IMG/VR virus record: IMGVR_UViG_2788500553_000001
Span: 1-60,996 of that record
Source of the DNA: a virus
Strand: one strand, 5' to 3'
Length of the DNA stretch: 60,996 nucleotides
Part shown: positions 1-60,996 of the stretch, one piece after another
Numbering within the stretch: position 1 is the first letter of the stretch
Layout: every line of letters begins with the position of its first letter
Program-made: the position numbers and the translations under genes
The notes under the pieces: model-generated
What the model was told of the DNA's origin: nothing
Database searches by the model: none
The model's input: only the letters and a program-made list of their open reading frames with translations

Positions 1-543
1 TCATCGGCTTTCCTGATCGCCGCCGCGCTCGTCCTCGTCTTGGGGGTCCAGTGACTTCGTCAGTTCCACGCGGTGGAGGCCGTAGCCGCGGTCCGCGTAG
101 AACGCACGGGCGCGGTCGTTGTCTGCCAGCGCCTCTAGCGCCACGCGCTCGGCGCCCGCCTCGACGAGCGCGCGCTCGGCCGCGTCGAGCAGCGCCGCAC
201 CGACCCCCTCGCCGCGCCGGTCCGGTCGCACGAAGAGGTTGCTGACGGTTCCGCGGACGGCGTCGCGGTCGTAGTCACCGCGTTCGAGCGAGAAGCCGAC
301 GAACCCGACGGGGTCCGGATCGCCGGCGTCCGCTTCGGCCGCGGCTTCAGGGTCGCGAGCGACCAGCAGGTCGCCGGTAACCACCGACTGCGCGACCCAC
401 TCGCGGACGGTCGCGCGGTTCGCCTCGCCGCGGAGCGTGGCGCCGTACTCGCGCTGCCCCGCGGCGAGCGTCACCCACATGTCGGTGACCGGGTCGACGT
501 CGTCGGCGGTCGCCGGCTCGATCCGGGCGTCCGTCTCGGCCAT
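1..543 (-). CDS. GNAT family N-acetyltransferase (host)
   Basis: Acetyl-CoA motif A: LFVRPDRRGEGVGAALL; C-terminal NDRARAFYADRGY; acidic haloarchaeal composition. Confidence 0.9.
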   Translation of the reverse strand: MAETDARIEPATADDVDPVTDMWVTLAAGQREYGATLRGEANRATVREWVAQSVVTGDLLVARDPEAAAEADAGDPDPVGFVGFSLERGDYDRDAVRGTVSNLFVRPDRRGEGVGAALLDAAERALVEAGAERVALEALADNDRARAFYADRGYGLHRVELTKSLDPQDEDERGGDQESR

Positions 544-629
544 ACGTTCGCGTTCGGCTCGCGACGTGTTGAGACTGCCGGCCGATGACTCGGCCTCGCC
601 GTTGGCGCATCGAACGGCGGCCCAGCGAC

Positions 630-1352
630 TCAGACCTCGCGGCAGTTCGGGCAGACGGCCTGCCCGTTCGCGGTGACGAGGTCGGGGACGAGCGCGCCGC
701 AGCTCTCGCAGACCCCTTGCGTCGAGCCCTCGCTCGGCGCACCCGTCACCGGGTCGACGTCGTCTTCGCTTCCGGAGGGGCCGTCTCCCGAGGCGGCCGC
801 GGCGGGCTCCGATGCCGTGGCCGGGTCCATCGTCGCCGCGGCGCTCCGCTCCGCGTCGGAGTCCGCCGCGGCCGCGGTCGACAGCACGGTCTCCTCCGGG
901 TGGGGGTCGCCCGTCGCGGGTTCGTCACCGAAGCCGTCGGCGCCGGCGCCCGTCCGCGGCGCCCCCGCGGCGAGCGCGTCGCCGTCCGTGACGACGCCGA
1001 CCGCCTCCCCGTCGTCGACGGCGACGACTCGGTCCGTCCCCTCGGCGACGAGCCGCTCTTCGAGCGCGGCGAGCGAGTCGTCCGGCGAGACCGTCGGCAG
1101 CGGCGGACTCATGGCCGCGCCGACCGTGGACGGCGGCCCCTCGGGCGACTCCCCGCCGTCGCCCGCCTCCAGCAGCACCTCGAGCGCGTCGCGGGCCTCC
1201 AGCCGTCCCACCGGCTCGCCGCCGCGCACGACCACCAGACAGTTGGTCTCCTCTTCAACCAAGAGCGCGGCCGCCTCCGGCAGCGCGTCCGACTCGCTGA
1301 CGCCGAGGAACTCGCGGTGCATCACGTCATAAACCGTGGTGTCTGTTCGCAT
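630..1352 (-). CDS. CBS-domain pair protein with C-terminal zinc ribbon (host)
   Basis: Two CBS repeats (VYDVMHREFLGVSESDAL; VGAAMSPPLPTVSPDDSL...VGVVTDGD) and C-terminal CESCG...CPNC. Confidence 0.85.
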   Translation of the reverse strand: MRTDTTVYDVMHREFLGVSESDALPEAAALLVEEETNCLVVVRGGEPVGRLEARDALEVLLEAGDGGESPEGPPSTVGAAMSPPLPTVSPDDSLAALEERLVAEGTDRVVAVDDGEAVGVVTDGDALAAGAPRTGAGADGFGDEPATGDPHPEETVLSTAAAADSDAERSAAATMDPATASEPAAAASGDGPSGSEDDVDPVTGAPSEGSTQGVCESCGALVPDLVTANGQAVCPNCREV

Positions 1353-1442
1353 ACGTTCCGGATCCGCTCCGACCGGCTAAAAGGTGCCCCCGGTAGCGTT
1401 TTATCCGTGCCCGGCCTACGCTTGCGATCGGTTCGCATATCC

Positions 1443-1486
1443 GGCGGGGCGAGTCGCGTCCGGACGCCCTGCGGGCGCGCCCCGCC
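1443..1486. repeat. GC-rich nested inverted repeat in host intergenic region
   Basis: GGCGGGGCG (1443-1451) pairs with CGCCCCGCC (1478-1486) and encloses the palindrome GCGTCCGGACGC. Confidence 0.5.
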
Positions 1487-1567
1487 GACGAAAGGGAGCG
1501 TTCAAACCCTCCGACGTTCGAACTGGGACATGGCCATTCCCTCGATACTCACCGCGCGGATCAGGCC

Positions 1568-1576
1568 AATATTTTT
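1568..1576 (+). promoter_or_regulatory. Putative TATA box of leaderless integrase transcript
   Basis: AATATTTTT about 26-34 nt upstream of ATG 1602, typical haloarchaeal spacing. Confidence 0.45.
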
Positions 1577-1601
1577 CTCCACCGCCGACTGATCGCCGCC
1601 T

Positions 1602-2918
1602 ATGGCGCTCACCCCACGCGAACAACTCGCGTCGGAACGCCACCGGATCGAGGACGCCGTCGGCGATTTTCTCACCGCCGACGAGGCCAATCGCATCCTT
1701 ACGTTCGCCGACGCACTCGACGACAGCACCGTCAGCGAAAAATACCGCGACCCCGACGGCGAACTCCAAACCCACGCCCCGAAGACGATCAAGAGTTACA
1801 TCAGCGGCATCCGCCTCACCGCCCGCGAGGGCGTCGACCTCACCGACACGACGGCCGATGAGGTCAACGAGCAGATGAACTGCTTTCACGACGACGACGG
1901 CCTCTCGAAGTCGACACTCGGCGTCCGGCAGTCGGCGCTGAAGGCGTTTTACAACCATCACGACGACCTCGGCGTCGACCCTAACGACATCGTCCGCTTC
2001 AAACCCGACAAGTCGAGTAGCGTCGACGAGACGGATATGTTCACGGCCGACGAAGTCGAGGCCCTCCGTCGCGCGGTCGGCGAGACGCAACTCCCGCTCC
2101 GCAACCGCGCGTTTCTCGAACTGTGTATCTTTACCGGCCAGCGCAAACTCGCTCTTCTCACACTCCGCCTCCGCGATGTCGATGTCGAGAACGGCTACAT
2201 CTACCTCAACGACGAGTTCGAGGCCGAAAACGCCGGCCTGAAGGGCGCCCTCGAACGCGGCCGGAAGCGTCCCATGTTCGGCGCGACCAAGTACGTCCGT
2301 GACTGGCTCAACCATCATCCGCACCGCGACGATGACGACGCGTGGCTGTTCATCCCCGACCCGAGCAACGCCCAGTCGAGTACCGGCGACTACTGGTCGG
2401 AGCCGTCCGTCGAACGCCTCTTCTCGCGCGTCGCCGACACGGCCGGCATCGACGACAAGCCGGTCAAGCCCCACAACTTCCGGCACTTCTGCGCGACGGT
2501 CCTGTATCGCGACTACGATGTCGATACCGACACGATCCGGATGCTCCTCGGGCACTCCGATACGAGTCGCACGCTCGAGAAGACGTATAGCCACGTTTTC
2601 GACGAGGACTATGTGCGGAAGGCCGAGGAGGCGATGGGGTTCCGCGATGCCGACGAGGACGACCGAAAGGCGCTCACGCCCGAGACGTGTCCGACGTGCG
2701 GCACGCTGATCGAGCCGGACTGGCGCTCGTGTCCGAACTGTAACGCGGTGTTCGGACCAGAAGAGGAGGTGAAGGTTGCGGCGGATGAAGTCGAGGACGA
2801 GGCAACGGACGCTGCCCTTTCCCGCGATTTGAGCGAAGACGAACGCGAGGGGCTACGAACGCTGCTGTCTCTCGTCGACGATCCGGCCGCGCTCGCGAAG
2901 AAGCTCGACGACGTGTAA
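1602..2918 (+). CDS. int: Tyrosine integrase with C-terminal zinc ribbon
   Basis: Catalytic motifs TGQR, HNFRH, LLGH and YSH; CPTC...CPNC zinc ribbon. Confidence 0.93.
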   Translation: MALTPREQLASERHRIEDAVGDFLTADEANRILTFADALDDSTVSEKYRDPDGELQTHAPKTIKSYISGIRLTAREGVDLTDTTADEVNEQMNCFHDDDGLSKSTLGVRQSALKAFYNHHDDLGVDPNDIVRFKPDKSSSVDETDMFTADEVEALRRAVGETQLPLRNRAFLELCIFTGQRKLALLTLRLRDVDVENGYIYLNDEFEAENAGLKGALERGRKRPMFGATKYVRDWLNHHPHRDDDDAWLFIPDPSNAQSSTGDYWSEPSVERLFSRVADTAGIDDKPVKPHNFRHFCATVLYRDYDVDTDTIRMLLGHSDTSRTLEKTYSHVFDEDYVRKAEEAMGFRDADEDDRKALTPETCPTCGTLIEPDWRSCPNCNAVFGPEEEVKVAADEVEDEATDAALSRDLSEDEREGLRTLLSLVDDPAALAKKLDDV

Positions 2919-2920
2919 CG

Positions 2921-3154
2921 TTATCTCTCGTCGTTCAGGAGGCGTGCGTGTTCATCGAGGCCCGCATCGATTAAATCCGCTGTCTCCGGCGTCTCGTCGT
3001 TCGCAAGGGCCAGCAACGTTCGGGCCATCGCCCCGACTTGCCCATCCCAGTCGGCGAGCGTCTCCAAGTCGGACTCCCCATCAGCCAGCTCGGCCTCGTA
3101 CTCTGCGACTCGTTTGTCGCGGCTTCGATCGTTATCTCCCTCTGCGTGGGCCAT
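2921..3154 (-). CDS. Small acidic hypothetical protein
   Basis: Acidic 77-aa ORF convergent with the integrase. Confidence 0.55.
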   Translation of the reverse strand: MAHAEGDNDRSRDKRVAEYEAELADGESDLETLADWDGQVGAMARTLLALANDETPETADLIDAGLDEHARLLNDER

Positions 3155-3278
3155 CGGTACTCACCCGGTGAAAGCGGCGCATCCCGTCGCAGCCGTCGCA
3201 CCAGTTCCACGTCCCGACGCCGAACGCGTTGGGGATCGCGGTCGCGGCGCCGCACTCCGAACAGCGATACTCACCCAT
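3132..3278 (-). CDS. 48-aa zinc-finger microprotein (not in ORF track)
   Basis: Manual translation MGEYRCSECGAATAIPNAFGVGTWNWCDGCDGMRRFHRV...; two CxxC; overlaps neighbouring stop/start codons. Confidence 0.6.
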   Translation of the reverse strand: MGEYRCSECGAATAIPNAFGVGTWNWCDGCDGMRRFHRVSTDGPRRGR

Positions 3279-3522
3279 CGACGATCACCTCGAACTCCGT
3301 TTCACCGATTCTCGTTCTCTGTTTTCGATCCAGTACCTCGTCCGCCGACGTGCCGCATTCTTGGCAGTAGAACCGCGGTGGCTCCGCCGTGGTGAAGCCC
3401 GACTGTGACCGCTCGACGACGTTAACCGAGCCGCAGTCGATACACGCGAACCGCCACGGAAACCCGTACTTGTCGCCGATCGGCGTTCGAGCCCTACCCC
3501 TCGGGCGTTCAAGACCCGGCAT
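3271..3522 (-). CDS. Small zinc-finger protein
   Basis: CIDC and CQEC; start reassigned to MPGLERP (3522). Confidence 0.6.
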   Translation of the reverse strand: MPGLERPRGRARTPIGDKYGFPWRFACIDCGSVNVVERSQSGFTTAEPPRFYCQECGTSADEVLDRKQRTRIGETEFEVIVDG

Positions 3523-3979
3523 CGTCACCCCGCTCTGGGAAGTCATCGCGGTCGCGGTCCGAACACTCCGCACAGACGCGTTCGCCGTCGGGGCGGCCGG
3601 CTGCCACTTTCGTCGCAACGCCATCGGGGACGCGGTCGCACTCACTTTTTCGCAGGACGTGCCACTCGCCGTAGTAGATATCAGCTCCACACTCGACACA
3701 CTCACCGGCAACGGCGGGTTTGTCCTGCCGCTCGATCACCTCGTCATCTATCGACAGCCCGTAGTCGAGGTCGGCGTCGATCGAGTCGTAGTTCGCGTCG
3801 AGTACCTCCACGATGTCGGCGATGTGATCGAGGACCGGTTCGATATCCTCGTGCGCCTGCTCGTGATACTCGTCGCCGATGTCGTCGAACGCCGCCGCGT
3901 CGAGTTTCGCCGCGTGTCGGCATAGGCGTCGATACTTCGCTTCGGTCGGGTGTTCTCGGGCATGATCGCCGTCAGTCAT
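3509..3979 (-). CDS. Hypothetical protein with C-terminal zinc finger
   Basis: Acidic; CVEC and CAEC; start reassigned to MTDGDH (3979). Confidence 0.65.
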   Translation of the reverse strand: MTDGDHAREHPTEAKYRRLCRHAAKLDAAAFDDIGDEYHEQAHEDIEPVLDHIADIVEVLDANYDSIDADLDYGLSIDDEVIERQDKPAVAGECVECGADIYYGEWHVLRKSECDRVPDGVATKVAAGRPDGERVCAECSDRDRDDFPERGDDAGS

Positions 3980-4142
3980 GTGTTTCACCTCGGCTGTCGC
4001 TTCCGTCGATGAGTCGTTGCCTGACTTCACGATACACGGCCCAGACCGGCGGGTAGAAAACGAAGCCGAGCAAAACGAGGAGGACACCGAAACACACCGC
4101 CGCGATCGCCGCCGCGAGTGTCGCCGCCGGACTACCGATCAT
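3972..4142 (-). CDS. 56-aa single-pass membrane protein (not in ORF track)
   Basis: Manual translation MIGSPAATLAAAIAAVCFGVLLVLLGFVFYPPVWAVYREVRQR...; hydrophobic helix followed by a charged tail. Confidence 0.55.
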   Translation of the reverse strand: MIGSPAATLAAAIAAVCFGVLLVLLGFVFYPPVWAVYREVRQRLIDGSDSRGETHD

Positions 4143-4308
4143 CGGCAGTCACCTCCGTCTCGACGACCTCGACGATCGGATCGCCGTACTCCGCCCGGAA
4201 CGTCGTCGGACACTCTTCACATACGTAGGTCTCGACGATCGTGTTTCGATGCCGTTGCGTGGCGACGATTTCAGTCGCCATCGAGTCGCACTCTGGACAT
4301 CGCGGCAT
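4132..4308 (-). CDS. CPxCG-like zinc-finger microprotein
   Basis: MPRCPECDS...YVCEECP. Confidence 0.65.
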   Translation of the reverse strand: MPRCPECDSMATEIVATQRHRNTIVETYVCEECPTTFRAEYGDPIVEVVETEVTADDR

Positions 4309-4775
4309 CAGAAAAACACCTCCGTCGGTCTGAACTCCGCTCCGATGTGGTCGGGCGTGCCGTCGTCGACCCAATCAGGCGATATCGAGAACTGCTTCAC
4401 GTCGCGTTCGAGGTCGATCGCCCGAGCGTCGATATGGAAGTGATCGGCGCCGGGCGACCACTCGCGCCGGGTCGACCATCGAACCGACAGGACCGGCATC
4501 GCGCCGATCGCCTCCGCGAACGCGACAAACGCCTCCGTCTTCGCGACGCTGATGTCGATGTACTTGTCGGTCTCCGACGAGTTGTATTTCTCCTCGATCG
4601 CATACAACCGGCACAGGTCGGCCGGGAAAGCGTCGGAGGTCGGCTCCCCGACGAGGATGTCGCCGGCGTCGTGTGCGTGATGATAGCCGCCACCGCCCGT
4701 TTTGTCGACCTTCAGGCCGGTGTATCCCTGTTCCTCCAACGCGTTGAGGAGCTTTCGCTCGGTTCTACTTCCCAT
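4308..4775 (-). CDS. hjc: Archaeal-type Holliday junction resolvase (PD-(D/E)XK)
   Basis: N-terminal G.R.ERKL..AL...GY, GDIL, IEEK motifs; 155 aa, as in the Hjc family. Confidence 0.75.
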   Translation of the reverse strand: MGSRTERKLLNALEEQGYTGLKVDKTGGGGYHHAHDAGDILVGEPTSDAFPADLCRLYAIEEKYNSSETDKYIDISVAKTEAFVAFAEAIGAMPVLSVRWSTRREWSPGADHFHIDARAIDLERDVKQFSISPDWVDDGTPDHIGAEFRPTEVFF

Positions 4776-4938
4776 AGTCGATCACCTCTTTCTGCGCGTC
4801 GCGGAGCGCGGCGACGAACTGCGCGCCACACCCCCGGCACGAAAACGTCAGGTCGATGCCGTGGCTGAGGTAGTCAGTATTTTCGAGGTCGACCTCCGTC
4901 TGGTGACACTCCGGGCACTCATGAAGGTCACTCGTCAT
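4765..4938 (-). CDS. 57-aa zinc-finger microprotein (not in ORF track)
   Basis: Manual translation MTSDLHECPECHQTEV...FSCRGCGAQFV... Confidence 0.6.
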   Translation of the reverse strand: MTSDLHECPECHQTEVDLENTDYLSHGIDLTFSCRGCGAQFVAALRDAQKEVIDYGK

Positions 4939-5134
4939 ACTCGACCACCTCGTGATTCTCCGCGTTCAGTTTCGCACCGTTGAACGCCGACCGGATCACG
5001 CCGTCGCCGCCGACGTACGCGTCGAGAAAGTCCAGCGTGTTCGTCTCTTGAACGGTGACCTCGGTGCCGGCCTGACGGTCAGACGCCGTCAAAAACCGCG
5101 CTACGCGATCGTCGGCGTCATCTGCGTCAGACAT
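4928..5134 (-). CDS. Hypothetical protein
   Basis: Acidic 68-aa ORF in a tightly packed operon. Confidence 0.55.
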   Translation of the reverse strand: MSDADDADDRVARFLTASDRQAGTEVTVQETNTLDFLDAYVGGDGVIRSAFNGAKLNAENHEVVEYDE

Positions 5135-5706
5135 CAGGCCTCACCCCCGAACACGCTGTCTTCGACCATCTCTGCCGTCTCGACGACCTCTGCCGCTTCC
5201 GGGTCATCCGCGATCGCGTAGTACTTCGCCACGTCGCGGAGCCAGCCGACCAGCGACTCGGCCCGCTCGGCGCTCATCTCGAACTCGACACGTTCGATCA
5301 GGTCGACCGTTTCCGTCCGGCCATCCCGCGACCGATCCGCCCCCGACTCGTGCGCGCTGGAGGGCTTGTTTCGGTCCTCCATCTTGATCGCCTCGTGCGC
5401 CGCCGGGTGATGCCGGTTCAGCGTCTTGTTCGCGTAGTTGCGATGCCGATGCGGCACGACTTCACGACTGAGGGCACACAGCGAGTCCCAGTCGCGGCTC
5501 GGATCGATCGCGGCCTCGATGACCGCGATCTGGTCGTCGTTAAGGTCGTCGCGATCGGTGGCCGCATCGGGCCACGTCTCAGTTGTCTCGACGCCCTCCG
5601 CGTCCTCGCCCGGCACCTCGACTTCGCCTTCTTCCGGCACCTCGATCTCCGACAGATACGTCATCGTCGCGTCGATCGCAGATCCTTCGTAGTCGCGATC
5701 CATCAC
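5134..5706 (-). CDS. Hypothetical protein, possible HTH DNA-binding region
   Basis: Acidic; LNDDQIAVIEAA...SLCALSREV...NYANKTL resembles haloarchaeal HTH segments. Confidence 0.55.
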   Translation of the reverse strand: MMDRDYEGSAIDATMTYLSEIEVPEEGEVEVPGEDAEGVETTETWPDAATDRDDLNDDQIAVIEAAIDPSRDWDSLCALSREVVPHRHRNYANKTLNRHHPAAHEAIKMEDRNKPSSAHESGADRSRDGRTETVDLIERVEFEMSAERAESLVGWLRDVAKYYAIADDPEAAEVVETAEMVEDSVFGGEA

Positions 5707-5948
5707 CGATCACCTCCGAGCAGTTCGGCCGGGTCCGGGCGGCAGTCGGTACACACCGGTTTCGTGGTCGGCACGCCCATCGCCGTCCGCACCTTCACTT
5801 CGTTCGTCTGCGCTCGATACACCTCGCGCCCGCACTCGAAACAGTCGACCGTCGCCGCCGAGCGCGGGTTCCAGTTACACGTTTGGCAAACTGTACCGTT
5901 CAGGGGAGCGCCACAGCGCGGGCACTCCTCGGGTTCGATTTTACTCAT
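5703..5948 (-). CDS. Double zinc-ribbon protein
   Basis: CPRCG..CQTC and CFECG..CTDC; TACCCCGGT motif immediately before the ATG. Confidence 0.7.
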   Translation of the reverse strand: MSKIEPEECPRCGAPLNGTVCQTCNWNPRSAATVDCFECGREVYRAQTNEVKVRTAMGVPTTKPVCTDCRPDPAELLGGDR

Positions 5949-5966
5949 AACCGGGGTAACAGGCCG

Positions 5967-6455
5967 CTAAACCGAATCGTTCAAACAGCCGATGCTACAG
6001 AAAACGACGCCGTCGTACCGCTCGACCGGGTCGTCTATCTGCCCGCCACACTCCGGACAGGACCCACCGGACGAGGGATCGACGCGGACGGCTTCCTGAA
6101 GCCACAGTTTCGACGCCGGCCAACTGTACGGCTCGCCATCCCACGCATCCGCCCCGACGAGAAACACGTCATCAACCGGCGTAACATCCGAATCGTCCCA
6201 GTAACTGGTGATCGACTCCTCGGTGCCGTCGCCAGTCGTGATCGTGTGTTCGCCGGCAGGACGCGCCGACGGCTCCACTATCGATCCGTTGACGGTCCGG
6301 TCCGTCTTCGTTTGGGCGAAGACATCCGCGTCAACTAACGGGCGGCGAGAGACCTCACCGACCTTTCGCAACTCCGCTTCTAACGACGTGTCCCACGTCA
6401 AATCGAGTCCAGTCGGGTCCCTTTTGCCAATCCCCTCAAGCTTCGGCATCCTCAC
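5967..6455 (-). CDS. Hypothetical protein with C-terminal TRASH-like zinc finger
   Basis: CPECGG...FCSIGC. Confidence 0.6.
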   Translation of the reverse strand: MRMPKLEGIGKRDPTGLDLTWDTSLEAELRKVGEVSRRPLVDADVFAQTKTDRTVNGSIVEPSARPAGEHTITTGDGTEESITSYWDDSDVTPVDDVFLVGADAWDGEPYSWPASKLWLQEAVRVDPSSGGSCPECGGQIDDPVERYDGVVFCSIGCLNDSV

Positions 6456-7113
6456 CTCCCGACAGCGCCGTCAGAATCGACGCCGCCGTTTCCTCGCCGA
6501 TACCGTCGACACGCTGAAGCGCCTCCCAGTCGACATCCGAGACGAACGCCGTCATCGACGGCCACCGCTCGGCCAACGCCGCCGCCGTTTTCGGGCCGAC
6601 GCCGGGGAGACACGCGTACATCTGCGTCGTCACATCGGCGTCTCTGCCGGTGATGTCCGGGGAGGGCACGTACGACCGGCTCGGGTCCTCGACGTGCTTA
6701 CGCGCCAATCTCACGCCGAGATCGACGAGTAATTCGGTCGAGGAACACGGGATCACCGCCTCGATCCCGTTTTCCCGCGCCGTCGTCGACGCGATATGCC
6801 CGCGAACCGACGCCGGCGACATCCCCGACTGCCATAACTGCTCGGACTCGACGAGGTCGCCGTCGATCAGGATGTACGCCGTCTCGAACGCGTCGGCGAG
6901 CTTCTCGATCTGCTCGGTAATCCGCCCGTCCTCGATTGAAGCGACGTAGTCGTCGATCGTCTTCCGCTCGACGCCGACCGTGCCGAAGACGATGTCCGCC
7001 GCGGCCAACTCCTCACGCTCGACGCCGTCGACCTCCTCGTGTTCGGCGACCAACGCCGCCACCTCGACCGGCTCGCGCGTGTCGACGACGGCCGGCACCG
7101 ACTCCTTACTCAT
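6436..7113 (-). CDS. ERCC4 (XPF/Mus81/Hef-family) nuclease with tandem HhH
   Basis: VVDTRE, ADI...VERKT..D, R..EQ motifs; HhH motifs LPGVGPKTA and VDGIGEETA. Confidence 0.88.
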   Translation of the reverse strand: MSKESVPAVVDTREPVEVAALVAEHEEVDGVEREELAAADIVFGTVGVERKTIDDYVASIEDGRITEQIEKLADAFETAYILIDGDLVESEQLWQSGMSPASVRGHIASTTARENGIEAVIPCSSTELLVDLGVRLARKHVEDPSRSYVPSPDITGRDADVTTQMYACLPGVGPKTAAALAERWPSMTAFVSDVDWEALQRVDGIGEETAASILTALSGGEDAEA

Positions 7114-7373
7114 CGCCCATCCTCCTCCGTGTACCGCCACATCCGACGCCACCGCGAGTTACCCGACCGCTCCCGCTCCTCGAACCGCGAGTCCTCCTCT
7201 AACATCCAGACGACGCGGAGTTGATTGTGCGTTATTGTCTCTTCGTCGTACAGCTTGAGGATCTCGCGGGCCGTCACGTTCGTTTTCACATCGCCGTGAT
7301 CGACGACGAACCGTTCGAGGAGACGCTCCGCATCGTCGATGGTGAGTTTTTCAGGATTCTGGTAAAATGCCAT
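7110..7373 (-). CDS. Hypothetical protein (possible winged helix)
   Basis: Start reassigned to MAFYQN; ends in WRRMWRY. Confidence 0.5.
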   Translation of the reverse strand: MAFYQNPEKLTIDDAERLLERFVVDHGDVKTNVTAREILKLYDEETITHNQLRVVWMLEEDSRFEERERSGNSRWRRMWRYTEEDGR

Positions 7374-7716
7374 GTTCGACGACCTCCAGCGTCGCGGGGA
7401 TCGTTTGCTCGCCATTGCTCCGTTCGACAGCGAGTCTGTCGATATGCCGACCGACGTACACCCGCGTCCGGGGCGTTCCTTCACGTTCGATGTGAAGCCG
7501 CTGCTCGTACGGCTTCGTCTGATACCACTCCGCCGTCGGCATCCGCAGGACGATGTTATCCCGGTCGGATGCGACCGCGATTTGAAACTCATGGCCAATG
7601 CCCTGACACGTCACGAACTGCTCTTCTGGCGTCAGATGCCGCTCGACATATCGAATCGGCAAGCGCACGAACGACCGCGACGCATCGATAACGGAGAGTT
7701 CCACGTCAGTCGGCAC
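7351..7716 (-). CDS. Hypothetical protein
   Basis: 121-aa ORF with plausible composition, overlapping both neighbours. Confidence 0.5.
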   Translation of the reverse strand: MPTDVELSVIDASRSFVRLPIRYVERHLTPEEQFVTCQGIGHEFQIAVASDRDNIVLRMPTAEWYQTKPYEQRLHIEREGTPRTRVYVGRHIDRLAVERSNGEQTIPATLEVVEHGILPES

Positions 7717-8125
7717 CGGCAGTCACCTCCGACAGTTTTTGCTGAATTGAACACTTCACTTCATTTTGGTGTTCCTTCTCAGTGTGTCGGAAGTAACTCG
7801 GATAGGGGTGATACTCACCTGTGCCTTGGTCGAACACCAACACCTCGGCTTCGAGGATCGTCTCCGGCAGCAGCGCCGCCATGAACCCCCACGCCCCGGA
7901 CACCTGAAACGGCACGATGTACCGGTCGTTGAGCAGGTCGTCGGCCTGCGCCGCCAACTGCTCTCGATCGAGTTCGTGGTTATTGAAGTTCCAAATCGTC
8001 ATCCCGGCGACGCGGCGCGGACTCAACGCCCGCCGCCTGACGAACGATACCACCTCGTCGGGCGTCGTGCCGTTCTCGACCAGCAGCGCGTCGTCGAGAT
8101 ACGGCGTCCCGAAGCTCTGACTCAT
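7706..8125 (-). CDS. Hypothetical protein
   Basis: Start reassigned to MSQSFG (8125), preceded by GGTGA and the 24-nt repeat. Confidence 0.65.
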   Translation of the reverse strand: MSQSFGTPYLDDALLVENGTTPDEVVSFVRRRALSPRRVAGMTIWNFNNHELDREQLAAQADDLLNDRYIVPFQVSGAWGFMAALLPETILEAEVLVFDQGTGEYHPYPSYFRHTEKEHQNEVKCSIQQKLSEVTAGAD

Positions 8126-8133
8126 CGTCGTTT

Positions 8134-8157
8134 CACCGGCGGTCGGTCGCCACCCAA
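8134..8157 (-). repeat. 24-nt direct repeat, copy following the 59-nt tRNA-like element
   Basis: TTGGGTGGCGACCgACCGCcGGTG; 22/24 identical to 8445-8468. Confidence 0.9.
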
Positions 8158-8215
8158 ACAACCGCGGGGAATTGAACCCCGCCACGGAGAGTAACTCCGT
8201 TACGCCAGCGGTTGC
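8157..8215 (-). ncRNA. 59-nt D-armless tRNA-like element
   Basis: Acceptor GCAACCG/CGGTTGT, linker CTGGCGTA, hairpin ACGGAG-TTACT-CTCCGT, T-arm CGGGG-TTCAATT-CCCCG, discriminator T. Confidence 0.65.
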
Positions 8216-8439
8216 TGCCCGGTTTCGAGGTCTTCTAACTCGATTCGGGCGTCGTCGTTGTCTGTCTCAAGACACGCTGCGAACAGCTCCAACGCTTCTT
8301 GGGGCGAATCACCCCGCACCGGCCTGTCAAGCTCCTCGTTTTCAACTTGCCAGCCCGTTCGCTCTTCATCGGTAATCCGATCGCGGAGCCGTACCTCTCG
8401 CAACGTCAATTCTACCTCGGTTAGCTCGGTTTTCGGCAT
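8200..8439 (-). CDS. Small acidic protein (possible HicB-like fold)
   Basis: MPKTEL...WQVENEELDRPVRGDSPQEAL; G-x-S/T-x-x-EAL resembles the HicB N-terminus; start at 8439. Confidence 0.55.
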   Translation of the reverse strand: MPKTELTEVELTLREVRLRDRITDEERTGWQVENEELDRPVRGDSPQEALELFAACLETDNDDARIELEDLETGQQPLA

Positions 8440-8444
8440 ACTGA

Positions 8445-8468
8445 CACCAGCGGTAGGTCGCCACCCAA
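8445..8468 (-). repeat. 24-nt direct repeat, copy following the 167-nt tRNA-like element
   Basis: TTGGGTGGCGACCtACCGCtGGTG. Confidence 0.9.
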
Positions 8469-8635
8469 GCGGGTGGAGGGACTCGAACCCTCGATTCAGC
8501 CGCCCCCAGTCGAACACGAGAAGCGTCGCGTCCCGGTGGCAGGATTACTCATGGCCTCGACAGCCAACTCCGGAGGAATACGCGGAGCGAATACTGGAGG
8601 ATGGGCCTCGACTGATACCTTCACAGCACACCCGC
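8468..8635 (-). ncRNA. 167-nt tRNA-like RNA with a large insert in place of the anticodon loop
   Basis: Perfect acceptor GCGGGTG/CACCCGC, T-arm GAGGG-TTCGAGT-CCCTC, helix CAGTCG/CGGCTG, variable loop AATC, D-region containing GG. Confidence 0.7.
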
Positions 8636-8654
8636 AAAAATGAGAGTTAGCGCA

Positions 8655-9002
8655 CTACGCCTGATCCGCCACGTCGTCGCGGGCATCGAGGATCGCGCCG
8701 ATGAGACTCGCCTTCGACAGCCGCATCGGGTTCTCGATGCCGAGCCGCTCCGCCTTCGACTCCAGTACGTCGACCGACTGATCGGCGAGGCGGCGACGTA
8801 CGACCATCCGGTCGAGGTCGCCCTCGTTGTCCTCACCCGCTGCCGTCGATGGAGCGGGCGCATCGCCGTCGCGCTCGATCCGCACCGTTCCGTCGTCGTA
8901 GACGACGGTGTACGCGTCGAGCGCGGTCGCGATGTAGTCGAGGTCGTCCTCGGTCGTCGCGGCCCGCGTTTCGCCGTACAGGACCGTCTCGCGCTCGCTC
9001 AT
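8655..9002 (-). CDS. Hypothetical protein with C-terminal Rho-N/SAP-like helical motif
   Basis: LADQSVDVLESKAERLGIENPMRLSKASLIGAI resembles the Rho N-terminal domain. Confidence 0.6.
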   Translation of the reverse strand: MSERETVLYGETRAATTEDDLDYIATALDAYTVVYDDGTVRIERDGDAPAPSTAAGEDNEGDLDRMVVRRRLADQSVDVLESKAERLGIENPMRLSKASLIGAILDARDDVADQA

Positions 9003-9004
9003 CG

Positions 9005-9301
9005 TCAGTTGAAGCCGATCGTCGCCGCGTCGTCGTCGAGGCTGTCCTGGCGCACCTGTTCGGCCAGTTCCTGCCCGTCGTAGCCGTCGATGTCAACGTC
9101 GGCCTTCTCACAGATCTCGATCGCCCCGGCGGCGAGCTTCGAGAAGTTCTCCGGCGTGAACACGTAGGCGTCGCCGTTGATCTCGACGTGAATCATCTCG
9201 TCGTCCGCGACGTACTCGGCGCCAAGCGCGACGACGAACGACGGGTCAGGCATTTCTGCGGCTCCACCACTCAGCATCGCCTCAAGCGGGTTTCCACTCA
9301 T
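9005..9301 (-). CDS. Hypothetical protein
   Basis: Start reassigned to MSGNPL; acidic. Confidence 0.6.
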   Translation of the reverse strand: MSGNPLEAMLSGGAAEMPDPSFVVALGAEYVADDEMIHVEINGDAYVFTPENFSKLAAGAIEICEKADVDIDGYDGQELAEQVRQDSLDDDAATIGFN

Positions 9302-9475
9302 CGTTTGAACACCGCCCTCTTGACTTCCGGCTCGCGCCTCGCTGTCCGGGCCGGACAGGCACACCCGACCGGGGTTCGGCAGGGCGTGATAACAGAGAGA
9401 TGGACGAGACACGCGCGTCTCTCGACCGCGACATCGTCGCAGGTGGAACGCGACGCGCCTCATCCGAAACCGCGT

Positions 9476-9766
9476 CTACTCGCGTCTGGGGCGGAGATAT
9501 TCGATGTGGGGATCAGGGAGCGTCATACCGTCGATATGCCAGCGAGCGTACTGCGCGCGGGCCGTCGTCGCCCCCTCAAGCCACGGTTGCTCGACTAACA
9601 GCTCAACCTCACCCTCGACCTCGCGAGTAAACACCGGCACCTCCATCGTCCAGTAGCCGAACTTGCCCGCGTACTTATTCGACGCCGTCGCCGAAAACAC
9701 GCGGAACCCGAGTCGATACTGTTCACCCGGTTCGACCTCGTCGGGGATGTCGCGCTCGTCGGACAT
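9476..9766 (-). CDS. Hypothetical protein
   Basis: 96-aa acidic ORF downstream of the vWA gene. Confidence 0.6.
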   Translation of the reverse strand: MSDERDIPDEVEPGEQYRLGFRVFSATASNKYAGKFGYWTMEVPVFTREVEGEVELLVEQPWLEGATTARAQYARWHIDGMTLPDPHIEYLRPRRE

Positions 9767-9770
9767 GGGC

Positions 9771-11609
9771 TTAAAACAGGATGTCCTTCACGAGAGACCG
9801 GGCGCCGGCCAGCGCCTCGTCGGCCGGGCGGTGTTCGAGTTTGTGGAAGTACTGACTCGCGTTGATTGACTGCTGGTCGAAGTCCTCGTCATCCTCGCGG
9901 ATGTAGATGCCGACCACGGGGAAGTCGCACATCGCCAACTGGTCGCGGTACAGCTCCCGGTGATCCGGCTTCCCGTCCGTCAGGACGATGACGAACGGAT
10001 GTCCGCCCTGCTGATCCAACCGCTCACGAGCCAGCGCGAGCGTATCCGACAGCGGCGTGCCGCCGTCGGCCCGGCCGTTGAACATCTTCTCCTTCGCGTC
10101 CGCGACGGACTCGGGGAAGTCCTTTTCCAACCGGGTCAGGTCATCGAACATCGACATCACCGCGGTCTCGACTTCGACCTCCTCCAACGCCATCGCCAGC
10201 GCGCCGGCGGCCTCCTCGGTCGGCGTCATGAGGCTGTTTCCGAAGTTCGACATCGACCCCGACCGGTCGACCGCGATGACCGCCGAGTAATCCTTCGCGT
10301 CGGGCTTGGACGTGTTCTGGAACACGTTGGTCTTGCCCTTCGACACGTTCTTCATCTGCGACGTGTCGACCTTGCCGGTCGACTTCTTCTTCTGTTTTTG
10401 CGACGCACGCTGCTTCTGGAGGCGCTGCTCCAGCTCGCGGGCGAGCGGCTTCTTCATCCGCTTCGCCTCCTCGAACGCGTCCTGATCGAACGTGCCGGGC
10501 GCCGACGTAACGACTTCCATCTCCGGATCGATGTCATCGTCATAGTCGGTCTGGATCACCCGGACCCACTCCTCCGCTGACTTGACCGACGCCTCGGTGC
10601 CAACCTCCTGCCGCTGCCGGTCGACCTCGTCGGAGTAGTCGATCCGGGCGTCCTGCTTGACCGGCGCCATCTCGAAACTGTCACTCAACTCGGCCGGCTC
10701 GCCGCCGTCGCCATCGTCGTCATCGTCCGGTGCGGCCGCCGGGGCTTCCTCGCCTTCCGAGCCGTCGTTCGCCGTTGTATCCGGTGAGATGGCCTCCATG
10801 TCGAACGTCGGCGTCGTCGTGTCGCCCGACTTCACGGTGCCCTTGATGTCGGCGGCGTGGTCGTCGACGAACTCCCGCAGGATCGCCGGCCGCTCCTCGG
10901 CGTCCGTCTCCGCGAGGTACGCCTCGATCGTGTCTTCCAACGCCGGGAGGATCGTATCGACGTACGTCTCTCGATCGTCGTCGGTCAGGAACTCGATGTC
11001 CGCGTCGGCCGGGTCGACGAGCTTCTCGTGCCACCCGAGCGGGTGCTTCTCCTCCCACAGCCGGTAGACGATCGCGTTCAGGATGGAAACCGTCTCCTCG
11101 TCGTTCTGCTTGAGGAGGTTCTCGTTGGTGATCCGGAACTCGTTTTCCATCCCGAACCGGTCGGCCGCCCGCGGCTCGATGAACGCGTCCTCGAACGCGT
11201 CGAACAGTTTCTTGAACAGCGCCTGATCCGGGTCATCGACGACCACCATCTCGGCCTCGACTGCGGGCCAGTCCGTCCACTTCAGGTGACCGATTTCGTG
11301 ATACAAGTCGGTCTCCTGAACCATCAGGTCCCACTCACCCTCGGGGACCGACGTTTCCGTCTGCTCCGGCACATCGGCCCGCACGTTGATGATCTTCCGG
11401 TCGGTGTATCCGAACTCGGTATCCGCGTCCGCGAGGTCAGCGTACGCCCGATCGCCGCTGACCTGAACGAACACCTCCTGATTCGTCGACATAATCGCCC
11501 GCTTCTCGAGGTGTTCGCGACGGGCCTTTGATTCGCGCAGTTTTTCTCGGCCGCCCTCACCGAAGCGGCGCTCGACCGTTTCGACCTTCGTGTTTGTATC
11601 GAGGAACAT
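9771..11609 (-). CDS. CobT-like vWA-domain protein with N-terminal metallopeptidase-like motif
   Basis: MIDAS DRSGS, GGTPL, LTDGKPD; N-terminal HEIGH...FED..IE; start reassigned to MFLDTN. Confidence 0.85.
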   Translation of the reverse strand: MFLDTNTKVETVERRFGEGGREKLRESKARREHLEKRAIMSTNQEVFVQVSGDRAYADLADADTEFGYTDRKIINVRADVPEQTETSVPEGEWDLMVQETDLYHEIGHLKWTDWPAVEAEMVVVDDPDQALFKKLFDAFEDAFIEPRAADRFGMENEFRITNENLLKQNDEETVSILNAIVYRLWEEKHPLGWHEKLVDPADADIEFLTDDDRETYVDTILPALEDTIEAYLAETDAEERPAILREFVDDHAADIKGTVKSGDTTTPTFDMEAISPDTTANDGSEGEEAPAAAPDDDDDGDGGEPAELSDSFEMAPVKQDARIDYSDEVDRQRQEVGTEASVKSAEEWVRVIQTDYDDDIDPEMEVVTSAPGTFDQDAFEEAKRMKKPLARELEQRLQKQRASQKQKKKSTGKVDTSQMKNVSKGKTNVFQNTSKPDAKDYSAVIAVDRSGSMSNFGNSLMTPTEEAAGALAMALEEVEVETAVMSMFDDLTRLEKDFPESVADAKEKMFNGRADGGTPLSDTLALARERLDQQGGHPFVIVLTDGKPDHRELYRDQLAMCDFPVVGIYIREDDEDFDQQSINASQYFHKLEHRPADEALAGARSLVKDILF

Positions 11610-11611
11610 GG

Positions 11612-12787
11612 TTACCAGTTCTGACTGCTGATGTGTTGTTTGATGTCCTGTCGATCCTCCGGGTCGGCGCGGCCGACAAGCACCATCTCGGCCGCCGCCT
11701 CGAAGCTGCCGAGGCGGTCGGCCATCCGCGCCACCTGAACCACGTCGCGGGTACTGATCCACGTCGACGTTTTGCCCATCCGTTTCAGTGACCGAATACC
11801 GGTGACGACGCCGCCATCGTCGCGCAACAGCGTGTCGATCGCCGGGTCGTCTCGATCGAACGGCGTCTCCATCTCGATGACGCGGCGCTCCGCGTCCTCC
11901 GACAGCGGCGGGAGCCGGACCGGGTAGAACCGGCTCGATGTCGCCGCGTCGAGCATCTCGCGGCCACCGTACCCGACCTCGTTGGGGTTCATCGTGGCCG
12001 CGAAGATGAACTCGTCGTGCGGCTCGATGACCTGGTTCGTCTCGGGGATGACAATCTCCGACGAGTCCGCGTCTTCGAGGATTTTGTTCAACATCGTCTG
12101 GACTTTGCCGCTGAGGGCGTTGAACTCGTCCAGAACGAACATATAGCCGTGCCGCAGCGCCGTCGTCAACAGCCCTTCCTCGTACTCGAACCCGCCGTCC
12201 TCCGTCGGCTGATACGTGCCGACGAGGAGGTCGACGAAGTCCGGATCGTCGTTCGCGACGAGCCGAACCATCGGCCGGTTCGTCCGCGCCGCGATGTGTT
12301 CGAGGAGCGCGTCCTTCCCGATGCCGTGCTTGCCGATCAACAGCGTCGAGAAGTCGTCGTCGGCGAGCGCCGCCGTCACGACATCCACGTCCGTCTTCTT
12401 GTGTAGCTCACTCTCGTCGTCCTGACTCATCCGGCGCCGGATGTAGCCGGTGTTCGCGTGCCGGGGGACCTCCGGGTGACCCGTATCCTCTAACACGGGG
12501 AGCGACCCGAACGTCTCCGTCGTCGCCGCACCGGCATCTTCGGCGACCAACTCGTCGCTGTCGCCGTCGAACGCGTCCGCGAGGTGGTCGCTCGGCACGA
12601 CCATGTCGTCGGCGCCGGCGCGCTTCTCCTTCTCCGCGACCATGCTGTCGGCGACGTACTGCTTCGCCGTCGACTCCGCGATGTCGATCTCGGCGACCAA
12701 CTCGTCGACCGCACGATCGTACGGGACTTCGCCGTCGTTTTCGTGGAGTAACCGCTTCAACTGGGCCTCGGATTTCTGGGTTGCCAT
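11612..12787 (-). CDS. MoxR/CbbQ/CobS-like AAA+ ATPase
   Basis: Walker A GKHGIGKD, Walker B VLDEFN, FAATMNP, LDAATSSRF. Confidence 0.88.
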   Translation of the reverse strand: MATQKSEAQLKRLLHENDGEVPYDRAVDELVAEIDIAESTAKQYVADSMVAEKEKRAGADDMVVPSDHLADAFDGDSDELVAEDAGAATTETFGSLPVLEDTGHPEVPRHANTGYIRRRMSQDDESELHKKTDVDVVTAALADDDFSTLLIGKHGIGKDALLEHIAARTNRPMVRLVANDDPDFVDLLVGTYQPTEDGGFEYEEGLLTTALRHGYMFVLDEFNALSGKVQTMLNKILEDADSSEIVIPETNQVIEPHDEFIFAATMNPNEVGYGGREMLDAATSSRFYPVRLPPLSEDAERRVIEMETPFDRDDPAIDTLLRDDGGVVTGIRSLKRMGKTSTWISTRDVVQVARMADRLGSFEAAAEMVLVGRADPEDRQDIKQHISSQNW

Positions 12788-12913
12788 ATCGTTCGCACAC
12801 CTCCGTTATCGCCCGCTTAGCGACCCGACCGGGGATTTTTGGTGGGTTCGGGCCGGTCTACCACGTCACGGTGGGGCGACGCAGACCGGTAAAGGAGGAG
12901 CGGTGTGCCGGCG

Positions 12914-14038
12914 TTACGCCTCAACCGGCTCCGCTTCGTCGTCGTCGGCCTCGAAGTCGTCGAGGTTGGCCTGTGCGATCACGTCGTCGACGATCTCCGT
13001 CTTCTCGTCATCGCTGAGCTGCTCCTTCTGCCGTTCGAGCGCGTCCTCAATACTGATCTCCGCATCGAGGAGGCCGTTGTATATCTCGGCCGTCTCGCTC
13101 GCCTCGGCGTTGATGTCCGCCTTGATCGCGTCGACCGCCTCCGCCGCGGCCTCGCCCTCGTCGAACGCGTCGAGCGCCTCCTCGACGATGTCGTCGACCG
13201 CCTTCTCCAGCGTCTGCGTGACAGCCGCCTCGACCCACGCCTGCTTGTCCGGCGTATCGAGGATCTCGAACGTCCGAATCGCCATCGGCTCACCGCGCTC
13301 CTTGTACGACTCGTTGATGCGGTCGAACAGCTCGGCGAGGTCCTCGACGAAGTCGATCATCGCCGCCGGGAAGAGGTACACCGACCGCTGAAGCTTGATG
13401 ACGTTCTGTGTGTACCGCCGAACCACCCGGTAAATCATGTCCCGCATATCCGTCGCGGTGTGAGTGTGCTGGAACTCTTTGTGAAGGTTCCGCGCACCCT
13501 CCGACACGTCCTTCCAAACCGGCGCGAGGTAGTCGTCTTCGCTCAGGTCGTCGTCGGCGCGGGCGATGAGCCGGTTCGACTCGTCATCGTAGAAAATATC
13601 GCCGAGGTGGAACTGCCGCCACTCGCCGCCCTCGGTGCCGGACTCCTCCTCGTCGAAGAACACCTCACCGCGGACGTGATGCCAGCGGCGGCCTTCACCC
13701 TCTTTGATGTCGACGGTGACCCGATGCTCCTCCTCGACGCCATTATCGGCCCGCGGCGCCTCGACGAAGTAATCGTCGAGCCAATGCTTCGTCATGTGCT
13801 CGATCGTCCGGCTGTACGCCTTCCGCGGCGTCGGCTGCGGCGGCGCGATGTCGTCAGGGAGGCCGATGTCCTCCATCTGATCCATCAGCCAGTCGCGGGG
13901 CGTCAGCGCCGACCACTCGGCGCCGACCACGTACGTCACGCCGTATCCGATGACCTCATGGTCCTGATCGCCGGTGAGGTCGGCGAGTTTCGCTTTTTCG
14001 GCGTCGATGCCACTATCGAGTTGGGTTTTCCCAGACAT
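12914..14038 (-). CDS. Hypothetical protein, possibly DUF3150-like, linked to the MoxR/vWA pair
   Basis: Acidic, helical C-terminus; SVYLFP segment; gene position. Confidence 0.6.
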   Translation of the reverse strand: MSGKTQLDSGIDAEKAKLADLTGDQDHEVIGYGVTYVVGAEWSALTPRDWLMDQMEDIGLPDDIAPPQPTPRKAYSRTIEHMTKHWLDDYFVEAPRADNGVEEEHRVTVDIKEGEGRRWHHVRGEVFFDEEESGTEGGEWRQFHLGDIFYDDESNRLIARADDDLSEDDYLAPVWKDVSEGARNLHKEFQHTHTATDMRDMIYRVVRRYTQNVIKLQRSVYLFPAAMIDFVEDLAELFDRINESYKERGEPMAIRTFEILDTPDKQAWVEAAVTQTLEKAVDDIVEEALDAFDEGEAAAEAVDAIKADINAEASETAEIYNGLLDAEISIEDALERQKEQLSDDEKTEIVDDVIAQANLDDFEADDDEAEPVEA

Positions 14039-14164
14039 AGTTCACACACCTCGAACCCGGTGACTTCCGCTCGGGCCGCCGCTCGGCCGTCATCGCTCGC
14101 TGATGGGCGGTCAGGCATGGCCGCGAGGCCATGATAACGACGAGACGGCGCGTGCTTGCCGTCT

Positions 14165-14293
14165 CTACGCGTCGAGGGCGGCGGTGCTGGCTGTCACCCT
14201 CGCGCCGCATAACGACGCTGTCTCGGCAAGTTCGGCGTCCGTCGTGTCGGACACCGCGCCGCTCGGGTATTCGATGCGGTATATCGTCGTCAT
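14165..14293 (-). CDS. 42-aa microprotein (not in ORF track)
   Basis: MTTIYRIEYPSGAVSDTTDAELAETASLCGARVTASTAALDA; ATG overlaps the upstream TGA. Confidence 0.55.
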   Translation of the reverse strand: MTTIYRIEYPSGAVSDTTDAELAETASLCGARVTASTAALDA

Positions 14294-14544
14294 ATTTGAA
14301 CCACCACCTTCCAAACGTCGGTGTACCGCGGATCGTTGACCTCCTCCGCGGCGATGAGCGCCCCGAGCGCGATGTTTGTATCGAACTCACGCTCCGCGCG
14401 ACGCTTCGCGACGTTTTTCGCGACCTGCTCGGGCGACGACGACACACCCTCCGCGAAGCCGTACTCGCTGAGGTTGATTTCGTACGTCACGGTCGCCTGA
14501 AGGTTATCGCGTTTCACGTCAATCTCGTCGGGGATATCGGCCAT
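14290..14544 (-). CDS. Hypothetical protein
   Basis: Start reassigned to MADIPD. Confidence 0.6.
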   Translation of the reverse strand: MADIPDEIDVKRDNLQATVTYEINLSEYGFAEGVSSSPEQVAKNVAKRRAEREFDTNIALGALIAAEEVNDPRYTDVWKVVVQI

Positions 14545-14810
14545 TACGCCATCACCTCGACGAACTCGCCGTTCTCGTCGACCTCGGCGATCGCGGCGTC
14601 GCTCGCGGGCTGTTCGACTCCGACCGGGGTAACGCGTTCTTCGCACATATCGCAAAACACTCCGTTTCGCCGTCGTACGGCTCATCAGGCCGGCTTCAGC
14701 CGGCGACGGATTGATGCGCCCCGTCGAGTGTTACTCGCGGGGGACTCACTTGCGCGACGCCCCCTCGTTTCCATGTCCGCTACTCGCGCGTCTGGCCTAA
14801 CCGCGCTTTG

Positions 14811-15355
14811 AAAAACGCCGCCGGAAGCTCACGCTGTACCGTCGACGGGATGACTACCTCGGTGTACGCTGTACGCCGTGTCGGCGCACGCGGTCGACTG
14901 GGCGGGGAACTCGGGGTCGCTGGCTCTCGCCTCGCCGTATCCCACGTCTAAGCCCCGTTTCCACGGACTGCCACTCAGGGCACGTCGGCGTCGGTCTGTG
15001 TCGTGACTTTACTCACACGGGCTCCGACGCTTTATCGCTCGACGCTGTCCGGCTCGCCAGCACCGCCGCTCACCGGACGAGATCGAACGCCCGCTGATCC
15101 ACACCCGAGGTTCCAGAGGCTCTCTGCGGCCGGCACCGCGCCGCGTCGAACGTGGGGATCCTCGCCCGACCGGGGTAGCGCCTTGCGCCCGCTTCCACTC
15201 GGGCACTCCGAACCGGCGCTGGTTCATGGACCTCCTCTCGGAACGTGCTTGACCGGGCAACCCCGGTCACGACCTGACCCCGCTTGGCGAGGGGCGTCGG
15301 CCGCTGTCGTCGCGTGGGTTCGCACACCGCAACTGCCTTCGCCTTCTTCTCACCC
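14811..15355 (-). ncRNA. Candidate large structured ncRNA (~545 nt)
   Basis: No acidic ORF; TATA-like TTTTATTAT upstream, TTTTT at the end, at least nine local hairpins. Confidence 0.5.
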
Positions 15356-15373
15356 GTACATACGTTCCGGGGG

Positions 15374-15382
15374 ATAATAAAA
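15374..15382 (-). promoter_or_regulatory. TATA box for leftward transcript (candidate ncRNA)
   Basis: TTTTATTAT on the minus strand within very GC-rich context. Confidence 0.55.
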
Positions 15383-15502
15383 CTTTACCTGTTCAAGCGA
15401 GGTTTGCCTATAAACATCCCCTCGACCTCCGGGGACTCCGGGGCTAACTCACCCCCAAACACCCCGTCAGACGAGGCGCAGATACTCGCGCGCGCTCCGC
15501 GC

Positions 15503-17128
15503 CTACCACGAGGTCGAGGAGGCCGAGTCCGAAGCCGGCACGATCGTCCGCCCGCCGCTGCTATTCCACAGGACACGATACCGCCGATTCGCCGCGTCGA
15601 GGCCGTCGTCGAACGCCGTCGCCACGTATTCGAGCGCGGTATGGAGGTCGCGGAGTGTCTTTTCGTCGAAGAACGAGTCGAGAAGGCGCCAAAATTCCGT
15701 GCCGACCGGCTCTCCGCCGATCGTCACGTTCGACTCATCCTCGCGGAGCATCGCGTCGAACGTCCGATTCATGTCGAGGATCTGCTGGAGGTTGTGAAGG
15801 ACGATCGGCGTCGAGTCGAGCGAGGTCTCGCCTGAGGCAATCGCGTCGAAGCCGCGATCGCGTTGCGTCCGTGTACACACCGGACATCGGCACGGGAAGA
15901 AGTCGAGTTCCGTCGGCGACAGGTATTCGTTCTCCTCTTCATCGCGCGTCGACAGGACCGTGAACCGGCGCCGCGCCGTGCGCGGCAACTCGAACCGCCG
16001 TGCCTTCGCGCCGTACGTGTGCGCGGTCGAGTCGGACGTAACCATCTGGTCGGTCCGACTGGCGTAGTACATCAGGAGCGGGAGCTGTTGCTCGCCCGAC
16101 ACCTGAAGGACGTGAATATACTCAGCGTCGTCGAGGTACTCGGCCGCGAACGCGAGATGATACGCCACCTGCCCGATCGACGTGGCCGGCTTCGGCGACA
16201 GCGTCCACGCACGGGGCTTTTGGAGGCCGGCGTCGGCCGCCCCATCGACCGCCCGCTTCCACCACTCGCGGGCGAGCTTGTGCGAGTCGTCGGCGCGGGG
16301 ATGCGGCCGGGCTTGGATCACCGGCGCGAACAGGTACCCCGCCGCGCCGTCGGCGCCGTCGTCGCGCAACTCCTGAAGTCGATGGCCCATCCGTTCGACC
16401 ATCTCGCGGTGCCGGACGGCGTGGTCGTAGAACTGCGACTCCCACTCACGGGTGAACTCGTCTTGCGCGGCGAAGTTTTGCGTCCCTTCGGTGTTACCGT
16501 ACGGCGGGAAGTCGATGGTCGAGCCGGCGTCGGCGTTCCGCACCTGCCACTCAACGAGCCGCTCCGGGTTGATCCGGTACTCGTTGAAGTCGTGGTCGGC
16601 CGGGTCATCGACCATTTCCGCGTCGTCGATCGTCACGAGTTGGAACCCGCCCGAGTCGGCGAAGATGAACTGCTCACCGCGCTCGAACCGAAACACGTCG
16701 CGGAAATCGTGTTCACTCAGGTCGACGCCGCCGATCCCCCCGGCCGGATTGACGAGCGCGAACGGATGCGCCGGCATCACGGAGTCGGACTCCCACCAAC
16801 TCATCTCATGGCCGTCGAGCAGGTAGTCGTGGTCGGCCTCGGTCGACGGCAGCCCGGTATCGATGTCGCGCCGGCTCCCGTATCGCTGCGCCGCGATCCG
16901 GGCGATCGAAAAGCCGAACACAGGCATGAACGTGTACCGTCCGCGCCGGAGGACCGACTCGACCGACCCCGCGCTCGTCACGGCGTCATCTGTTGACGAG
17001 ACACCGTCGTCTTCGGTGCCGTCCGCGCTCCATGTAGTATCGGACGCGGGGCTCCGGTTGACCATCTCGCCGCCGTCTGACCGCGTCTCTGGCGTCGGCC
17101 CCCACGCCGAGGGATCAGGCCCCGACAT
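15503..17128 (-). CDS. dpdA: DpdA / TGT-fold 7-deazaguanine transglycosylase, probably DNA-targeting
   Basis: TGT motifs FADSGGFQ, IDFPP, PVIQ, TSDS and Zn site CRCPVC...HN; no PUA domain; next to queF and yhhQ. Confidence 0.82.
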   Translation of the reverse strand: MSGPDPSAWGPTPETRSDGGEMVNRSPASDTTWSADGTEDDGVSSTDDAVTSAGSVESVLRRGRYTFMPVFGFSIARIAAQRYGSRRDIDTGLPSTEADHDYLLDGHEMSWWESDSVMPAHPFALVNPAGGIGGVDLSEHDFRDVFRFERGEQFIFADSGGFQLVTIDDAEMVDDPADHDFNEYRINPERLVEWQVRNADAGSTIDFPPYGNTEGTQNFAAQDEFTREWESQFYDHAVRHREMVERMGHRLQELRDDGADGAAGYLFAPVIQARPHPRADDSHKLAREWWKRAVDGAADAGLQKPRAWTLSPKPATSIGQVAYHLAFAAEYLDDAEYIHVLQVSGEQQLPLLMYYASRTDQMVTSDSTAHTYGAKARRFELPRTARRRFTVLSTRDEEENEYLSPTELDFFPCRCPVCTRTQRDRGFDAIASGETSLDSTPIVLHNLQQILDMNRTFDAMLREDESNVTIGGEPVGTEFWRLLDSFFDEKTLRDLHTALEYVATAFDDGLDAANRRYRVLWNSSGGRTIVPASDSASSTSW

Positions 17129-17684
17129 CCGCGCTCACCTCCAGCAACGCCTGATTCACTTCGATGAGGCGATGCGCGCGGTGATGCGGCACGTCGACAT
17201 CGCGGTTATACGGCTGGTCGTAGACGACGACCGTGCCGGGGGCATCCCGCTCCGCGACCGCGGCGGGGAGCCGTGGATCGTCGTCGACGTACACATCGTA
17301 ATCGAGGGCGGCTTTCGACCCGTCGACGCGGACGAACTCATCGAACTCGATGCCGTGGTCATCGAGCCACCGACGCCGATACTGTTCAGCGCCTTTGTGG
17401 TCGGGGTACTTCGAGACGATGTCGAGCGTGTCGACCTCCGGATGCGTCTTGATACTGTACGTCTGGAAGCTCGGCGCCGGCTCCATCGGCTCGATCTCCT
17501 GATGCCGGAGCGTCCACGCGTGCCACAGCGCAGACAGGTACCGGGCCTCACCGAACTCCTCTAACCCCCACTCCCACGACTCGATATCGGCGTACGAGTA
17601 GTCGTGGTCGGGGCCGCAGATGAGGTCGAACGCGACGCGACACGTCGCCGCGATCGTCGAGTCGAGGTCGAGGGCCACTCTCAT
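17115..17684 (-). CDS. HAD-superfamily 5'(3')-deoxyribonucleotidase (NT5C-like)
   Basis: Motif I ALDLDST and motif IV YVDDDP. Confidence 0.8.
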   Translation of the reverse strand: MRVALDLDSTIAATCRVAFDLICGPDHDYSYADIESWEWGLEEFGEARYLSALWHAWTLRHQEIEPMEPAPSFQTYSIKTHPEVDTLDIVSKYPDHKGAEQYRRRWLDDHGIEFDEFVRVDGSKAALDYDVYVDDDPRLPAAVAERDAPGTVVVYDQPYNRDVDVPHHRAHRLIEVNQALLEVSADVGA

Positions 17685-18127
17685 CGGTGTTCACCGTAGT
17701 CGCCGACCGTCAGGTCGTCAGGGTCCGTCTCACCACGCTTTACCTGACACGCCGCGGCGATGCCGGCGTACCCCGCCACATCGCGCGGATGGTCGATATC
17801 GTACTCGCCGACCGCGTTACGGCTCATCTTCAGGATCGCCATCATGTACGCGACATCGAGGCCGGTGAGTTCCTCGTGCGACGCGAGGATGCCTTGGCCA
17901 CGGAGATACCACGTCCAACCGTCGGCGATGTGCTCTTGATTTTCGACGGCGTCGCCGTGCGTGTCCCGGTCCGAGTCGACGAGCCGGCCAACGTCTTCCA
18001 ACACGTCGCGCGCCAGTTCGTCGCCGGTCGATCCGGGCGCCGGCTCCGGCTGGCCGTGCGCCACGTCCTCAACGCCAGTCGGGTCGCCATTAGTCATCGC
18101 TCGGCACCCCTGCGAACGACGACTCAT
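17681..18127 (-). CDS. DUF6378-like nucleotide-modification-associated protein
   Basis: DRDTHGDAVEN...IADGWTWYL...DVAYMMAILKMSR...DVAGYA pattern. Confidence 0.7.
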   Translation of the reverse strand: MSRRSQGCRAMTNGDPTGVEDVAHGQPEPAPGSTGDELARDVLEDVGRLVDSDRDTHGDAVENQEHIADGWTWYLRGQGILASHEELTGLDVAYMMAILKMSRNAVGEYDIDHPRDVAGYAGIAAACQVKRGETDPDDLTVGDYGEHR

Positions 18128-18818
18128 CGATCAGACCGGCCCGCTCCGCGAGGCCCGACGCGGCGTAGAACACCGCGGTATCGCCGGCCGCGAACACCAT
18201 CTTAATGATGTACTCCGTCGTGATGATGGAGATCGTCACGGCGAACGGCACGGTCGTTCCGCCAAACACCGGCGGCAGGATGATGAACGCGAGCCACGTC
18301 CAGACGGCCGTATCGACAAGTTGGGAGGTGCCGGTGCTGATCATGTTCCGCGCCCACTTGTGCCGGAAGCCGGTAACGCGGCGGACCGCGTGAAACACCG
18401 AAACATCGATGTTCTGCGACAGGATCAGCGACAGGACCGATGCGGTGACGATCGAGTACGACCCGCTCAGCACGGCGGCAAACTCCGATGCGAGGGAGTA
18501 ATCGGCCGCGGCGGGCATCCACACCGCGAACGAAACCATCGCGAACGTCGCCGCCAACGCGATGATCGTCGCGTTCACGACTCGCCGCGCCGTCTTCTTG
18601 CCGTACACCTCACTCAGCAGGTCGGTCATCAGGAACGACACGCCGATCATGAACGCGCCGACCGATCCCGTCATCTCCCCGAGGATCGGGAAGTCGTACA
18701 CCGCGAGTTTCGTCGCGGTGATGTTGGCCGTGACGAGCGACGCCACGAACAGCGCCACGATCGTCATCTTTACGAACGATGCGTCAAACGTCGTCGACAG
18801 CTTGGATTTCACAGACAT
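18090..18818 (-). CDS. yhhQ: Queuosine-precursor (preQ0/preQ1) transporter, YhhQ/VUT family
   Basis: ANITATK, TDLLSEVYGKKTAR, SQNIDV, RN.IST..SQLVDT; multiple TM helices; start reassigned to MSVKSK, directly after the motif. Confidence 0.9.
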   Translation of the reverse strand: MSVKSKLSTTFDASFVKMTIVALFVASLVTANITATKLAVYDFPILGEMTGSVGAFMIGVSFLMTDLLSEVYGKKTARRVVNATIIALAATFAMVSFAVWMPAAADYSLASEFAAVLSGSYSIVTASVLSLILSQNIDVSVFHAVRRVTGFRHKWARNMISTGTSQLVDTAVWTWLAFIILPPVFGGTTVPFAVTISIITTEYIIKMVFAAGDTAVFYAASGLAERAGLIDESSFAGVPSDD

Positions 18819-18838
18819 GACCGGGGTAACGATGGGAT

Positions 18839-19255
18839 TCAATTCGCGGACGATTCGCCTCGGGCGCCGGACCGCAGGATCTCGCGGTCGATCGCGCCGA
18901 ACTCGACTGTCTCCTCGATGCCGCCACGTCGCGCCTGTTCGAGACGAACGTAACAGTCGACGAGGTCGGCCGTCTCGGTGATGTCGCGGTATATCTCAGC
19001 CCCGAGGTTCTCGGCGCTGATTTCCGCCTCGCGCCACGACTCGACGTATTGTTTCAGCGACTTCGACTCGATGCCGGACTCACCGGGGATGTACCGGATG
19101 ACGAGCCGGTAAAAGTCTGGGCCGCCGAAGTCGAACGGGCAAAACGCCGTCAACTCCTCCGTATCAAACGACACAACACGGCCAGCGTCGATCGACGGCG
19201 CCGCGATTTCTTCGAGTAGTGCGCCACGTTCGTTCTTGACTTCGTGTTCATACAT
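18839..19255 (-). CDS. queF: QueF-type preQ0 nitrile reductase (unimodular T-fold)
   Basis: Catalytic C...PDF (CPFDFGGPDF), QueF motif ESKSLKQY, C-terminal RGGI. Confidence 0.85.
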   Translation of the reverse strand: MYEHEVKNERGALLEEIAAPSIDAGRVVSFDTEELTAFCPFDFGGPDFYRLVIRYIPGESGIESKSLKQYVESWREAEISAENLGAEIYRDITETADLVDCYVRLEQARRGGIEETVEFGAIDREILRSGARGESSAN

Positions 19256-19288
19256 GAGTGACCGGGGTAACGGTGTCTCTCACTCAAT

Positions 19289-19639
19289 TCACGACATCTC
19301 GCCGCGTCGAACCGTTTTCGCCGTGGCCGGGCGCCGCTCGTCGCTCAGTGGTCCGTCGCCCGACTGCCGCCGGACAACCGTGAACACCGAATCACGGCCG
19401 AGCGACGCGGTGACATCGGCGAAGATGCGATCAACGACGGCCTCAACACTCTCTGCGTCATCGACATCCAACTCGCGGATGTACTCCTCGAACGCGCCGG
19501 CCCCGATCGACTCGCCATCGGGCGTAAACTCCACCTCGATCGTGAGTCGACCGAGTTTCGTCCCCTTCTCGCGTTCAAGCAGGACACGCCGGTCGGAATC
19601 GTCTATCTCGTACGTTTCGAGCGTGGTTTCTTGGGTCAT
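19289..19639 (-). CDS. Degenerate QueF-like T-fold paralog lacking the catalytic Cys
   Basis: IEVEFTPDGESIGAGAFEEYIRELD...SVEAVVDRIFADV aligns by eye with the QueF segment LVIRYIPGESGIESKSLKQYVESW...SAENLGAEIYRDI. Confidence 0.55.
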   Translation of the reverse strand: MTQETTLETYEIDDSDRRVLLEREKGTKLGRLTIEVEFTPDGESIGAGAFEEYIRELDVDDAESVEAVVDRIFADVTASLGRDSVFTVVRRQSGDGPLSDERRPATAKTVRRGEMS

Positions 19640-19714
19640 ACCACACCGGTATATTACACACGGGGAGGGTTACCTCACCCGCGTTACACACTTGGCAGTT
19701 CGTAAATCACCACG

Positions 19715-20974
19715 CTACCACGATGTCCCGGCCGCGGACTCCGCGAGCTGTGGCTCCTCGTCTTGGTCGATGTCTTCGTCAGCCCACGCCTCCATATCGT
19801 CGGTATCGATGCCCAACGCCTCGATCGCATCTTTCGAGAGGTCGTGGTCAAGCGCCAACTCCATGCGCTCGTCTTCATCGAGGCCACGGAGGATCGGGTA
19901 CACCCGCCGCTTGAACTCGTAATACGAGCCGGCGAACGTGAAACCGCGCTCGTCTTTCAACTCCTGATACACCGCCGCCTCGGGACTCGACCCGTCCGGC
20001 CCGTCCGTCGTCGACCGGAACCACGAGGGAAAGTTGACGTTGATGTAGCCGCCGTACGGCTCCGTCAACCGCGTCTCGGGCAACATCTCGACGAACGCAT
20101 AGGCGTAACGTTGGAACCGGAACTCCTGCCGCTCCCACGCTCGACCCGCCCACTCGTCGGCCGCCGCGAGCGCCTGATACGCGACGCCCTGCTCCAGTCC
20201 GCGAAACTCCGTCGTGATGTTCTCATCTGCCCAGAGAATCGCGTCGTCTGGCCGAGAGAACGTGTCGTCATCCGCGGCCAGGGCATCACGCCACGTCTCG
20301 GCATCGCCGCTCAGCAACGCGTCTATCGCCGAGAACTCGCCCTCGTCCCACGTCCGGCCATCGGCGCCGGCCGACCCACCGCCGGCGACGTGCTGGAGGT
20401 CGTTGATCGCCGAGCGGAGGTCGGGCCGCTCCGCGAGCCGCTTCAGCTCCGACGGCGCGAGGTCGATCCCTTCCGCTTCGGCGATCTCTTTGAGCTTCGC
20501 CTTCCGCGACCGCACGCCAAGCGAAAACTCCCGCACTTCGGCCGCCGATGTGATCGGGTCCGGCACCTCATACTTGTCGTTGGCCGTCAGGATGACCGGG
20601 TTCGACGGGTCGCGCAACTCCTCGTACAACGGCGAGAGATCGACCGCCGAGTGTTGCGAGTCCACCTCGTCGACGAGGACGAGTTGGTGGTCGGCCGTCG
20701 TCGGCGTCGACCGCATCGTCCGCGTGAACTGCGCGATATCGTCGCTCGTCCGCGCCGCCGACGCGTTGATCTCATGAAGCGGCCAGTCAAACGTGTCGGC
20801 CGTGACGTACGCCGTCGACGTCTTGCCCGTTCCGGGCGGGCCGACCAACAGTTGCGGCGGGTCGCCGGGCGACCAGTTGGCCGCCCAGTCACGGATCGCA
20901 TCGAGATCCTGATTGTTGCCCTGAAGTTCGTCGAACGTCTCGGGCCGGTACTTCTCGACGAGCTGCTCACTCAT
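19715..20974 (-). CDS. rfcL: Replication factor C large subunit
   Basis: LVEKYRP, GPPGTGKT, EINASAART, VLVDEVD, ILTAND, DLRSAINDLQ; start MSEQLV. Confidence 0.88.
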   Translation of the reverse strand: MSEQLVEKYRPETFDELQGNNQDLDAIRDWAANWSPGDPPQLLVGPPGTGKTSTAYVTADTFDWPLHEINASAARTSDDIAQFTRTMRSTPTTADHQLVLVDEVDSQHSAVDLSPLYEELRDPSNPVILTANDKYEVPDPITSAAEVREFSLGVRSRKAKLKEIAEAEGIDLAPSELKRLAERPDLRSAINDLQHVAGGGSAGADGRTWDEGEFSAIDALLSGDAETWRDALAADDDTFSRPDDAILWADENITTEFRGLEQGVAYQALAAADEWAGRAWERQEFRFQRYAYAFVEMLPETRLTEPYGGYINVNFPSWFRSTTDGPDGSSPEAAVYQELKDERGFTFAGSYYEFKRRVYPILRGLDEDERMELALDHDLSKDAIEALGIDTDDMEAWADEDIDQDEEPQLAESAAGTSW

Positions 20975-21080
20975 CGTTCGACCCCTCCGGCTCACCGCCA
21001 TCGGTCTGCGCCGCCCCCTCGACGCTCCGCAAGTACGCGACCCACGGCACGCGGTCGTTGAGGTCGTCGGCATCAGGCAT
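20967..21080 (-). CDS. 37-aa acidic microprotein (not in ORF track)
   Basis: MPDADDLNDRVPWVAYLRSVEGAAQTDGGEPEGSNDE; fills the gap with overlapping start/stop codons. Confidence 0.45.
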   Translation of the reverse strand: MPDADDLNDRVPWVAYLRSVEGAAQTDGGEPEGSNDE

Positions 21081-21243
21081 CGCCTCCCACCTCAAGCTCG
21101 AGTTGCCGCTTCTTTTGAACGACCGTCCCGCAGGACCGCGAACAGGTCACGGTGTTTCGTCGCTGTGCGGCGGTGAACTCATCGCCGCAGACGACGCACG
21201 TTCGCTGCTCGTACTTCTCGCTGTCTACCGCTTGGGCTGACAT
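21073..21243 (-). CDS. Zinc-finger microprotein
   Basis: CVVCG...TCSRSC; start MSAQ, 3 nt after the TTACCCCGGTC motif. Confidence 0.65.
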   Translation of the reverse strand: MSAQAVDSEKYEQRTCVVCGDEFTAAQRRNTVTCSRSCGTVVQKKRQLELEVGGDA

Positions 21244-21271
21244 TTTGACCGGGGTAACGTGGATCGGTATT

Positions 21272-24013
21272 TTACCAGCCCCAATCCGAGGCCGTATCTT
21301 CGTCGGCATCCGCAACGGCGCCCTGATCGTCGGTGTTCCACTCACCCGACCAGTCGCCGCCCGCGGCGCTCGTCGTCTGTGCGCCTTGCTTGAGTTCGGT
21401 CCACCGCCATCCGACCTCGTCGAGAATCGGTTCGAGCGGACTTTCTAACGCTCGTTCGAGGTGTTTGTCGATATCGAGGTCGAAGCCGTCAGGCACGTCA
21501 TCTGTCCAGTCAAGCGCCAAAACGTCGGTGCCGGGCGCCATCGTCGGCGTCGACTCTACGAAATACATCCACGGGTCGTCTCCAACACGCCAGTCAGCAT
21601 CGAGCGTCTGATTCGCGTACCGACAGGCACGGGCGACCTGCGTATTCCCGTAGTCGTCGAGCGGCTGCCCGAGCGACGACGGTAACGCGATCTCGTACGG
21701 CTCGATGTCGCCCGCCTCGATGTCGTCGATCAGGCCGCGGATGTACGCCGAAACCTCGTCGAACGACTCTCCAGCAAGGATGCGGTTGATCACCTCGGGC
21801 TGTGCGCGTTCAGTCAACTCCGGCGCGTCGGACCGCTGCGCCTCGAACCCCGTCGTATCGATATCACCGTCGACACGCTTGCCTTCCGTCCAGACGATCC
21901 GGCCGGCATACCGCTTTTTACTGCCGGCTTGGATGAACCGCCGGTAAAGCTTCTCGAACTCGTACACCAGCGCGTGCCGATCGGTGCCGTGTAACTCTCC
22001 GTCCGCGTCGAGGTATGGATGGGTGCCGGTGAGGTTCGAGGCGGCGACGCATCGATCCATGCCCTCGTTGATGTGTGCCTCTAACTCGTGTCCGCGGTCG
22101 AGGGCGGTTTCGATGTCTTCGTCCGGCTCCGCGAGCGATACGAGGACCGAGTCCGTATCTCCGTAAATCGTCTCGTAACCGCGTTTTTCGGCGATTTCCT
22201 TGCCCATCCACAGCGCATATCGCGCGGCGGACGTGACGGCGTCACCGAGGCCGTACTGCCCGAGGCGCCAGTAGTTATTCGACATCACCCCGTAGAACGA
22301 GTTCATCACGACCTTGATCGCCGCCTGTTTCCGGTCGTACACGCCGTACAACTCGTCTTCCGGGTCGTTCTCGTCGCGAAGCCGCTTGAACTTCGCTCGG
22401 CGCGGGAAGAGCCGGCGCAGATACTTCGGGATGAGCCCCTCGGTCGACAGGTCCGACCACATCGTATCGAAGCCGATCGCGTCATGGCCGAACTCCCCGC
22501 CGTCGGCCTCGTCGGCGTTCGGGAGCCACGGGATATCGATCGTCTGCGGCACCGGGCCGGGTTCCATGTCGTCGTAGAAGTGCGTTGTCTCGGGGCTGAT
22601 ATTCCACGTAATAATGACCGAGGGATACAGCGACTTGAGGTCGACCACACCGACCCACTCCTCGATGCCGTCGGCCGGCGTCAGCACCAGTCCGCCGTCG
22701 TTCGGCGGGATGTCCGACTCCTCCATCGACGGCAGAATCTCGGCGTCGCTCGACTGCGACATGAGGTAACCGTCGACGAGCCGCATCGTCTGCGACGTAT
22801 CCGACAGCTCCACCTGACACAACTCGGCGAGTTCGAGGTGAAACTCGTGGATCGCCTCGTGGCGATCGAGCGCGACCGTCAGCGCCACGTCGATAATATT
22901 GTACGCGAGCAGGTCAGACGGCCGGTTCTCGAACGCGTCGGTGATATCGACGTTCGGCATCTTCCCCACGTCCAACTTCCGCTTGGCGACGTAGTCGAGG
23001 CCTTTTGAGCGCCACTCGCCGAACGACATCGTCTCGGTGAAGCCGTCCATCATGTCGAACGCGGGGAGGCCGTCGACCATCCGCGGCAGCTTCCGCCGGC
23101 GCGACGCGTAGCCCGTATCAGACAGTTCGTGGCGAGTCACGTCGCCGAGGTCCAACTCCGCCATCCGACCGAGCAGGTAGTCCCAGTCAAACTCCACCCA
23201 GTTCCACCCGCTCGTCACATCCGGCCGCCGTTTCTCGACGAGCCGGATAAACCCGCGTAACAACGCGCTCTCGTCGTCAAACCGACGGAGGGTAATGGGC
23301 CGGTCGACTTCCTCGGCTACCGCGTCTGCGTCGAGATGCGCGTTTAACGCGTCGCTGACCGCGTCGGGTTCGACCGCGCCGTCGGGATCGAGGTACAACG
23401 CGATGTACTCGTCTTCGTACGAGTCCCACGCCGTGATATGGCTAATTGGCTGGCTATACTCATCGAGGAGTTCGGGGATCGTCAGCCCCGCGTCGAACTG
23501 TAACACCTCGATATCTGCGATCAGGAGACGGGGTTCAATCGGGTCCGACGGCATCGCCGGGTCCGTCTCAATCGCGTCGATCGAGCAGCGACGCGTCTCC
23601 GGCACGCGGATGTACCCGGAGAGGTCGTAGTCGATCGTACACCGGCGGTAGTACGGGATGTCCGCCTCATGGTCGTCATCGACTGCGTCGGCCAACTCGC
23701 CGGCGTGTTGCGGCGTCAGCGTGTCGACGCGGGAGAGCGGTTTTCCGTCGTACGACTCGAAGCCACTCGTCACGTCACGAACGCGTTTGTCGTCAGAAAC
23801 AGCATCGACTTCGTCGTCAGGAACGTACAGGTACGGCACCGTGCCGTCAATTTGTATCGTCCGCCGATCTCCACACTCGTCGCGACCGGCGGCGGTCACT
23901 ACGATCGTCCCGTCGTCCTCGATGTCGTGGCTCAGCGACGTGACGCGCATCAGCACGTCACGCTCGTCAGCCACGGATGAGCCCGACCGGGGTTCTTGGG
24001 CCATCGTCGTCAT
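21272..24013 (-). CDS. polB: Family B DNA polymerase with 3'-5' exonuclease
   Basis: Exo I DIE, exo II GWN...FDWDYL, YNIID; polymerase motifs DLKSLYPS, KVVMNSFYG, YGDTDS. Confidence 0.97.
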   Translation of the reverse strand: MTTMAQEPRSGSSVADERDVLMRVTSLSHDIEDDGTIVVTAAGRDECGDRRTIQIDGTVPYLYVPDDEVDAVSDDKRVRDVTSGFESYDGKPLSRVDTLTPQHAGELADAVDDDHEADIPYYRRCTIDYDLSGYIRVPETRRCSIDAIETDPAMPSDPIEPRLLIADIEVLQFDAGLTIPELLDEYSQPISHITAWDSYEDEYIALYLDPDGAVEPDAVSDALNAHLDADAVAEEVDRPITLRRFDDESALLRGFIRLVEKRRPDVTSGWNWVEFDWDYLLGRMAELDLGDVTRHELSDTGYASRRRKLPRMVDGLPAFDMMDGFTETMSFGEWRSKGLDYVAKRKLDVGKMPNVDITDAFENRPSDLLAYNIIDVALTVALDRHEAIHEFHLELAELCQVELSDTSQTMRLVDGYLMSQSSDAEILPSMEESDIPPNDGGLVLTPADGIEEWVGVVDLKSLYPSVIITWNISPETTHFYDDMEPGPVPQTIDIPWLPNADEADGGEFGHDAIGFDTMWSDLSTEGLIPKYLRRLFPRRAKFKRLRDENDPEDELYGVYDRKQAAIKVVMNSFYGVMSNNYWRLGQYGLGDAVTSAARYALWMGKEIAEKRGYETIYGDTDSVLVSLAEPDEDIETALDRGHELEAHINEGMDRCVAASNLTGTHPYLDADGELHGTDRHALVYEFEKLYRRFIQAGSKKRYAGRIVWTEGKRVDGDIDTTGFEAQRSDAPELTERAQPEVINRILAGESFDEVSAYIRGLIDDIEAGDIEPYEIALPSSLGQPLDDYGNTQVARACRYANQTLDADWRVGDDPWMYFVESTPTMAPGTDVLALDWTDDVPDGFDLDIDKHLERALESPLEPILDEVGWRWTELKQGAQTTSAAGGDWSGEWNTDDQGAVADADEDTASDWGW

Positions 24014-24075
24014 TATCTGGGACAATTGAATTTTAACCTCGCGTGTTACCTAATGGCTGATTCGTATATTACCGG

Positions 24076-24912
24076 TCAATATTGCTCGTACGGCACGGTG
24101 CCGGCGCCGGCGTCTGCCGCCGGACAGTACACCTCGTACGGGCAGACCGACCGACAGTAACTTCCCGTCGATGCCGGGAACTGCCCGGACTCTTCGGCCT
24201 CGACGAGTCGACGGGCGTAGTCGGTCATGTACTCCCACACCTCATCGCTCGGCTCAACCGACCGAACCCGCTCTTCTTTGAGGTACACGAACCGCACCGA
24301 CTCGGGCGGCTCCCCGTACTCGGCGAGGTACGCGCCCATATACACCGCCCCCTGTATCTTCTCTTGGTGCGAGGTGTAGTCACGGATTGAGCCCGTCTTC
24401 CAATCGATCAGGCCGTCATCGGTCACGAGGTCCATGATCGCGGTGGTCGGTACCGGGTCGGGAATGTCGATCCCGAACTCGACCCGCTGCTCGACGCCGC
24501 GAACGCTGGGCTGATCGTTGGCGATGAACCGCGCGGCGGTCCGCATACAGTCGGCACCGGTCGACAACTTCTCGTCTGGCACGCTATACTGTGTTTTCGA
24601 TTCGAACGCCGCGAGGAGCTCCGATTCGAGGATGTCCTGCCGGTCGAGCGGCGCCCGGTCCTCGGCGATCACATCCTCGATCGCCTCGTGAACACGACTA
24701 CCAAACCGGAGCGGAACGCCCGGCGGCTCGACATCCTCATGATCGGAGATGTACTTGAACCAGTACGACAGCGGACACCTCGCGAACGTCTTGATACGCG
24801 ACGCTGATAACTTCGTATCCCGGTCGGGCGTGTCTGAAGTCACGTCCGACTGGAAATCAAGCGTCCACGTATTTGGGTCGAGCGTCGCCGGCACGTCCGA
24901 ATCTTCGGGCAT
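24076..24912 (-). CDS. Cas4/RecB-like PD-(D/E)XK exonuclease with Fe-S cysteines
   Basis: LSASRI..F..CP, GSRVH, MDL...IDWKTG, Q..VY, C..VCPY...C. Confidence 0.85.
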   Translation of the reverse strand: MPEDSDVPATLDPNTWTLDFQSDVTSDTPDRDTKLSASRIKTFARCPLSYWFKYISDHEDVEPPGVPLRFGSRVHEAIEDVIAEDRAPLDRQDILESELLAAFESKTQYSVPDEKLSTGADCMRTAARFIANDQPSVRGVEQRVEFGIDIPDPVPTTAIMDLVTDDGLIDWKTGSIRDYTSHQEKIQGAVYMGAYLAEYGEPPESVRFVYLKEERVRSVEPSDEVWEYMTDYARRLVEAEESGQFPASTGSYCRSVCPYEVYCPAADAGAGTVPYEQY

Positions 24913-25499
24913 TACCATGTCACCTCCGCGGCGGAGTTGAGGTCGTGGCCGTCGACCGCGAGCCACAGCTCACCGAACGACGACAGCGCGGCGAGGTAGT
25001 CATCGGGCAGGGCGTCGACGCCCCAGACGACGATCGCCGAATCAAACGTGGCGGTAAACTCCGTATTGTAGAACGATATCGCCGACTTCACCTCGCACTT
25101 CAGGTCCGCCTGCGCGTAATGTGACTGAAACCACTCCGTCTCGGCGTTATTCGGCACGAGCGCGGTAATGGAGTCGACCGCGTCGCGGTTCGCTTCCTCC
25201 CACGCCTTTCGCGCCCATCGCTCGTTAATACCGCGGCCGTACGGCGGATTCATCCAGACGTGGCCGAACCACGACTGCTTTAGCCCGTCGTCTTCCTCCG
25301 TATATCGCGTCTCGGCGTACGGCCGCGGCTCAGCTCCGCTCGCCGGATCGAGGTCGTACAACTCCTGATCGAGGGCGTCGAGCAACGGCTCAACGAGCCA
25401 CGTCGGCGTTCCAAACTCGTCGCCCGAGTTAGAGTCTCCGAAGAACTCACCTCCCCGGAAGTGTTCATGTCCGTCGACTTGATCTTCAGAGTCACTCAT
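24912..25499 (-). CDS. Phage-type DNA N6-adenine methyltransferase
   Basis: DEFGTP, LDPAS, VWMNPPYG (PF05869-like). Confidence 0.85.
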   Translation of the reverse strand: MSDSEDQVDGHEHFRGGEFFGDSNSGDEFGTPTWLVEPLLDALDQELYDLDPASGAEPRPYAETRYTEEDDGLKQSWFGHVWMNPPYGRGINERWARKAWEEANRDAVDSITALVPNNAETEWFQSHYAQADLKCEVKSAISFYNTEFTATFDSAIVVWGVDALPDDYLAALSSFGELWLAVDGHDLNSAAEVTW

Positions 25500-26496
25500 A
25501 ATTCTCTTCGGTCGGGTAACTGTCGCCGAGCGTGAGGTGACGAGCGACTCGCACGTCGGCGAGGAAACTGTGGAACTGTACCGACGGGTTCGACGCCCGG
25601 CGCACGCGCCACTCCACGTCCGCTAATTTCTCTAACAGCTTCATCTTCGCCGGCGCCGGGATGTCGTCGCGACCTTTGATCACCCGCAGGAACGACTCCG
25701 CGAGGAGTTCGACGTTGGCGCCCTCCTTCAGTAGCTTATCATCGAGGAGGTACATCGCCGTATCGACATCGCCCTCCATCGCCTTCTGGAGAATCGTTCC
25801 GACGAGGTCGTCGTCGACGATGCCGACGATACTCGACACGACATCCTCGGTCACCTCACCCTCGATCGCGGCCGACTGAAGCGCGTTGATCGCCGACCGC
25901 ATATCGCCGCGGGCATCGCGGGCCAACGCCTCGATCGCGTCTGGCTCGTAGTCGACGCCCTCGGCCTCCGCGATCTCGATTAGCGTGGCGGTGACCTGCT
26001 CGTCGGTGAGCCGACTGAACCTGAACATCGAACACCGACTCTGAATCGGGCTGATCACCTGCGACGGGTAGTTGACCGACAGGGCGAAGCGCGTCACATC
26101 ATGGAAGTCCTCGAATATCCGACGTAACGCTGGCTGCGCGTCTCGGCTCAACTGATCGGCTTCATCGAGGAAGATGATTTTGTGGTCTGCGCCGCCCGTC
26201 GTCCCTTGCCGCGCGATACCTTTCACTTTGTCTCGGATGGTATCGATCCCACGCTCATCCGACGCGTTCAACTCCGTGAAGTGGTTTTTCCAGTTGTCAC
26301 CGTACTTCTCACGGGCGAGCGCGGTGATCGAGGCGGTTTTGCCGACGCCCGGCGGACCCGCGAGGATGAGGTGCGGCATCCCCGGATCGTCGACGTAATT
26401 CTTGAGCCGCTCAACGGCATCCTCGTTACCGACGATATCGTCGAGCGTCTGGGGTCTGAATTTTTCCGTCCACATCACTTCTCCTATTTTTGTCAT
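25492..26496 (-). CDS. rfcS: Replication factor C small subunit
   Basis: WTEKFRP, GPPGVGKT, ELNASDERGID, FLDEAD, IQSRC, GDMRSAIN. Confidence 0.95.
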   Translation of the reverse strand: MTKIGEVMWTEKFRPQTLDDIVGNEDAVERLKNYVDDPGMPHLILAGPPGVGKTASITALAREKYGDNWKNHFTELNASDERGIDTIRDKVKGIARQGTTGGADHKIIFLDEADQLSRDAQPALRRIFEDFHDVTRFALSVNYPSQVISPIQSRCSMFRFSRLTDEQVTATLIEIAEAEGVDYEPDAIEALARDARGDMRSAINALQSAAIEGEVTEDVVSSIVGIVDDDLVGTILQKAMEGDVDTAMYLLDDKLLKEGANVELLAESFLRVIKGRDDIPAPAKMKLLEKLADVEWRVRRASNPSVQFHSFLADVRVARHLTLGDSYPTEENYE

Positions 26497-26636
26497 GTAT
26501 CGTCACCTCGGGGTTCGAGTCGGTAGGTGGTCGGCAGGGCGGTACTCTCGATGTCGCTCTTAAGCACGACAGCCTCACCGTCGGCTAACCGCTCGATCGC
26601 GGTTTCGGGAATTTGGAGTGTTGTGTCGATTTCCAT
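26493..26636 (-). CDS. 47-aa microprotein (not in ORF track)
   Basis: MEIDTTLQIPETAIERLADGEAVVLKSD...; its stop overlaps the rfcS start. Confidence 0.5.
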   Translation of the reverse strand: MEIDTTLQIPETAIERLADGEAVVLKSDIESTALPTTYRLEPRGDDT

Positions 26637-26638
26637 GT

Positions 26639-27208
26639 TTACCAGTCGGCTGATGCGGCGGACGTGGTCGTCTCGATAGTCTCTACCTCCGTCTCGACTT
26701 CGTGCTCGATGCGGGGCGGCGTCTCAACGACATAAAACTCCTTCACGTCGCGTAATGGATTCGTGCTGATGTTCAGTTGCGGAGACGTCTGCGCCAACGT
26801 TTCGACCGCGGCATACACCGCGTTCTTCCGCGAGTCGGTGATCATCGAGGCGATCGCGGCCAGCCCACGGACGAAACCGCGGGTTCGGGCGGCTCGATAC
26901 TCGCCGTCTTCGACGACCGGCACCGGCGCGTTTACCATCCGGCTCCCGACCGCCTCGCTGATCGCGTCCCCGCTATGACTCGTCGCCCCGCGGATCGTCT
27001 CGAACGTCGACCGTGGATCGTCGATGCCGGCGACGACGATGTTCGCCGCGCAGATATCGATCGTCTGCGCCGTCTCGCCGAGAGACACGGTCATCGTCGT
27101 GTCGTCGGCGTCGGCCACCGCATCCAACTCCGACGGAGAGACGACCGTGTCTGCGTCGTCTAACAGGGCCTCGCCGACGCGGGCCGCGGCGTTTGGCGAG
27201 AAGCTCAT
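26639..27208 (-). CDS. Hypothetical protein
   Basis: Acidic 189-aa ORF within the replication operon. Confidence 0.65.
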   Translation of the reverse strand: MSFSPNAAARVGEALLDDADTVVSPSELDAVADADDTTMTVSLGETAQTIDICAANIVVAGIDDPRSTFETIRGATSHSGDAISEAVGSRMVNAPVPVVEDGEYRAARTRGFVRGLAAIASMITDSRKNAVYAAVETLAQTSPQLNISTNPLRDVKEFYVVETPPRIEHEVETEVETIETTTSAASADW

Positions 27209-28428
27209 CGCGACTCACCTCGAGGAGTATCTCCACCGGGGTAACCGTACATCGGGCAGGATTCGGGATCATCAGCCCGAGTACAGAGACCTTTATTCAT
27301 AAGCGTCGAACAGCTCCATGTTCCGGTATTGTTCTCATACAGGCTCTCTAACTGGTATTCCGTCACGTCACGGTCGTAGTCCGCCCAGCCCAACTGCGCG
27401 ATCAACTCGCCCGCCTCCGCCGGTGTCATGCCCGACGCCAACAGCAGCGTGCCGAGTTGAACACGCACGTCGTTCGGCGGATTCCGACCGAGCGCCCGCT
27501 CGTAGACGCACGGCATCTCGGTCATCTCGCGGATCACCCGCTCGGCGACCTCGTTATCGACCGCCGTGACCTCCGGCACTTCTCGCATCTGCTCTTGGCC
27601 GAACTCGTCCGCGTCCGGCCCCTTGTACGCCTCTCGCACCGTCAACTCCGGCCGTTCCTCCGCCCCGATCGACAGCGACGGCCGCGGCGAGTCCGCGAGG
27701 TCGAGCAGCTCCTCGGGCGTGATGTCCGCCAACTCCTCGCCCGTCAACGGCACCTGAACCGCCGCCGTCGGGATCGACGTGCCGCCGCTGTGATCGACAC
27801 GCCGGAGGTTCGGCACGCGGAGGATCCGGTACTCACGGCCCGTCGCCCGCGAGTCGACCGTCGGCAACTCCAACTCGCTCACCCACCGCCGGGCGTTGGT
27901 CTGAACCTTCAGCCCCGGCCGGGAGGCGGTCGACTCGTACAACTGGTGTACGTGGAGGCCGAGGCCAGAGAACACGCCACACACGGGGATGTCGGCGTCC
28001 CGTGAGGCGCGGGCCAACTGCCGGGCATCATCGCACACGTCGCCCAGCACGGCGTCTCGCACGTCTGCGTCGGTCCGCATCCGTTCGATGATGTCGCCAT
28101 CGCGAGCGTCGTCGGGGATGAGCGGATGCGCCCAGCGCCGATCGGCGTCCGGCGCCGCTTTCGCCGCTGAGTCGAGGTCGAACGACACCTTATCGATCGC
28201 GACGGCGTTGCCGACATATTCGCCGCCGTCGACAAGCGGCTGATACGACGCGACCGAGGCGTAGAGGTTCCGTTCGTTACGGACCTGCTCGATGACGCCT
28301 TTCATTTCTGACGCTGAGTTCACGAGGTACTGGCGAAGGCCGCCGTCACCGTACGGGTCAGACACCCCCACGGCCCGCGGAAATTCGCCGAACAGCGTTC
28401 GGGTCGGCGCGGTAAGCGCATCCATCAC
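27205..28428 (-). CDS. Archaeo-eukaryotic primase, PriS catalytic domain fused to a PriL-type Fe-S C-terminal domain
   Basis: FDLD, FSGLGLHVH, RILRVPN; C-terminal MPC...R...DYDRDVTEYQL...SC.TL...GLC...C. Confidence 0.8.
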   Translation of the reverse strand: MMDALTAPTRTLFGEFPRAVGVSDPYGDGGLRQYLVNSASEMKGVIEQVRNERNLYASVASYQPLVDGGEYVGNAVAIDKVSFDLDSAAKAAPDADRRWAHPLIPDDARDGDIIERMRTDADVRDAVLGDVCDDARQLARASRDADIPVCGVFSGLGLHVHQLYESTASRPGLKVQTNARRWVSELELPTVDSRATGREYRILRVPNLRRVDHSGGTSIPTAAVQVPLTGEELADITPEELLDLADSPRPSLSIGAEERPELTVREAYKGPDADEFGQEQMREVPEVTAVDNEVAERVIREMTEMPCVYERALGRNPPNDVRVQLGTLLLASGMTPAEAGELIAQLGWADYDRDVTEYQLESLYENNTGTWSCSTLMNKGLCTRADDPESCPMYGYPGGDTPRGESR

Positions 28429-28436
28429 CGATCACC

Positions 28437-29309
28437 TCACGCCGAGACGGAGCCGACGATGTGGCGGATCGTATGGTCCTCGCGGTCAGCGACGAACGCG
28501 AGCGGGTTATTCCCCGGCGCCGTCTGGAGTTCGACTTGCCCAGACAGCACGTTCAACACCTCCTCGAAGCCGTCGTGATAGGTGTTCTCGACATCGGGGC
28601 CGCTCACGCTCCGCGTCGGCAGCGTCCCGCGAGCGCCGGAGCCGGACTCGTCGCCAACGTCGACGCGAAGCTCGCCGTCTTCGACGACGATCGGGTAGAA
28701 CTCCGCCTGCGCGTCTTCTTCGACGAGGTCGACGATGCGGTCGAGCGTCTCGGCTTTCAACTCAACCTGCGTCGGCGCCGGATCGCCGGCCGGGTTCGTG
28801 TACTGCTCCTCATCGTTGAATCGGTCGGCCAGCCAGAACGGCACGTCTTCGAGGGCCGCCTCCGAACCGGGCAGTTTCGTCCAGGTGTTGAGCGACGGGC
28901 CGACCGCCCGGATGTGCGACGCGAGCCGCGTGTCCGAACTGCCCGTCAACTCGACCTCGACCGTATCGCCCGCATCGCCGGCGAAGTCGAGGTACGTCAG
29001 GGTATCGGCCACGTTCCAGATGGCCTCGGCACCCGTCTCGAACTCGAACTCGTCGCCGCTCGTGTCGATCGCCGTCTGCGTGGTCGCGTCGGCCGCGACT
29101 TCCAACTCCGTGAAGTAGTCCTCACGGAAGGTCGCGTACGTCAGCACGACTTCACCGGGAGCCGCCTGAAACACGTCGAGCCGATCCTCATGTACGTCGA
29201 TGTAGAGGTCGGAATGTTCGGTTTCGCCGCTGAGCGACGTTTTCTCGATAATCTGTGCGATTTCGCTAAGCGTAGCTCGCAGGGTCGCGAGCGTCTCGTT
29301 CTGACTCAT
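28437..29309 (-). CDS. Divergent PCNA-like sliding clamp (putative)
   Basis: 290 aa, beta-rich; YIDVHEDRLDVFQAAPGEVVLTYATFREDYF parallels the PCNA N-terminal pattern; both RFC subunits are encoded nearby. Confidence 0.5.
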   Translation of the reverse strand: MSQNETLATLRATLSEIAQIIEKTSLSGETEHSDLYIDVHEDRLDVFQAAPGEVVLTYATFREDYFTELEVAADATTQTAIDTSGDEFEFETGAEAIWNVADTLTYLDFAGDAGDTVEVELTGSSDTRLASHIRAVGPSLNTWTKLPGSEAALEDVPFWLADRFNDEEQYTNPAGDPAPTQVELKAETLDRIVDLVEEDAQAEFYPIVVEDGELRVDVGDESGSGARGTLPTRSVSGPDVENTYHDGFEEVLNVLSGQVELQTAPGNNPLAFVADREDHTIRHIVGSVSA

Positions 29310-29330
29310 GTGTGACCGGGGTATGTCGGG

Positions 29331-29741
29331 TTACTCGTCGTCGCTGTGCGCCTCGTCGATCGCGTCGATGTCGTCGTCGCTCGGCTGGTGTTTGAACACC
29401 CACCACGGCGTCTCACCGCCCTGCTGTTGGATGAATTGCGCCGCGAACGTGAGAATCGCCCGTCGCTGACTCACGCCGCGGCCCGTCACTTGTTCGACGC
29501 GTTGTTTCGCCCGATTCGAACGGACATACAACCGCGTCCGCTCTTCCGGGGGCAACTCTAACGGCTCCGCGTCTTCGGGGATAATCGTGCGGAGTAGCTC
29601 GTCAAACGACAGCTCTCCGCTGTGCGTCTCGTCGATAATCCCCAACTCCACCGCCCGCTGTTTGACCGCCGGAAGGCGTTTCATCGCCTCCAACAGGCGT
29701 TTATCGGAGTCGTAGACGCGAATCGACGATTCATGGCTCAT
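29331..29741 (-). CDS. Hypothetical protein, possible ribbon-helix-helix regulator
   Basis: SIRVYDSDKRLLEAMK beta-helix start, partly repeated at TRLYVRSNRAKQRVE. Confidence 0.5.
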   Translation of the reverse strand: MSHESSIRVYDSDKRLLEAMKRLPAVKQRAVELGIIDETHSGELSFDELLRTIIPEDAEPLELPPEERTRLYVRSNRAKQRVEQVTGRGVSQRRAILTFAAQFIQQQGGETPWWVFKHQPSDDDIDAIDEAHSDDE

Positions 29742-31126
29742 TCTTGGACGTAGACCTGTGGGTCATGGTCGATTATTGTTTCGGCTTCGATCGCGTCGGC
29801 CAATTCATCGACTGCGACTGGCTCGTCTGACGACTCGGCTTCCTCGATTCGGTTGACGGCGTCCCGAACCTTCGGGAACGTCGGCTTTTCCATGCCGACA
29901 AACACGTTATCCGTGAAGTTGGAACCGACGAGGTCACCGACCTTCCCGCTATCGTCGTCTTTCCGAGCGCGGAGAATCGTGTCCGCCTTGTACGGGTTAT
30001 TCTTCTCGCCTTTTGGCTCGTAATACTGCCGGTCCTGCTCATCCTCGAACGTCTCCTCGAAGTCGACGCGTTCCATCGCCGTCCAGTAGAAGTGATACGG
30101 CGAATCGACGATGCGGCCGCGGAACTCGCCGTTGTGATACTCCTTGATCACCTGCCAATCGGACTCCTGCGACGAGTTGAAGTTGGCCGACAACTCCACT
30201 TCCTCGGGGTCTTTCAGCTTGTAGTTTTCGAGGATGTGGTGCGTCTGCGCCCACTCCCACATCAGCGACATCGAGTCGACGACGATCGACCCGGTGACCC
30301 CGCGCTTCTCACGGTGCCAGTCGAGCCACTCTAACGCTTCATCGAGGGCCTTGCGGGTGCGCCGGAACTTCGTATCCGGTTCGGCCGTCATCGACTTCGG
30401 CTGCCAAATTTGGACCTCGCGATTCGTGAACTTGTGCGCGATATCGTCGGCCTTTCCCTCCAAGTCGAGGAACGCCACCGGCTCGGGCATGGTAAAGCCC
30501 ATATGCGTCTTGAACAGTTTTGGCGGTCCCCACGCCATTATCTTCCACCGGCGATCCCGCTCGGCGGCCTGCTCGACGCTGATCGCACTTGATGGCGTCG
30601 GAGGTTCGGGCGCACCGTCCGCTGTCTCGCCAGAGACGCCGTCGTCTGCGCCGTTCGACTCGTCGTCGGGGGTATCGGTCATGTCGACCGCGCTCGTCAC
30701 AGACGGCGTCATCTCGTCCGTCTCTTCGCCGCCATCGCCGCCGTCGTCATCGGCATCGGCCGGCGCCACATCATCGCCGTCGTCGTCATCGGGCGCCGTC
30801 GCGTTCTCCGGCTCGGGCGCCCCCTCCGCATCGGGGAGGTCACCCGTCTCGTCGATGTCGAGTTCGTCGCCGTCGTCGTTGAGCGTCTGCTGCTTCTCGA
30901 TGTCCTCCGCACGGCTGTTACCGTCGTCGTCGCTCGCCGGCTCGTCCGTGTCGTCGGACTCGTCGACCGGGGAGCCGCCCCAGCCGCCGGCACTCTCGTC
31001 GCCGTCGCCGCCGTCGGAGGTGCTTGTTCCGCCCCAGCCGCTCGCGCCACCGTCGTCGTCGGTGGTCGAGCCGCCGTCGGCTTTCGGTTCGTCCGCGTCG
31101 TCGCTGACTTCGTCTTTCCAGCCCAT
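29738..31126 (-). CDS. Sak4/AAA_24-like RecA-fold ATPase with long acidic disordered N-terminus
   Basis: WGPPKLFKT (deviant Walker A), FLDLEG, IVVDSMS. Confidence 0.7.
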   Translation of the reverse strand: MGWKDEVSDDADEPKADGGSTTDDDGGASGWGGTSTSDGGDGDESAGGWGGSPVDESDDTDEPASDDDGNSRAEDIEKQQTLNDDGDELDIDETGDLPDAEGAPEPENATAPDDDDGDDVAPADADDDGGDGGEETDEMTPSVTSAVDMTDTPDDESNGADDGVSGETADGAPEPPTPSSAISVEQAAERDRRWKIMAWGPPKLFKTHMGFTMPEPVAFLDLEGKADDIAHKFTNREVQIWQPKSMTAEPDTKFRRTRKALDEALEWLDWHREKRGVTGSIVVDSMSLMWEWAQTHHILENYKLKDPEEVELSANFNSSQESDWQVIKEYHNGEFRGRIVDSPYHFYWTAMERVDFEETFEDEQDRQYYEPKGEKNNPYKADTILRARKDDDSGKVGDLVGSNFTDNVFVGMEKPTFPKVRDAVNRIEEAESSDEPVAVDELADAIEAETIIDHDPQVYVQE

Positions 31127-31128
31127 CG

Positions 31129-32169
31129 TTAGATGGTGTCTTCCTCGATGGCTTCGTCATCGGCGCCATCGGAGCCGGCGTCTTCGTAGCGATCCCCGTC
31201 GTAGGGGAACTCGACGATCGGGATCGCCCCGAACGCCATCATGCGATACTGGCCGTCGTCGCGTTGGATGAGATAGCCGTACACGTCGAGAACCGACCCC
31301 TCGCCGTACATCAACTCGTTTACCATGTCGACTTGAAGGCCGGGCGTCCGCATCTGGTCGGAGACCAGCTCGTCTGGCACGTCGGCCTCGGTCATGATCG
31401 TGTCGTCGGACAGCGTCAACAGCCCACTCTCCTCGAACTGAACGCCGTCGACGACGTTGCCCCGGAACCGCTTGATGTCGACCCCGAGGCCCGCCGCCCA
31501 GCCGTTCGCGTTTTCCGTCGCGACATGGTCCGCGAAGTTTTGGAGGGTGACGGCGTCGGCCTCCGTAATGAAGTTCTGATGGATCATCTCCCGCTTCGGC
31601 TCTCGATCGGCCGGGAGGTCAGCGATCGGGTCGCCCGCCCCGGCATCGGCCGGATCGACCTGCTCTAACACCGTATCCTCAGTCGACTCCATCACGTAGG
31701 CCGGGGCGCCGCCTTTCTTGATCGTCGGCGTATTATCGTACGTCCCGCACCGCCGGACATCGGCCGCTACACGGCACGTCTCAAGCGGCCGCATCGACCG
31801 TTTCGCGTGGTCGATGTCGACGCCATCGTCACCGTCGATCAGAAAAGTGGCGACGCCAGCCGGCCCGTCGTCGGGGTTGATGACTCCGGCGGCCCGGATC
31901 CCGTAGTCGGCCAACCCCGTCTCCATGCGATAGCCAAGCGCCAACATCGGCACCGTTTCGGTATCAGCCGACCCGCCGCCCGAGAGGTTGATGTCGGACT
32001 TGACGACGTTAAACGCCTGCTGCCGCATCTCGTCGGCCGGCTCCTCCGACACGACGAGCCCTTCATCGTTCCACTCGGCGAGCTTCGCCTCAATCGCGTC
32101 GCTGATTTCGGCTTCTGTTTTCTCGCTCGATTCTGCCAACGCCGCGATTTGTTCCGCTAAGTCACTCAC
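31129..32169 (-). CDS. Putative ssDNA-binding (RPA/OB-fold) protein
   Basis: GTG start; N-terminal helical bundle then OB-like strands (LTLSDDT; VLDVYGYL...YRMMAFG); next to recombinases. Confidence 0.45.
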   Translation of the reverse strand: MSDLAEQIAALAESSEKTEAEISDAIEAKLAEWNDEGLVVSEEPADEMRQQAFNVVKSDINLSGGGSADTETVPMLALGYRMETGLADYGIRAAGVINPDDGPAGVATFLIDGDDGVDIDHAKRSMRPLETCRVAADVRRCGTYDNTPTIKKGGAPAYVMESTEDTVLEQVDPADAGAGDPIADLPADREPKREMIHQNFITEADAVTLQNFADHVATENANGWAAGLGVDIKRFRGNVVDGVQFEESGLLTLSDDTIMTEADVPDELVSDQMRTPGLQVDMVNELMYGEGSVLDVYGYLIQRDDGQYRMMAFGAIPIVEFPYDGDRYEDAGSDGADDEAIEEDTI

Positions 32170-32311
32170 ACTTGACCTGCCGCCCGACCGGGGTAGGTAG
32201 GCGACACCCGACCATACACGGTGGGTAGGGAAATAACACCCCCTGAACGTCTCGGGCCAGACGTAACACGGGAGGGCAAACCCTCGCCGGCCTTTACACA
32301 TCGACGGACCG

Positions 32312-33358
32312 ATGTCCGACCTTCAATCCCTATCCGGCGTCGGGCCGGGCAAGGAGTCGAAGTTGCGAGATGCCGGTATCGAGTCAGTCAACGAGCTGGC
32401 GAACGCCGACCTCGACACGCTCGAGAACGCCGGTATCCGACAAGCCGAAACGATCCTCGACCGCGCTCAGCGTCAGGGAGTCCAGATACAGAGTGGCGTG
32501 GCGGTCGAAGAAGAGCAACAGGAAGCCGCGAAAGTGACGACTTCGCTTCCCGAGGTTGACGCCATGATGGGCGGCGGCCTCCGCGGCGGGTTCATCGTCG
32601 GCGTGAGCGGAGAGTCGAAAGCCGGCAAGACGCAGTTCGCCTTACAGTCGCTTGTCGCTGCCGCTCAGTATCATGTCGGTGAAGCGGTGTATATCGAAAC
32701 TGAGCCAAACCGTTTTCAAACTGAGCGGCTTCGCTCTCTCATCCGTGACGATGGGGAAATGGGGGAAAACATACGAAAGGGGGTAAATGGGGAAGACGGT
32801 CTAGACGGTCTAGATGATCAAGACGATCGAGACGATCGTCATGAAGAATATCTCGACGATCCTCGAACCGATCCACGAGACGTATTGAGTCATATCCATA
32901 AGATCGAGGCATATGAGCCAGACGACGATGTCGACAACCTTCGTGTTCAACGCAACTCATACGATGCGGTTCGAGAGACGTTCGATGAAGTATCGATCGT
33001 CGTCGTTGACTCGTTCATCGCGAACTTCCGACTAAGTGGAGAGTTTACCGATCGATCAGACCTCCCCGATCGTAACGCAGTTATCGCCGATCACCTCGAA
33101 GCGATACAATCACTCTCCAACGACTTCGATTGTCCTGTTCTACTCACACTTCAGGTTCAGGGTGACCCCGATGCGTACTCCGGTTCGGACTTCAGCTTAT
33201 GGGGACCGGTCCTGATGGATCATACGATCACTCATCTGCTCCACCTGACGCACGGTAAAGGCGACAAGAAACAGGTAGAACTGAAGGGACATCCGTCTCA
33301 GCCCGACGACGAGGTAACTTTACATATACCGGAAGACGAACCGCTTATCTCGGCATAA
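32312..33358 (+). CDS. radA: RadA-like recombinase
   Basis: N-terminal HhH (LSGVGPG), VDAMMGGG, Walker A GESKAGKT, YIETE, VVVDSFIANFR. Confidence 0.85.
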   Translation: MSDLQSLSGVGPGKESKLRDAGIESVNELANADLDTLENAGIRQAETILDRAQRQGVQIQSGVAVEEEQQEAAKVTTSLPEVDAMMGGGLRGGFIVGVSGESKAGKTQFALQSLVAAAQYHVGEAVYIETEPNRFQTERLRSLIRDDGEMGENIRKGVNGEDGLDGLDDQDDRDDRHEEYLDDPRTDPRDVLSHIHKIEAYEPDDDVDNLRVQRNSYDAVRETFDEVSIVVVDSFIANFRLSGEFTDRSDLPDRNAVIADHLEAIQSLSNDFDCPVLLTLQVQGDPDAYSGSDFSLWGPVLMDHTITHLLHLTHGKGDKKQVELKGHPSQPDDEVTLHIPEDEPLISA

Positions 33359-33414
33359 GTTAAACAACTCGACGTTCGTGTGCCAAGCGATAGACATCTG
33401 TCCGATTTTCTCTG

Positions 33415-33499
33415 AAAAAGTTTTATTAGGCCGGCCGGTTAATGGTCGGATGAGACGGTTTCCACCGTCTCGTCAGGCACTCAGCCCGACCGGGGTAAC
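33415..33499 (-). ncRNA. Candidate ~85-nt small RNA convergent with radA
   Basis: Begins at the TTACCCCGGTC motif; hairpins TCGGGC-TGAGT-GCCTGA and GAGACGGT-GGAA-ACCGTCTC; ends in TTTTT. Confidence 0.4.
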
Positions 33500-33656
33500 G
33501 ATTGGGCCTTGGAGGGGAGGTGTGTCTTCCACACTTCGCACCTTCCCCGCCTGTCTTTCTACGGAGTGACTTCAGTAATTCCACCCGCCATCGATGTGGT
33601 GCCACTATTCATAGGTGTTAAGGTGTAATTATCAGATGCCCCACGCGGCCCTTCCC

Positions 33657-33736
33657 TTACCCCGGTCGGGCGACTGCGTGGGCTGCCCAACACGACGGGG
33701 AGAGTGTAGCATAAGTCCCCGGACAGCCCCCACGCC
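33657..33736 (+). promoter_or_regulatory. Motif plus structured 5' leader of the late operon
   Basis: TAATTAT ~30 nt upstream, TTACCCCGGTC, then GCGTGGG/CCCACGC and CGGGGA/TCCCCG helices closing 1 nt before ATG 33737. Confidence 0.5.
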
Positions 33737-34270
33737 ATGTCAATCTTCAAGGACATCCAACGCGACCCGGATGTGTGTAACAACTGTTTCAGACGGACCC
33801 ACACCCGGTATTCGCGGGAGTACGCAGTTGACTGGGTGTACGACCCATCAGAGCGGGACTACGACTTCTGGCCTCGCCTCGTCGACCACGGCGAAGAGGT
33901 ACGGCGACGGCGTGGGGAGACGACAAAGGTGCCTGACGAGACGCCCGCCGGTGGCATGACAACGACGTGTAAGTGTGGCGTCCAGTACGTGCCGCCGGAG
34001 GACCTCGCCGACGATGAGACGTGGAAGATTCGCCCGATGCCGAAACGGCTGTTTTTCGAGGCGGCCGAGCGGCTGGCGGATCGAGTGAGCGAACATGATG
34101 CCGTCGCGTCGTTGGATCGCGACGACTTTCTGGCCCTGCTCGACGAGTGGAAGTCAGACCCGGATGAACAGTTTCGCGACGATCGCCTGTTTGAGCGGGC
34201 GGTCGAGCGAACCGTAACGAAACACGCCGCCGACGATGGGAGTCAAGATGCCGCTCGAAACGTGCCCTAA
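33737..34270 (+). CDS. Hypothetical protein with zinc-binding cysteines
   Basis: CNNC and CKC; first gene of the rightward operon. Confidence 0.7.
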   Translation: MSIFKDIQRDPDVCNNCFRRTHTRYSREYAVDWVYDPSERDYDFWPRLVDHGEEVRRRRGETTKVPDETPAGGMTTTCKCGVQYVPPEDLADDETWKIRPMPKRLFFEAAERLADRVSEHDAVASLDRDDFLALLDEWKSDPDEQFRDDRLFERAVERTVTKHAADDGSQDAARNVP

Positions 34271-34340
34271 CTGCGATTGGCCGGTTTCGGAGTATCACGA
34301 AACCTGCCCGCGATGCGATACCCCGGTCGAGCATGAGTAA
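34248..34340 (+). CDS. 30-aa double-CxxC microprotein (not in ORF track)
   Basis: MPLETCPNCDWPVSEYHETCPRCDTPVEHE. Confidence 0.6.
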   Translation: MPLETCPNCDWPVSEYHETCPRCDTPVEHE

Positions 34341-35607
34341 TTTATCGAACCTCCTTACCGACGCACAGCTCGAACTCCTGAGTGAGTTGCCCGAAACGCC
34401 GTCGGAACTCGCTGACGAACTCGGCCTCAGTCGGTCGGGCGTTCAGAGTCGGGTGACCCGTATCCGCGACCGTCTTGCGGAGTCCGACGCCGACGCCGCC
34501 GTGAAACATGATGGCGAGGCGTACTACCTGACCGGCGAGGATACCGAGAACGTCCGCCGGCTGTCGACGCAGGCGAAATCGACCATCACACGCCGCGCTA
34601 ACGAGTTCCGCACCGAACAGGAAGCGGCGGTCCTTCGACGCCTCAAACGCCGAGAGCCGTTGCGTGCGACGCCAGACGCCGACCCAGACGCCGAGTCCCT
34701 CGTCGTCGCATTCGGCGATGTTCACATGGGCGACCTCATCACGGCCGGCGGTCGGGAGGTGTATAATCCCCGGATCGCCTACGGCTCCGTCCTCGAAATC
34801 ACTCGCCGGACGCTCGAAATCAAGGACATGATGGAGTCGATGACCGACATCGACACGGTTCATGTCCTCTGGCTTGGCGACATGGTCACCGGCGAGCGCG
34901 TCTACGACGGGCAGGAGTACAATATCACCCTCCTGCTCGCCGACCAACTCGCGATGTCGGTCGAGGTGTTGACCCACCAAATCGAGACGTTCAGCGAGCA
35001 CTTCGATACGGTCACCGTGACGGCCGTGCCGGGCAATCACGGCCTCGATAAAGCGTCGGCGAAGTCACAGCAGGCGAATCAGGACCTCAACTGTTACCGC
35101 TGGACGGTCGATCGGCTCCATGAGGCCGGCGTCGATAATGTCGACTTCCGTATCTCGAACGGCGGGCACTACGCGAACCGCGAGATACGCGGTCATAACT
35201 ACCATATCCGACACGGACAGGACGAGCAGATTCACGCCGATGCGACCGCTCGATCGGAAGCCGATCAACGCGGTCTCCTGTACGCTCACGACTACGACGT
35301 ACAGGTCCGCGGGCACTTCCACACGAGCCGGCAAGAGGAGGTTCTGAATACGGCGGATGTCGTGACGCTGCCCTCGCCGAAACCCGGCGACGACTTCGCG
35401 GAGCGGATTGGCCGGCCGGATGTCCATGAGTTCCGGGCGCTCGGCAAACTGTGGCGCGTCTCGGATCGACGGCCGATGGCCGGAGTTCACAAGATCGACG
35501 ATATCGACATGGACCTCGACGCGCTCGATGTGCCGTCGATCGACGATATCCGGCAGCGGTATAACAAGGCGAAGGCGGCCGGTCCGCACGTTCACCCTGT
35601 CAGTTGA
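34333..35607 (+). CDS. HTH-fused calcineurin-like metallophosphoesterase
   Basis: N-terminal HTH (SELADELGLSRSGVQSRV); GDVHMG, GD, GNHG, HG, GHFH. Confidence 0.85.
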   Translation: MSNLSNLLTDAQLELLSELPETPSELADELGLSRSGVQSRVTRIRDRLAESDADAAVKHDGEAYYLTGEDTENVRRLSTQAKSTITRRANEFRTEQEAAVLRRLKRREPLRATPDADPDAESLVVAFGDVHMGDLITAGGREVYNPRIAYGSVLEITRRTLEIKDMMESMTDIDTVHVLWLGDMVTGERVYDGQEYNITLLLADQLAMSVEVLTHQIETFSEHFDTVTVTAVPGNHGLDKASAKSQQANQDLNCYRWTVDRLHEAGVDNVDFRISNGGHYANREIRGHNYHIRHGQDEQIHADATARSEADQRGLLYAHDYDVQVRGHFHTSRQEEVLNTADVVTLPSPKPGDDFAERIGRPDVHEFRALGKLWRVSDRRPMAGVHKIDDIDMDLDALDVPSIDDIRQRYNKAKAAGPHVHPVS

Positions 35608-35609
35608 CG

Positions 35610-35780
35610 ATGAGCGCGGTTGACAAGTACACGCGTATCGGTGACATCGAGAACCCTGAGCGGCGCGATGTGTTGGTTCAGGCGATCGCCGAGCGTCGGG
35701 GGTGTGATGTCGCCGAAGTGAGCGAAGAAGTCGAGTCGATACTGTCGAACTTCGATGTTGATGCGGTTTACGTTGAGTAA
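35610..35780 (+). CDS. 56-aa hypothetical protein (not in ORF track)
   Basis: MSAVDKYTRIGDIENPERRDVLVQAIAERRG... Confidence 0.5.
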   Translation: MSAVDKYTRIGDIENPERRDVLVQAIAERRGCDVAEVSEEVESILSNFDVDAVYVE

Positions 35781-35794
35781 GGAAGTGATCAGAC

Positions 35795-36139
35795 GTGGTC
35801 GTTGGAACGTCGATAGGGTTGTTTCAGGCAGTCGTCGGCGATTACATCGCGTGGGTTCTTGGTTCACTCACACTCACAATCGCCGCGTTGGGGCGTGAAC
35901 TGTACCGCGACCGCCAGCGAGTGAACGAGCTGTGGGATGAGTTGGAGATGAGCGCAAACAAGAGTCGGCTGGAGTATCACGAGGAACGCCTCGACCAACT
36001 GGAGGAGTCGCAGGCGCGTCTCGAACGGTACTTCGAGGGCGACCCGAAGGATCCCGGTGATGCCGGTCTCCTTCAGGACGTACACGACATCAAAGACGAG
36101 GTTCACAAAATAAGCGACGGTGAGTCAGACGATGAGTAG
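35795..36139 (+). CDS. Membrane-anchored coiled-coil protein (possible lysis function)
   Basis: N-terminal TM (YIAWVLGSLTLTIAALG) followed by a heptad-rich acidic region. Confidence 0.55.
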   Translation: MVVGTSIGLFQAVVGDYIAWVLGSLTLTIAALGRELYRDRQRVNELWDELEMSANKSRLEYHEERLDQLEESQARLERYFEGDPKDPGDAGLLQDVHDIKDEVHKISDGESDDE

Positions 36140-36671
36140 CGACGCAACTGAGCTAACCGACCTCCAACGTGTCGGCCCGAGCATCGCTGAGTCACTTCGC
36201 GAGGCTGGGTACGAGACGGTCGACGAGGTTCTCGACGCTGATCCTGATACGCTCGCCGACGAAGTCGACGGTATCGGCGAAACGTCGGCCCGCATCATTC
36301 AGGGCGACGAGGAGGACACCAGCGGCCGGCCCGACAAGTTGGAACAGTATCGCGACTCGATCCTCGATGCGGCCGAACGTGGCCTGACATACGAGGGAAT
36401 CGCCCGTGTCGCCGGGATTGGGAAGTCGACGTTATACGAGTGGTTCGAGCGATATCCCGAATTCTCGGACGAAGTCAAACGCGCACGAGCAAGAGCAGAG
36501 CGTGAGCTGATTCGCGACTGCTCGCCCGAGTTCGTGTTACAGACCTCGTACGGCTACACCAAGACCGAGGAGAAGCAGGTCAGCATGGACGCGGACGTGT
36601 CGGTCGATGCCGAGGAAAACGTGACGGCCGATTTCGTGACCTACGATTCGGAGGACGAAACCGATGAGTGA
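36132..36671 (+). CDS. terS: Terminase small subunit with extra N-terminal HhH domain
   Basis: GRP.K, HTH (IARVAGIGKSTLYEW...YPEFSD); upstream of terL. Confidence 0.75.
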   Translation: MSSDATELTDLQRVGPSIAESLREAGYETVDEVLDADPDTLADEVDGIGETSARIIQGDEEDTSGRPDKLEQYRDSILDAAERGLTYEGIARVAGIGKSTLYEWFERYPEFSDEVKRARARAERELIRDCSPEFVLQTSYGYTKTEEKQVSMDADVSVDAEENVTADFVTYDSEDETDE

Positions 36672-36933
36672 CGACGACCTCGTTCCGGTTCGGCTTCAGG
36701 CGTACGAAGACGAGGCGGACCTCGATATCGGCGATAATGGCACAGTCCAGAACCACGACGAACTCGTCAACTCCGGGCAGACGTACACCGAGGTTCGGGC
36801 GTTGACTCGGGCGTCGGCTGTTCGTCACGACCTGATGGTCGTCGAGCCGGGCGATTCGTTGTGGGACGATCGACTGGCCGACCTTGATGTCGGAGACGCG
36901 TGGCGTGCGGAGGAGCTACGCGGAGATGATTGA
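36664..36933 (+). CDS. Hypothetical protein
   Basis: Acidic 89 aa, overlapping start/stop codons. Confidence 0.55.
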   Translation: MSDDDLVPVRLQAYEDEADLDIGDNGTVQNHDELVNSGQTYTEVRALTRASAVRHDLMVVEPGDSLWDDRLADLDVGDAWRAEELRGDD

Positions 36934-37090
36934 AGCGGAAGACCCATCGACCGCGTACACCTTCGACACGCCAGACGTCCGCGTCTTCGCCGTCTCTGGC
37001 GACCCGGACAAACTCGCGTTCTACGAACCGCCGGGGCGGGAGACGTACCTCGCGATGGAAGAGCCGATCGACCTTCACGAGTACCGATGA
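36926..37090 (+). CDS. Hypothetical microprotein
   Basis: MIEAEDPSTAYTFDTPDVRVFAV... Confidence 0.5.
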   Translation: MIEAEDPSTAYTFDTPDVRVFAVSGDPDKLAFYEPPGRETYLAMEEPIDLHEYR

Positions 37091-37244
37091 ACGAAATCGA
37101 AGCCCTACTGCTCGGTTTTGCGCTCGGCTCGATCCCGTCGTTGGAGTCGGCGCGGATCATGGTCGCAACGCTCGGTAAGCGTCTCGGCGTCAAACCGGCT
37201 GAAATACAGGAGTACAACTCGACGACCAACGACCCCGACGACGG

Positions 37245-37457
37245 ATGACTGACAAGACGCTCAAGCTCACGACTGACGAACAGCGCGCGGCGTTCGACGA
37301 TGTTCTTGAACTCCTCGACGCGGACATCGAGGCCGGCATCGTCGATGGCGAACAGGCGAGCCGCGGGCGTCGTGCCGGTGAGGTGACGTACGGCGAGGCG
37401 GTGCGGATCCTCGCCGAGGCGTATCGCGGGACTCTCGATATTGACCCGGCCTCGTAA
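37245..37457 (+). CDS. Small protein, possible RHH-type DNA binder
   Basis: KTLKLTTDEQRAAF...TYGEAVRILAE. Confidence 0.55.
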   Translation: MTDKTLKLTTDEQRAAFDDVLELLDADIEAGIVDGEQASRGRRAGEVTYGEAVRILAEAYRGTLDIDPAS

Positions 37458-37459
37458 CG

Positions 37460-38749
37460 ATGAGTGCCGCCACGGCAAATCGACAGCCCCTCACGCCAGC
37501 TCCGGCGTTCGAGACGCACGAGAAACAGCAAGAACTCGTGGCGTCGCCCGAGCGGTTCCGTGTTGCCTCGTGGGGCCGCCGGGCAGGCAAGAACATCTCG
37601 GCGGTAATCGACCTCGTCGAGCACGTTCGGTATCCGTGGCGGTTTGAGTGGGGGACCGACGATCCTGATGACTACCTCATCTGGTGGCTCGGCCCGTCGT
37701 ACGACCAAGCGAATAAGTACGGGTTCCAGACGTTCATCGCTGCGATCCCCGACTCATGGATCGACGATGTCAACCGGACAAAGCCGTACGTCGTTGTGCT
37801 GTCGAACGGCGTTACAGTCGAGTTCCGGACGTACGACCGCCCCGACTCGCTTCAGGGCGCCGGCGTCGACCACATGATCGTCGACGAGGCATACCAGATG
37901 CCCGAGGAGGTGTGGTATTCGGACCTCGACCCCATGCTCCTCGACACGCGGGGTTCGGTCCTGTTCATCTCGAAACCCAAATCCCGGTTTTTCAAGAAGC
38001 TGTATGAACGGGGAGAATCCCCGGACTTCGAGGAGTGGGCGTCGTTCCACGCGACGAGCGCAGATAACCCGTTCATCGACGAAAATCCGGAGGATAAACG
38101 GGGCGAAGTCCCCGACATGGTGTTTCGGCAGGAGTATCTCGCCGAGTTTGTCGACGACGAGGGCGATGTATTCGGGGCAATCGACGATCTCCTGTTCACG
38201 CTCGACGGGCCGCCGGACGAGCCGACCCCGCCGTTCGTTCATGGCTGGGACCTCGCCCGCCACGACGACTACACCGTCGGCGTCGTCTTGGACGCAGACG
38301 GGCGTCTTGTCGAGTTCGAGCGGATGCGGGATAAGTCGTGGCCGCAAATCGAGGACGCCATTAGAACGGCGGCACGGCGCAGAGACGGCATCGTGGCGAT
38401 GGACGCGACCCGCGATAACAAGCTCGTCGCGGACATCGGCGCCGACCACGCCGTCGAACCGATCAAGTTCACGCGGCAGACGAAAACGGACCTCGTCGAG
38501 AACCTCGCGACCCGAGTAGAGAACGGCGAGTTGTCGGCGTACGATGTGCCGCAACTCCGGCACGAGATGACGGTGTTCACGTACGAGGTGACGCCGTCGG
38601 GCAACGTCCACTACGCGGCGCCGGAGGGGTACAAAGACGACTGTGTCGACGCGCTGGCGATGGCGGCCGATCAGTTGTCGCAGGTACAGGCGATGAAGCG
38701 GCGCAAGGATAACCGCGACGACGATCGCGGTGGAGTGACCTACATATGA
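37460..38749 (+). CDS. terL: Terminase large subunit
   Basis: Walker A GRRAGKN, Walker B IVDEA, nuclease GWDLA and DDCVDALA. Confidence 0.95.
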   Translation: MSAATANRQPLTPAPAFETHEKQQELVASPERFRVASWGRRAGKNISAVIDLVEHVRYPWRFEWGTDDPDDYLIWWLGPSYDQANKYGFQTFIAAIPDSWIDDVNRTKPYVVVLSNGVTVEFRTYDRPDSLQGAGVDHMIVDEAYQMPEEVWYSDLDPMLLDTRGSVLFISKPKSRFFKKLYERGESPDFEEWASFHATSADNPFIDENPEDKRGEVPDMVFRQEYLAEFVDDEGDVFGAIDDLLFTLDGPPDEPTPPFVHGWDLARHDDYTVGVVLDADGRLVEFERMRDKSWPQIEDAIRTAARRRDGIVAMDATRDNKLVADIGADHAVEPIKFTRQTKTDLVENLATRVENGELSAYDVPQLRHEMTVFTYEVTPSGNVHYAAPEGYKDDCVDALAMAADQLSQVQAMKRRKDNRDDDRGGVTYI

Positions 38750-38975
38750 GTGACGACGGCATCGAACGCCGGAAGTTCGGCATCGACGGCGGCGCATCGG
38801 TTGTGAACAAACTCGACGCTGACGACGACGGAGACGATGAGGCGGACGGAGACGGATAGCGACGTGTTCGAGAAGTCGGTGCGCGAACTCGCACAGGAGA
38901 ACCTCGTTTCTTGCGGGATTTGCGGGCGACCCTTCCCGTCGGAGCGAGCGATGAAAATCCATAAAAACGACCAGC

Positions 38976-40499
38976 ATGAGCGCGAGTGACGATTCAGCCG
39001 GACAGGCAGACCTCAACGTCTACTATCCCGGCGCCGACGGAACACTCGAAAAAGCCGCCGAGTCGCAGCAGCTCGACGAGCGGCACGTCGGCCGAACGAT
39101 CGGCGGCGGCATCAGTCCGCCGTATCCGCCGGCGAAGCTCGCGACGTTACAGGAGATTAACGGCACCCACGCCGTCGCGATTAAGAAGAAGTCCGTTCGC
39201 GAGGTCGGCTTCGGCTTCGACATCGTGCCTCATCCCGAGGCCGAGGATCCGAGCGAGGACGAGAAAGAGGTCCTACAGGAGTTCTGGCACGGTCGGGAAT
39301 CGATTTGGAAAACCGGGCCGCAGGGCACGCCCGCTTCGACGCCGACTGAGGTATTCGAGGTGAGCCGGCGTGACTGGCACGGCGTTGGCTGGCAGGCGAT
39401 CGAGGTGATGTATTCGGCCGACGATCAGCCGGTCGGCCTCGCGGCGGTGCCTGCCGAGGAGATTCGGGTTCGGAAAGGCAGTTCCTCTCCCGTTTCGGTC
39501 GGCCACGGCTACGTTCAGGAAGATGACGGCCTTACGGTGTATTACGGCGAGGCCGGGGATCGGGGGCAGCGCGTTCAAATGGAGTCTGACGAATCCCCCA
39601 CGTACGTCGATCGGAAGACGGGCGAGACGGCGGAGGATCCGAACGACCTGAAAAACGAGCCCGCCAACGAACTCCTGTTTATCCCGAACCAGCACCCGTT
39701 AACGAAGTACTACGGCATCCCTGATTGGGTCGCGGAGGTCGAGACCATGATGGCCGACCAGTCGGCCAAGGAGTTCAACCGTCGGTTTTTCGATTACGAC
39801 GCGATGCCGCAGTACGCGGTTATCGTTGAGGACGGCCGGCTGACGGAGCAGTCTCGTAAGAGCCTCCGTGAGTTGGTGGATCGGCTTCGGAAAAGCGAGG
39901 ATCGTCGCATGGTCGTTCTTGAGGCGGAGGAACTCGCCGACTACGACATCGACACGGCAGACGGTGGGACGCCGAAAATCCGCATCGAACCGCTTAGTTC
40001 GCAGGGAGAGGAGGATATGGCGTTTACCGAGTTCCGCCGGATGAACGAGCATGACATAGCGAAGGTTCACGAGGTGCCGCACGTCCTGATCAACCGGTTG
40101 GAGTCATCCAATAAGGCCAACTCGCGCCAGCAAATCCGCGATTTCACCGAGGAAGTCATTAAGCCTCAACAGAAGCGGTTTGCGGAGCGTATCTACCGTG
40201 TCATCCACCAAGAGGTTCTTGGCGTCGACGACTGGACAATCGAGTTCCATACAAAAGGGACGGATCAACTCACCGAAGCGGAGTTAGCACAGACCCGGAT
40301 CGCGGCGTCCAACGGGTCGATGTACGTCAACGAAGCCCGTGAGGAACTCGGCCTCGAACCGAAAGACGAGTTGGAGGGCCTGTTGCTCGCAGAGTTAAAC
40401 AATCCGAAAATCGGCGATGGGGCGCCGACCAACGCCCCGGTTCAACAGCCGCCGGCCGGAGAGGGCGGTAACGGCTCCTCGTCTCCGTTCGGAGAATGA
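38976..40499 (+). CDS. Portal protein
   Basis: 507 aa after terL; YYGIPDW, NRRFF, FTEFRR.NEHDIAKVHEVP, YVNEAREELGLEP. Confidence 0.9.
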   Translation: MSASDDSAGQADLNVYYPGADGTLEKAAESQQLDERHVGRTIGGGISPPYPPAKLATLQEINGTHAVAIKKKSVREVGFGFDIVPHPEAEDPSEDEKEVLQEFWHGRESIWKTGPQGTPASTPTEVFEVSRRDWHGVGWQAIEVMYSADDQPVGLAAVPAEEIRVRKGSSSPVSVGHGYVQEDDGLTVYYGEAGDRGQRVQMESDESPTYVDRKTGETAEDPNDLKNEPANELLFIPNQHPLTKYYGIPDWVAEVETMMADQSAKEFNRRFFDYDAMPQYAVIVEDGRLTEQSRKSLRELVDRLRKSEDRRMVVLEAEELADYDIDTADGGTPKIRIEPLSSQGEEDMAFTEFRRMNEHDIAKVHEVPHVLINRLESSNKANSRQQIRDFTEEVIKPQQKRFAERIYRVIHQEVLGVDDWTIEFHTKGTDQLTEAELAQTRIAASNGSMYVNEAREELGLEPKDELEGLLLAELNNPKIGDGAPTNAPVQQPPAGEGGNGSSSPFGE

Positions 40500-41320
40500 T
40501 CAAACGCTCGTCGACGGGCAAGCCGGTCGTCGTTCATAAAGTCGAGGACGCGCCGGAAGTGGAGTCGGTGATGCGGTCGTTCCGTCGGCAACTCCGCGAC
40601 GTGTTCGACGACCTCCGTTCAGAGATCGAGCAGACGGTGCGAGACGCCGTTGCTGACCCGGAGGGTGACTGGCAGGCGGTAGTCGACAAACTCGCCAGAG
40701 CCTACCGAGACGCGATTCTCTCGACGTTTCTCTCCGGCATCGGCGATGGCCTTACGGCCGGGCGACGGGCGACGGCCCGGCGCTACGGCATGGCGATCGA
40801 CTTCGACATCACTCCAGAGTCGGCGATCGAGAACGTCGACGAGTATGTTGAGAGAGTCACCGACGAAGTCATCGACACGATCGGCGGTCGCCTCGGGCCG
40901 CGGCTCCGTGATTGGTTCGAGAACGGACTAAGTTATGACGAGGTCGCCGAGCGCATCCAGCAGGAGTCTCGCGACGTGCTTGGCGAGTACGCGCTCGAAC
41001 GCCACGCCCGGACTCTCGTTCATGGCGCAGCGGAGCGCGGCAATCAGTCGGCAATCGAGGATAGTTCGGCGATCGGCAAAGAGTGGATCGCGACAGACGA
41101 CAACCGGACGCGGCTTACACATCGACGCGCCGACGGTCAAATCGTGCCGGTCGAAGGCCAGTTCGATGTCGGTCAAACGGACCTGTTTCATCCCGGCGAT
41201 CCGACGGGGCCGCCCGGAGAAATCGTGAATTGTCGCTGTACCTGTGTTCCCGTATTTGAAAGCGATTTGACCGAAGAACAGGCGCGACGGCTCAAACGGG
41301 GCGAGCGGCTGTACCTCTAA
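40496..41320 (+). CDS. MuF / SPP1 gp7-like head morphogenesis protein
   Basis: KEWIATDDNRTR.TH...DGQ, PGD...GEIVNCRC. Confidence 0.9.
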   Translation: MIKRSSTGKPVVVHKVEDAPEVESVMRSFRRQLRDVFDDLRSEIEQTVRDAVADPEGDWQAVVDKLARAYRDAILSTFLSGIGDGLTAGRRATARRYGMAIDFDITPESAIENVDEYVERVTDEVIDTIGGRLGPRLRDWFENGLSYDEVAERIQQESRDVLGEYALERHARTLVHGAAERGNQSAIEDSSAIGKEWIATDDNRTRLTHRRADGQIVPVEGQFDVGQTDLFHPGDPTGPPGEIVNCRCTCVPVFESDLTEEQARRLKRGERLYL

Positions 41321-41544
41321 CTCGCGGCGGTGTTCGACTTGTCTTCGTCGCCGTTGAGCGCGTTACGGATCGCCTCGTCTGGCGCGGTGCGAAGTGTAGC
41401 AATCGGCCAAGCGTACGGAAGCGCTCGCATACCGAACGGGAAGCCGACGATTGAGGCCATGAGCGCGATCGACATCACAGCCCAGACGAGTCCGAATACC
41501 CAGCCGAGCGTGAGGAACCATACGAGCCGTTTCACGAGGGCCAT
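41317..41544 (-). CDS. YccF-domain small membrane protein, inverted inside the head module
   Basis: LVWFLTLGWVFGLVW...SIVGFPFG...AWP. Confidence 0.75.
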   Translation of the reverse strand: MALVKRLVWFLTLGWVFGLVWAVMSIALMASIVGFPFGMRALPYAWPIATLRTAPDEAIRNALNGDEDKSNTAAS

Positions 41545-41615
41545 ATGCGCGAATACTCGGACAGTTGACTAAAAAGTGACGGCAAAACGACTGATTCGGT
41601 TATCAAAGTGAAGAT

Positions 41616-44600
41616 ATGACGGACACACTACAGAAGTCGGTTAAAATCGAGAAGGTCGACACCGAGGCCCGAACAGCGACCGGGGCGGTCATGATCCCGA
41701 ACGAGGTCGACCGCCAGCGCGACTTCGCTCGGCCCGATGCGATTCGTCGCATGGTCGAGCCGAACCCCGACGACGGCGTCCTTCACGTCGCCTTCCCTGA
41801 CGACGCGGCGGAGTTGACTCGCTACGAAGTCGTCGACGAGCCGACGACGATCGGCGAGACGGAGTTTCCCGCGGGGACGCTAATCGCGACGCGGAAGTAC
41901 CACGACGACGCGCTTTGGCAGCTCGTTCGCGACGGTATCCTCGACGGCTTTTCGATCGGCGGTGCCGTGTTCGACGAGCGTGAGTACGGCTCCGCGGCGG
42001 AGGTGCCGCGCGATGTGCGCTTCCCCCCGGCGATCGAAGAGGGGCCGGCGACGGAGATCGTCGACGGTCGGATCAGCGAAGTGTCGGATGTCGACGTGCC
42101 GGCGGTGCCGCGGGCGACGTTCCGCGAGTTGGGGAAGCTTGGAAAGAGTGTCATCGACGACATTAGCGGGAAGTCGGAGTTCGTCGACGTGTTCACCGAG
42201 CGGGGACATGACCCCGACGATGCGCGGCGTCTCTGGCGGTATTTGGACGAACAGACCGACGCGAACGTTTCCCCCTCCGGCGTCCCTGAACCCGCAGAGA
42301 CGGCAGAGACGCGCGAGCAATCGCCTGTCAATCGCGCCGCGGGCATGATCCTCGACGCGCTCCGGACGCTGACCCGCGCCGCCGATGGCGACGGCGGGCA
42401 GTCGGACATCGACGCCCTCGCCGAGCAGGTCGACGTCTTGCCGCCGGGCCTCGATTCGATCAGCACGGCGTGGCTCAACCGTTGGGCGGAATGGATTGCC
42501 GCCGGCCGCCCGGAAATCACCGAGACGGCGACCGAAGCCACGAAGGTCGAGAAAGACTTCAACCCCGCGCTTCATCCGCGCGACCCGGATACCGGCCAGT
42601 TCGTCGAGCGTCGGTTCGACCTGCCCGACGACGCTCCTAACTTCGGTGAGATGTCGACCAAAGAGACGCTCGCGTACATCGAGGAGAACGGCGGGCCGGT
42701 CGATCCGATATTCGACCCCGATGCGAACGTCACCGTTGACGGTGTGCCGAATAACGCTACGTCGGTCGAGGAGATACCCGAAGAAGCGGACGAGGCCGAC
42801 CCCGGCCGCCTCCTCGATGTCGACGCGTTGAGTGGCGGCGACGAAGTCGTGATCGACACCGAGCAGGGCGTGACGATGCGCGGCACCGTCGAAGGTAGTA
42901 CCGACGACGGCTGGATCGACCTCGATCAAGGTGACGACGGAATCAACATGGTTCAGGTCGGCGATGTCGCCGAGGTCCGCGCCGACGGCGAGGTGTCGGA
43001 TGAGGCGGTCGTTGATGCGTCGACGGTGGACACGGACGAGTTCGAGGAGTTCGATCCCCACGTCATCGACGATATCGAGGAGGGCATGACCGTCGAGGCT
43101 GATGTGCCGTCGAAACCGGAAAACCCGACCGGTGAGGTGACCGACACGGGAGACGGCTGGATCGAAATCGACGGCGAGGAGGCCGTGTTCGAGTACCAGT
43201 CCGAAGGCGTCCGTGTTTCGCCCGACGACCTCGATGACCTCGACCCGTCGATTAACTTCGACGAGTACGACGACATCACGGAGCTGCCGGACGATGCGAG
43301 TGTTTCCCTCTACTCGCCCGAGGAAGGCCTCATCGACGATGCCGAAGTTGCGTACGCCGGTGACTTCTCCGTCGCTGTTGAAAACGAGAACGGCTATTAC
43401 ACGTTCAACGCCGAGGATGTCGACGGGTTCGGCGATCCCGACGAGTTCGACCCGACGATCGACGAGCAGCTCACCGAGCAAGTGAGTCAGGGCCAAGTAG
43501 TGCGCGTCGATACCGCGACAACTGGATCAATTGAAGGGTCCGTCGTCGCTGTTGGCTCCTCAACGGTCGGCGTCGACCTCGGACCGGGAGACGGTGTTCA
43601 CACAGTCGATGACCTCGATGTCGTCGATTACGATGTCGTCGATTCCGGCGACGATGAGGACGAGATCGATACCGGCGATATCCCTCCAGTCGTTCCGGAC
43701 TCCGCAACGCCTGTTGAACCTGCGGATGTCTCCACCGGCGATCGTGTCGGTTTGTTCACCGCCGAGGGGGCGTTCGACTACGAGGAAGACGAATATCACG
43801 AAGGCGAAGTTGTGAATACGTTGGACGGCGGCGGCCTCGTACTTGACGAAGGCGGCGAGGACACCAATCACTTCTCTCCGTTTGAAATCGATGAGGCATA
43901 CGACCTCGGCGATACCGATGACGAACAGGACCTCGTGTTTGACACGGTGGTCGAGCCTCAGGATGTCGATGAAGGCGATCGCGTCGAGATCGATATTTCC
44001 GAGGGCGTGATGGAGCCCGGCGTCGAGCCGGGCGATACGATCCGGGGTGAAGTGACGAATCAAGGCGGAACTAATCTCGACATCGAAACTGACGACGGCC
44101 AGTCATACTCGCTGGTCGGATTCGAGCAGGAGGAGATACGCCTCGGAACGCCCGAAGATGATGGAGACACCAGCGATACCGGTGAAACCGCAGAGACGGC
44201 CACAGATGCGGCGGTGTTCGGCCCTGGTGAGGAAATCGACGACCCCGCATCCCTCGATGTCGGTGACACCGCGTATATCGACGCCGATTGGATGGATGAG
44301 CCAAAGCAGGTCGAGGTGACGTGGAGCCCCGACTATACGGACGGGATGGAAGTCGACACGGAACTCGGCGGTGAATTGACGGTCAGCGATGAAGAGTACA
44401 CGTTTTACGAGGACTCGTCGAGCGGGTTCGTCGGCGGCTACACGATCCCGTCGACCGAAACGCTGGACACGAACGTCGACCACGACGAAGCGGTCGCGTT
44501 CAACGAGGAACTCGCCGAACGCGTCGATAGCGGTGATCCGACCGACATCAACGCGACGACGTACAACACCTACGCCGGGTCGATTCAGGACCCGAACCTC

Positions 44601-46010
44601 GTCGAAGACGCGTACGAGCAGGTCGTCGAGAACAACGGCGCGAAGACGACCCGGAAACGCCTCGAACAGCGGCTCCGTGGGATGCCTGAGGCGAGCGATC
44701 CCGAGGATATCCGCGATGTCGACTTTGATGAGGTTCCGGAAACGCGGCAGAATACGGTTTGGAGTGACTTTGACCGTGAAACGGCCGTCGAAGTCGCGGC
44801 GCACGTCGAGGCGCGAAACGGCGACTTCAACGAGTGGGGCGCGTGGAACGACTTTCTCGATAACCTCACCGACGACGAGATCCGCGACGCGTTGGAGAAG
44901 GCGGTGTTCGAGAAAGACGAGCGCAACTTCAACTCGTTCGATGACCCGCATGACTACGTCGACGGCGTCGACCACGACGAGGACAGCGTCAACCCCGGCG
45001 AGTTGAATAACGGCGCCGCGGCGTTGCTGTCGCGGGCGCCAGAAGGGACGGCCGACGACCTCATCGAGCAGCTCGACGAACGAGCGATCGGGCAGCAGCG
45101 CGAATACTCGGTGTATCGGATGGGCGCGTCGTTCCTGTCCGACCCCGAGGATCGCCGGCGGATGTACGAAGAGGGAAACGTCGACCACAAAGCGGCGAAC
45201 CTCCAGTTCGACGAAACGATGACGCCGATGGATCGGATGCGAGCCATTGGTAAAATCCACACCCGAACGACCTCCTCGAAAAACTCCTACGCGGTGCGAG
45301 CAATGATGGCGGGCATCGAAGACGGGCCGCACGTCAACTACTACAACGACAAAAAGCCGATCGCCCCGATCGAACCGCCGGACTCAGTCAAAAACGCGCT
45401 GGGGGATCATCAGGACCGCATCGCCGACCAGATCGAGGCGGCTAACGAGGGCGGCTCGCCGATGATGAACTCAAACATCGCTGATGAGGTCAACCCCGAC
45501 GGCACGATCACCATCTACCGCGGCGCGTCGTCGAAGTACACGGGGATGTCGTCGGTTCAGTCGTGGTCGACCGACTACACGACGGCCAGCAGCGGGATGT
45601 TCAACGGGCAGGGCGTTATGGAGTATGACGCCGACCCCGAGGAAATCGTCGCGGTTCAGGGCCTGACCCACGATCAGCACCCGACCGAGGAGGAAGTCAC
45701 GATGCTCGGCGGTGCGATTGACCCCGAGGACATCCGCGTCGCAGAGGGTGACCCGATCGACGAGGACGAGCTGCTGGAGAAGCTCTTCAAAGTCGACCCG
45801 TCGACGCCGCGGTTCGGGGTGCTTGGCCCCGAAGGCGTCCATGCGGCGGCCAGCGACGGCACGCTCGATCCGGGGATGTTCGAGCGGTATCGAATCACCG
45901 AGAACGGCTACATCTTCGACGCCGAAACCGAGGACTACGTCGGTATTTGGAACGACGACGGCGGGCAGGCGGACTTGACTGAGTCGGCGGCCGCAGAGGT
46001 CGCGGGGTGA
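41616..46010 (+). CDS. XkdF-like prohead protease fused to a shared HPRD domain, SH3-like repeats and a C-terminal ADP-ribosyltransferase
   Basis: N-terminal ATGAVMIPNEVDRQRD...LDGFSIGG...EVSDVDVPA; C-terminal YRG...SWS...EEE. Confidence 0.75.
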   Translation: MTDTLQKSVKIEKVDTEARTATGAVMIPNEVDRQRDFARPDAIRRMVEPNPDDGVLHVAFPDDAAELTRYEVVDEPTTIGETEFPAGTLIATRKYHDDALWQLVRDGILDGFSIGGAVFDEREYGSAAEVPRDVRFPPAIEEGPATEIVDGRISEVSDVDVPAVPRATFRELGKLGKSVIDDISGKSEFVDVFTERGHDPDDARRLWRYLDEQTDANVSPSGVPEPAETAETREQSPVNRAAGMILDALRTLTRAADGDGGQSDIDALAEQVDVLPPGLDSISTAWLNRWAEWIAAGRPEITETATEATKVEKDFNPALHPRDPDTGQFVERRFDLPDDAPNFGEMSTKETLAYIEENGGPVDPIFDPDANVTVDGVPNNATSVEEIPEEADEADPGRLLDVDALSGGDEVVIDTEQGVTMRGTVEGSTDDGWIDLDQGDDGINMVQVGDVAEVRADGEVSDEAVVDASTVDTDEFEEFDPHVIDDIEEGMTVEADVPSKPENPTGEVTDTGDGWIEIDGEEAVFEYQSEGVRVSPDDLDDLDPSINFDEYDDITELPDDASVSLYSPEEGLIDDAEVAYAGDFSVAVENENGYYTFNAEDVDGFGDPDEFDPTIDEQLTEQVSQGQVVRVDTATTGSIEGSVVAVGSSTVGVDLGPGDGVHTVDDLDVVDYDVVDSGDDEDEIDTGDIPPVVPDSATPVEPADVSTGDRVGLFTAEGAFDYEEDEYHEGEVVNTLDGGGLVLDEGGEDTNHFSPFEIDEAYDLGDTDDEQDLVFDTVVEPQDVDEGDRVEIDISEGVMEPGVEPGDTIRGEVTNQGGTNLDIETDDGQSYSLVGFEQEEIRLGTPEDDGDTSDTGETAETATDAAVFGPGEEIDDPASLDVGDTAYIDADWMDEPKQVEVTWSPDYTDGMEVDTELGGELTVSDEEYTFYEDSSSGFVGGYTIPSTETLDTNVDHDEAVAFNEELAERVDSGDPTDINATTYNTYAGSIQDPNLVEDAYEQVVENNGAKTTRKRLEQRLRGMPEASDPEDIRDVDFDEVPETRQNTVWSDFDRETAVEVAAHVEARNGDFNEWGAWNDFLDNLTDDEIRDALEKAVFEKDERNFNSFDDPHDYVDGVDHDEDSVNPGELNNGAAALLSRAPEGTADDLIEQLDERAIGQQREYSVYRMGASFLSDPEDRRRMYEEGNVDHKAANLQFDETMTPMDRMRAIGKIHTRTTSSKNSYAVRAMMAGIEDGPHVNYYNDKKPIAPIEPPDSVKNALGDHQDRIADQIEAANEGGSPMMNSNIADEVNPDGTITIYRGASSKYTGMSSVQSWSTDYTTASSGMFNGQGVMEYDADPEEIVAVQGLTHDQHPTEEEVTMLGGAIDPEDIRVAEGDPIDEDELLEKLFKVDPSTPRFGVLGPEGVHAAASDGTLDPGMFERYRITENGYIFDAETEDYVGIWNDDGGQADLTESAAAEVAG

Positions 46011-46016
46011 TCGACG

Positions 46017-47333
46017 ATGAGTGTGCCGGAGTCCGTATGGAAAGCGCGGAGCGCTGTCAAACAGCAGTCCCTCATCGATGCCGCGTCGAGCCGTGAGGAG
46101 TTGATCGAGGCGATTCCCGTCTGGCCGGACTCACTTGACCGCATCACGGAGGCGTGGCTGAACCGATGGGCCGAGTGGGTCGCGGCGGGGCGGCCGCTTG
46201 TCGAGAGTTACGATGGCGCCGAAGTCGAAAAGTTCGATCCGGCACTCCACCCGCGCGACCCCGAGACGGGGCAGTTCGTCGAGCGGCCGTTCGATGTGCC
46301 GAGTGATGCCCCGGACTTCGGCGGGATGTCGACGAAGGAGACGCTGACGTACCTCGACGAAAACGATGCCAACGTCTCGGCGGTGTTCGATCCGGAGTCA
46401 GAGGTAACCGTCGACGGGGTGCCGAACCGCGCGACGAGTATCGACGACGTGCCGGACGATCCGGAGGAGGCGAATCCGGAGCCGGTCGGTGATACGGCGC
46501 CCGATGACGCGCACTTTACTCGCGACGATCACGAAGAGTGGGAGTCGACGACGCTCGACGACATCACAAGCCGGCAGTCGATATACGACGCCGACGACGC
46601 GTCTACGGGCGTGACGGCCACGTCGATGGAAGTTGTCGAGTTGGAGGATGGAACGACCGGCTTCGTTACGCACTACGGAGACGACGCCGATCTGCCGGCA
46701 GACGCGGATGCCGTCGACGGGGCCGACCCCCGAACGGCCGACCGGCAGATGATCGCGTATGAGGGCAGTCGGCGCATCGGTGCCGAGTTAGACGACGAGT
46801 TGGCGGCGTTCATCGGAAATACGGTGCCGCCGCACACCCACATCGACGGCGACGGCTCCCACGAGGCGGTCATCGGCGAAGAGTTCGACGGCGATCGCGT
46901 GTGGGGCGCCGCCGGCCAGTCGGTCGACGAAGCGATGGCGATCGACGCCGCCGCGGTTCAGATGATCGTCGGAAACAACGACGCTCACGGCGATAACGTG
47001 ATGGTCGACGACGACGGCAACCTCGGGTTCATCGACATCGATCACTCGGCCGGACGGCTATCGAACGAGGATCCCGGCACCGGTTCGGGGAATAACGCCG
47101 ATCGCGCTCTTAATCGCGCCGCGAAGTCGTTAGAGGTCGTTACATCGCTAAGTCACAGCGAGTTGGAGCGGGACATCCTGAATCGGAGTCGGGCGTTGGC
47201 TCGTGAGTTGGATACGGAGGCGTTCAAGTCGGAGTTACGCGAGGAACTGTCGGCGTGGGACGATGAGTTGGTCGAGAACGTCGTCGTGAATATTGAGGAG
47301 CTTGCGGACCCAAACATGACGGTGACACGATAA
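46017..47333 (+). CDS. HPRD-domain protein with C-terminal PI3K/PI4K/HipA-like kinase domain
   Basis: N-terminus paralogous to part of 41616..46010; GNNDAHGDN catalytic loop and FIDIDH. Confidence 0.7.
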   Translation: MSVPESVWKARSAVKQQSLIDAASSREELIEAIPVWPDSLDRITEAWLNRWAEWVAAGRPLVESYDGAEVEKFDPALHPRDPETGQFVERPFDVPSDAPDFGGMSTKETLTYLDENDANVSAVFDPESEVTVDGVPNRATSIDDVPDDPEEANPEPVGDTAPDDAHFTRDDHEEWESTTLDDITSRQSIYDADDASTGVTATSMEVVELEDGTTGFVTHYGDDADLPADADAVDGADPRTADRQMIAYEGSRRIGAELDDELAAFIGNTVPPHTHIDGDGSHEAVIGEEFDGDRVWGAAGQSVDEAMAIDAAAVQMIVGNNDAHGDNVMVDDDGNLGFIDIDHSAGRLSNEDPGTGSGNNADRALNRAAKSLEVVTSLSHSELERDILNRSRALARELDTEAFKSELREELSAWDDELVENVVVNIEELADPNMTVTR

Positions 47334-47560
47334 TGCTGCTCATCAAACACCGAACGGACGGCGGCGAGTACGAGCCGACTGCGGTGTACGTCGACGGCGA
47401 GTTGCGTGGCGAGTCGGCGTTCGTCGACGCGATGGCGTTCATGGAAGGCGACGACGAAGACGCGGTCGCGGAGTCGTTGGCGGACGGATACACGAAGGTC
47501 GTGTCGCATCCGGACGGCGAACCGCTCCCGAGTGAGTGGCGTTCAGTTATCGTCGAGTGA
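47333..47560 (+). CDS. Small acidic protein coupled to the kinase gene
   Basis: TAATG overlap with the kinase stop; 75 aa. Confidence 0.65.
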   Translation: MLLIKHRTDGGEYEPTAVYVDGELRGESAFVDAMAFMEGDDEDAVAESLADGYTKVVSHPDGEPLPSEWRSVIVE

Positions 47561-47603
47561 GTTGGTGGCGTAGCGTTCGCGAAGTGATACTCATTAGTGA
47601 TAC

Positions 47604-48536
47604 ATGGATGCCGAGGACCTAGAAAAGCCGTTTACAGGGCCAGACGGACAGGAGTTCGATGATTTCGGCAGTTGTGTAATGACGCTGACGGAAGACGGCG
47701 ACATGAGCCGCGACGAAGCCGAGCAGATGTGCGGCTCGTGGATGGAAGGCAAGTCCGCCGATGACGCCGGTAATGCGGCCGAGGACACGGACAAGGGCGA
47801 CGACATGGATGGCGACGATGATGAGAGCCCGTATTACGACAACTGGATCGAACGCCTCGATGAGGGCGAGGATCCGTGTTGGGACGGGTATGAAATGGTC
47901 GGCCTGAAGCCGAACGGAAACCCGCGGTGTGTGCCGGTCGACGAGAAGGAGTCGGCCGTCGCGGAAAAGGTCGGGCAGACGCTGTCGAAGGAGAACGTTC
48001 GGCGGGCGAAGGCCACGCACGACATGGCCGAGAAGATGTTGAAAGCGCAGGGTGTGAGTTGCCATAAAGGCGACTCGCGGATGTACGACGAAGACAAGAG
48101 CGACGATTTCTCGCTCGGTGATGTCGCGAAGGCGATGACCGGAGTACCGGATAGCGCGTCAACTGACGCTGCGGATGTGTTCAAACAAATGGACGGAGAC
48201 GCACCTGAGTGGGCCACCGGCCTGCTCGACGACGTGGAACAGATCAGCAAGAGCATGGACGAGATCGAGGACCGCGTCGATGCGGTCGAGGCGGAAGTCG
48301 AAAAGGCCGACGCCGGCGACGGTGAGGAAACGCCGGAGTGGGCTGACGGCCTAACGGAGAAGGTCGAGTCGCTCCGCGAGGACGTGGAGGCGCTCGATGA
48401 CCGTGTCGATCGCGTGTCGAAGGCGACTGCCGGCACGCAGCAGGTCGGCGGTTCCGAGGAGTCGGGCGGCGAGGACGGCGACGATGAGCTGTCGGAGACG
48501 GAGAAGGCCAAGCGAAAGCTGTTCCTCGGCGCGTAA
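47604..48536 (+). CDS. Capsid scaffolding protein (putative)
   Basis: Immediately upstream of the capsid gene; acidic coiled coil; N-terminal Cys-containing motifs. Confidence 0.75.
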   Translation: MDAEDLEKPFTGPDGQEFDDFGSCVMTLTEDGDMSRDEAEQMCGSWMEGKSADDAGNAAEDTDKGDDMDGDDDESPYYDNWIERLDEGEDPCWDGYEMVGLKPNGNPRCVPVDEKESAVAEKVGQTLSKENVRRAKATHDMAEKMLKAQGVSCHKGDSRMYDEDKSDDFSLGDVAKAMTGVPDSASTDAADVFKQMDGDAPEWATGLLDDVEQISKSMDEIEDRVDAVEAEVEKADAGDGEETPEWADGLTEKVESLREDVEALDDRVDRVSKATAGTQQVGGSEESGGEDGDDELSETEKAKRKLFLGA

Positions 48537-48578
48537 CGCGGTAGCGGCGATCAACTGACGGTTTTCTCAACGATAACG

Positions 48579-49529
48579 ATGAGCGACGTGTCTCGTAGCG
48601 ACGCACGGAGTATCGACAAGCAGATCGACCTCGACGGCGAACTCGCCGGCGGCGTCCTGCCCGAGGACCTTTTCGATGAGTTCTACGAACTCGTTCAGAA
48701 CGAGTCCGTACTCCTCGACGAGGTCCGGACGGTGGACCTCCCTCGGCCGCAGATGAAGATCCCGCGGATCGGCGTCGGCGAGCGGATGATCCGCGAATCC
48801 GGCGAGCGGGTCGACAACTCGGAGACGGAAGACGTGACGACTGACACGGTGCCGATGTCGGTCACCAAGATCGACCTCAAGTGGTCGCTGCCGCAGGAGG
48901 CGGTCGAGGACACGATCGACGACGTGCCGGACATCGTCATGGAGCAGATGAGCCAGCAGTTCGCGGTCGACACCGAGGAGCTGGCCCTGAAGGGCGACGA
49001 GGCGGAGTCTGACCCGTTTATCGGCATCGAGGACGGGTGGTTCACTCTCGCGTCGGCTCGCGGGGCGCCCACCTACTCGCTGGCGGACTCGAACGGTAAC
49101 CCCCAGCCGGTCAGCCCGGAGAAGCTCAACGAGGCGATGCGGGCGCTGGAGCCGAAGTACCTGCGTGACGAGCCGGCTTTCCTCGTGAACACCCATCACG
49201 TTAACCAGTACTTCGGTGAACTGGTCGACCGCGAGGACGGCCTCGGCGTGGCAGTCATCCGCGGTGAGGAGGAACACAATCCGTTCGGTCACGACATCAT
49301 CGCCTCCCCGGTCTTCCCGCTCGATAAGGCGATGTTCACGACGACGGATAATCTCATCTACGGGCTCCACCGCGACGTGGAAGTCGACGTGCTCGACGAG
49401 TCCGACGAGGTCTTCGACAAGGACCTCTTCGCCAAGTACGCGATCCGCGCTCGCCTCGACTTCCAGATCGAGGACGAGAACGCGGCACTCGTGATGACCG
49501 ACATCGAGGACCCGACGATCAACGCCTAA
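48579..49529 (+). CDS. Major capsid protein (HK97 fold)
   Basis: 316 aa; GGVLPEDLFDEF...Q.ES.LL, ALEPKY, NLIYGLHRD, R.DFQIED. Confidence 0.9.
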   Translation: MSDVSRSDARSIDKQIDLDGELAGGVLPEDLFDEFYELVQNESVLLDEVRTVDLPRPQMKIPRIGVGERMIRESGERVDNSETEDVTTDTVPMSVTKIDLKWSLPQEAVEDTIDDVPDIVMEQMSQQFAVDTEELALKGDEAESDPFIGIEDGWFTLASARGAPTYSLADSNGNPQPVSPEKLNEAMRALEPKYLRDEPAFLVNTHHVNQYFGELVDREDGLGVAVIRGEEEHNPFGHDIIASPVFPLDKAMFTTTDNLIYGLHRDVEVDVLDESDEVFDKDLFAKYAIRARLDFQIEDENAALVMTDIEDPTINA

Positions 49530-49555
49530 CGGCGTAACACACCTCACGTCAAACC

Positions 49556-49771
49556 ATGAGTGATCGAGGTCACGGGTCGAGTACGGACGCACGGATTCGC
49601 GATTTATACGAGGACGGCCGGCCGCTTTCGATGGCGGTCGAGCGCCTCGCGTCGGATCCTGATCCGGCCGACCTGGACGGCGGTGAGCTGTGGTATAACA
49701 CGTCGGCCGACGAGTATCGCGGCTACGAAGCCGGCACCGGCATCGTCTCGATCGGAACGACGGCGGTGTAA
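49556..49771 (+). CDS. Small head decoration/fibre-like protein
   Basis: DP..LDGGELWYNT motif; position after the capsid gene. Confidence 0.6.
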   Translation: MSDRGHGSSTDARIRDLYEDGRPLSMAVERLASDPDPADLDGGELWYNTSADEYRGYEAGTGIVSIGTTAV

Positions 49772-49809
49772 CGCTTCGATAGCCGCGGGACGCCCTCAAC
49801 CCCGAATTT

Positions 49810-50418
49810 ATGGCGAACGACGTACTGACTGTTGAAGAACTCAAGCGCGAAGTACCGTACGATGCGGCGTCGCTCGGGATGACGGATGCCGAGTATCAAG
49901 CCGTCATCGAGAAGGCTGGCGACGCGGCGGTCGAGCGGGTGACCGAGTGGGTCGGGGGTGACTTGACGCGATCGACGACGACGGAAACCCTCGCTCGACC
50001 GCCGAACGTGCCGGCGACGGATCTGCCGTTGTCTAACGTCCCTGTCTCCGATGTCTCTGCGGTTTCGATCGATACGTGGCGTGTAGACGGTGCCGATGTT
50101 GAAATCGCAGAGACGGTCGTTACGCCGACGCATCTGGAGTTGACGCCTGACGCTGAGCGCGACGCATGGCCGACGAAGCGCCGGTCGATCGAGGTGACGT
50201 ATACACATGGCCTCGACGACGTGCCGGGGCCGGTGGAAGAGGCGATCGTTCGCCTCACGCGCCGGCGGCTCCATAACCAGTATGCCGACGGCGTCACCTC
50301 GGAGTCGATCGACGGCTCCACCTCTTACGAGTCGGATCAGGCGTTGTTGCGGGCGATCCGGAACGATGTAAAGCAGTTCGAGGTCGACTCGTACTACGAA
50401 GGCGCGATGCTGATATGA
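49810..50418 (+). CDS. Head-tail adaptor
   Basis: IEVTYTHG...PGPVEEA...VTSESIDG. Confidence 0.8.
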   Translation: MANDVLTVEELKREVPYDAASLGMTDAEYQAVIEKAGDAAVERVTEWVGGDLTRSTTTETLARPPNVPATDLPLSNVPVSDVSAVSIDTWRVDGADVEIAETVVTPTHLELTPDAERDAWPTKRRSIEVTYTHGLDDVPGPVEEAIVRLTRRRLHNQYADGVTSESIDGSTSYESDQALLRAIRNDVKQFEVDSYYEGAMLI

Positions 50419-50768
50419 CCCGGCATCGCCACACGCTGAATCGCCCGCACCGGGCGGTGATCAAGCGGCGGTCGCAGACCGGCACCAACGAGATCGGCGA
50501 GCCGCTGTACGAGACACAGGTCGTCGCCGAGGACGTGCCGTGTTCGTTCAAGTCGGAGTCGACCGAGTTCATCCGCGAGGACAGCGGCGAGGAGGTTCAA
50601 CGTCCGGCGTCGGCCCGCTTCGCCCCGGATGTCGACCTCCGTGAAGGCGACACAGTCGAGATTGATGCCGCGCCGACGGCGTTCGAGGTGCGTGGGATCG
50701 AGGAGAACCGGATGCCTCGGTTCGGCACGGTCGCGTCGATCCGCGCGACGTTAAACCCGGTTGACTGA
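50415..50768 (+). CDS. Head closure protein
   Basis: NEIGEP, DLREGD.VE, FEV.G; position. Confidence 0.75.
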   Translation: MTRHRHTLNRPHRAVIKRRSQTGTNEIGEPLYETQVVAEDVPCSFKSESTEFIREDSGEEVQRPASARFAPDVDLREGDTVEIDAAPTAFEVRGIEENRMPRFGTVASIRATLNPVD

Positions 50769-50770
50769 CG

Positions 50771-51271
50771 ATGGCTGAGTTTCGGATGGACCTCGGCGAC
50801 CTTTCGGTCGACGAGTTGGTGCGTGCCTTAGACCGCGCGCCGGACGCCTTAGCGGAGGAGATGGAACAGGCCGCGGTCGACATCGGCGAACGGATCGCCG
50901 GCGAAGCACGGCGGAACGCGCCGACGGGCGTCTCGAACGACCTCGAATCGAGTATCGAGGCCGCCGTCATCGAGACGGGGCAAGAGAAAGTCGGCATCGC
51001 GGTCGGGTCGAACCAAGACCACGCGGCGCCGCAGGAGTACGGCACCGATCCGGGCCACTTTCCCCCGCCGTCGGAACTCCGGCGGTGGGCTGAGGTCGTG
51101 TTAGACGCCGATGAGCCGGAGACGGCGGCGTTCCTCGTCGCACGGAGTATCTCGCGAACGGGGCTCGAAGCGCAGCCGTACCTTCGGCCGGCGTTCGAGG
51201 ATAACATCGACTGGGCGATTGACCGCATCGATCAGGCGATCGAGGACGCGCTTGACAGAGTCGGACTATGA
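50771..51271 (+). CDS. HK97 gp10-like tail completion protein
   Basis: [27 protein letters not shown]. Confidence 0.85.
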
Positions 51272-51693
51272 CCCTGCGCGCTGACGACGTACAAATCGAG
51301 GCGATCGGTCGGTTAGAGTCGGCGCTGTCGGTCCCGTCGGAGCATATCGTGCCGGTCGCGGTGGCGCAGAGGAACGACGACCTCGATCCCCGTGTCGCGG
51401 TCGGCGCCTCGCTCACCGGCACAGACCGAGAGAACTTGCGGCAGAGCGGGTCCGCGACGGTTCGCGTGGTAGTGGACGGCACCGAGGAGTACGTCGAGAA
51501 CAACGGCACGCTCGCGTTGACGCGGTTGCTCTCTGACGTGGTCGATGAGTTGACGCAGCACAGCGACGGCTGGCGCTCGACGGGCGTGAGCCGGCAAGAA
51601 GAGGTCGCGTGGTCGGACGCGATAAACCGCTACCTCGGCGTCGTCGAGATTGGCGTCGAGGCGAGCGGGCTTCATCCGACATATCAGAATTAA
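51268..51693 (+). CDS. Tail terminator (putative)
   Basis: Position between gp10-like and tail tube genes; 141 aa. Confidence 0.6.
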
Positions 51694-51699
51694 CGATCC

Positions 51700-52236
51700 A
51701 TGAGTACGACTGAAACTTCCAGCAGCAGCGAAGTTGAGGGGAGTATCGTTAATGTCATCCATGTCGATGACTCGGGAAGTGATCCGGTGCGGACGGTTCT
51801 CGCGTTGGCGACGAAGGATGACCTTTCCGTTTCCATCGACGAGGGAACGGACTCCTTCGACCCGGCGAACGCTCGCCGGACGCAGCGGTACAGGACGAAC
51901 AATCAGATCGACATCGAAGTGACGCAGGCGCTGTCGACGGATCAGTCGGCGCTGAACCTGCTCGGCATCGTCGACGACAGCGGGGCGCTCGACTTCTCGT
52001 CGGATGCGCGCGAACTCGGTTCGGACGCCTACCTCGAGATCGCGTACTCGAGTGATGAACTCGACTACTCCAACGATCCCGGCCCCTCCGAGTTCGAGTT
52101 AGTCCATCGTGCCAGCGATGTCGAGGTGCTGGTTAACGACATCGACCCGAGTACGACGCCGCCGACGATCGCGTTTACCGCGATGGTCGAGGGCGACTTC
52201 ATCGTCAACGCCGCTTCGATCGGCTCGACCGCCTAA
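51700..52236 (+). CDS. Major tail (tube) protein (putative)
   Basis: Position; beta-rich acidic 178 aa. Confidence 0.7.
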   Translation: MSTTETSSSSEVEGSIVNVIHVDDSGSDPVRTVLALATKDDLSVSIDEGTDSFDPANARRTQRYRTNNQIDIEVTQALSTDQSALNLLGIVDDSGALDFSSDARELGSDAYLEIAYSSDELDYSNDPGPSEFELVHRASDVEVLVNDIDPSTTPPTIAFTAMVEGDFIVNAASIGSTA

Positions 52237-52245
52237 CGCCATCCC

Positions 52246-52674
52246 ATGAGTATTGAAAACCCCGATTCTGCGACCGAGGCACTCGACACCCTCACCGACG
52301 AACAGGAGGCCGCCGAACAGCAGCGTGAGGAATACGCGACGACGAAGGCACGGCTCGAACAGAAGCGGTCGCAGCGCCGCCGCATGGTCGAAGTTCTCGA
52401 TGAGCCGGTCGAGTTCCGTCCCGTCGGCGTCGGCGTTGCCCGCCGCGCGATGCGGCTGCGAAGTCGTGCGATGGACGGCTCGGCCGACGCGGAAGAAGCG
52501 CTGATCGATCTCGTGTTCGAGACGCTGGCCGATCATGCGGTTGATGACGAGATGGATGAGGAGTTCTGGGAAGGCTTCTCGATGTCGACGGTTCAGTCGG
52601 CGTTCGAGGAGCTTGTAATGGCCGAGTTGGACATCGAGGATCAGGAAGCGATCGAGGACTTTCGCGAGGTCTGA
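52246..52674 (+). CDS. Tail assembly chaperone (short form)
   Basis: Upstream of the tape measure gene; ends DFREV with TTT-CGC. Confidence 0.8.
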   Translation: MSIENPDSATEALDTLTDEQEAAEQQREEYATTKARLEQKRSQRRRMVEVLDEPVEFRPVGVGVARRAMRLRSRAMDGSADAEEALIDLVFETLADHAVDDEMDEEFWEGFSMSTVQSAFEELVMAELDIEDQEAIEDFREV

Positions 52675-52852
52675 TCACGGCGTCGGCTACGCGCAGATGC
52701 TCCAGTCGTACGGCAAAACAGCCGACGAGTGGGGCGACCTGCCGCCGGAAGTTCGCTATTTCCACGAGCAGGCGTGGATCGAACAGGGCGAACGAAACCA
52801 GTCGAACGGCCAAGCCAGCGGCGATTTTTCGGAAGGTGAACTGACATGGTAG
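52660..52852 (+). CDS. +1 frameshift extension of the tail assembly chaperone
   Basis: Slippery TTT-CGC at 52660-52665; the +1 frame stays open (ARSDHGVGYAQMLQSYGK...W) to TAG 52852. Confidence 0.7.
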
Positions 52853-55800
52853 ACCGCGATGCGTTCGATTTAGAGGGCTTTCTGTCGCTCAGTTCTCGTG
52901 AGTTCGTCCGCGGAGCGAATCGCGCGGGCGACGCAGCCGAGGAGATGGGCGACGAGTTCGATAGTGCCCGCCGCGAGACGGAGACGCTTCAGCGTCGGAT
53001 CGGTCGGGCGGCGAACTCGATGCTCACCTTCCGGAACGCCTCGATCGCGGCGTTCATCACGACGCCGATCAGCGGGGCGATTCAGTCGATGGCCGCTGGC
53101 CTTGCGGGCATCGCCGGGGCGTCGACGGCGGTAGTTGGCTCCGGACTCGCCGCGTACACCGAGGAACTCACGAAAAAGAACGAGAAGCGGCTGAAACAGA
53201 CCCGAGCGAAAATCCGTCAGCTCGAACAGTTAGAGGACAAACAGGGTGAGCTGACGAAACAGCAGCGTGAGCGTCTAAAAACCCTCGAAGAGCAGGAGAA
53301 GAAGCTCGAAGACGGGACGGAAATGGCTGGGGCGCTCGCGATGGCCTTTCAGCCGGTGACGAAAGCTGCGAAAGAGACCGTTACTGCGTTCGGTGAGCAA
53401 TTTATTCCGTTGATCAAGGATGGCATCGGGGCGCTGCCGCCACTCATCCGATCGTTCGGCGATACGCTGGAGTCGATTAACTTCGACCCGATGGTTCAGT
53501 TCCTCCGAACGAGCGGGTCGGGCCTCGTTGACTACCTCGAAAACACGGGCTTCCCCCTCATCAAGGACTTCCTTCAGTTTGGTATCCGGTCGGGACAGCG
53601 GCTTCTGGACGTGCTGGGGCGCGATCAGTATCAGCAGAACATGGCTGCTCTCGGCACGTTGGTCGACCGGGTGGTTTCCGGATTTAACCGCTTGACGACG
53701 GCTCTCTCGGCGTGGGTTGAGACGTTCCTCGCGGAGTTTTCCGAAATCGGTCCGATGCTCGGATCGTTCACTCGGTTGCTGTTGGGTGCGGCCGCGGCGG
53801 TCGTCGAGGCGCTTAACCCGGCGATCGGGAAGCTCATCGAGTTGGGTGGCGAGCTGTCTGCGTGGTTCAACGACCTCAGTACTGTCGGAAAGGGTGCCAT
53901 CGCCGGCCTCGCTGCTGCCTTGTACGTTTTAACAAGTCCAATCTCGACTGTCGGGGCTGCGATTGCTGGCCTCGCCGCGCTCTGGACCTCGAACTTCGGT
54001 GGGATTCAGGAGAAGACTGAGGAAGTCGTCGAAGCTGCTGTTGGTGCGTTCGAGGACCTGCGTGCGGAGTACGGCGACGATGTCCGTGCCGTGTTCAAGG
54101 ATGTGACGGACTTCATCGCCTCGTACGCTCTGCCGATATACGAGGACCTGACGGCGTTTATCGAGCGAAGAGTCGTTCCGACGGCCCGGCGCCTCGCTCG
54201 CGTGTATAGCCAGCGTGTCGAGAAAGGTGTTCGTACGACGGCGCGGGCGTTCCAGCGTGAAGTTGTCCCGATACTTCGCGGCGCGGTCGACGTGATAGTA
54301 AATCGCGTCATACCTGCGGTGGTCGACCTCGGCGAGTGGTTCGTCAGTACGTTTGGCGGCCGGATTCTCTCGCTTTACGAGGAGTTTTATGAGACGTTCA
54401 TTACGGTCGTTCAGAACGCCATCGGTCTCTTGGGCGACCTGTCCGATGCGGTTACGGACTTCTCTACAACGCATGAAGCCGAGATAAGCGCGGTTCAGCG
54501 CGTCACACAGCGGGTTTTCGATCAGATCGTCCCTGTCGTTGAGTCCGCAGTAAAATCGATCATCGACGCCGTCTCGTTCGGTCTCTCGGTGATTCGTGGC
54601 GATTGGGACGCGGCGTTCTCCGATATCGAGTCGATCGCAACGCGAACGTGGAACGGCGTCGCTGATGTCGCCGGTTCTGCGCTCGATACGGTCGCCTCAA
54701 AGGTTCGTTCGGGTATCAACCGCGTCGTCTGGTTCGTAACTGGCGTCGGCAAGCGTGACGTTCATAACGCGTTCGAGGCGGTCGGAAGTGCGATCCGCTC
54801 GGTGTTCGTGATGCTGTTCGGCGTCGGAGGAAAACTGTTCACGATCATCGCCGGCTTCGTCGGCCGCCTCGTTCGCTACATCGGGAGCGGCGAGGCGTAC
54901 TCGGACGTGAAGGCGGTGTTCCGGTCCCTGATGAACGGGATTACCTCGGTCGTCAGGGCGACGCTCGGCATCGGCGGTGAGGTGTATCGGATCGTCCGGT
55001 CGTTGATCGGCGACATCGCTACCTACATCGGAAGCGGCGAGGCGTATCAGGATATCAAGGCCGCGTTTAACGCACTCGTTGGGGTCATCCTCTCGGCGTT
55101 CCAGGGTCTATACGATGGCCTCATCGGAAACTCCCTAATTCCGCAGCTAATTAGCGATATCGCCGAGTACCTGAGAACCACGGCGGCACAGGTGCTTGAG
55201 AACGCCGCGGAGGTTATCGTCGATAGTGTCGAGTCGGTGTTCACGGCAATCAGTTTCGATATCGACTGGCCGGAGCCGCCCGACATCGTCGAGGAGGCGT
55301 TTAACGGTAACCTCGATATCGACTGGCCGGACCCGCCTGACTTCATCAGCGACAATACGTCTGGTGGCGGATCGTCTGACGACTCATCTGACGGCTCCTC
55401 TGACGGTTCCTATGATGGCGGCGATGACGATGACGGGGGAAGCGTCGGCGGGCGTGATCCGAACGATCCGAGCGACGCCCCGAGTGCGACCCCTCCCGGT
55501 GATGTAGGCGATGACGATGACGACGATCCCTCCTACGATCCCGGTGATGGTCCAGTTGGCGGCATCGGAAATCCGGGGTACGGAACCGGGCTTGCGACCG
55601 GCGGGTTCGTCGAAGAGGAAGGCAGCGCCGTCCTTCACTCGGGCGAGCGTGTTCTTCCTGACGCGCAGGTCGACGATCGGGGGCGTGCGTCGTTCGATCC
55701 CGAGTCGGTCGCGGACGGCTTCGATACGTCCGACGCTGTTCGTGAGTTAGCCTCGAAGTTGGATCGTGTCATCGCGTTGCTGGATGAACTCAACGCCGGC

Positions 55801-55881
55801 GACGTATCGCAGAAAGAGGTGCTTCGTGCGCTCGACATCGCGGAAGACCGGCGCGCTGGCCGCGATCCGTATAACCAATAA
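52846..55881 (+). CDS. Tape measure protein
   Basis: 1011 aa, helical Ala/Gly-rich repeats; C-terminal ATGGFV...LHSGERVL. Confidence 0.93.
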   Translation: MVDRDAFDLEGFLSLSSREFVRGANRAGDAAEEMGDEFDSARRETETLQRRIGRAANSMLTFRNASIAAFITTPISGAIQSMAAGLAGIAGASTAVVGSGLAAYTEELTKKNEKRLKQTRAKIRQLEQLEDKQGELTKQQRERLKTLEEQEKKLEDGTEMAGALAMAFQPVTKAAKETVTAFGEQFIPLIKDGIGALPPLIRSFGDTLESINFDPMVQFLRTSGSGLVDYLENTGFPLIKDFLQFGIRSGQRLLDVLGRDQYQQNMAALGTLVDRVVSGFNRLTTALSAWVETFLAEFSEIGPMLGSFTRLLLGAAAAVVEALNPAIGKLIELGGELSAWFNDLSTVGKGAIAGLAAALYVLTSPISTVGAAIAGLAALWTSNFGGIQEKTEEVVEAAVGAFEDLRAEYGDDVRAVFKDVTDFIASYALPIYEDLTAFIERRVVPTARRLARVYSQRVEKGVRTTARAFQREVVPILRGAVDVIVNRVIPAVVDLGEWFVSTFGGRILSLYEEFYETFITVVQNAIGLLGDLSDAVTDFSTTHEAEISAVQRVTQRVFDQIVPVVESAVKSIIDAVSFGLSVIRGDWDAAFSDIESIATRTWNGVADVAGSALDTVASKVRSGINRVVWFVTGVGKRDVHNAFEAVGSAIRSVFVMLFGVGGKLFTIIAGFVGRLVRYIGSGEAYSDVKAVFRSLMNGITSVVRATLGIGGEVYRIVRSLIGDIATYIGSGEAYQDIKAAFNALVGVILSAFQGLYDGLIGNSLIPQLISDIAEYLRTTAAQVLENAAEVIVDSVESVFTAISFDIDWPEPPDIVEEAFNGNLDIDWPDPPDFISDNTSGGGSSDDSSDGSSDGSYDGGDDDDGGSVGGRDPNDPSDAPSATPPGDVGDDDDDDPSYDPGDGPVGGIGNPGYGTGLATGGFVEEEGSAVLHSGERVLPDAQVDDRGRASFDPESVADGFDTSDAVRELASKLDRVIALLDELNAGDVSQKEVLRALDIAEDRRAGRDPYNQ

Positions 55882-56939
55882 TGAGTTCCGTATCTGACCT
55901 CACCCTCCGCATCGAACACCAGTCCGGTGGGGTGTCGGAGCTTGTCGTGCCGACGCCCGTCGCGATCGACGAGGAACTCGTCACGCTTGCGAGTATCCGG
56001 ATTGAGCGGTCGTTAGACAAAGTGGAGCGGTGTACTGCGGTCGTTTTCCGCGATGAGTGGCTCAACGTCGTCGGCCGGCTCGATCGGAGAAATGACGAGT
56101 TGTATGTCGTCGATGCGGATGGAGCCGACATCTTCGGCGGTCGGCTCGACGACTGGCAGTTCCGGGGTGAAACGGTGGAGGTTCAGATCGACTCGTGGGA
56201 GCGCGATCCGCGAGAGATGGAACCGCCGCCGTCGTTCAGTCGGTCAGATGCGTCAGACGCGTCGATAGCGGCGGATCTCGTCGACGTAATGCCATCGACC
56301 ATCACCGCGGGGACAATCGAAGAGACGACCGCGTCTCTCGGATATTCGGCCGAGCATGTCGCTCCGGCCGTCATGTTGCGCCGCCTGTCGCGATCGACGG
56401 CGGCCGACATCCAGTATCACCCGGATGGAACGGTCGACTACCTCGAACGCCGGGGGACAGACCAAAACGAAACGCTGTCGCCGTCGTCAGGAGCGATCAT
56501 CGGGGAGCCGCGAATACGGCGGTCGGTCCGCGAAGACACGACACACGTTCGGGCGGTGTCTCAATCGGACCCGACGGTGTATGAGGAGGCCGAAGCGGTT
56601 TCCGTGGCGTCGGACGAGCGAGAAGTTTGGAAGGTCGATCGGATCAACTCGACGAACTCATCCCGACTTCAAGCACGGGCGACTCGGCTCGCCAACGAAG
56701 TCGCTGAAGCGCCCAAATACCTCGAAGTTGAGGTTCAAATCGACCCGTCAAAACTCTCGTCAAATCCGCAAATCGGTGATACATACCATCTCTCGATCCC
56801 CGCGTCAGGGATCGATGAAGAAGTTCGACTCATCGAGGTCGATCGAACAATTGACGATCGCGGCGACATCCTTGATCGCGTCATTCTGTCGAATCGGAAG
56901 CTAACCGTCCGGAGCAGAGTGCCGTACGCAGACGAGTGA
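55881..56939 (+). CDS. Tail tip / baseplate hub protein
   Basis: After the tape measure gene; IGDTYHL..PASGID...RLIEV. Confidence 0.7.
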   Translation: MSSVSDLTLRIEHQSGGVSELVVPTPVAIDEELVTLASIRIERSLDKVERCTAVVFRDEWLNVVGRLDRRNDELYVVDADGADIFGGRLDDWQFRGETVEVQIDSWERDPREMEPPPSFSRSDASDASIAADLVDVMPSTITAGTIEETTASLGYSAEHVAPAVMLRRLSRSTAADIQYHPDGTVDYLERRGTDQNETLSPSSGAIIGEPRIRRSVREDTTHVRAVSQSDPTVYEEAEAVSVASDEREVWKVDRINSTNSSRLQARATRLANEVAEAPKYLEVEVQIDPSKLSSNPQIGDTYHLSIPASGIDEEVRLIEVDRTIDDRGDILDRVILSNRKLTVRSRVPYADE

Positions 56940-56948
56940 ATCCAAACC

Positions 56949-57320
56949 ATGAGCGACTTCAACGCCGCTGGCTACGAAGACCTGCGCGAACACATCGTCT
57001 CGGCCTCGGGCTGGGCGTACATCGCGCTGATCGACGACGCCGGCAACGAGGAGACACGCATCGACATCCACAACGACGGCCGTGCGTCGTGGGGCGACCC
57101 GTCGACGAACCCCGTCACGCTGACGGTCGACATCTCGGGGGGCGACTCCGACATCTCGACGCCAGTCGAACTTTCGGAGTCGGAACTCCACACGGGAAGC
57201 GGAACGTCGTCGTCAGTCCACGACGACCAGCTCCGCGACGAGAGCGGCGACCCGGCGAACGCCATCGTGGGAAGCAGCGATGCGCTGACGATCGAGCACA
57301 CGGTCAACCTGCCGCAGTAA
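56949..57320 (+). CDS. Minor tail protein
   Basis: W.YIAL.DD.GNE..R pattern; position. Confidence 0.6.
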   Translation: MSDFNAAGYEDLREHIVSASGWAYIALIDDAGNEETRIDIHNDGRASWGDPSTNPVTLTVDISGGDSDISTPVELSESELHTGSGTSSSVHDDQLRDESGDPANAIVGSSDALTIEHTVNLPQ

Positions 57321-57324
57321 CACG

Positions 57325-57780
57325 ATGAGCGAATCAGCGCCGTCGGCAGAGGTGTCAGCCGTCACGACGTTGCCGCCGCCCGTGTCGGTCACGCCGCAGT
57401 ACCAGCCGGACGCGGGTGAGGTGGTCGTCACATGGACGCTTGCCGACGACGCGCCCGACGGGAGTATCGGGGTCGAGCGGTCCGACGATGGCGGTGCGAC
57501 GTGGACGACAGTCGCGACGGGCCTCGCACTCGCTGACACGGAGTTCGTCGATACGTCGATCTCGCCGGGCGACCCGATTTACTACCGCATCGTGCGGTCG
57601 ACAGCCCACGCGACCACGCGGAGCGACCCCGCGGAGCTGCTCGGGCCGGCGGTTGAGGTAGCGATCCAGTCGACGAACAGCCCGGTCGAGGCGGGCGAAC
57701 CGCTCGAGATCCCGGTCGAGGTCACGAACCTCGGCGGCGCAGGCACAGAGACGCTGACGCTCGAGATCACCGAACAGTAA
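57325..57780 (+). CDS. Fn3/Ig-like tail protein
   Basis: VVTW...VERS.D...F.DT...YYRI Fn3 pattern, then an Ig-like C-terminus. Confidence 0.75.
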   Translation: MSESAPSAEVSAVTTLPPPVSVTPQYQPDAGEVVVTWTLADDAPDGSIGVERSDDGGATWTTVATGLALADTEFVDTSISPGDPIYYRIVRSTAHATTRSDPAELLGPAVEVAIQSTNSPVEAGEPLEIPVEVTNLGGAGTETLTLEITEQ

Positions 57781-57790
57781 CCACCCATAC

Positions 57791-59692
57791 ATGACACTCA
57801 TCGATGACTTCGAAGAAGACGGCCTGTCGACCAAATCACCGTATTGGAGCGACTGGAACTCCTCGGATGTTTCTCATGTTCAGACGAATAATTTAGAGGG
57901 GTCGCAGGCTGGAGAGATTAGTGAATTTGGTTCGGCCTTCGCTCAGACGTTTAGAGACTCAGGTGGGTATCAGCCAGACACGTTCTCATTCTTAGTGCGG
58001 TTGTTTGAGTATGATATAGATGTTTATCTGAAAGAGGAAGGAACGGGTGCCCCTGAATTAGCGCAACTCCGAATCGGAGAAAGCGGTTTAAAGCTTCAGT
58101 CTACCGGCTTTTCGACGGTGACACCAAGTCTCTCATATGAAACGACATATGAAATCAAACTCACAAATATTGATTGGCAATCAGAAACGTACGACCTTCG
58201 GGTGAGGCGAATTTCCGACGATGCTGTCATATATGGACCAACTTCTCAGAATTTCTATAATAGCCCTAACGAACTTACAGAGGTTGGTCTTGGTGCTGGT
58301 GGCGGTAAGGTCCAATTTGATTACTTCAACGCTATCGAATATGTCGACGGATCGCCCTCGTCACTCGCTGTTTCGTCGACGACAGAGTCGACTGTCGATC
58401 TGACGTGGAGTGACGACGTGGCGAACGAGGACGGCTATCGCGTCTATCGCGATACCTCAGCTGGCGTCAATCGAACACAAGCGAACGAAGTTGCGGACCT
58501 CTCGGCGAATACGGAATCATACACCGATACTGGCCTCACCGACAGCACAGAGTATCATTACGTCATCGAGGCGTACACCGTCGATGACACGGCAACGACA
58601 GCGGAGGCATCCGCGACGACCATTCCCGCTGCGCCGAGCGGGACGGGCCTCGATACGTCCACTCGTGGAGAGGTCACTGTCTCGTGGACCGACAACTCGC
58701 AAAACGAAGACGGCTACCGCATGTACCGCTCGCAGTCCGATAGCGGTTATACGCAGGTGGCCGACCTCGGGGCGAACACCACTTCGTACACGGATACTGG
58801 CCTCGAAGACGGTGAGGAGTACTGGTACTACGTCGAGGCGTACGTGGGGTCAAAGACGGCAAGCGGGGCGTCCGTGTCGGCGGTTACGCCACTCCCGAGC
58901 GCGTCGTCGCTCGCGGCCGTCGAGAGTGCCCAGGATGAAGCGACGGCCTCGTGGTCGAACGAGGATAACTCATCGGACGGCTCGATCGCCGTCGAGCGGT
59001 CGACGGACGGGTTTAGCTCGGTGACGACCGTCGCGAGCGGCCTGTCGCCGTCGACGACGAGCTACGTTGATACCACGGTCGAGGGGACCGAGACCTACGC
59101 GTACCGGATCGAGCGCTCGACGGACCACGCGACCGCGACGAGCGGGACGGCCAGCGTCACGATCAACGGCCCGCCGTGGTTCACCGCCGACGCCGAGCAG
59201 CCCGCCAACGGCGCGACGGGTGTGTCGCGAAGTCCAACGCTCGCCGTCGAGGTGAACGATCCCGACGGCAACCCCGTCGACGTGACGTTCTACGACGCGA
59301 GCGACGACACGCAGATCGGGCAAACCCAGACCGACGTGCCGAGCGGCAGCTCGACGAGCGTCGAGTGGAGTGGGCTCGGGTTCGCGACGGTGTGCGAGTG
59401 GTACGCCGTCGCCGACGACGGGCTCGAAACGACGACCTCGCCGACGTTCTCGTTCACGACTGCCGACGGGGTGCCACAGAACGTTGCCGTGTCGGCGACC
59501 GCCGAGAACGAGCTGACCGTCGAGTGGGATCCCGTCGACGTTGCGGCGGGCTACTACGTGTATCGGGCCGAGTCGTCGGGCTCGACGGCGAGTGACTACA
59601 CGCAGGTCGCTGACGTGGCGAGTCCGCCGTTCGTGGATACCGATGTCGTGGACGGCGAGCGATACTACTACCGCGTTAGTTCACACGACTGA
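57791..59692 (+). CDS. Multi-Fn3 tail fibre / receptor-binding protein
   Basis: At least four Fn3 repeats (LTWSD..ANEDGYRVYR...YTDTGL...Y.Y.IEAY). Confidence 0.85.
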   Translation: MTLIDDFEEDGLSTKSPYWSDWNSSDVSHVQTNNLEGSQAGEISEFGSAFAQTFRDSGGYQPDTFSFLVRLFEYDIDVYLKEEGTGAPELAQLRIGESGLKLQSTGFSTVTPSLSYETTYEIKLTNIDWQSETYDLRVRRISDDAVIYGPTSQNFYNSPNELTEVGLGAGGGKVQFDYFNAIEYVDGSPSSLAVSSTTESTVDLTWSDDVANEDGYRVYRDTSAGVNRTQANEVADLSANTESYTDTGLTDSTEYHYVIEAYTVDDTATTAEASATTIPAAPSGTGLDTSTRGEVTVSWTDNSQNEDGYRMYRSQSDSGYTQVADLGANTTSYTDTGLEDGEEYWYYVEAYVGSKTASGASVSAVTPLPSASSLAAVESAQDEATASWSNEDNSSDGSIAVERSTDGFSSVTTVASGLSPSTTSYVDTTVEGTETYAYRIERSTDHATATSGTASVTINGPPWFTADAEQPANGATGVSRSPTLAVEVNDPDGNPVDVTFYDASDDTQIGQTQTDVPSGSSTSVEWSGLGFATVCEWYAVADDGLETTTSPTFSFTTADGVPQNVAVSATAENELTVEWDPVDVAAGYYVYRAESSGSTASDYTQVADVASPPFVDTDVVDGERYYYRVSSHD

Positions 59693-59694
59693 TC

Positions 59695-60996
59695 ATGGCT
59701 GAATCCAACCTGTCGACAGAAGTCGACGCAACGACAGTCCTGCCCGCGCCGACCGACCTGGAGGTCGTCGACGTTCGCGACCACGAGGCGGACATCCAGT
59801 TTCAGGACCACGCCGATAACAAGCAGGGGTATCGGGCGTACGTCGGGGAAGACGGGTATCTGGAGTTTGATAGTGGCGGGTTTGTCGAAGTCCCTAACGC
59901 AAATCTGACTGAAGATGGCGCTCTCTACGCTCGTGTATCGGCAGAACCGACGGGAGACTTTCAAATGATCATCGACAGATATGATGGTGAATATGGATAT
60001 GCGCTGTTTATGAAAAACGGAGAATTCTATCTGCGGTGGGGCGATTACAGCGCGGATGGCGTCGGTTCGGGGTTCAACGACGGAGAGGTCCACGACGTGA
60101 TCCTAAATGGAGCTGAAGGGGCGATTGCTCTATACGTTGATGGCTCCGAAGTTTTTAGAGAAGGTAACTTATCACTTGACCCTTCACTCCAAAATACTAT
60201 CACAACTATCGGCGCACGCGAGGGCAGAGGCCTACCACTTGGTGGGAGTGTATATCGTGTCGGAATAAGTAACTACACATATGGCCCCTCCGAACGAGAT
60301 GCGATTTCCCAAGGAAGATGTACATCATCAGAGGTGTGGTATGAGTTCAATCAGGGTTCGGGCGACACGCTCGTCGACTATTCGGGCAACGGCAACGACG
60401 GTACGCTTCAGAACAGCCCGACGTGGGTCGGCGGCGGCGACCTGACGCAGAACGGCGGTGATCTCGCGCCTGTGAGCTTCCCTCGATATTGGGATAAAAC
60501 AGGTTTTCAATCAGATGTGGAAAATGTTGGCCCGCAGGATGGATTTGAAATTGTAGGTCGTTTGGAACGGATTGATGGACGGTTTGACGACTTGTTCACG
60601 AATCATTTTACGACCGACGATTTTCCTGACTTTGAAGGTGAAGGGAACTACATCCACGTCGGCTTCTATGCGAAGTGGGACCAAGTTGTTGGTTGGGGCG
60701 TAGGGCAATTTGAAGGGGAATGGGTAGTGAAGCCTGATCCTGACCCGAATAAATATCAGTATTATGAAGCCCGTTCAGACGGTCAGAATGGCGACCCGGG
60801 CGAATACTTCAGAATGTACTACAGTACACAAACATCTGGGCCAGACATCTACGTGGCAGATCCTGACGTTTGGAAAGAGGGTGTTGACTCGCCATATCGG
60901 ACCATCAACCATACCCTCACGGGCCTCGAAAACGGCGAGTCGTACGTCACCCGCGCGAGCGTGTTCACCGACCACGAGGAGGTGTTTGATCGGTAA
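59695..60996 (+). CDS. Split-Fn3 protein with inserted LamG/concanavalin-like domain (receptor binding)
   Basis: Fn3 halves at both ends; DGEVHDV...ALYVDG...IGA..., WYEFNQGSG...DYSGNGNDGTL. Confidence 0.8.
   Translation: MAESNLSTEVDATTVLPAPTDLEVVDVRDHEADIQFQDHADNKQGYRAYVGEDGYLEFDSGGFVEVPNANLTEDGALYARVSAEPTGDFQMIIDRYDGEYGYALFMKNGEFYLRWGDYSADGVGSGFNDGEVHDVILNGAEGAIALYVDGSEVFREGNLSLDPSLQNTITTIGAREGRGLPLGGSVYRVGISNYTYGPSERDAISQGRCTSSEVWYEFNQGSGDTLVDYSGNGNDGTLQNSPTWVGGGDLTQNGGDLAPVSFPRYWDKTGFQSDVENVGPQDGFEIVGRLERIDGRFDDLFTNHFTTDDFPDFEGEGNYIHVGFYAKWDQVVGWGVGQFEGEWVVKPDPDPNKYQYYEARSDGQNGDPGEYFRMYYSTQTSGPDIYVADPDVWKEGVDSPYRTINHTLTGLENGESYVTRASVFTDHEEVFDR

Follow-up and report, generated by a model that had tools for sequence, protein, structure and literature searches.

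The window analyzed (60,996 nt, the whole of IMG/VR record IMGVR_UViG_2788500553_000001) carries an integrated provirus of a tailed virus of a salt-loving archaeon, with an encoded tyrosine integrase. HVTV-1 is a distant relative (PolB ∼45% identical), and unlike the HVTV-1 group, which is lytic, the provirus is temperate. A ten-letter word, TACCCCGGTC, was found in 10 exact copies, compared with 0.14 expected from shuffles and at most one in any shuffle, in keeping with an earlier note on this DNA that had estimated fewer than one exact copy by chance. Eight copies are on the minus strand (14622, 15168, 18819, 19260, 21247, 29314, 32186, and 33488) and two on the plus strand (33658 and 34319); all had been listed in that note, 33658 as 33657. 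Its list of one-mismatch copies held for 5949 (TACCCCGGTT), 9367 (AACCCCGGTC), and the plus-strand copy at 15259 (AACCCCGGTC), but 12827 proved to be a two-mismatch copy (ATCCCCGGTC) with the core intact, and the minus-strand near-copy at 27234–27243 (TACCCCGGTG) is incidental, lying in a coding stretch (CPMYxYPGG) kept in the nearest relative. A further one-mismatch copy, at 23985 (AACCCCGGTC), had been overlooked. The core is kept in four to five variants besides the 10 exact copies; the core CCCCGGTC occurs 17 times against 5.3 expected and the core CCCCGGTCGGG seven times against 0.16. Beyond 34328 there is no exact copy, and the two core 8-mers there (41678 and 49306) are no more than chance would give.

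The right arm is headed by the exact plus-strand copy at 33658–33667 (TACCCCGGTCGGGC form), which is separated by a 69-nt leader from the ATG at 33737 of a gene for a 177-aa protein. The second plus-strand copy (34319–34328, exact) overlaps the last codons of a 34-codon CxxC micro-ORF (34236–34340) and is followed 4 nt on by the ATG of an exonuclease gene (34333–35607). These are the genes behind the "late operon" of the earlier note, a label that is not supported, as the word does not occur in the module of terminase, portal, and structural genes that lies beyond 36 kb. Divergent from 33658 is the exact minus-strand copy at 33488–33497 (GGGC form), the two belonging to a 25-nt inverted repeat (33484–33508 and 33647–33671). 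Directly after 33488 comes an ORF-less unit of ∼72 nt (33415–33487, minus strand) containing GGGC, a perfect 8-bp hairpin, and a T5 run at 33415–33419; with a fold z of −2.3, it is a candidate small RNA.

On the same strand, the exact copy at 32186–32195 (GGGC form) precedes by 16 nt the GTG of the first left-arm gene (31129–32169, phrog_24900). The exact copy at 29314–29323 lies in a 21-nt spacer ahead of the PCNA-like clamp gene (28437–29309), whose ATG follows 4 nt later, without a Shine-Dalgarno sequence or a TATA-like box. The variant AACCCCGGTCGGGC at 23985–23994 stands 10 nt before the GTG of PolB (23974), with a TATA-like ATAAT at about −30. A zinc-ribbon gene of 56 aa (21073–21243) has its ATG 3 nt after the exact copy at 21247–21256 (CGT-TACCCCGGTC-A), for which TAAAATA at −28 to −22 overlaps the PolB stop codon. 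Two exact copies serve neighboring genes: that at 19260–19269 is 4 nt from the ATG of queF (18839–19255), with TATA-like gaattgag at −29 to −22, and that at 18819–18828 abuts the ATG of yhhQ/Vut_1 (18090–18818), with TATA-like aattgaat within the 3′ end of queF. A noncoding region of ∼545 nt holds the exact copy at 15168–15177 (GGGC form), which forms a 12-bp inverted repeat with the plus-strand variant AACCCCGGTC at 15259–15268, 77 nt apart. The exact copy at 14622–14631, downstream of a T5 run (14811–14815), has TATA-like gatatg at −30 to −25 and a 77-nt leader with a Shine-Dalgarno sequence before the ATG at 14544 of an 84-aa gene. The remaining minus-strand copies are variants: ATCCCCGGTCGGG (12827–12836), 39 nt before the ATG of a MoxR-type AAA gene (11612–12787) with a Shine-Dalgarno sequence; AACCCCGGTCGGG (9367–9376), with a 65-nt leader to the likely ATG at 9301 and TATA-like gttatc at −27 to −22; and TACCCCGGTT (5949–5958), abutting the ATG of an 81-aa zinc-ribbon gene (5703–5948) in an 18-nt spacer.

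As the earlier note had stated, orientation follows the local direction of transcription in all 10 exact copies. All 10 also fall within the noncoding 9.6% of the early region, 4308 to 35607 (P = 6e−11), and copies sit in spacers of 18 to 33 nt. Stand-ins for the provirus's own host were 257 host-family genomes, together with three from Halorubrum. Word density was ∼500 per Mb in the provirus and ∼1.7 per Mb in the 257 genomes (0 to 18 copies each), far from the equal host frequency that had been raised as grounds for doubt, and no cluster of the word was identified in the three Halorubrum genomes, the 27 genomes with listed positions, or the top-count genomes checked. Among 18 copies checked in the three Halorubrum genomes, nearly all were coding Y-P-G codons and none preceded a start codon; two intergenic host copies (L237 and L242) were isolated and unrelated. 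Since host copies are Y-P-G codons in genes and provirus copies are noncoding, a chance or codon-driven origin can be set aside, and the presence of the word before replication and modification genes is confirmed as a real, nonchance observation.

Genes preceded by the word, about a dozen in all, encode products such as the PCNA-like clamp, PolB, QueF, YhhQ, the exonuclease, and zinc-ribbon proteins, and they constitute one functional class, DNA replication and DNA modification. The identities given earlier for yhhQ (Vut_1) and queF were confirmed, and the "clamp-like" gene has a PCNA fold. QueF and YhhQ, with one word copy each, occupy the place of QueC, QueD, and GTP cyclohydrolase in the relatives L018 and L019. 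The word is absent from HVTV-1 and from L018, L019, L229, L230, L231, and L263 (the L018 and L019 records being covered in part), and orthologous gene junctions in these relatives have no spacer; at the clamp junction, the provirus carries a 21-nt insert made almost wholly of the word. A PolB search of genome and viral contigs identified no relatives, a 14-mer search of IMG/VR gave single chance hits only, and a two-copy gapped pattern run against metagenome contigs gave 11 chance hits with no proteins in common. De novo k-mers in the relatives were coding repeats only.

The position of the word is tied to how translation starts. At six sites (5949, 18819, 19260, 21247, 29314, and 34319), it ends 0 to 4 nt before an ATG, exactly as previously noted, and genes beginning 0 to 16 nt after the word have no Shine-Dalgarno sequence. 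Conversely, the word ends 0 to 16 nt before the start codon in seven of the eight left-arm genes that lack a Shine-Dalgarno sequence and are uncoupled from the preceding gene, the exception being gene 19639, which has no copy. Where the word is 26 to 78 nt upstream (27208, 12787, and 14544), a GGAGGTG-type Shine-Dalgarno sequence is usually present, and the remaining internal genes mostly have a Shine-Dalgarno sequence or overlapping stop and start codons. The "structured leaders" of the earlier note were not borne out, as three leaders were tested and none folded more stably than its shuffled versions (z of −1.0, +0.1, and −0.3).

We favor, with moderate confidence, the reading that early/middle genes for replication, recombination, and 7-deazaguanine DNA modification are served by a virus-specific class of promoters whose start-site-proximal half is TACCCCGGTC, extended to (C)GT-TACCCCGGTC-R. 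The base immediately after the word is a purine at 15/15 sites, and position −1 is C at 13/15. If transcription starts at this purine, the word would occupy −10 to −1, in line with the −10 element proposed earlier, with TA at −10/−9 and a fitting pyrimidine/purine initiator. A/T-rich hexamers occur at −33 to −21 in six of 15 sites (background, 7.4%; P = 4.6e−4), two of them inside upstream coding ends. Nine sites, including the central divergent pair, have no clear TATA-like box; the spacing from box to word varies by about 13 to 20 nt, and upstream of −13 there is no sequence common to the sites. At 33658, the −33 to −21 interval has no TATA-like box and the sole A/T patch lies at −42 to −35, so that the start would fall at the beginning of the word and not after it. 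A promoter is also disfavored by the G+C content of the word from −8 to −3, where it is high and melting of the DNA should be impeded. Haloarchaeal promoters have a TTWT TATA box, centered at about −26 to −28, and WW at −10, 72% of transcripts are leaderless, and many mapped Haloferax volcanii start sites have no recognizable basal elements (PMC4983044). Overall, the geometry of the word sites matches that of haloarchaeal promoters and of the repeats of halovirus HF2, with a TATA-like box at only six of 15 sites.

From these features we infer a start site, promoter activity, and a binding factor, which could work together as follows. Host RNA polymerase with TBP and TFB would initiate at the purine directly 3′ of the word, TA at −10/−9 would serve as the haloarchaeal WW element, and TC|R would form the initiator. 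An ATG 0 to 5 nt downstream would then be translated from a leaderless mRNA, and longer leaders would use a Shine-Dalgarno sequence. The invariant CCCCGG block, which is not a host promoter feature, may be bound by a sequence-specific regulator, which the virus itself most likely encodes. As the word is invariant, such a factor, already suggested in the earlier note, is reasonable to suppose. It could help initiation at TATA-poor copies or occlude the promoters in the lysogen, the option favored by archaeal precedent.

The main rival reading, though rather unlikely, is that the copies are stoperator-like sites on which a lysogeny repressor, bound to the asymmetric word, blocks host RNA polymerase in an orientation-dependent manner and silences the early arm, with the word not positioning starts. 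The provirus is integrated and has a tyrosine integrase, several copies have no TATA-like box, two inverted pairs resemble operator dyads, and most archaeal and archaeoviral regulators are repressors with sites overlapping the start site (PMC5569661). Stoperators of the L5 type are asymmetric 13-mers that number more than 20 per genome and are oriented with transcription at promoters and short intergenic gaps (PMC9283540), and the 10 to 14 perfectly conserved, co-oriented copies in 18- to 33-nt spacers resemble them, also in belonging to a temperate virus. However, stoperators of cluster A mycobacteriophages act in a bacterial host, are found genome-wide in both arms, and have a known repressor with HTH and stoperator domains (PMC9283540), whereas in the provirus all copies fall within the early region, with none in the structural arm, and no HTH repressor was found. 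Repressor sites also leave unexplained the missing Shine-Dalgarno sequences and coupling right after the word, compared with Shine-Dalgarno sequences in far genes, a pattern that points to start-site formation, as well as the TATA-like enrichment at promoter distance and the ORF-less unit after 33488. The two readings partly overlap, as a repressor could bind a start-site-proximal word; if repressor sites are correct, they would be the first stoperator-like system in archaea.

Less probable still is that the word is a self-sufficient, TATA-independent signal, on which a virus factor at CCCCGG (−8 to −3) recruits or positions host RNA polymerase. If so, a 10-bp element alone would make a promoter within gene junctions of 18 to 21 nt and would be the archaeal equivalent of sigma-type −10 promoters, for instance those of T4 late genes, which to our knowledge have not been described for archaeal viruses. 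T4 late promoters carry TATAAATA at −10, read by gp55. They share with the word a compact element at −10 that, needing nothing upstream, suits narrow junctions between genes and marks out a viral regulon. However, the T4 element is A/T-rich, drives late genes, and is read by a phage sigma factor, whereas the word is G+C-rich and precedes early/middle genes, and we know of no sigma factor in archaea. Archaeal viruses use host TBP and TFB and are not known to encode RNA polymerase (PMC5569661), and none was evident among the large unannotated proteins of the provirus. The T4 analogy drawn in the earlier note is therefore loose, and its interpretation as a whole is partly supported.

We regard as improbable an action of the word in RNA, either through cleavage just 3′ of UACCCCGGUC that frees leaderless mRNAs or as the target of the complementary GACCGGGGUU segment at 15259–15268. 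It would explain starts that have neither a Shine-Dalgarno sequence nor a TATA-like box (29314 and 34319) as well as a promoter does, the noncoding region carries the word together with a complementary copy, as a 12-bp helix, and T5 terminators are few in the left arm, which makes long transcripts plausible there. However, promoter distance is where TATA-like boxes are enriched, the word alone forms no stable structure, the leaders too are unstructured, Rfam gave no match within the window, and mRNAs starting after the word would offer an antisense RNA no target; we also know of no nuclease that reads such a 10-mer. Very improbable is a mainly recombinational origin, in which the word is a joint or the trace of a small mobile element, like T4-type promoter-stem-loops, and has spread between gene cassettes. 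The insert at the clamp junction and the QueF/YhhQ replacement could be read in this way, and gene-start motifs of HGTV-1 have been likened to such elements (as cited in PMC3950731), but copies also precede core genes (PolB, the clamp, and the first arm gene), there are no flanking repeats or target duplications, and the strict start-codon register and Shine-Dalgarno dichotomy point to a role in expression. A methylation, restriction, or 7-deazaguanine target, a Chi-like sequence, a primase site, and origin iterons were rejected, as none predicts gene-start-only placement in start-codon register.

Signals of the kind favored here, a start-site-proximal promoter element, are already known in haloviruses, and the word is an unusual and so far private form. 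A close likeness is to the class I intergenic-repeat promoters of HF2, in which a gamma block at −7 to +1 is needed for activity and on which virus-encoded factors have been proposed to act (Russ, Pfeiffer and Dyall-Smith 2021; PMC8707807). In both, oriented intergenic repeats with a conserved block at the start site, mapped in HF2 and presumed from sequence here, stand upstream of early/middle genes in a tailed virus of haloarchaea. However, HF2 repeats span 56 to 58 bp, including a conserved TATA box and BRE (about −26 and −33), and are kept across the genus, with measured starts and activity, whereas in the provirus only 10 to 14 bp are conserved, the TATA region is not, and the word is absent from every relative found. 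A conserved left-arm motif of HGTV-1, also a haloarchaeal tailed virus (Sencilo et al. 2013, as cited in PMC3950731), likewise stands before most ORFs of that arm and has been proposed to act in transcription and possibly in gene shuffling; as summarized there, it combines a TATA-like region with an inverted repeat, whereas the word has no conserved TATA and a weak dyad (CCCG-GT-CGGG) in the GGGC form only. The GTC element of SIRV1 and SIRV2 (Kessler et al. 2004, as cited in PMC5569661) is also a viral cis element beside host basal elements, described there as a trinucleotide downstream of the TATA box in most promoters of these crenarchaeal rudiviruses, but the 10-mer ends at the presumed −1 and often has no TATA box. 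Start-associated sequences (SAS) of cluster K mycobacteriophages (Pope et al. 2011; PMC3203893) are similarly asymmetric (3 to 7 bp before the ATG), of one orientation, limited to the nonstructural half, and rare in the host. Their function is unproven; they have an AGGAG Shine-Dalgarno core, are thought to be translational, and are conserved across the phage cluster (PMC3203893), whereas the word has no GGAGG-like core, replaces the Shine-Dalgarno sequence, is absent from relatives, and besides the six copies 0 to 5 nt before an ATG has others 10 to 77 nt upstream.

Gene timing in archaeal viruses is poorly known, with few measured examples (HF2 repeats, the GTC element of SIRV, and some repressors), and here one 10-bp word marks about 14 transcription units that cover the whole replication and 7-deazaguanine modification program. 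If the start-site reading is correct, the word would provide a means of isolating the regulator, a test of TATA-less archaeal promoters with a start-proximal factor, and a panel of co-regulated viral promoters ready for use in haloarchaeal genetics. Searches of Pfam, PHROGs, NCBIfam, and Atlas for a DNA-binding regulator identified no HTH or RHH repressor and returned nothing usable for the 177-aa protein or a 178-aa protein. Several small CxxC proteins and the unannotated proteins of the lysogeny module remain as regulator candidates.

Ten exact copies of the 10-nt word TACCCCGGTC are present in the 60,996-bp window against 0.14 expected from dinucleotide-preserving shuffles, none of which contained more than one. 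Eight lie on the minus strand (14622, 15168, 18819, 19260, 21247, 29314, 32186, and 33488) and two on the plus strand (33658 and 34319). Allowing up to one mismatch raised the total to 20 (5.6 expected); meaningful one-mismatch variants were TACCCCGGTT at 5949, AACCCCGGTC at 9367 and 23985, and a plus-strand copy at 15259. The core of the word, CCCCGGTC, was found 17 times (5.3 expected) and the longer form CCCCGGTCGGG 7 times (0.16 expected). The repetition of a word at gene starts, as an earlier note had claimed, is thus genuine, and its count of six ATG codons 0 to 4 nt 3′ of the word was correct; some of its coordinates were off by one, and 12827, given there as a one-mismatch copy, has an intact core but two mismatches. 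The near-copy at 27234 is probably incidental, as the same coding stretch is kept in the nearest relative.

The word was also sought in genomes of the host family. Three Halorubrum genomes held 4 to 9 copies each, and 257 genomes of the same family held 0 to 18 (∼1.7 per Mb), compared with 10 copies in 20 kb of the provirus. No cluster was seen among the copy positions of the three Halorubrum genomes, 27 further genomes, or the five top-count genomes, which were rechecked. Nearly all of 18 host copies inspected fell within coding sequence, encoding Tyr-Pro-Gly, and none of the 18 preceded a start codon; two intergenic host copies were isolated and unrelated to the provirus. The word is therefore not equally frequent in these genomes, which stand in for that of the true host.

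Within the provirus, all 10 exact copies are oriented with local transcription and occupy the non-coding 9.6% of positions 4308 to 35607 (P = 6e−11), that at 34319 alone overlapping a 34-codon CxxC micro-ORF. This micro-ORF (34236 to 34340, plus strand) encodes a CxxC...CxxC zinc ribbon and overlaps the end of the gene for a 177-aa protein and the start of an exonuclease gene; small CxxC genes also lie 3′ of the copies at 5949 and 21247. Alignment of the sites gave the consensus (C)GT-TACCCCGGTC-R, with a purine directly 3′ of the word in 15 of 15 sites and, numbering from a presumed transcription start at that purine, C at −1 in 13 of 15.

Functionally, the most telling clue is how the word relates to translation signals. 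Most internal genes overlap the preceding gene or have a GGAGGTGA-type Shine-Dalgarno sequence. Neither applies to eight left-arm genes, and in seven of these the word ends 0 to 16 nt before the start codon. Shine-Dalgarno sequences follow three copies located 26 to 78 nt upstream (genes starting at 27208, 12787, and 14544), one of them the probably incidental 27234, and no clear one was identified in the 65-nt leader after 9367 or the 69-nt leader after 33658. This pattern would be expected if mRNA 5′ ends form directly 3′ of the word, in which case the ATGs close by would be translated from leaderless transcripts; these predominate in haloarchaea and make up 72% of the total in Haloferax volcanii (PMC4983044).

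If transcription starts at the purine 3′ of the word, the TA of the word falls at −10/−9, the position of the "WW" element of haloarchaeal promoters (PMC4983044). Six of 15 sites have an A/T-rich hexamer between −33 and −21 (background, 7.4%; p = 4.6e−4), and two of these six hexamers sit within the ends of upstream genes. The 33488 copy leads into ∼72 nt without an ORF, with GGGC, then a hairpin of 8 perfectly paired bp, then a U5 run; this resembles a small-RNA unit that starts at the word. On balance, the word would best be read as a start-site-proximal promoter element of the early/middle programme that probably also serves as the site of a putative regulator. The main rival, rather unlikely in our view, is that the copies are silencing sites resembling the stoperators of mycobacteriophage L5 (PMC9283540); archaeal precedent at the start-proximal position favours a repressor (PMC5569661), which ties the promoter reading to this rival. 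An RNA-processing signal is improbable, and a recombination joint more improbable still. The closest published kind to such a promoter element is the intergenic-repeat promoter of HF2, whose gamma block is conserved and extends across the start site (PMC8707807); in contrast to that repeat, the word retains the proximal part only, is G+C-rich, and is private to one lineage.

Some features fit the promoter reading less well. No clear TATA-like box was found at nine sites, including the central divergent pair; the sole A/T patch of 33658 is at −42 to −35. Where a box is present its spacing to the word varies, and the −8 to −3 block of the word is G+C-rich. Leaders after copies with GGGC directly 3′, which had been described as structured, were no more so than shuffles. 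The copies at 15168 and 15259 form a 12-bp inverted repeat within a ∼545-nt non-coding region that is itself equipped with strong TATA boxes and a T5 terminator. This stretch (14811 to 15414, minus strand) is bounded by strong TATA-like boxes (15372 to 15414) and a T5 run (14811 to 14815) and had no Rfam match. In HVTV-1, gene 83 is preceded by a 305-nt gap, and the sequence upstream of that gene is a close match to the promoter word of this stretch (ttttattatccc...atgtac).

In IMG/VR the window stands as a provirus record of its own. At its left end are host genes for a GNAT acetyltransferase and a CBS/DUF7573 protein (65 to 73% identical to Halorubrum proteins), followed by a tyrosine integrase gene (1602 to 2918); no tRNA gene was found in the window. 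The integrase, which has a C-terminal zinc ribbon, adjoins the Halorubrum-like genes in the stretch from 1352 to 2918. The element is related to the HVTV-1 group and is integrated; cultured members of that group are known only as lytic viruses. Its family-B DNA polymerase (PolB) is ∼45% identical to those of HVTV-1, HCTV-1, HCTV-5, and HCTV-16 and 55 to 67% identical to those of uncultured relatives. A GC3-based gene map placed a minus-strand left arm at 4.3 to 32.2 kb and a plus-strand right arm from 33.7 kb onward. The left arm encodes clamp-loader (RFC)-type AAA ATPases, a Dam methylase, a PD-(D/E)XK nuclease, PolB, QueF, YhhQ/Vut_1, a weak TGT-like protein, MoxR and vWA proteins, and ERCC4 and Hjc nucleases; the right arm runs from the 177-aa protein and exonuclease to the small terminase, large terminase, portal, and structural genes. 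The 290-aa product of the left-arm gene at 28437 to 29309 (minus strand; phrog_25687, "unknown function") matched nothing by sequence in Pfam, NCBIfam, or PDB, and its predicted structure (pLDDT, 89.9; Foldseek E value to archaeal PCNAs, ∼1e−12) has, with confidence, the fold of a PCNA-type sliding clamp. All relatives retain this family beside clamp-loader genes. An apparent gap in the gene map is filled by a plus-strand RadA/Rad51-like gene at 32312 to 33358, of unusually low GC3, that the GC3-based caller missed; its protein has an acidic insert, rich in Gly and Asp, that separates the Walker A region from the Rad51 core.

Neither the word nor an equivalent gene-start word was present in HVTV-1 or six further relatives (L018 and L019, syntenic contigs of ∼77 kb; L229 and L263, the nearest, with 63 to 67% identity and the same G+C content; L230; and L231), whose few intergenic gaps have ordinary TATA promoters. 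At the junction before the clamp gene, the window has a 21-nt spacer; the corresponding genes lie 2 nt apart in L019 and overlap by 8 nt in L230 and L263. No other virus carrying the word turned up when IMG/VR and metagenome contigs were scanned by motif. On these comparisons the word seems to have arisen recently, in a single lineage, and conservation is unusable as evidence. The relatives have their own BRE/TATA-type promoter word, GGAAAC...GCTTAA, ∼35 to 45 nt before start codons (L230:2100-2164, L230:9450-9514, L231:150-221, and L018:440-501), unlike the start-proximal word of the window. Positions 15503 to 19255 of the window carry YhhQ, QueF, and the weak TGT-like protein where L018 and L019 instead have QueC, QueD, and GTP cyclohydrolase I; this gene set, drawn from the window with the rest of the virus outside it, suggests salvage of 7-deazaguanine precursors. 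The closest PolB relative, in L229 (L229:2325-6251; 67% identity), probably holds an intein, given its length of 1308 aa and its Hint and LAGLIDADG matches.

Follow-up and report, generated by a model that had tools for sequence, protein, structure and literature searches.

Two tRNA-like elements, TLS1 and TLS2, lie on the minus strand of an IMG/VR provirus record, each followed in the same register by an identical 24-nt repeat, and the 18-nt core of this repeat recurs at no fewer than 210 distinct loci in uncultured bacterial and archaeal viruses whose GC contents span 30-72%. The anatomy of the elements, their register with the repeat, the base pairing and the wide distribution are directly observed. 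Tentatively, and with somewhat less than an even chance of being right, we read the locus as two copies of a two-part RNA module, in which a t-element that would be cut by tRNase Z is joined to an autonomous hairpin leader. Specifically, the first part would be a minihelix of acceptor stem and canonical T-arm that lacks both D-arm and anticodon loop, and the second part would be the 18-nt motif, placed two bases past the acceptor stem and followed directly by a Shine-Dalgarno (SD)-like GGTG and a start codon.

From this arrangement we infer both the cleavage by tRNase Z and a role for the hairpin. Host tRNase Z would cut after the discriminator base, upon which the upstream message would end in a stable tRNA-like fold with its stop codon kept, and the downstream message would begin with a U and the conserved hairpin. 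The hairpin, in turn, would act as an autonomous cis-acting leader module that most likely sets the stability and/or the ribosome access of the RNA starting just after it; our best guess is a 5'-proximal leader module that protects the processed end and/or sets ribosome access. In bacterial phages, a promoter or a hairpin with an A/U-rich linker would deliver the module instead of a t-element, and that A/U-rich linker after the hairpin could likewise serve host endonucleases.

Judged by its genes, the window (the whole 61-kb stretch of DNA analysed here) is a haloarchaeal tailed provirus. It codes for a family B DNA polymerase (PolB), an RFC-like clamp loader and a RadA/Rad51-type recombinase as well as for a large terminase and a portal, and its closest TerL relatives are those of Halorubrum phage Hardycor1 (39%) and Haloferax tailed virus 1 (HFTV1). 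A search of cultured phages with the region gave no match. Along the minus strand, gene A is followed by a 215-nt spacer, gene B and gene C (Table 1); no relatives of gene C were found among viral contigs. The run of five T residues that follows gene A may be a transcription stop ahead of TLS1.

Table 1. Features of the window and of the locus with the two tRNA-like elements (minus-strand features in 5' to 3' order; positions are those of the window)
Feature	Position	Strand	Remarks
Window	1-60,996		positions of IMG/VR provirus record IMGVR_UViG_2788500553_000001; 63% GC
Tyrosine integrase	1602-2918		provirus gene
Gene A	8655..9002	-	115 aa; upstream of TLS1; weak Rho_N match; from the ORF list
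T5 run	8640-8636	-	3' of gene A, before TLS1
Candidate TLS1 acceptor 5' strand, long form	8629..8635	-	7/7 pairs; 136-nt insert; used by the MFE fold
Possible 18-aa ORF	8496..8552	-	candidate only; stop codon 8498-8496 overlaps the short-form acceptor 5' strand
Candidate TLS1 acceptor 5' strand, short form	8497..8503	-	6/7 pairs; 4-nt linker
TLS1 T-arm	8476..8492	-	5-bp stem GAGGG/CCCTC; 7-nt loop TTCGAGT
TLS1 acceptor 3' strand	8469..8475	-	discriminator 8468; invariant T 8467
24-nt repeat	8468-8445 and 8157-8134	-	two identical copies
18-nt motif, copy 1	8449..8466	-	predicted hairpin 8462-8459 with 8452-8449; loop ACCTAC
SD-like GGTG, copy 1	8445..8448	-	last four bases of the 24-nt repeat; 5 nt ahead of ATG
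Gene B	8200..8439	-	79 aa; start codon 8439; no family; stop codon 8202-8200 inside TLS2
TLS2	8158..8215	-	acceptor 5' strand 8215-8209; 8-nt linker with gene B stop; hairpin 8200-8184
TLS2 hairpin	8200-8184	-	6 bp; 5-nt loop
TLS2 T-arm	8181-8165	-	5-bp stem CGGGG/CCCCG; loop TTCAATT
TLS2 acceptor 3' strand	8164-8158	-	7/7 pairs including one G.U; discriminator 8157; invariant T 8156
18-nt motif, copy 2	8138..8155	-	position 12 is G
SD-like GGTG, copy 2	8134..8137	-	8 nt ahead of ATG
Gene C	7706..8125	-	139 aa; start codon 8125; phrog_27711, function unassigned

In both elements the order of parts is the same: the T-arm leads into the 7-nt acceptor strand, one base and a T follow, and then comes the identical motif sequence, with each repeat running into the SD-like GGTG and then the start codon of the next gene. 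The sequence-only reading had claimed that two tRNA-like elements are each followed by the same 24-nt repeat, in exact register with T-arm and acceptor and leading into the ribosome-binding site and ATG of the next gene, and both copies bear this out. The arrangement is furthermore unique to these sites in the window, where the repeat has only two matches even with up to three mismatches (none in 100 shuffles). At the equivalent position, GGTG or GGAG is also present in three other loci (L397, L395 and L049). What had to be given up is the view of the repeat as a leader private to this virus, as its 18-nt core is spread over the 210 or more loci mentioned above and also stands where there is no tRNA-like element. 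A scan of genomes with the long repeat gave five bacterial matches of doubtful meaning and none in a haloarchaeon.

Standard tools do not call either element a tRNA: ARAGORN found no tRNA gene in the window, RF00005 gave no match, and nothing in Rfam matched at the gathering threshold. The best Rfam likeness is to mascRNA-menRNA (RF01684), against which TLS2 scores 25.1 bits (E=0.015) and the short form of TLS1 (8469-8503) 18.1 bits, both below the gathering threshold of 42.5 bits. The folding energies are unexceptional (z = +0.47 and -2.3). The T-arms are canonical in both copies and in nine relatives, with a 5-bp stem, a 7-nt loop of the TTCRANT type and closing pairs of the G53/C61 type. 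Such T-arm-like hairpins alone are not rare, four being present in the window against 1.9 in shuffles, and of these only TLS1 and TLS2 have both an acceptor partner and the motif, which lends no support to a general role of tRNA-like folds as punctuation of the provirus. Since no tRNA is called, the energies are ordinary and T-arms of this kind are commonplace, the case for the elements rests on their register with the repeat and on comparison.

The T-arm stems of the two copies differ through compensatory changes, as had been claimed from the sequence (Table 1). The accompanying claim of a 7-bp acceptor stem in both elements stands for TLS2, in which all seven pairs form, but not without qualification for TLS1, in which the nearer partner gives six of seven pairs and a strand pairing at all seven positions is found only 136 nt further upstream. 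This leaves the 5' end of TLS1 ambiguous between a short and a long form. Because the inserts of relatives measure 8-31 nt, the short form is favoured, or the 136-nt form is at least atypical, and an RNA end at 8635, which the sequence-only reading had predicted, hangs on this long-range form and departs from the pattern of the relatives. A 6/7 acceptor match within 30 nt is expected by chance about 1 time in 3, so that a single acceptor stem counts as weak evidence.

It is the fixed register with the repeat, recurring in relatives, that gives the elements their significance. The distance from the end of the T-arm to the motif is exactly 9 nt in TLS1 and TLS2 and likewise in L049, L051, L135, L290, L395, L396, L397, L399 and L400/L401. 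The loci L395-L401 are seven metagenome loci that were found with a pattern in which T-loop and register were themselves fixed; L400 and L401 give the same reading, and L398 is cut off by the contig end. The full order of T-arm, seven nucleotides, any base, U and motif is present in 11 fully readable copies on nine non-identical archaeal-type contigs, the window's two included. Outside the window, nine fully readable copies, spread over seven non-identical contigs, repeat the register. The contigs with t-elements are of mid- or high-GC content, lack strong SD sites and have very short leaders, and two of the records (L049 and L051) have genes in common with the window.

A gap-free alignment of the 11 t-element copies (alignment A1) provides the comparative evidence. 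Its T-stem is 100% paired across seven different stems, with three covarying pairs, and the two G-C pairs adjoining the T-loop never change, which also holds for true tRNAs; the alignment has a covariation score of 0.469, the shuffles one of 0.136, and none of 500 shuffles reaches 0.469. The acceptor stems of the relatives form 6-7 of 7 pairs, which taken alone is near chance for a 30-nt search space, and they carry compensatory changes at pair 2-71 (A-T to G-C, L049 vs L400) and at pair 5-68 (G.T to C-G, L051 vs L135). Covariation in homologs, which had been named beforehand as the observation whose absence should count against the elements, is found both in the T-stem of the alignment and in the acceptor stems of two lineages. 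Across the alignment the stems stay paired through compensatory changes and the linkers drift, which points to selection on structure. Additionally, a T immediately precedes the motif in 11/11 copies with a t-element against 13/97 other copies among the matches listed, which suggests a constraint tied to the junction, that is, to the predicted cut site.

The layout of the upstream reading frames bears on the choice of enzyme. In TLS2, the short form of TLS1, L051, L135, L290 and L396, the longest ORF upstream runs 5-16 nt into the tRNA-like element before it ends, and in L395 and L397 it ends within 4 nt of the 5' end of the element. A cut by RNase P would strip the upstream message of its stop codon in TLS2 and in most relatives, so that the anatomy favours the 3' cut by tRNase Z, and the best reading of TLS1 and TLS2 is that they would serve as t-elements mainly for the 3'-side cut. 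The proposal of the sequence-only reading that host tRNA enzymes cut the polycistronic mRNA is partly supported and can be narrowed: tRNA-like anatomy, register and the Haloferax precedent discussed below speak for it, but the predicted event would be a cut on the tRNase Z side instead of a clean excision, as an RNase P cut would remove the upstream stop.

Its other proposal, the release of decoy tRNA mimics, which as small RNAs would then soak up host tRNA-targeting defence nucleases, finds no support and appears very improbable. Phage tRNAs do counter anticodon nucleases, and many tRNA enzymes recognise an acceptor stem joined to a T-arm. However, these elements have no anticodon loop (the hairpin loop of TLS2 has 5 nt and that of L290 is a tetraloop), in most members their 5' part still codes for the end of the upstream ORF, the window has just two of them, and a decoy would leave the strict register with the downstream motif unexplained.

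The second part of the module reaches far beyond the t-elements. The core, GGGU-N-GYG-ACCUAC-CRC-N, was traced with scans that freed chosen positions; the 210 copies are those left after removal of duplicates, and every count is a minimum. Viral contigs scanned with a 17-nt core gave at least 57 loci, mostly on low- or mid-GC phage contigs, on which the core is intergenic and stands after a sigma-70-type promoter or a hairpin with an A/U-rich linker, a few bases before an SD site and ATG. In these bacterial-type phages, the promoter or hairpin with its linker stands where the archaeal-type contigs have a tRNA-like element. G and C are scarce in the five bases that precede the motif, which are rich in A and U, and in many phages the motif is placed 13-15 nt after a -10 box. 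Among the matches listed, an SD-like site and a start codon follow within 40 nt on the sense strand in 158 of 210 copies (~75%), against 32 in the antisense control, with the SD-like site beginning a median of 5 nt and the start codon a median of 19 nt (IQR 16-21) past motif position 17. A single copy is present in each of three phages of 163-197 kb (two of them complete, the third estimated at 84%), and six smaller records, the window included, have two to four.

The genes behind the motif are unrelated to one another. Their 104 ORFs are mostly singletons (the largest cluster has 30 members), those identified include ThyX, an amidoligase and DUF7389, and a single downstream gene family was rejected on this basis. 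In L015 and L041 the motif ends 4-5 nt before real tRNA genes (tRNA-Trp and tRNA-Asn), and copies of the L007 class come after a stop codon and about 30 nt ahead of an intrinsic terminator. Because the motif also precedes tRNA genes and a terminator, a purely translational role cannot be general. Judged by its placement and pairing, the motif acts in the RNA sense direction, as a structured element just before the functional start of the downstream RNA, in both domains.

This strand preference also bears on a DNA-level explanation, by which the elements would be att leftovers of tRNA-gene integration, decayed viral tRNA genes or a recombination site bounding cassettes. We hold it to be highly improbable, despite the tyrosine integrase gene in the window, the 3' parts of tRNA genes that proviruses often bear and the small unrelated ORFs after the motif. 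The elements lie 5-6 kb inside the provirus, between genes, and have different sequences, so they are not att duplicates; their stems are kept paired by compensatory changes, the motif is strand-specific relative to genes by the counts just given for the matches listed, and a BLAST comparison of six motif-bearing records found no shared recombinase. The narrower candidate of a prophage att site in a tRNA gene was likewise rejected, as the elements differ in stem sequence and lie 310 nt apart inside the provirus, and there is no tRNA gene in the window.

The placement near promoters and terminators could instead suggest that the motif is a put- or nut-like leader RNA which lets polymerase read through terminators, with the tRNA-like elements as unrelated processing sites. 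The small number of copies per genome (one to four), the spacing after -10 boxes in many phages, the terminator behind the L007-class motif and the T5 run ahead of TLS1 would all fit such a role. Known antitermination RNAs, however, are much larger and lineage-specific, bacterial and archaeal termination differ, and a tight spacing, be it to the SD site or to tRNA position +1, would not be needed, all of which makes read-through improbable.

Closer inspection of the 18 positions, with the consensus G1 G2 G3 U4 N5 G6 Y7 G8 A9 C10 C11 U12 A13 C14 C15 R16 C17 N18, indicates which of them pair. With C5 fixed and all four Y/R combinations allowed, pair 7-16 is U-A in 52, C-G in 16, U-G in 3 and C-A in 1 of the matches listed (Fisher p = 4e-12), and the four odd copies have no leader context. 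A scan that excluded the canonical C7/G16 gave U7/A16 in 35/38 of the matches listed, all in the usual leader context. Pair 5-18 covaries perfectly in the t-element alignment (GC 5, AU 4, GU 2) and partially in the whole set (G-C 32, G-U 7 and U-A 18 among the matches listed, with A5 and C5 less clean). Position 19 is a purine in 91% of the copies among the matches listed and could pair with U4. In turn, U4 and A13 are constant in true context, G2, G3, C10 and C11 likewise never vary, and position 12 is U in 88% of the copies among the matches listed. The pattern supports a predicted fold with a hairpin of 4-5 bp, formed by positions 4/5-8 with 15-18/19, a loop ACCUAC and a 5' flank GGGU, both invariant. 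This hairpin is predicted to be only modestly stable, at -5 to -8 kcal/mol for the C-G forms and about -2 for the U-A forms.

A plain stabilising hairpin would need no near-invariant sequence across contigs of 30-72% GC, which implies that something reads the motif. One answer, which we regard as a serious if somewhat doubtful possibility, is that the motif constitutes a new class of structured viral RNA of both domains, its sequence kept by a shared reader (RNase P, the ribosome or RNA polymerase) or by a tiny fold that cleaves or blocks nucleases, with t-elements delivering the motif to an RNA end in haloarchaeal viruses.

A reader of another kind is assumed if the motif is an operator or sensor for a protein or small ligand, either common to both domains or virus-borne, that switches translation of the next gene, with the tRNA-like elements as one of several interchangeable upstream structures. 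A near-invariant loop and 5' flank on a covarying stem are typical of a recognition surface, and the motif indeed ends a median of 5 nt before the SD-like site among the matches listed and stands in one to four copies per genome ahead of unrelated genes. We nevertheless consider an operator unlikely. An all-against-all BLAST of the ORFs from 59 loci for a shared trans-acting protein gave only common phage genes, and BLAST of the six whole motif-bearing records gave no shared candidate protein apart from terminase (the common genes recovered in these comparisons were SSB, small and large terminase and SNF2 helicase). Translational control would furthermore be senseless ahead of tRNA genes, an operator would explain neither the fixed register of 2 nt to the t-element nor the T that never varies, and every natural aptamer known to us is longer than 18 nt.

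The conserved loop and flank also allow a second pairing, as GGGU could pair with ACCU at positions 9-12 and so form an alternative hairpin or a very small pseudoknot; the positions of this helix never change and it gives no covariation signal. On it rests the notion that the motif marks or performs an RNA cut, as a small self-cleaving RNA core or as a minimal RNase P substrate in which a helix of GGGU 1-4 and ACCU 9-12, with G1.U12 as a wobble pair, would be followed by an ACC-R that resembles the RCCA end of a tRNA. An RNA end is always to be expected beside the motif: copies with a t-element begin 1 nt past the tRNase Z site, those ahead of tRNA-Trp and tRNA-Asn stop 4-5 nt short of the RNase P site, and those of bacterial phages come behind an A/U-rich linker. 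L018 has a twister ribozyme 440 nt upstream of the motif. A G.U pair is preferred at position 1 of HDV-type and group I cleavage sites, which would suit the excess of U over C at position 12 among the matches listed, and RNase P is universal and would account for conservation in both domains. Set against this, the GGGU/ACCU helix would compete with the only pairing that covariation establishes (5-8 with 15-18), G2, G3, C10 and C11 never vary, neither the window nor the relatives have a complementary downstream strand for an HDV-like P1, no Rfam ribozyme model matches the motif, and the natural ribozymes known to us are all far above 18 nt. A cutting motif is thus distinctly unlikely.

Several other folds and partners were rejected. 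An HDV-like or theta ribozyme fold fails for want of the 3' strand of P1, and a GGUGG/CNACC hairpin with a CGAC loop is at odds with a position 5 that is freely G, U, A or C and a position 12 that stays U. Pairing with 16S rRNA (the 3' end and the 530, 790 and 1400 regions), 5S rRNA, tRNA 3' ends or a retroviral-type primer site, compared by eye, gave likenesses of only 5-8 nt that vanish once positions 5, 7 and 16 vary. By the same kind of comparison, the reverse complement as an ops element lies on the wrong strand and is broken by the U-A variant.

Several known systems share parts of the proposed module. In the t-elements of plant mitochondria and the tRNA punctuation of animal mitochondria, folds define the ends of polycistronic mRNAs and cuts can leave messages without a stop, but these systems are organellar, have many sites per genome and are not known to have a conserved leader after the cut. 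The promoter-early stem-loop cassettes of T4-type phages and the RiboJ insulators are portable leader units before unrelated genes, in which processing and a hairpin standardise the 5' end by the ribosome-binding site; unlike the motif, which is kept across bacterial and archaeal viruses, they are lineage-specific or man-made. The mascRNA of MALAT1 and the MEN-beta tRNA-like RNA (RF01684) have the same minihelix of acceptor and T-arm and are processed by RNase P and RNase Z, yet they are vertebrate nuclear RNAs, and with scores below threshold the likeness of the window elements to them is one of shape only.

The closest precedent comes from the same host group. Both RNase P and tRNase Z cut t-elements of Haloferax in vivo (PMC4326828), and that source describes a t-element upstream of the 5S rRNA of Haloferax volcanii, a tRNA-like fold inside a longer transcript, at which tRNase Z cuts after the discriminator and so makes the 5' end of the downstream RNA (Hoelzle 2008, 2012, via PMC4326828), as well as t-elements processed in vivo beside a crRNA. 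Unlike these, the elements of the window lie between provirus protein genes, overlap the upstream stop and are coupled in register to an 18-nt hairpin, and their cleavage is a prediction. The theta (minimal HDV-like) ribozymes by phage tRNAs (PMC10879173) are similar in that a conserved element beginning with G adjoins a tRNA-shaped fold of a viral genome on its 3' side, at a distance of about 1 nt or less, and presumably makes the 3' end; the motif differs in having 18 nt, no downstream P1 strand, no nested double pseudoknot and no Rfam HDV-type match, and in standing mostly without a tRNA. The tRNA-like elements would be a further instance of the known t-element kind, and the conserved motif with its fixed coupling is the unexpected part.

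If the predicted cuts occur, the locus would be a case of tRNA-style punctuation of protein-coding transcripts in an archaeal virus, and would indicate that viruses use the tRNA enzymes of their hosts to give their messages defined ends. The presence of a covarying motif in a fixed place, almost letter for letter the same in bacterial and haloarchaeal viruses, furthermore implies a reader or mechanism common to both domains, and none such is described in the sources searched. For expressing genes in bacteria and archaea alike, the motif could also be of use as a compact leader part.

Searches with the motif itself drew little from existing collections. No family of Rfam 15 matches it (E up to 10 for the window stretch and up to 1 for L018 and L046), although so short a motif could escape detection at these E-values, and its core strings had no match in the text of 8.4 million papers. 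Among cultured phages, variants of the motif are present in only two unannotated human-faecal phage records, next to chance matches inside tail genes.

The 18-nt RNA leader motif occurs beyond mRNA leaders, because two copies end 4-5 nt before genuine tRNA genes. Specifically, the copy in the viral locus L015 (11973-11990, minus strand) lies between tRNA-Asn and tRNA-Trp and is followed at this distance by the tRNA-Trp gene, while that in L041 (530-546, plus strand) is followed by a tRNA-Asn gene. The motif also occurs as a tandem pair separated by a 2-nt gap, in L048 (11631-11666, plus strand), where the second copy carries a one-base deletion (ACGCC instead of ACCGCC) that also arose independently in both L014 and L018.

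Large phages of gut or rumen type form a group (L280-L294, L092, L101 and others) with one motif copy per phage. Ahead of this copy come, in order, a promoter, a 5'-terminal hairpin with a stem that varies in sequence from phage to phage, and an A-rich linker of 10-16 nt; after it comes one common gene for a 136-aa protein with no assigned function (cluster of 30). In L018, a complete phage of 57.6 kb with four motif copies, a type-P5 twister ribozyme (9947-10005, plus strand; 51.8 bits, E=2e-8) is located some 440 nt 5' of the first copy, with an HNH endonuclease gene directly 3' of the ribozyme. In a separate contig group (L005-L007, L024, L029, L031 and L055), the motif is followed after about 135 nt by genes for DUF6378 homologs; the DUF6378 gene of the window lacks the motif.

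Features of the window near TLS1 and in other regions
Feature	Position	Strand	Remark
T5 run	8636-8640	-	directly after gene A, directly before the TLS1 long-form 5' strand
Possible 18-aa ORF	8496-8552	-	42 aa if counted from GTG at 8624
VWA-domain protein, 663 aa, phrog_23795	9771-11762	-	after MoxR-type ATPase
MoxR-type AAA_5 ATPase	11612-12787	-	
DUF6378 protein	17681-18127	-	

Around TLS1, the tRNA-like element between genes A and B, the T5 run possibly serves as an archaeal terminator, and this would speak against co-transcription of the two genes. The stop codon of the possible 18-aa ORF overlaps the TLS1 short-form acceptor strand, a layout that parallels the stop-inside-element arrangement of the relatives.

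Elsewhere in the window, positions 1-2000, in which no tRNA gene was found, have a GC content of 71% compared with about 63% elsewhere and adjoin the integrase gene (1602-2918); this stretch probably spans the left border of the provirus together with flanking host DNA. Positions 9771-12787 on the minus strand look like a MoxR-VWA pair within the provirus, and the weak Ro60-vWA likeness of the VWA-domain protein probably reflects the common VWA fold and nothing more.

Follow-up and report, generated by a model that had tools for sequence, protein, structure and literature searches.

A tRNA-like element of 168 nt, here termed TLS1, is encoded on the minus strand of a provirus of a salt-loving archaeon (IMG/VR record IMGVR_UViG_2788500553_000001; the window is the whole stretch of 60,996 nt that was analysed). 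With moderate confidence, TLS1 is interpreted as a t-element of tRNA origin, through which mRNA ends are set by RNase P and tRNase Z. It would descend, within a virus, from a gene of the tRNA-Thr(CGU) type, no longer decoding but retaining the features read by the tRNA end-processing enzymes: a coaxial stack of 12 bp, the T-loop and a GG linker capable of forming the elbow. An archaeal virus as carrier had already been supposed from the letters, and TLS1 indeed lies inside a haloarchaeal tailed-virus genome.

Anatomy and ancestry of TLS1

The RNA 5' end of TLS1 corresponds to position 8635 and its 3' end to 8468. The element is composed as follows:

8468 to 8635, minus strand: whole tRNA-like element TLS1, 168 nt (sequence; MFE fold; ARAGORN intron mode)
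8629 to 8635, minus strand: acceptor 5' strand GCGGGUG, pairing 7/7 with 8475-8469
8468 to 8475, minus strand: acceptor 3' strand CACCCGC (8475-8469) and discriminator U (8468) (sequence; pairing table)
8476 to 8492, minus strand: T-arm GAGGG-UUCGAGU-CCCUC (sequence; Rfam mascRNA model; pairing table)
8616 to 8628, minus strand: D-region, a GG-containing linker of 13-14 nt (sequence)
8608 to 8614, minus strand: 5' strand of the long-range helix, CAGUCGA (sequence; MFE fold; ARAGORN)
8521 to 8607, minus strand: insertion of 87 nt at tRNA position 31/32, without bulge-helix-bulge (BHB) borders (ARAGORN -i; BHB enumeration)
8507 to 8520, minus strand: anticodon-loop-like CUCGUGU (8520-8514) and 3' strand UCGACUG (8513-8507) (ARAGORN -i)
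8493 to 8508, minus strand: variable region, 16 nt (sequence; ARAGORN -i)

All seven acceptor pairs (GCGGGUG, 8635-8629, with CACCCGC, 8475-8469) are Watson-Crick pairs. Together with the T-arm they form a stack of 7+5 bp in which every pair is made, and the T-loop GGUUCGAGUCC is of the GGTTCRANYCC type. The acceptor stem, D-region and T-arm claimed by the sequence-only reading are all present, on the minus strand. The window contains three cases of a T-arm with a directly adjoining 3' heptamer complementary to a 7-mer located 25-220 nt upstream, compared to a mean of 0.3 in dinucleotide shuffles. All three occurrences are TLS1 or its neighbour at 8215-8157. The T-arm/acceptor arrangement of TLS1 exceeds chance.

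The region between these arms departs from a tRNA. CAGUCGA (8614-8608) pairs perfectly with UCGACUG (8513-8507). Shifted by one base, UCAGUCG (8615-8609) pairs with CGGCUGA (8502-8496), and this second helix is the one present in the MFE fold, which retains acceptor and T-arm. With it the D-region is stemless, as had been proposed for the pairing of CAGTCG with CGGCTG; an alternative is a D-like stem of 3 bp, CUG/CAG, between 8626-8624 and 8614-8612. GG linkers comparable to that of TLS1 are found in other family members. Beyond the second helix the MFE fold has an 8-nt bulge and then an 8-bp helix, CCUCCAGU/ACUGGGGG, which is the extended helix (CCCA/TGGG) noticed earlier. The variable region carries CGGCUG, a near-duplicate of the helix 3' strand CGACUG. 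An internal repeat, TCGAGGCC(C)AT, was confirmed at 8611-8601 and 8560-8551. In total, the inserted middle beyond the tRNA parts comprises about 110 nt. Because the whole-molecule folding energy is ordinary compared to shuffles (z = -0.82), there is no special structure signal in the large insert. No purpose is detectable for this middle domain and its fold is no better than that of shuffles, an observation that runs counter to a t-element.

Sequence comparison traces TLS1 to a gene resembling tRNA-Thr(CGU). Of the 26 positions in T-arm, acceptor 3' strand and U73, 23 agree with haloarchaeal tRNA-Thr(CGU). In a search of 121 Halobacteria genomes, the closest matches (3 mismatches) were of the tRNA-Thr(CGU) type and, equally, of the tRNA-Leu(UAA) type. 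Among the 46 tRNAs of one genome, Thr(CGU) ranked first with a score of 40 (runner-up 32). ARAGORN in intron mode (-i) yields a weak tRNA-Thr(CGT) call at c[8468,8633], and the cellular tRNA closest to TLS1 in T-arm and acceptor has the same anticodon, CGU. The anticodon loop of this call, CUCGUGU, has U33, CGU and G37 and is closed by a perfect helix of 5-7 bp; the loop with a perfect 7-bp closing helix is obtained only after removal of 87 nt at 31/32. In this model the anticodon arm is good, but the acceptor is shifted and contains mismatches, the D-stem has 3 bp and the variable region 16 nt; the D-stem is lost when the true TLS1 acceptor is used. Compared to cellular tRNA-Thr(CGU), the acceptor contains a compensated pair, C3:G70 having become G3:C70.

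TLS1 is not a standard tRNA, as had been held before: ARAGORN in default mode finds no tRNA at TLS1, the Rfam tRNA model (RF00005) matches it neither at the gathering score nor at E<=10, and a large insertion occupies the place of the anticodon arm. Neither the window nor any of the fetched loci contains a second copy of the insert, which was rejected as a mobile element on this ground. Comparison with tRNA pieces gave weak similarity only (P about 0.02-0.05). A nested tRNA was rejected, too: the hits to tRNA-Thr (P=0.018) and tRNA-Asp (P=0.05; maximum over 46 tRNAs) overlap and are too weak. The 5' half of TLS1 has no match in IMG/VR, and the 3' half retrieves nothing there but tRNA-Leu-like genes of bacterial phages and further, unrelated tRNAs. 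The phage collection contains no DNA match to TLS1. The sole possible homologue is a 123-nt element in contig L021, to which the alignment is poor. TLS1 is a singleton for which no homologue of the 5' half or of the insert was found in IMG/VR, and this speaks against a t-element.

Locus, leader and related elements

TLS1 is located in a row of minus-strand features:

8655 to 9002, minus strand: upstream ORF of 115 aa, with its stop codon 19 nt before TLS1
8449 to 8467, minus strand: leader motif 1, UGGGUGGCGACCUACCGCU, then GGUG and the ATG at 8439-8437
8200 to 8439, minus strand: acidic 79-codon ORF between TLS1 and TLS2, GC1/2/3 = 0.71/0.38/0.64
8157 to 8215, minus strand: TLS2, a D-armless tRNA-like element of 59 nt (mascRNA model; pairing table)
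8138 to 8156, minus strand: leader motif 2, UGGGUGGCGACCGACCGCC, then GGUGA and the ATG at 8125-8123
7706 to 8125, minus strand: homologue of HVTV-1 gene 54 (phrog_27711) (family match; synteny)

On the upstream side, a T5 run abuts TLS1, and no TATA-like box is visible by eye. The T5 run could terminate archaeal transcription; both points run counter to a t-element. Downstream, one base past the TLS1 discriminator, the leader UGGGUGGCGACCNACCGC sets in, and a Shine-Dalgarno-like GGUG and then an ATG come next; from the end of TLS1 to this ATG (8439-8437) there are 28 nt. The same leader follows TLS2. TLS2 is situated 311 nt downstream of TLS1 and consists of the acceptor GCAACC(G), a GG linker, a 5-bp hairpin and the T-arm CGGGG-UUCAAUU-CCCCG. 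The 79-codon ORF, for which no family match was obtained, has its stop codon in the overlap with TLS2. An RNase P cut at TLS2 would take off this stop codon, an apparently costly event that argues against a t-element. The plus-strand ORFs 8258-8650 and 8473-8643 have no family match either, and protein coding was rejected for both since their position-specific GC pattern is non-coding.

The gene order AAA ATPase, VWA protein, tRNA-Gln, gene 54 and Hef nuclease of HVTV-1 and HCTV-1 is also the order in the window. TLS1 occupies the slot of the HVTV-1/HCTV-1 tRNA-Gln upstream of the gene 54 homologue. In all relatives examined, the gene 54 homologue is preceded by a tRNA or a tRNA-like element, with the exception of L023, whose single tRNA call (tRNA-Val) lies downstream of it. 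At the TLS1 slot, the relative L019 has a near-tRNA, L021 its 123-nt tRNA-like element, L020 three long tRNA-like elements and L022 an acceptor-like stem without T-arm. The integrase of the window is encoded at 1602-2918, about 5.5 kb from TLS1. A provirus attachment site at TLS1 was rejected: The 3' half occurs just once in the window and the virus genes are syntenic with HVTV-1 on both sides.

Ten minihelix elements were compared, those of the window, those of five unrelated viral or metagenomic contigs (L021, L031, L048, L096 and L150), and those of three haloarchaeal genomes (Halocatena, Halomarina and Halosimplex). Alignments by MAFFT and RNAalifold (TLS1 versus L021; minimal elements) were out of structural register and an anchored pairing table was used. 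According to this table, 11-12 of the 12 stacked pairs are kept in elements with unrelated sequences. The inner parts comprise 8-136 nt and the leader begins 1-2 nt further on. In most members checked, an ORF on the upstream side terminates close to the 5' edge of the element, about 35-60 nt from the leader (in TLS1, 190 nt). Between the leader and the next ORF there are 5-24 nt in all but L168. The leader consensus, UGGGUGGCG-ACCNAC-CGCC, is 18-19 nt long and forms a small hairpin. In L019 the hairpin stem shows co-variation (GGCA/UGCC), and L155, L162 and L168 differ in the length of the loop. Among the elements the discriminator may be U, C, A or G, and the UGGG of the leader is invariant. 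In bacterial-type phage contigs, the leader is also found right after promoter-like sequences without any tRNA-like element, and one phage contig contains three tandem units of leader and small ORF. This means, the leader can do without the tRNA mimic; its occurrence alone counts against a t-element.

A wider and improbable reading regards minihelix and UGGGUGGCG-ACCNAC-CGCC leader as an undescribed intercistronic RNA module that is exchanged between viruses of bacteria and haloarchaea. Universal tRNA-processing enzymes would punctuate viral polycistronic transcripts at this module. The invariant leader would have a specific function of its own, either 5'-end protection or a T-box-like UGGN:NCCA contact by which tRNA status is linked to the translation of small early or accessory genes. 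Among known members TLS1 would be the largest, in transition from tRNA-Thr.

Predicted processing and known t-elements

TLS1 would be co-transcribed with the flanking minus-strand genes. RNase P would cut at its 5' end (8635) and tRNase Z after the discriminator (8468). The downstream mRNA would then begin exactly at the leader, with a 5'-terminal hairpin just before the ribosome-binding site; the leader may act in stabilisation or in translation. A stable tRNA-like structure would form the 3' end of the upstream mRNA or of the freed element. In TLS1 the 87-nt insertion parts the 5' strand of the anticodon stem from its loop, the variable region is enlarged and most of the D-stem has been lost. 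The 12-bp acceptor/T-arm stack and a GGTTCRANYCC-type T-loop are found in TLS1, TLS2 and the eight other elements; in TLS1, D and anticodon arms are non-canonical or missing, and the element lies at the border of protein genes of the same strand.

In plant mitochondria, t-elements guide RNase P and RNase Z in cutting mRNAs, and some of these cuts are made within reading frames (PMC1920247). Like the viral elements, they are non-canonical cloverleaves that keep acceptor stem and T-arm motif GGTTCRANYCC. They lie at 5' or 3' borders of protein genes and set mRNA ends; in some cases the cut is made within a reading frame or where it ends. By contrast, the present elements belong to archaeal and bacterial viruses, and their cleavage is predicted from sequence. 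They are in exact register with an 18-19-nt leader hairpin and a ribosome-binding site, and TLS1 has in addition its 110-nt middle domain. The host lineage itself provides a second precedent. In Haloferax, t-elements work and tRNase Z matures the 5' end of 5S rRNA, according to the statements in PMC6546412 and PMC7714728, which cite Hölzle et al. 2008. The two enzymes of haloarchaea are known to accept flanks that are tRNA-like and to free the adjacent RNA with exact ends. The Haloferax volcanii cases are, however, an rRNA precursor and engineered crRNA cassettes, not viral mRNAs, and a shared leader motif is absent from them.

A similar design is known from mascRNA and MEN-beta, in which acceptor and T-arm are retained, the remainder is reduced and processing by RNase P and RNase Z ends a longer transcript. 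The Rfam mascRNA model (RF01684) gives TLS1 18.1 bits, with acceptor and T-arm aligned, and TLS2 25.1 bits (E=0.003). Neither score reaches the gathering threshold (42.5 bits), and the likeness to this vertebrate family is one of design and not of homology. YrlA Y RNAs of bacteria and phages are tRNA mimics bound by Ro60/Rsr (PMC4201824). They share with TLS1 a tRNA-like module within a larger non-coding RNA, are phage-encoded, too, and are substrates of RNase P and the CCA-adding enzyme. They differ in adjoining a TROVE/Ro60 gene and in carrying GNCGAAN0-1G. The window and five viral records with the motif gave no TROVE match (PF05731), and the neighbouring VWA protein is CobT-like. A Y RNA/Ro60 identity of TLS1 was rejected, as a TROVE gene is absent.

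If RNase P and tRNase Z cut these elements, tailed archaeal viruses would use 'tRNA punctuation' of mRNAs and, judging by the motif-bearing contigs, some viruses of bacteria would do so as well. So far, such punctuation is on record from organelles and from a small number of cellular RNAs. The frequent presence, in viral 'tRNA slots', of genes rejected by tRNA finders would then be explained, since these genes may be processing signals, not decoders; this bears on annotation and on what is argued from viral tRNAs about codon usage. The invariant leader of 18-19 nt, which recurs before unrelated small ORFs in unrelated viruses, is a candidate cis-acting element of a new type.

Alternative explanations

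A decaying tRNA-Thr pseudogene with an insertion and local duplications, without present function and with arms and leader that are not yet eroded, is unlikely. It agrees with an anticodon arm split without BHB, an eroded D-stem, an expanded variable region, internal repeats, an insert lacking a structure signal and the singleton status of TLS1. Relatives also show the slot to be plastic, with anything from a real tRNA to the T-arm-less element of L022. A merely decaying tRNA gene would appear alike, which counts against the t-element reading. Random decay is, however, difficult to reconcile with a stack that is perfect at 12 of 12 pairs when all between is scrambled, and with a compensated double change in the acceptor relative to the closest cellular tRNA. 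Furthermore, the same selective retention is observed in ten elements of unrelated sequence with the leader in exact register.

A functional intron-containing tRNA-Thr(CGU), from which 87 nt are excised at 31/32 and the ends ligated to an 81-nt decoding tRNA, is quite improbable. Excision would have to be performed by the host endonuclease on an unseen structure or by an unknown or viral activity. The intron-mode call of Thr(CGT) with its clean CUCGUGU loop (U33, purine 37) and perfect 5-7 bp helix favours such a tRNA, as does the match of U73, acceptor and T-arm to cellular tRNA-Thr(CGU). Also in its favour, a tRNA-Asn(GTT)-like gene of the relative L020 has a 65-nt insertion at the same anticodon-loop edge, and related viruses encode RtcB (PMC8651126). 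The window itself is without RtcB, and viral RtcB-dependent repair or splicing was rejected for this reason.

Every 3-4-3 BHB was enumerated, also with one mismatch allowed, and the spliced products were submitted to ARAGORN. At TLS1 this gave many weak and mutually inconsistent calls, none of them convincing. There is neither a BHB for the cut at 31/32 (87 nt) nor any BHB at other sites whose removal yields a tRNA, whereas the positive control, a cellular haloarchaeal tRNA-Arg(TCT) with a 29-nt intron, gives h=7, H=4 and h'=9. The sequence-only reading had likewise failed to form a correctly oriented BHB, and the enumeration bears this out: TLS1 is not spliceable by a known route. Archaeal intron-containing tRNAs (BHB at 37/38 or at non-canonical positions) resemble TLS1 in an anticodon arm interrupted by tens of nucleotides. 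TLS1 lacks their defining BHB, and its D-arm and variable region are non-canonical. In addition, the spliced product would be nearly D-stemless, its 16-nt variable region is foreign to tRNA-Thr, G37 replaces the A37 of cellular tRNA-Thr(CGU) sequences and the Rfam tRNA model finds nothing. In the possible homologue L021, ARAGORN finds no anticodon arm even when introns are allowed. Introns of haloarchaeal tRNA-Trp and tRNA-Met reportedly contain a C/D-box guide RNA. Such an RNA was rejected for the TLS1 insert, in which no properly spaced box C/D pair was seen by eye and no Rfam snoRNA match was obtained.

Very unlikely is a recombination site at the DNA level, in which the TLS 3' half and the leader form an att- or attC-like junction for cassette swapping and the RNA fold is secondary. 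A direct repeat of 46 nt (76% identity), with copies 311 nt apart, brackets the 79-codon ORF. The GC3 of this ORF is below that of its neighbours, and the ORF is absent from HVTV-1 and HCTV-1. Flanking genes are wholly different between motif-bearing loci, and the three tandem leader and small-ORF units of one phage contig would fit cassette exchange as well. However, pairing is kept with free acceptor and T-stem sequences and a tRNA T-loop, which argues for selection on RNA. No recombinase is consistently adjacent, with the window's integrase about 5.5 kb off, and the TLS1 3' half has no second copy in the window that would mark provirus ends.

Less probable still is a tRNA mimic that serves as regulator or decoy, in trans or in cis. 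After processing and CCA addition, its NCCA end would pair with the leader UGGN in a T-box-like manner and tune translation of the next gene, or the mimic would soak up a host defence nuclease directed against tRNAs. In its favour, the motif GGGUGG..ACC..ACCGC resembles the T-box sequence. The leader UGGG starts directly after the discriminator, and UGGN:NCCA is the sensing contact of T-box leaders (PMC7778990). In 8350-8750 and 8100-8300 no Rfam T-box match (RF00230) was found at E<=10, though, and there is no Stem I and no specifier. UGGG is invariant while the discriminators vary, and the locus is unlinked to any defence system. T-boxes are not known from archaea, which counts against such a regulator.

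A tmRNA-like ribosome-rescue RNA, to which the tmRNA-like shape noted in the sequence-only reading pointed, can practically be dismissed. Its sole support is topology: acceptor and T-arm, a stemless D-loop and no anticodon arm around a large insert. ARAGORN in tmRNA mode (-m) makes no call overlapping 8468-8635, lowered threshold included, and the Rfam tmRNA families do not match TLS1 at E<=10. Neither tool detects a tag reading frame, a resume codon or tmRNA pseudoknots, and the only ORF in the insert, an AUG-started frame of 18 codons, does not look like a tag by eye. The third acceptor pair is G3-C70 instead of G3·U70, the alanine identity pair of tmRNA. SmpB (PF01668) has no match within the virus record, and the inserts of the smaller relatives comprise just 8-27 nt. 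The earlier claim is deflated in that trans-translation in archaea is without any sign here. The 'tmRNA shape' is better accounted for as the generic shape of a tRNA mimic after loss of anticodon and D arms.

Anatomy and ancestry of TLS1

TLS1, the tRNA-like element under study, has the following parts:

8635-8468, minus strand: TLS1, 168 nt, read 5' to 3'
First 7 bases of TLS1 with 8475-8469, minus strand: acceptor stem, GCGGGUG/CACCCGC, perfectly paired
8492-8476, minus strand: T-arm of textbook form, GAGGG-UUCGAGU-CCCUC
8468, minus strand: discriminator, a single U 3' of the acceptor strand

The acceptor 5' strand and the T-arm are separated by 136 nt that comprise, in this order, a 13-nt GG-containing stretch, the 7-nt strand CAGUCGA, a long middle part and a 16-nt 'variable' region. 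CAGUCGA has two alternative pairing partners. The minimum-energy fold retains acceptor and T-arm and pairs UCAGUCG with CGGCUGA, as drawn in the sequence-only reading; the internal repeat claimed there, TCGAGGCC(C)AT, is present at 8611-8601 and 8560-8551. A perfect 7-bp helix CAGUCGA/UCGACUG closes the anticodon-like loop CUCGUGU detected by ARAGORN, only if 8607-8521 are ignored. The total folding energy is no better than that of shuffled sequences (z = -0.82). Three matches in the window combine a T-arm with 7 following nt that pair to a 7-mer upstream, against 0.3 in dinucleotide shuffles; all of them fall at TLS1 or at the neighbouring element 8215-8157.

The ancestry of TLS1 was searched in 121 Halobacteria genomes using T-arm and acceptor 3' strand as query. 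At 3 mismatches two tRNA types tie: the match is to tRNA-Thr(CGU) in the majority of genomes, to tRNA-Leu(UAA) in the remaining ones. Including U73, TLS1 is identical to tRNA-Thr(CGU) at 23 of 26 positions. When its 3' part was compared with the full set of 46 tRNAs from a complete genome, Thr(CGU) ranked first (40 vs. 32 for the next). Because both this arm similarity and the loop CUCGUGU point to Thr(CGU), two independent lines support it, and TLS1 likely derives from tRNA-Thr. This falls short of proof since tRNA-Leu(UAA), a tRNA with A73 and a long variable arm, is about as similar to the 5' end. Compared to the cellular tRNA, both bases of one acceptor pair are exchanged in a compensating manner, C3:G70 to G3:C70.

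TLS2, the shared leader and the minihelix family

A second element and two copies of a short conserved leader are located nearby:

8215-8157, minus strand: TLS2, 59 nt, D-armless and tRNA-like, 311 nt downstream of TLS1
8449-8467 and 8138-8156, minus strand: leader copies

In TLS2, a 12-bp stack is combined with a GG linker (CUGGCGUAA) and a small hairpin. An upstream 79-codon ORF reaches into TLS2: its final codons and its stop (8202-8200) are encoded by the TLS2 5' acceptor strand and linker. As the stop lies inside TLS2, RNase P cleavage there would leave the ORF mRNA stopless. With a GC3 of 0.64, below the 0.78-0.88 of its neighbours, and no counterpart in the related viruses HVTV-1 and HCTV-1, the ORF looks like an inserted small-gene cassette. 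It is flanked by a 46-nt direct repeat (8134-8179 and 8445-8490, 76% identity, 311 nt apart).

One base 3' of the discriminator, both TLS1 and TLS2 are followed by UGGGUGGCGACC(U/G)ACCGC(U/C), then GGUG, then ATG. In unrelated viral contigs (GC 40-65%) and in three haloarchaeal genomes, unrelated small ORFs have the invariant leader UGGGUGGCGACCNACCGC(C) ahead of their ribosome-binding site and ATG. The leader folds into a 4-5-bp hairpin, (U)GGCG/CGCC(A), with a 4-7-nt loop. The stem co-varies in locus L019 (GGCA/UGCC). The combined T-loop-plus-leader pattern yielded further matches in Halocatena marina, Halomarina oriensis and a Halosimplex MAG, and in these three haloarchaeal genomes the loop length is altered. 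The leader resembles the T-box sequence; T-box identity was not supported.

Exact-pattern scans with the leader 18-mer found it in intergenic regions of unrelated viral and metagenomic contigs (GC 40-60%). Most metagenome matches were coding-sequence coincidences (WVATHR peptide) and were discarded.

Leader loci besides the window: L021, L022, L025, L026, L028, L030-L032, L048, L078, L087, L096, L109, L129, L134, L150, L155, L162, L168

Intergenic leaders are found either directly after a tRNA-like minihelix (L030, L031, L032, L048, L096, L150) or, in bacterial-type phage contigs, directly after promoter-like sequences (L025, L109, L134). The low-GC contig L025 has a sigma-70-like promoter, an intrinsic terminator, an AAGGAGG ribosome-binding site and three tandem leader-plus-small-ORF units (oriented positions 6284, 6944, 7282). 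Its leader copies are spaced 340-660 nt, two of the three read AGGGUAGCGACC..., and one downstream ORF encodes a pentapeptide-repeat protein. In L026, the leader is preceded at a distance of about 600 nt by a type-P5 twister ribozyme (2588-2647, 52 bits).

Elements anchored on T-loop and leader were compared. Ten have 11-12 of 12 stacked pairs (acceptor 6-8, T-stem 4-6). Their sequences are wholly different, and the leader starts 1-2 nt past the element. Between acceptor 5' strand and T-stem lie 8-11 nt in minimal forms, 26-27 nt in TLS2 and L150, 92 nt in L021 and 136 nt in TLS1. The distance from the upstream ORF end to the leader is about 35-60 nt in most checked cases and 190 nt for TLS1, which puts the ORF end close to the 5' edge of any element present. 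The next ORF begins 5-24 nt past the leader except in L078 and L168. Proteins flanking the leader loci are unrelated to one another. TLS1 is one unusual, probably degenerate, member of this minihelix-plus-leader family.

Proposed processing signal and alternative readings

Selection has kept exactly the features read by RNase P, tRNase Z and the CCA-adding enzyme. Plant-mitochondrial t-elements create mRNA 5' and 3' ends, with cuts even inside reading frames (PMC1920247). In Haloferax, t-elements are in use and tRNase Z matures the 5S rRNA 5' end (PMC6546412, PMC7714728). These are the closest known systems to TLS1. Based on the retained features and these precedents, TLS1 is read, with about even confidence, as a putative t-element derived from tRNA-Thr. 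A 3' cut would let the next mRNA begin exactly at the conserved leader. That tRNA mimics serve as processing signals is already known. In the literature, no description was found of tRNA mimics as recurrent intercistronic modules locked to an invariant leader in archaeal and bacterial viruses, and a literal search for the leader motif returned unrelated papers only.

Against the t-element reading stand the 110-nt middle of TLS1, which has no assigned role, and a T5 run that abuts its 5' end; a plain pseudogene, the next candidate, is considered unlikely. The run (TTTTT, 8636-8640, minus strand) lies 14 nt past the upstream ORF stop. As a possible archaeal termination signal, it is relevant to transcription of TLS1 by read-through.

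An unconventional intron-containing tRNA is still less probable. It would agree with ARAGORN, which with introns allowed weakly calls tRNA-Thr(CGT) at TLS1, placing an 87-nt intron directly 3' of the anticodon-stem 5' strand; the acceptor in this model is shifted and mismatched, and the variable region has 16 nt. All archaeal splicing endonucleases target a bulge-helix-bulge (BHB), a 4-bp helix flanked by two 3-nt bulges. All such motifs were enumerated, and the sequence was spliced at each. In the positive control, a cellular tRNA-Arg(TCT) with a 29-nt intron, the BHB was strong and canonical (h=7, H=4, h'=9), and splicing gave a clean 75-nt tRNA. By contrast, TLS1 contains only short chance motifs, none of which gives a tRNA, in agreement with the failure of the sequence-only reading to form a BHB. 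A BHB at the sites chosen by ARAGORN would need a 4-bp helix between AGUC and ACGC, which cannot form. The hypothetical spliced product would lack a D-stem and have G37 and a variable region of class-II length. Furthermore, the window does not encode RtcB.

No standard tRNA call for TLS1 resulted from the proposed ARAGORN and Rfam checks, and neither program found a canonical tRNA gene in the whole window: ARAGORN in default mode reported neither tRNA nor tmRNA, and Rfam had no match at gathering scores. With the threshold relaxed to E<=10, just one relevant model matched TLS1, that of mascRNA, which aligns acceptor and T-arm (18.1 bits). A Y-RNA/Ro60 link was not supported. The tmRNA relationship proposed for 8468-8635 is unsupported, as ARAGORN, Rfam and SmpB checks all speak against it.

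The tRNA slot in related viruses

The window is an IMG/VR provirus excised from a 173-kb contig (assembly GCA_002727095.1), with a gene content as in Druskaviridae-like haloarchaeal tailed viruses.

1602-2918: integrase
Gene order: AAA+ ATPase; VWA protein; small ORFs; TLS1; 79-codon ORF; TLS2; homologue of HVTV-1 gene 54; Hef-type nuclease

HVTV-1 and HCTV-1 differ from the window: they carry an ordinary tRNA-Gln(UUG) between the VWA gene and gene 54, followed by a GC hairpin and then ATG, and HCTV-1 also encodes RtcB. Relatives were located via the gene-54 protein, and what occupies the slot varies among them:

L019: near-tRNA, 26.9 bits, slightly below the Rfam cut-off
L020: tRNA-Asn(GTT)-like, 65-nt insertion at the same anticodon-loop edge as in TLS1; two further long tRNA-like genes
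L021: 300-422, 123-nt tRNA-like element, acceptor GCCGGGG/CCCCGGC, T-loop UUCGAGU as in TLS1
L022: acceptor-like stem, T-arm missing

The slot is evidently a site of tRNA-gene degeneration. The L021 element, with the same leader as TLS1, lies directly 5' of the gene-54 homologue and is a possible homologue of TLS1. Compared to cellular tRNA-Thr, its acceptor displays another compensated pair, U6:A67 to G6:C67. In L020, three consecutive tRNA-like genes of about 130-145 nt each (3247-3990) have a weak LAGLIDADG-like ORF as neighbour. The first gene of the three can be read as tRNA-Asn(GTT) with the 65-nt insertion at position 31/32, without a good BHB.

What the first reader, a model, noticed from the sequence alone, without database searches (positions are those of the whole stretch)
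14811..15355. Candidate ~545-nt structured ncRNA between the DNA-modification and MoxR clusters
Seen: the largest non-coding gap in a densely packed genome, bounded by a TATA-like TTTTATTAT (15374-15382) and a T5 tract (14811-14815) on the minus strand. Hairpins: 15250-15269 (8 bp), 15210-15225, 15187-15204, 15114-15126, 15047-15078, 14969-14982, 14955-14966, and 14874-14886 nested inside a GTCGAC/GTCGAC helix (14841-14898). Established: bacterial prophages encode large ncRNAs of this size (ROOL, GOLLD). Caveat: high GC produces chance hairpins.
Basis: partly seen in the sequence, partly recalled or inferred. Interest (0 to 1): 0.75.

Follow-up and report, generated by a model that had tools for sequence, protein, structure and literature searches.

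The report
Non-coding leader ending in hammerhead ribozyme
The largest gene-free stretch of this provirus of a salt-loving archaeon is real and probably transcribed, but nothing shows it to be a large folded RNA; the solid new feature is a complete self-cutting hammerhead ribozyme just beyond its end, of a kind already known in such viruses.

Summary
Window 14661-15502 is the largest non-coding stretch of this haloarchaeal tailed provirus. It has no codon periodicity, only basic junk ORFs, no Pfam or PHROG hit and no pseudogene trace.

The reading as a ROOL/GOLLD-like structured RNA is not supported. No Rfam family matches inside it. Folding energy is no better than shuffles (z -1.6 and -1.85), and local z-scores match the coding flanks. 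No relative is closer than about 50% protein identity, so covariation cannot be tested.

- A canonical type III hammerhead ribozyme lies at 14712-14659 (minus strand), 100 nt past the T5 tract and abutting the first start codon of the small-ORF/DUF6744/MoxR/VWA operon. It scores 40.4 bits, E 2.5e-5.
- The promoter-like 12-mer AAAGTTTTATTA is an exact copy of one in the second-largest intergenic region.
- Both 12-mer copies are followed by an antisense and then a sense copy of the virus's leader motif.

Best reading: a promoter followed by a 540-650 nt untranslated RNA, ended by the T5 tract or cut off by the ribozyme. This scan has already reported hammerheads in haloviruses, and one ribozyme-released leader RNA, on other DNA.

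The parts
15375..15386 (-). Promoter-like BRE/TATA 12-mer AAAGTTTTATTA. A WW element (TA) lies 13-14 nt downstream, and the predicted start is near 15351.
   Evidence: An exact second copy lies at 33417-33428(+). With up to 2 mismatches 0.19 matches are expected, and 1 of 100 shuffles gives 2. It fits the haloarchaeal BRE cGAAA, TATA TTWT and -10 WW (PMC4983044). It is one of only two AT-rich patches between 14816 and 15502.
14811..15355 (-).
   Evidence: No codon periodicity. Composition is G 0.378, C 0.303, A 0.182, T 0.138, the same polarity as the sense strands of the flanking genes. Fold z is -1.6. No Rfam hit.
15250..15270 (-). 8-bp hairpin UGACCGGG-GUUG-CCCGGUCA carrying GUGACCGGGGUU, the complement of the leader motif ACCCCGGUC(AC).
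   Evidence: Folds at -15.1 kcal/mol. The motif match on the opposite strand is at 15260-15268.
15165..15177 (-). Sense copy of the 13-nt leader motif TACCCCGGTCGGG. It can pair 11 of 12 with the anti-motif 82 nt upstream.
   Evidence: One of four exact 13-mers in the window; the others are at 32183, 33485 and 33658. Inverted repeat I8.
14811..14815 (-). T5 tract: a candidate archaeal U-tract terminator or attenuator. As TTTTTCAAA it could also serve as a weak TATA for the downstream unit.
   Evidence: Sequence. It is the only sense-strand T5 in 9771-33358, but 2.5 are expected. U-tract termination in archaea is described in PMC8716108 and PMC7515710.
14659..14712 (-). Type III hammerhead ribozyme. 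Stem III is 14710-14706 paired with 14665-14661. The cleavage triplet is GUC, with the cut after C14705. Stem I is GCCGGC-UGAA-GCCGGC, the core is CUGAUGA, stem II is GCCGU-ACG-ACGGC, followed by GAAA.
   Evidence: RF00008 at 40.4 bits (gathering score 48.5), E 2.5e-5 for the whole window on both strands against all families. The three-way junction is the minimum-energy fold, z -2.43. A strict descriptor finds only this site in the window and none in 60 shuffled windows.
14544..14660 (-). First small ORF after the ribozyme: 38 aa from GTG 14660, or 34 aa from ATG 14648. Its TAA stop overlaps the ATG of the next ORF.
   Evidence: Acidic product and coding-like GC phase.
14290..14544 (-). 84-aa ORF, an ORFan. 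It is followed by a 42-aa ORF (14293-14165) through an ATGA overlap.
   Evidence: No homologue in either protein library. Strong GC3 phase.
15400..15519 (-). Locally stable structure at the 3' end of the DpdA-like gene, including a perfect 10-nt inverted repeat (15420-15429 with 15510-15519) and a second TATA-like TTTATA (15412-15407).
   Evidence: z -2.85. Repeat I9.

Best explanation
The gap is a control and leader region, not a member of any known large-RNA family.

Proposed mechanism:
1. A promoter whose BRE/TATA core is AAAGTTTTATTA (15386-15375) starts minus-strand transcription near 15351.
2. The transcript is untranslated.
3. Some polymerases stop at the T5 tract (14815-14811), giving an RNA of about 540 nt.
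4. The rest read on into a canonical type III hammerhead (14712-14659), which cuts itself between C14705 and G14704.
5. The cut releases a leader of about 647 nt with a cyclic-phosphate end. It leaves the mRNA of the small-ORF/DUF6744/MoxR/VWA operon with a 5'-OH, a compact 44-nt folded cap and a start codon 0-12 nt beyond the ribozyme.

Shown by sequence analysis: the absence of coding signal, the complete ribozyme core and helices, the repeated promoter 12-mer, and the motif and anti-motif copies.

Inferred: the transcription start, read-through of the T5 tract, self-cleavage in the cell, and any function of the released RNA.
For: Non-coding status.

Hammerhead:
- Full-length RF00008 match at 40.4 bits, E 2.5e-5.
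- The three-way junction is the minimum-energy fold.
- It is the only hit of a strict type III descriptor, with 0 hits in 60 shuffled windows.
- Its 3' end abuts GTG 14660 and lies 12 nt before ATG 14648. This mirrors the HF1/HF2 hammerhead, which lies 13 nt before the first ORF of a polycistronic early transcript whose 5' end maps to within 3 nt of the cleavage site (PMC3088659).

Transcription:
- No AT-rich patch lies between 14816 and 15372, or between 14301 and 14806. The ribozyme therefore needs a transcript that begins at the T5/TTTTTCAAA patch or further upstream.
- The 12-mer is an exact copy of 33417-33428, with matching WW elements, and fits the haloarchaeal promoter consensus.
- Purine skew on the minus strand matches the neighbouring sense strands.

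Host: the portal protein is closest to haloarchaeal tailed viruses DL1, CGphi46, BJ1, phiH and phiCh1.
Against: - There are no expression data.
- The hammerhead scores below Rfam's gathering score. It has only short loops (UGAA, ACG), so it lacks the loop-loop contact that speeds natural hammerheads.
- With flanks added, alternative pairings compete with the ribozyme fold.
- TTTTATTAT lies 120 nt after the DpdA-like stop codon and could be that operon's terminator rather than a promoter.
- TTTTTCAAA at the T5 tract could itself be a weak promoter. In that case the gap RNA and the ribozyme-bearing mRNA would be separate transcripts.
- No relative carries this region, so nothing shows that it is under selection.
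Confidence: 0.5

Rival explanations
1. The gap encodes an independent regulatory RNA of about 540 nt, running from the promoter to the T5 tract and acting in trans. Its GUGACCGGGGUU segment pairs with the ACCCCGGUC motif that sits in the leaders, or directly before the start codons, of a dozen genes of this provirus. The ribozyme-bearing operon would be transcribed separately from the TTTTTCAAA patch.
For: - The motif occurs 13 times against 1.3 expected.
- Eleven of the 13 copies are in the sense orientation of the local genes, 0-17 nt before start codons in most cases.
- Each of the two antisense copies lies within about 115 nt downstream of one of the two AAAGTTTTATTA copies, in non-coding DNA.
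- In six copies the motif lies in the apical part of a hairpin closed by GGGC pairing with upstream GCCC.
- Antisense RNA control is known in the related temperate halovirus phiH (PMC6210493).
Against: - The complementarity is only 9-11 nt.
- In the gap RNA the anti-motif is buried in an 8-bp hairpin.
- The same pattern fits a DNA-binding regulator with sites in both orientations.
- The motif is absent from the relatives, so there is no comparative support.
- There are no expression data.
Confidence: 0.2
2. The gap is functionless spacer DNA left at a junction between two gene modules. The ribozyme only processes read-through transcripts from the DpdA operon, and the AT-rich box is that operon's terminator.
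For: - Relatives join the DUF6744/MoxR/VWA module and the DpdA module to different neighbours, with intergenic spacers of only 100-135 nt.
- The segment from 14150 to 15502, including the 84-aa ORFan, has no counterpart anywhere.
- Folding is no better than chance.
Against: - The exact promoter 12-mer and the exact 13-nt motif shared with the other control regions are unlikely in junk DNA.
- The other genes of the provirus look intact and tightly packed.
- No trace of a decayed gene was found.
Confidence: 0.2
3. The gap is a replication origin.
For: Two direct ORB-like boxes lie 190 bp apart: TGGAAACGAGGGG at 14773-14761 and TGGAAACGGGGCT at 14963-14951. The resemblance to archaeal origin recognition boxes is recalled from my own knowledge, not tested. 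The virus encodes its own replisome; PolB and RadA were confirmed.
Against: - The box pattern is not enriched in the window: 5 matches against 6.2 expected.
- GC between the boxes is 0.68, with no AT-rich unwinding element.
- The boxes are direct, not inverted.
- No Orc1/Cdc6 gene is adjacent.
- The cumulative GC-skew minimum and the lowest GC lie near 32-34 kb, not here.
Confidence: 0.05

Closest known systems
HHphage, the hammerhead ribozyme of haloviruses HF1/HF2 (Perreault et al. 2011, PMC3088659)
   Same: A hammerhead in a haloarchaeal tailed virus, a few nucleotides (13 there, 0-12 here) before the first ORF of a polycistronic unit. There the transcript 5' end maps to within 3 nt of the cleavage site.
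   Different: HHphage has a 2-nt insertion in the catalytic core, whereas this core is fully canonical. Other notes of this scan describe the halovirus hammerheads as type II; this one is type III with minimal loops. Here a leader of about 650 nt, not a promoter, lies immediately upstream.
Hammerheads flanking genes or gene blocks in bacterial prophages (Perreault et al. 2011, PMC3088659)
   Same: An intergenic type III hammerhead directly before a start codon at a module boundary. Examples with the same layout were fetched here: L121, L108, L106 and L137.
   Different: Those are bacterial and often come in pairs or arrays. Only one ribozyme is detectable in this 61-kb window.
ROOL and GOLLD, large structured RNAs of bacterial prophages
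   Same: Similar size range, and a location in a (pro)virus.
   Different: No Rfam match at any threshold. No excess folding stability. No homologues, so no covariation. The host is archaeal.
Antisense RNA of halovirus phiH (Stolt and Zillig 1993, as cited in PMC6210493)
   Same: A temperate haloarchaeal tailed virus whose portal is 40% identical to this one uses a small counter-transcript to control early gene expression.
   Different: That RNA is a cis-encoded counter-transcript. Here any pairing would be in trans through a 9-11 nt motif, and it is untested.

Membership tests
Hammerhead ribozyme, type III (Rfam RF00008) | Conserved core CUGANGA ... GAAA with a G10.1-C11.1 closing pair | tested here: met
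   CUGAUGA at 14688-14682, then the G-C closing pair of stem II, then GAAA at 14668-14665.
Hammerhead ribozyme, type III (Rfam RF00008) | NUH cleavage triplet with U16.1 paired to A15.1 | tested here: met
   GUC at 14707-14705. U14706 pairs with A14665.
Hammerhead ribozyme, type III (Rfam RF00008) | Three helices around the core, with stems I and II capped by loops and stem III open | tested here: met
   Stem I has 6 bp and a UGAA loop, stem II 5 bp and an ACG loop, stem III 5 bp and is open. This is the minimum-energy fold at -23.3 kcal/mol, z -2.43.
Hammerhead ribozyme, type III (Rfam RF00008) | Score at or above Rfam's gathering score (48.5 bits) | tested here: not met
   40.4 bits. The E-value is still 2.5e-5 for the whole window against all 4227 families. 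A strict descriptor gave 0 hits in 60 shuffled windows.
Hammerhead ribozyme, type III (Rfam RF00008) | Tertiary contact between loops I and II, or a pseudoknot, as in fast natural hammerheads | tested here: inconclusive
   The loops of 4 and 3 nt leave little room for a contact. Consensus hammerheads cleave in molar monovalent salt (PMC3088659), conditions like a haloarchaeal cytoplasm.
Hammerhead ribozyme, type III (Rfam RF00008) | Self-cleavage activity | not testable with these tools
   Needs in-vitro transcription or in-vivo end mapping.
ROOL / GOLLD and other large structured RNA families in Rfam | Match to the family covariance model | tested here: not met
   No match at gathering scores in the window. 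No relevant match at E<=10 in 14400-15800.
Structured non-coding RNA (generic) | Folding energy clearly below dinucleotide shuffles | tested here: not met
   z -1.60 (545 nt), z -1.85 (647 nt, only 20 shuffles), and local z from -1.9 to +1.1.
Structured non-coding RNA (generic) | Covariation in homologues | not testable with these tools
   No homologous region was found in phages, viral contigs, genome contigs, metagenome contigs or the loci of relatives.
Haloarchaeal basal promoter | BRE (cGAAA-like), TATA (TTWT) and WW near -10 at the right spacing | tested here: met
   GTAAAG-TTTTATTA, with TA 13-14 nt downstream. The same layout occurs at the 33417 copy. The consensus is from PMC4983044. 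Activity was not tested.

The most novel reading that the evidence does not exclude
The gap makes a virus-encoded regulatory RNA of 540-650 nt. Its hairpin-caged GUGACCGGGGUU segment pairs in trans with the ACCCCGGUC hairpin-loop motif found before a dozen early genes, including the 7-deazaguanine DNA-modification and replication genes. A second such RNA would come from the twin promoter at 33417. Together they would form an antisense-RNA regulon in an archaeal provirus, insulated from the next operon by a terminator and a hammerhead.
Probability: 0.15. Interest if true: 0.7.

Novelty: new member of a known kind. Interest (0 to 1): 0.35.

Why it matters
The hammerhead adds a canonical-core, minimal-loop type III example to the few known in haloarchaeal viruses. 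Its position, at the end of a long untranslated leader and directly before an operon, allows a simple test of what ribozyme cleavage does for an archaeal mRNA: 5'-OH end, stability, and translation of a near-leaderless message.

The leader itself is an orphan. If the twin promoters and the paired motif and anti-motif copies prove to be an RNA-level circuit, it would be a rare case of trans-acting RNA control of a viral regulon in archaea.

As it stands, the claim of a large structured RNA has no positive evidence.

Tried and rejected
**Known RNA families**
- Rfam at gathering scores and at E<=1 over the whole window, and at E<=10 over 14400-15800, gave only the hammerhead.
- No tRNA or tmRNA.

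**Coding or pseudogene**
- No Pfam or PHROG hit for the gap ORFs.
- tblastn with the genes that flank the DpdA and DUF6744 modules in relatives found nothing in the gap.
- No codon periodicity.

**Search for homologues of the gap**
- blastn and tblastn against 50,697 phage records found nothing.
- The search for related loci found nothing with single proteins in viral contigs, or with an alignment in viral and genome contigs.
- Relatives were reachable only through the protein library. They are 41-54% identical and have different neighbours and no comparable gap.
- The 84-aa ORF next to the ribozyme is an ORFan in both protein libraries.

**Hammerhead pattern scans**
- The stem-II pattern hit more than 120 phage hammerheads, none of them with gap homology.
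- The stem-I pattern hit only chance matches in bacterial coding DNA.
- The metagenome scan gave one unrelated low-GC phage hammerhead.

**Other readings tested**
- Repeats, transposon ends, CRISPR-like array: only short two-copy repeats.
- Origin: the ORB-like pattern is not enriched.
- A copy of the relatives' three-hairpin leader element in the gap: none, even with filters off.
- A pattern scan for that element in viral contigs gave 9 chance matches.
- T5 depletion as evidence for a terminator: not significant.

**Tools unavailable**
- The genome search could not reach the relatives' records.

Full report
**What the window is.** The window is an IMG/VR provirus record of 60,996 bp with 63% GC. 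It encodes a terminase, a portal, a family-B DNA polymerase and an archaeal-type RadA. The portal is closest to haloarchaeal tailed viruses: Halorubrum tailed virus DL1 49%, CGphi46 47%, BJ1 43%, phiH 40% and phiCh1 38%. Genes from about 9.7 to 32.3 kb lie on the minus strand.

**Genes around the finding.** Upstream of the finding, in the direction of transcription, lies a 7-deazaguanine cluster: QueF, a YhhQ-type Vut_1 transporter, DUF6378, and a 541-aa protein at 15503-17128. The 541-aa protein has no Pfam hit of its own. I read it as TGT/DpdA-like from its CxCxxC motif and from a homologue that carries PF01702. Downstream lie three small ORFs (38, 84 and 42 aa), linked by overlapping stop and start codons. 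After them come DUF6744, a MoxR-type AAA_5 ATPase and a VWA protein.

**The observation.** It is correct.
- GC at the three codon phases differs by 0.3-0.5 in the flanking genes. It differs by only 0.03-0.17 between about 14620 and 15460.
- A crude gene call leaves 14686-15502 as the largest uncovered stretch of the window. The next gaps are 150-250 nt.
- All six reading frames of the gap give basic, Arg-rich products, unlike the acidic proteins of this virus.
- The gap ORFs have no Pfam or PHROG hit.
- Genes that neighbour the two modules in relatives leave no tblastn trace in the gap.
- TTTTATTAT (15382-15374) and TTTTT (14815-14811) are on the minus strand as stated.
- Every listed hairpin forms.

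**Is it more structured than chance? No.**
- The 545-nt stretch folds at -259.5 kcal/mol against -248.9 +/- 6.6 for shuffles, z -1.60. The plus strand gives z +1.16.
- The full putative leader (15351-14705) gives z -1.85 with 20 shuffles.
- Sliding 120-nt windows inside the candidate give z from -1.9 to +1.1, the same range as the coding flanks.
- The only windows near z -2.9 lie outside the candidate. One is at 14640-14759 (the ribozyme). The other is at 15400-15519 (the 3' end of the DpdA-like gene).
- No Rfam family, ROOL and GOLLD included, matches at any threshold.

- Rfam's permissive scan finds a full-length match to Hammerhead_3 at 14712-14659 on the minus strand. It scores 40.4 bits against a gathering score of 48.5. 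The E-value is 2.5e-5 for the whole window, both strands, against all families.
- Every defining element is present. These are a 5-bp stem III, the GUC cleavage triplet, a 6-bp stem I with a UGAA loop, CUGAUGA, a 5-bp stem II with an ACG loop, and GAAA.
- The three-way junction is the minimum-energy fold.
- A strict type III descriptor that I wrote finds this site alone in the window. It finds nothing in 60 dinucleotide-shuffled windows.
- The predicted cut is between C14705 and G14704.
- The ribozyme's last bases overlap GTG 14660 and lie 12 nt before ATG 14648 of the first small ORF.
- The precedent is direct. Perreault et al. found a hammerhead in haloviruses HF1 and HF2, 13 nt before the first ORF of a polycistronic early transcript. 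That transcript's mapped 5' end falls within 3 nt of the cleavage site. They also found one consensus-core hammerhead in saltern viral metagenomes (PMC3088659).
- Type III hammerheads with short stem-I hairpins directly before start codons turned up among the phage loci fetched here: L121, L108, L106 and L137.

**Signals shared with another control region.**
- The TATA-like box is part of a 12-mer, AAAGTTTTATTA (15386-15375, minus strand). The same 12-mer recurs exactly once more, at 33417-33428 on the plus strand. That copy lies in the 378-nt intergenic region after radA. With up to two mismatches 0.19 matches are expected, and 1 of 100 shuffles reaches two.
- Both copies have an A-rich BRE-like 5' part, a TTWT-type TATA and a WW dinucleotide 13-14 nt downstream. 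This is the layout described for haloarchaeal promoters (PMC4983044).
- The virus also has a 9-nt motif, ACCCCGGTC, present 13 times against 1.3 expected. Eleven copies are in the sense orientation of the local genes, mostly 0-17 nt before start codons.
- The two antisense copies each lie downstream of one of the two 12-mers. Each is followed by a sense copy. In the gap the pair is 15271-15259 and 15177-15165; in the other region it is 33485-33497 and 33658-33670.
- The gap's sense copy is one of four exact 13-mers, TACCCCGGTCGGG.
- This shared grammar argues that the gap is a control region rather than junk. It does not say whether the motif works as RNA or as a protein-binding site on DNA.

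**Putting it together.**
- A hammerhead needs a transcript that covers its stem III 5' strand (14710 upward).
- By the AT-rich-patch criterion there is no promoter-like sequence between 14806 and 14301 or between 15372 and 14816.
- The start must therefore lie at the T5/TTTTTCAAA patch (14815-14807), at the 12-mer promoter, or in the upstream operon.
- I favour the 12-mer promoter, with a start near 15351. The T5 tract would then act as a partial terminator. U-tract length grades termination efficiency in archaea, and terminators inside operons are common (PMC8716108, PMC10450193).
- On this view the gap yields an untranslated RNA of about 540 nt (T5 end) or about 647 nt (ribozyme end). The operon mRNA would start at G14704 with a 5'-OH.
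- The minus strand of the gap is purine-rich, like the neighbouring sense strands. That is consistent with this direction of transcription but weak evidence.

**Limits.**
- There are no expression data.
- The region is unique. The closest relatives, reachable only through the protein library, are 46% (DpdA-like) and 53-54% (DUF6744) identical. They come from Logan, JGI, ENA and NCBI assemblies.
- In those relatives the two modules have other neighbours and spacers of 100-135 nt.
- The 84-aa ORF is an ORFan.
- Pattern scans of viral, genome and metagenome contigs found no relative.
- The look-up of encoding contigs closed before three closer contigs could be fetched.

**Verdict.**
- The reading as a large structured RNA is not supported, and the coding, pseudogene, repeat and origin alternatives found no support either.
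- The best-supported reading is a promoter, a long untranslated leader and a hammerhead boundary.
- The hammerhead is a new member of a known kind.
- The leader RNA is an orphan of unknown function.
- This scan has already reported halovirus hammerheads, and one promoter-to-ribozyme leader RNA in a phage, on other DNA. I did not test those notes.

Noticed in passing
window 14140-14057 (-) and 9395-9317 (-); L005 2922-3016 and 4220-4312; L006 2706-2797 and 4106-4178; L007 2392-2463, 3229-3321 and 4432-4500; L008 2144-2211, 2532-2644, 3537-3610 and 4017-4085: A conserved leader element of 70-110 nt lies 10-25 nt before start codons in this virus group. Its order is GUUAACA/GUUAUCA, hairpin P1, UGCCUG, hairpin P2 (CUGnn...nnCAG), CGAG, a variable third hairpin, then GGAAGUyA. 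Across 13 copies, 98.7% of cells are paired, with 21 double-change cells against 4.9 in shuffles (0 of 500), and the signal collapses when partners are slid. The alignment was fitted to the model. It has no Rfam match and was not found in IMG/VR. It looks like an undescribed structured RNA motif and may deserve its own follow-up.
   Followed up: yes
window, 13 sites: 9367, 14622, 15168, 15260, 18819, 19260, 21247, 23985, 29314, 32186, 33488, 33659, 34320; near-copies at 12824 and 24816: The motif ACCCCGGTC is enriched about 10-fold and is strongly sense-oriented. There are two classes: gTTACCCCGGTCA 0-4 nt before an ATG, and TACCCCGGTCGGGC. In six copies of the second class, GGGC pairs with an upstream GCCC, so the motif lies in the apical part of a hairpin. 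In the 9367 copy that hairpin is P1 of the leader element. The motif is absent from relatives L002-L008, apart from one chance-level hit.
   Followed up: partly
window 33359-33736 (+): This is the second-largest intergenic region, after radA. It carries the twin promoter 12-mer (33417-33428), a 7-bp hairpin (GAGACGG...CCGUCUC), and a perfect 14-nt inverted repeat of the motif (33486-33499 with 33656-33669) that would close a domain of about 155 nt in a rightward transcript. It also has a second TATA-like box at 33624-33634.
   Followed up: partly
window 15353-15267 (-) and 33450-33569 (+): At the start sites predicted from both 12-mer copies there is a start codon followed by AGA (GTGAGA and ATGAGA). 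Each opens a short, very basic ORF: 28 aa starting MRRRRRQ..., and 39 aa starting MRRFPPS.... They are probably not genes, but they are placed as leaderless starts would be.
   Followed up: no
L006 about 97-160 (+); L090 (IMG/VR contig, GC 0.67): A relative carries a type III hammerhead-like element with core CUGACGA...GAAA before a 69-aa gene. Its stem-I and stem-II loops (AGACUCGCGGA and GUGAGGU) are shared with a high-GC IMG/VR contig. Rfam did not report it, even at E<=10 over 400 nt. Its minimum-energy fold keeps stems I and III but extends stem II into the conserved core, and it is no more stable than shuffles (z +0.51). It may be a halovirus hammerhead subgroup with a loop-loop contact.
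   Followed up: partly
window 14773-14761 and 14963-14951 (-): Two direct copies of TGGAAACG(A)GGGG lie 190 bp apart. They resemble archaeal origin recognition boxes (from my own knowledge). The pattern is not enriched in the window.
   Followed up: partly
window 14720-14713 with 14687-14680 (-): With its flanks included, upstream GCGCAUCA can pair with the UGAUGAGC of the ribozyme core. This would compete with the active fold. It could be a timing device or chance.
   Followed up: no
   Followed up: no
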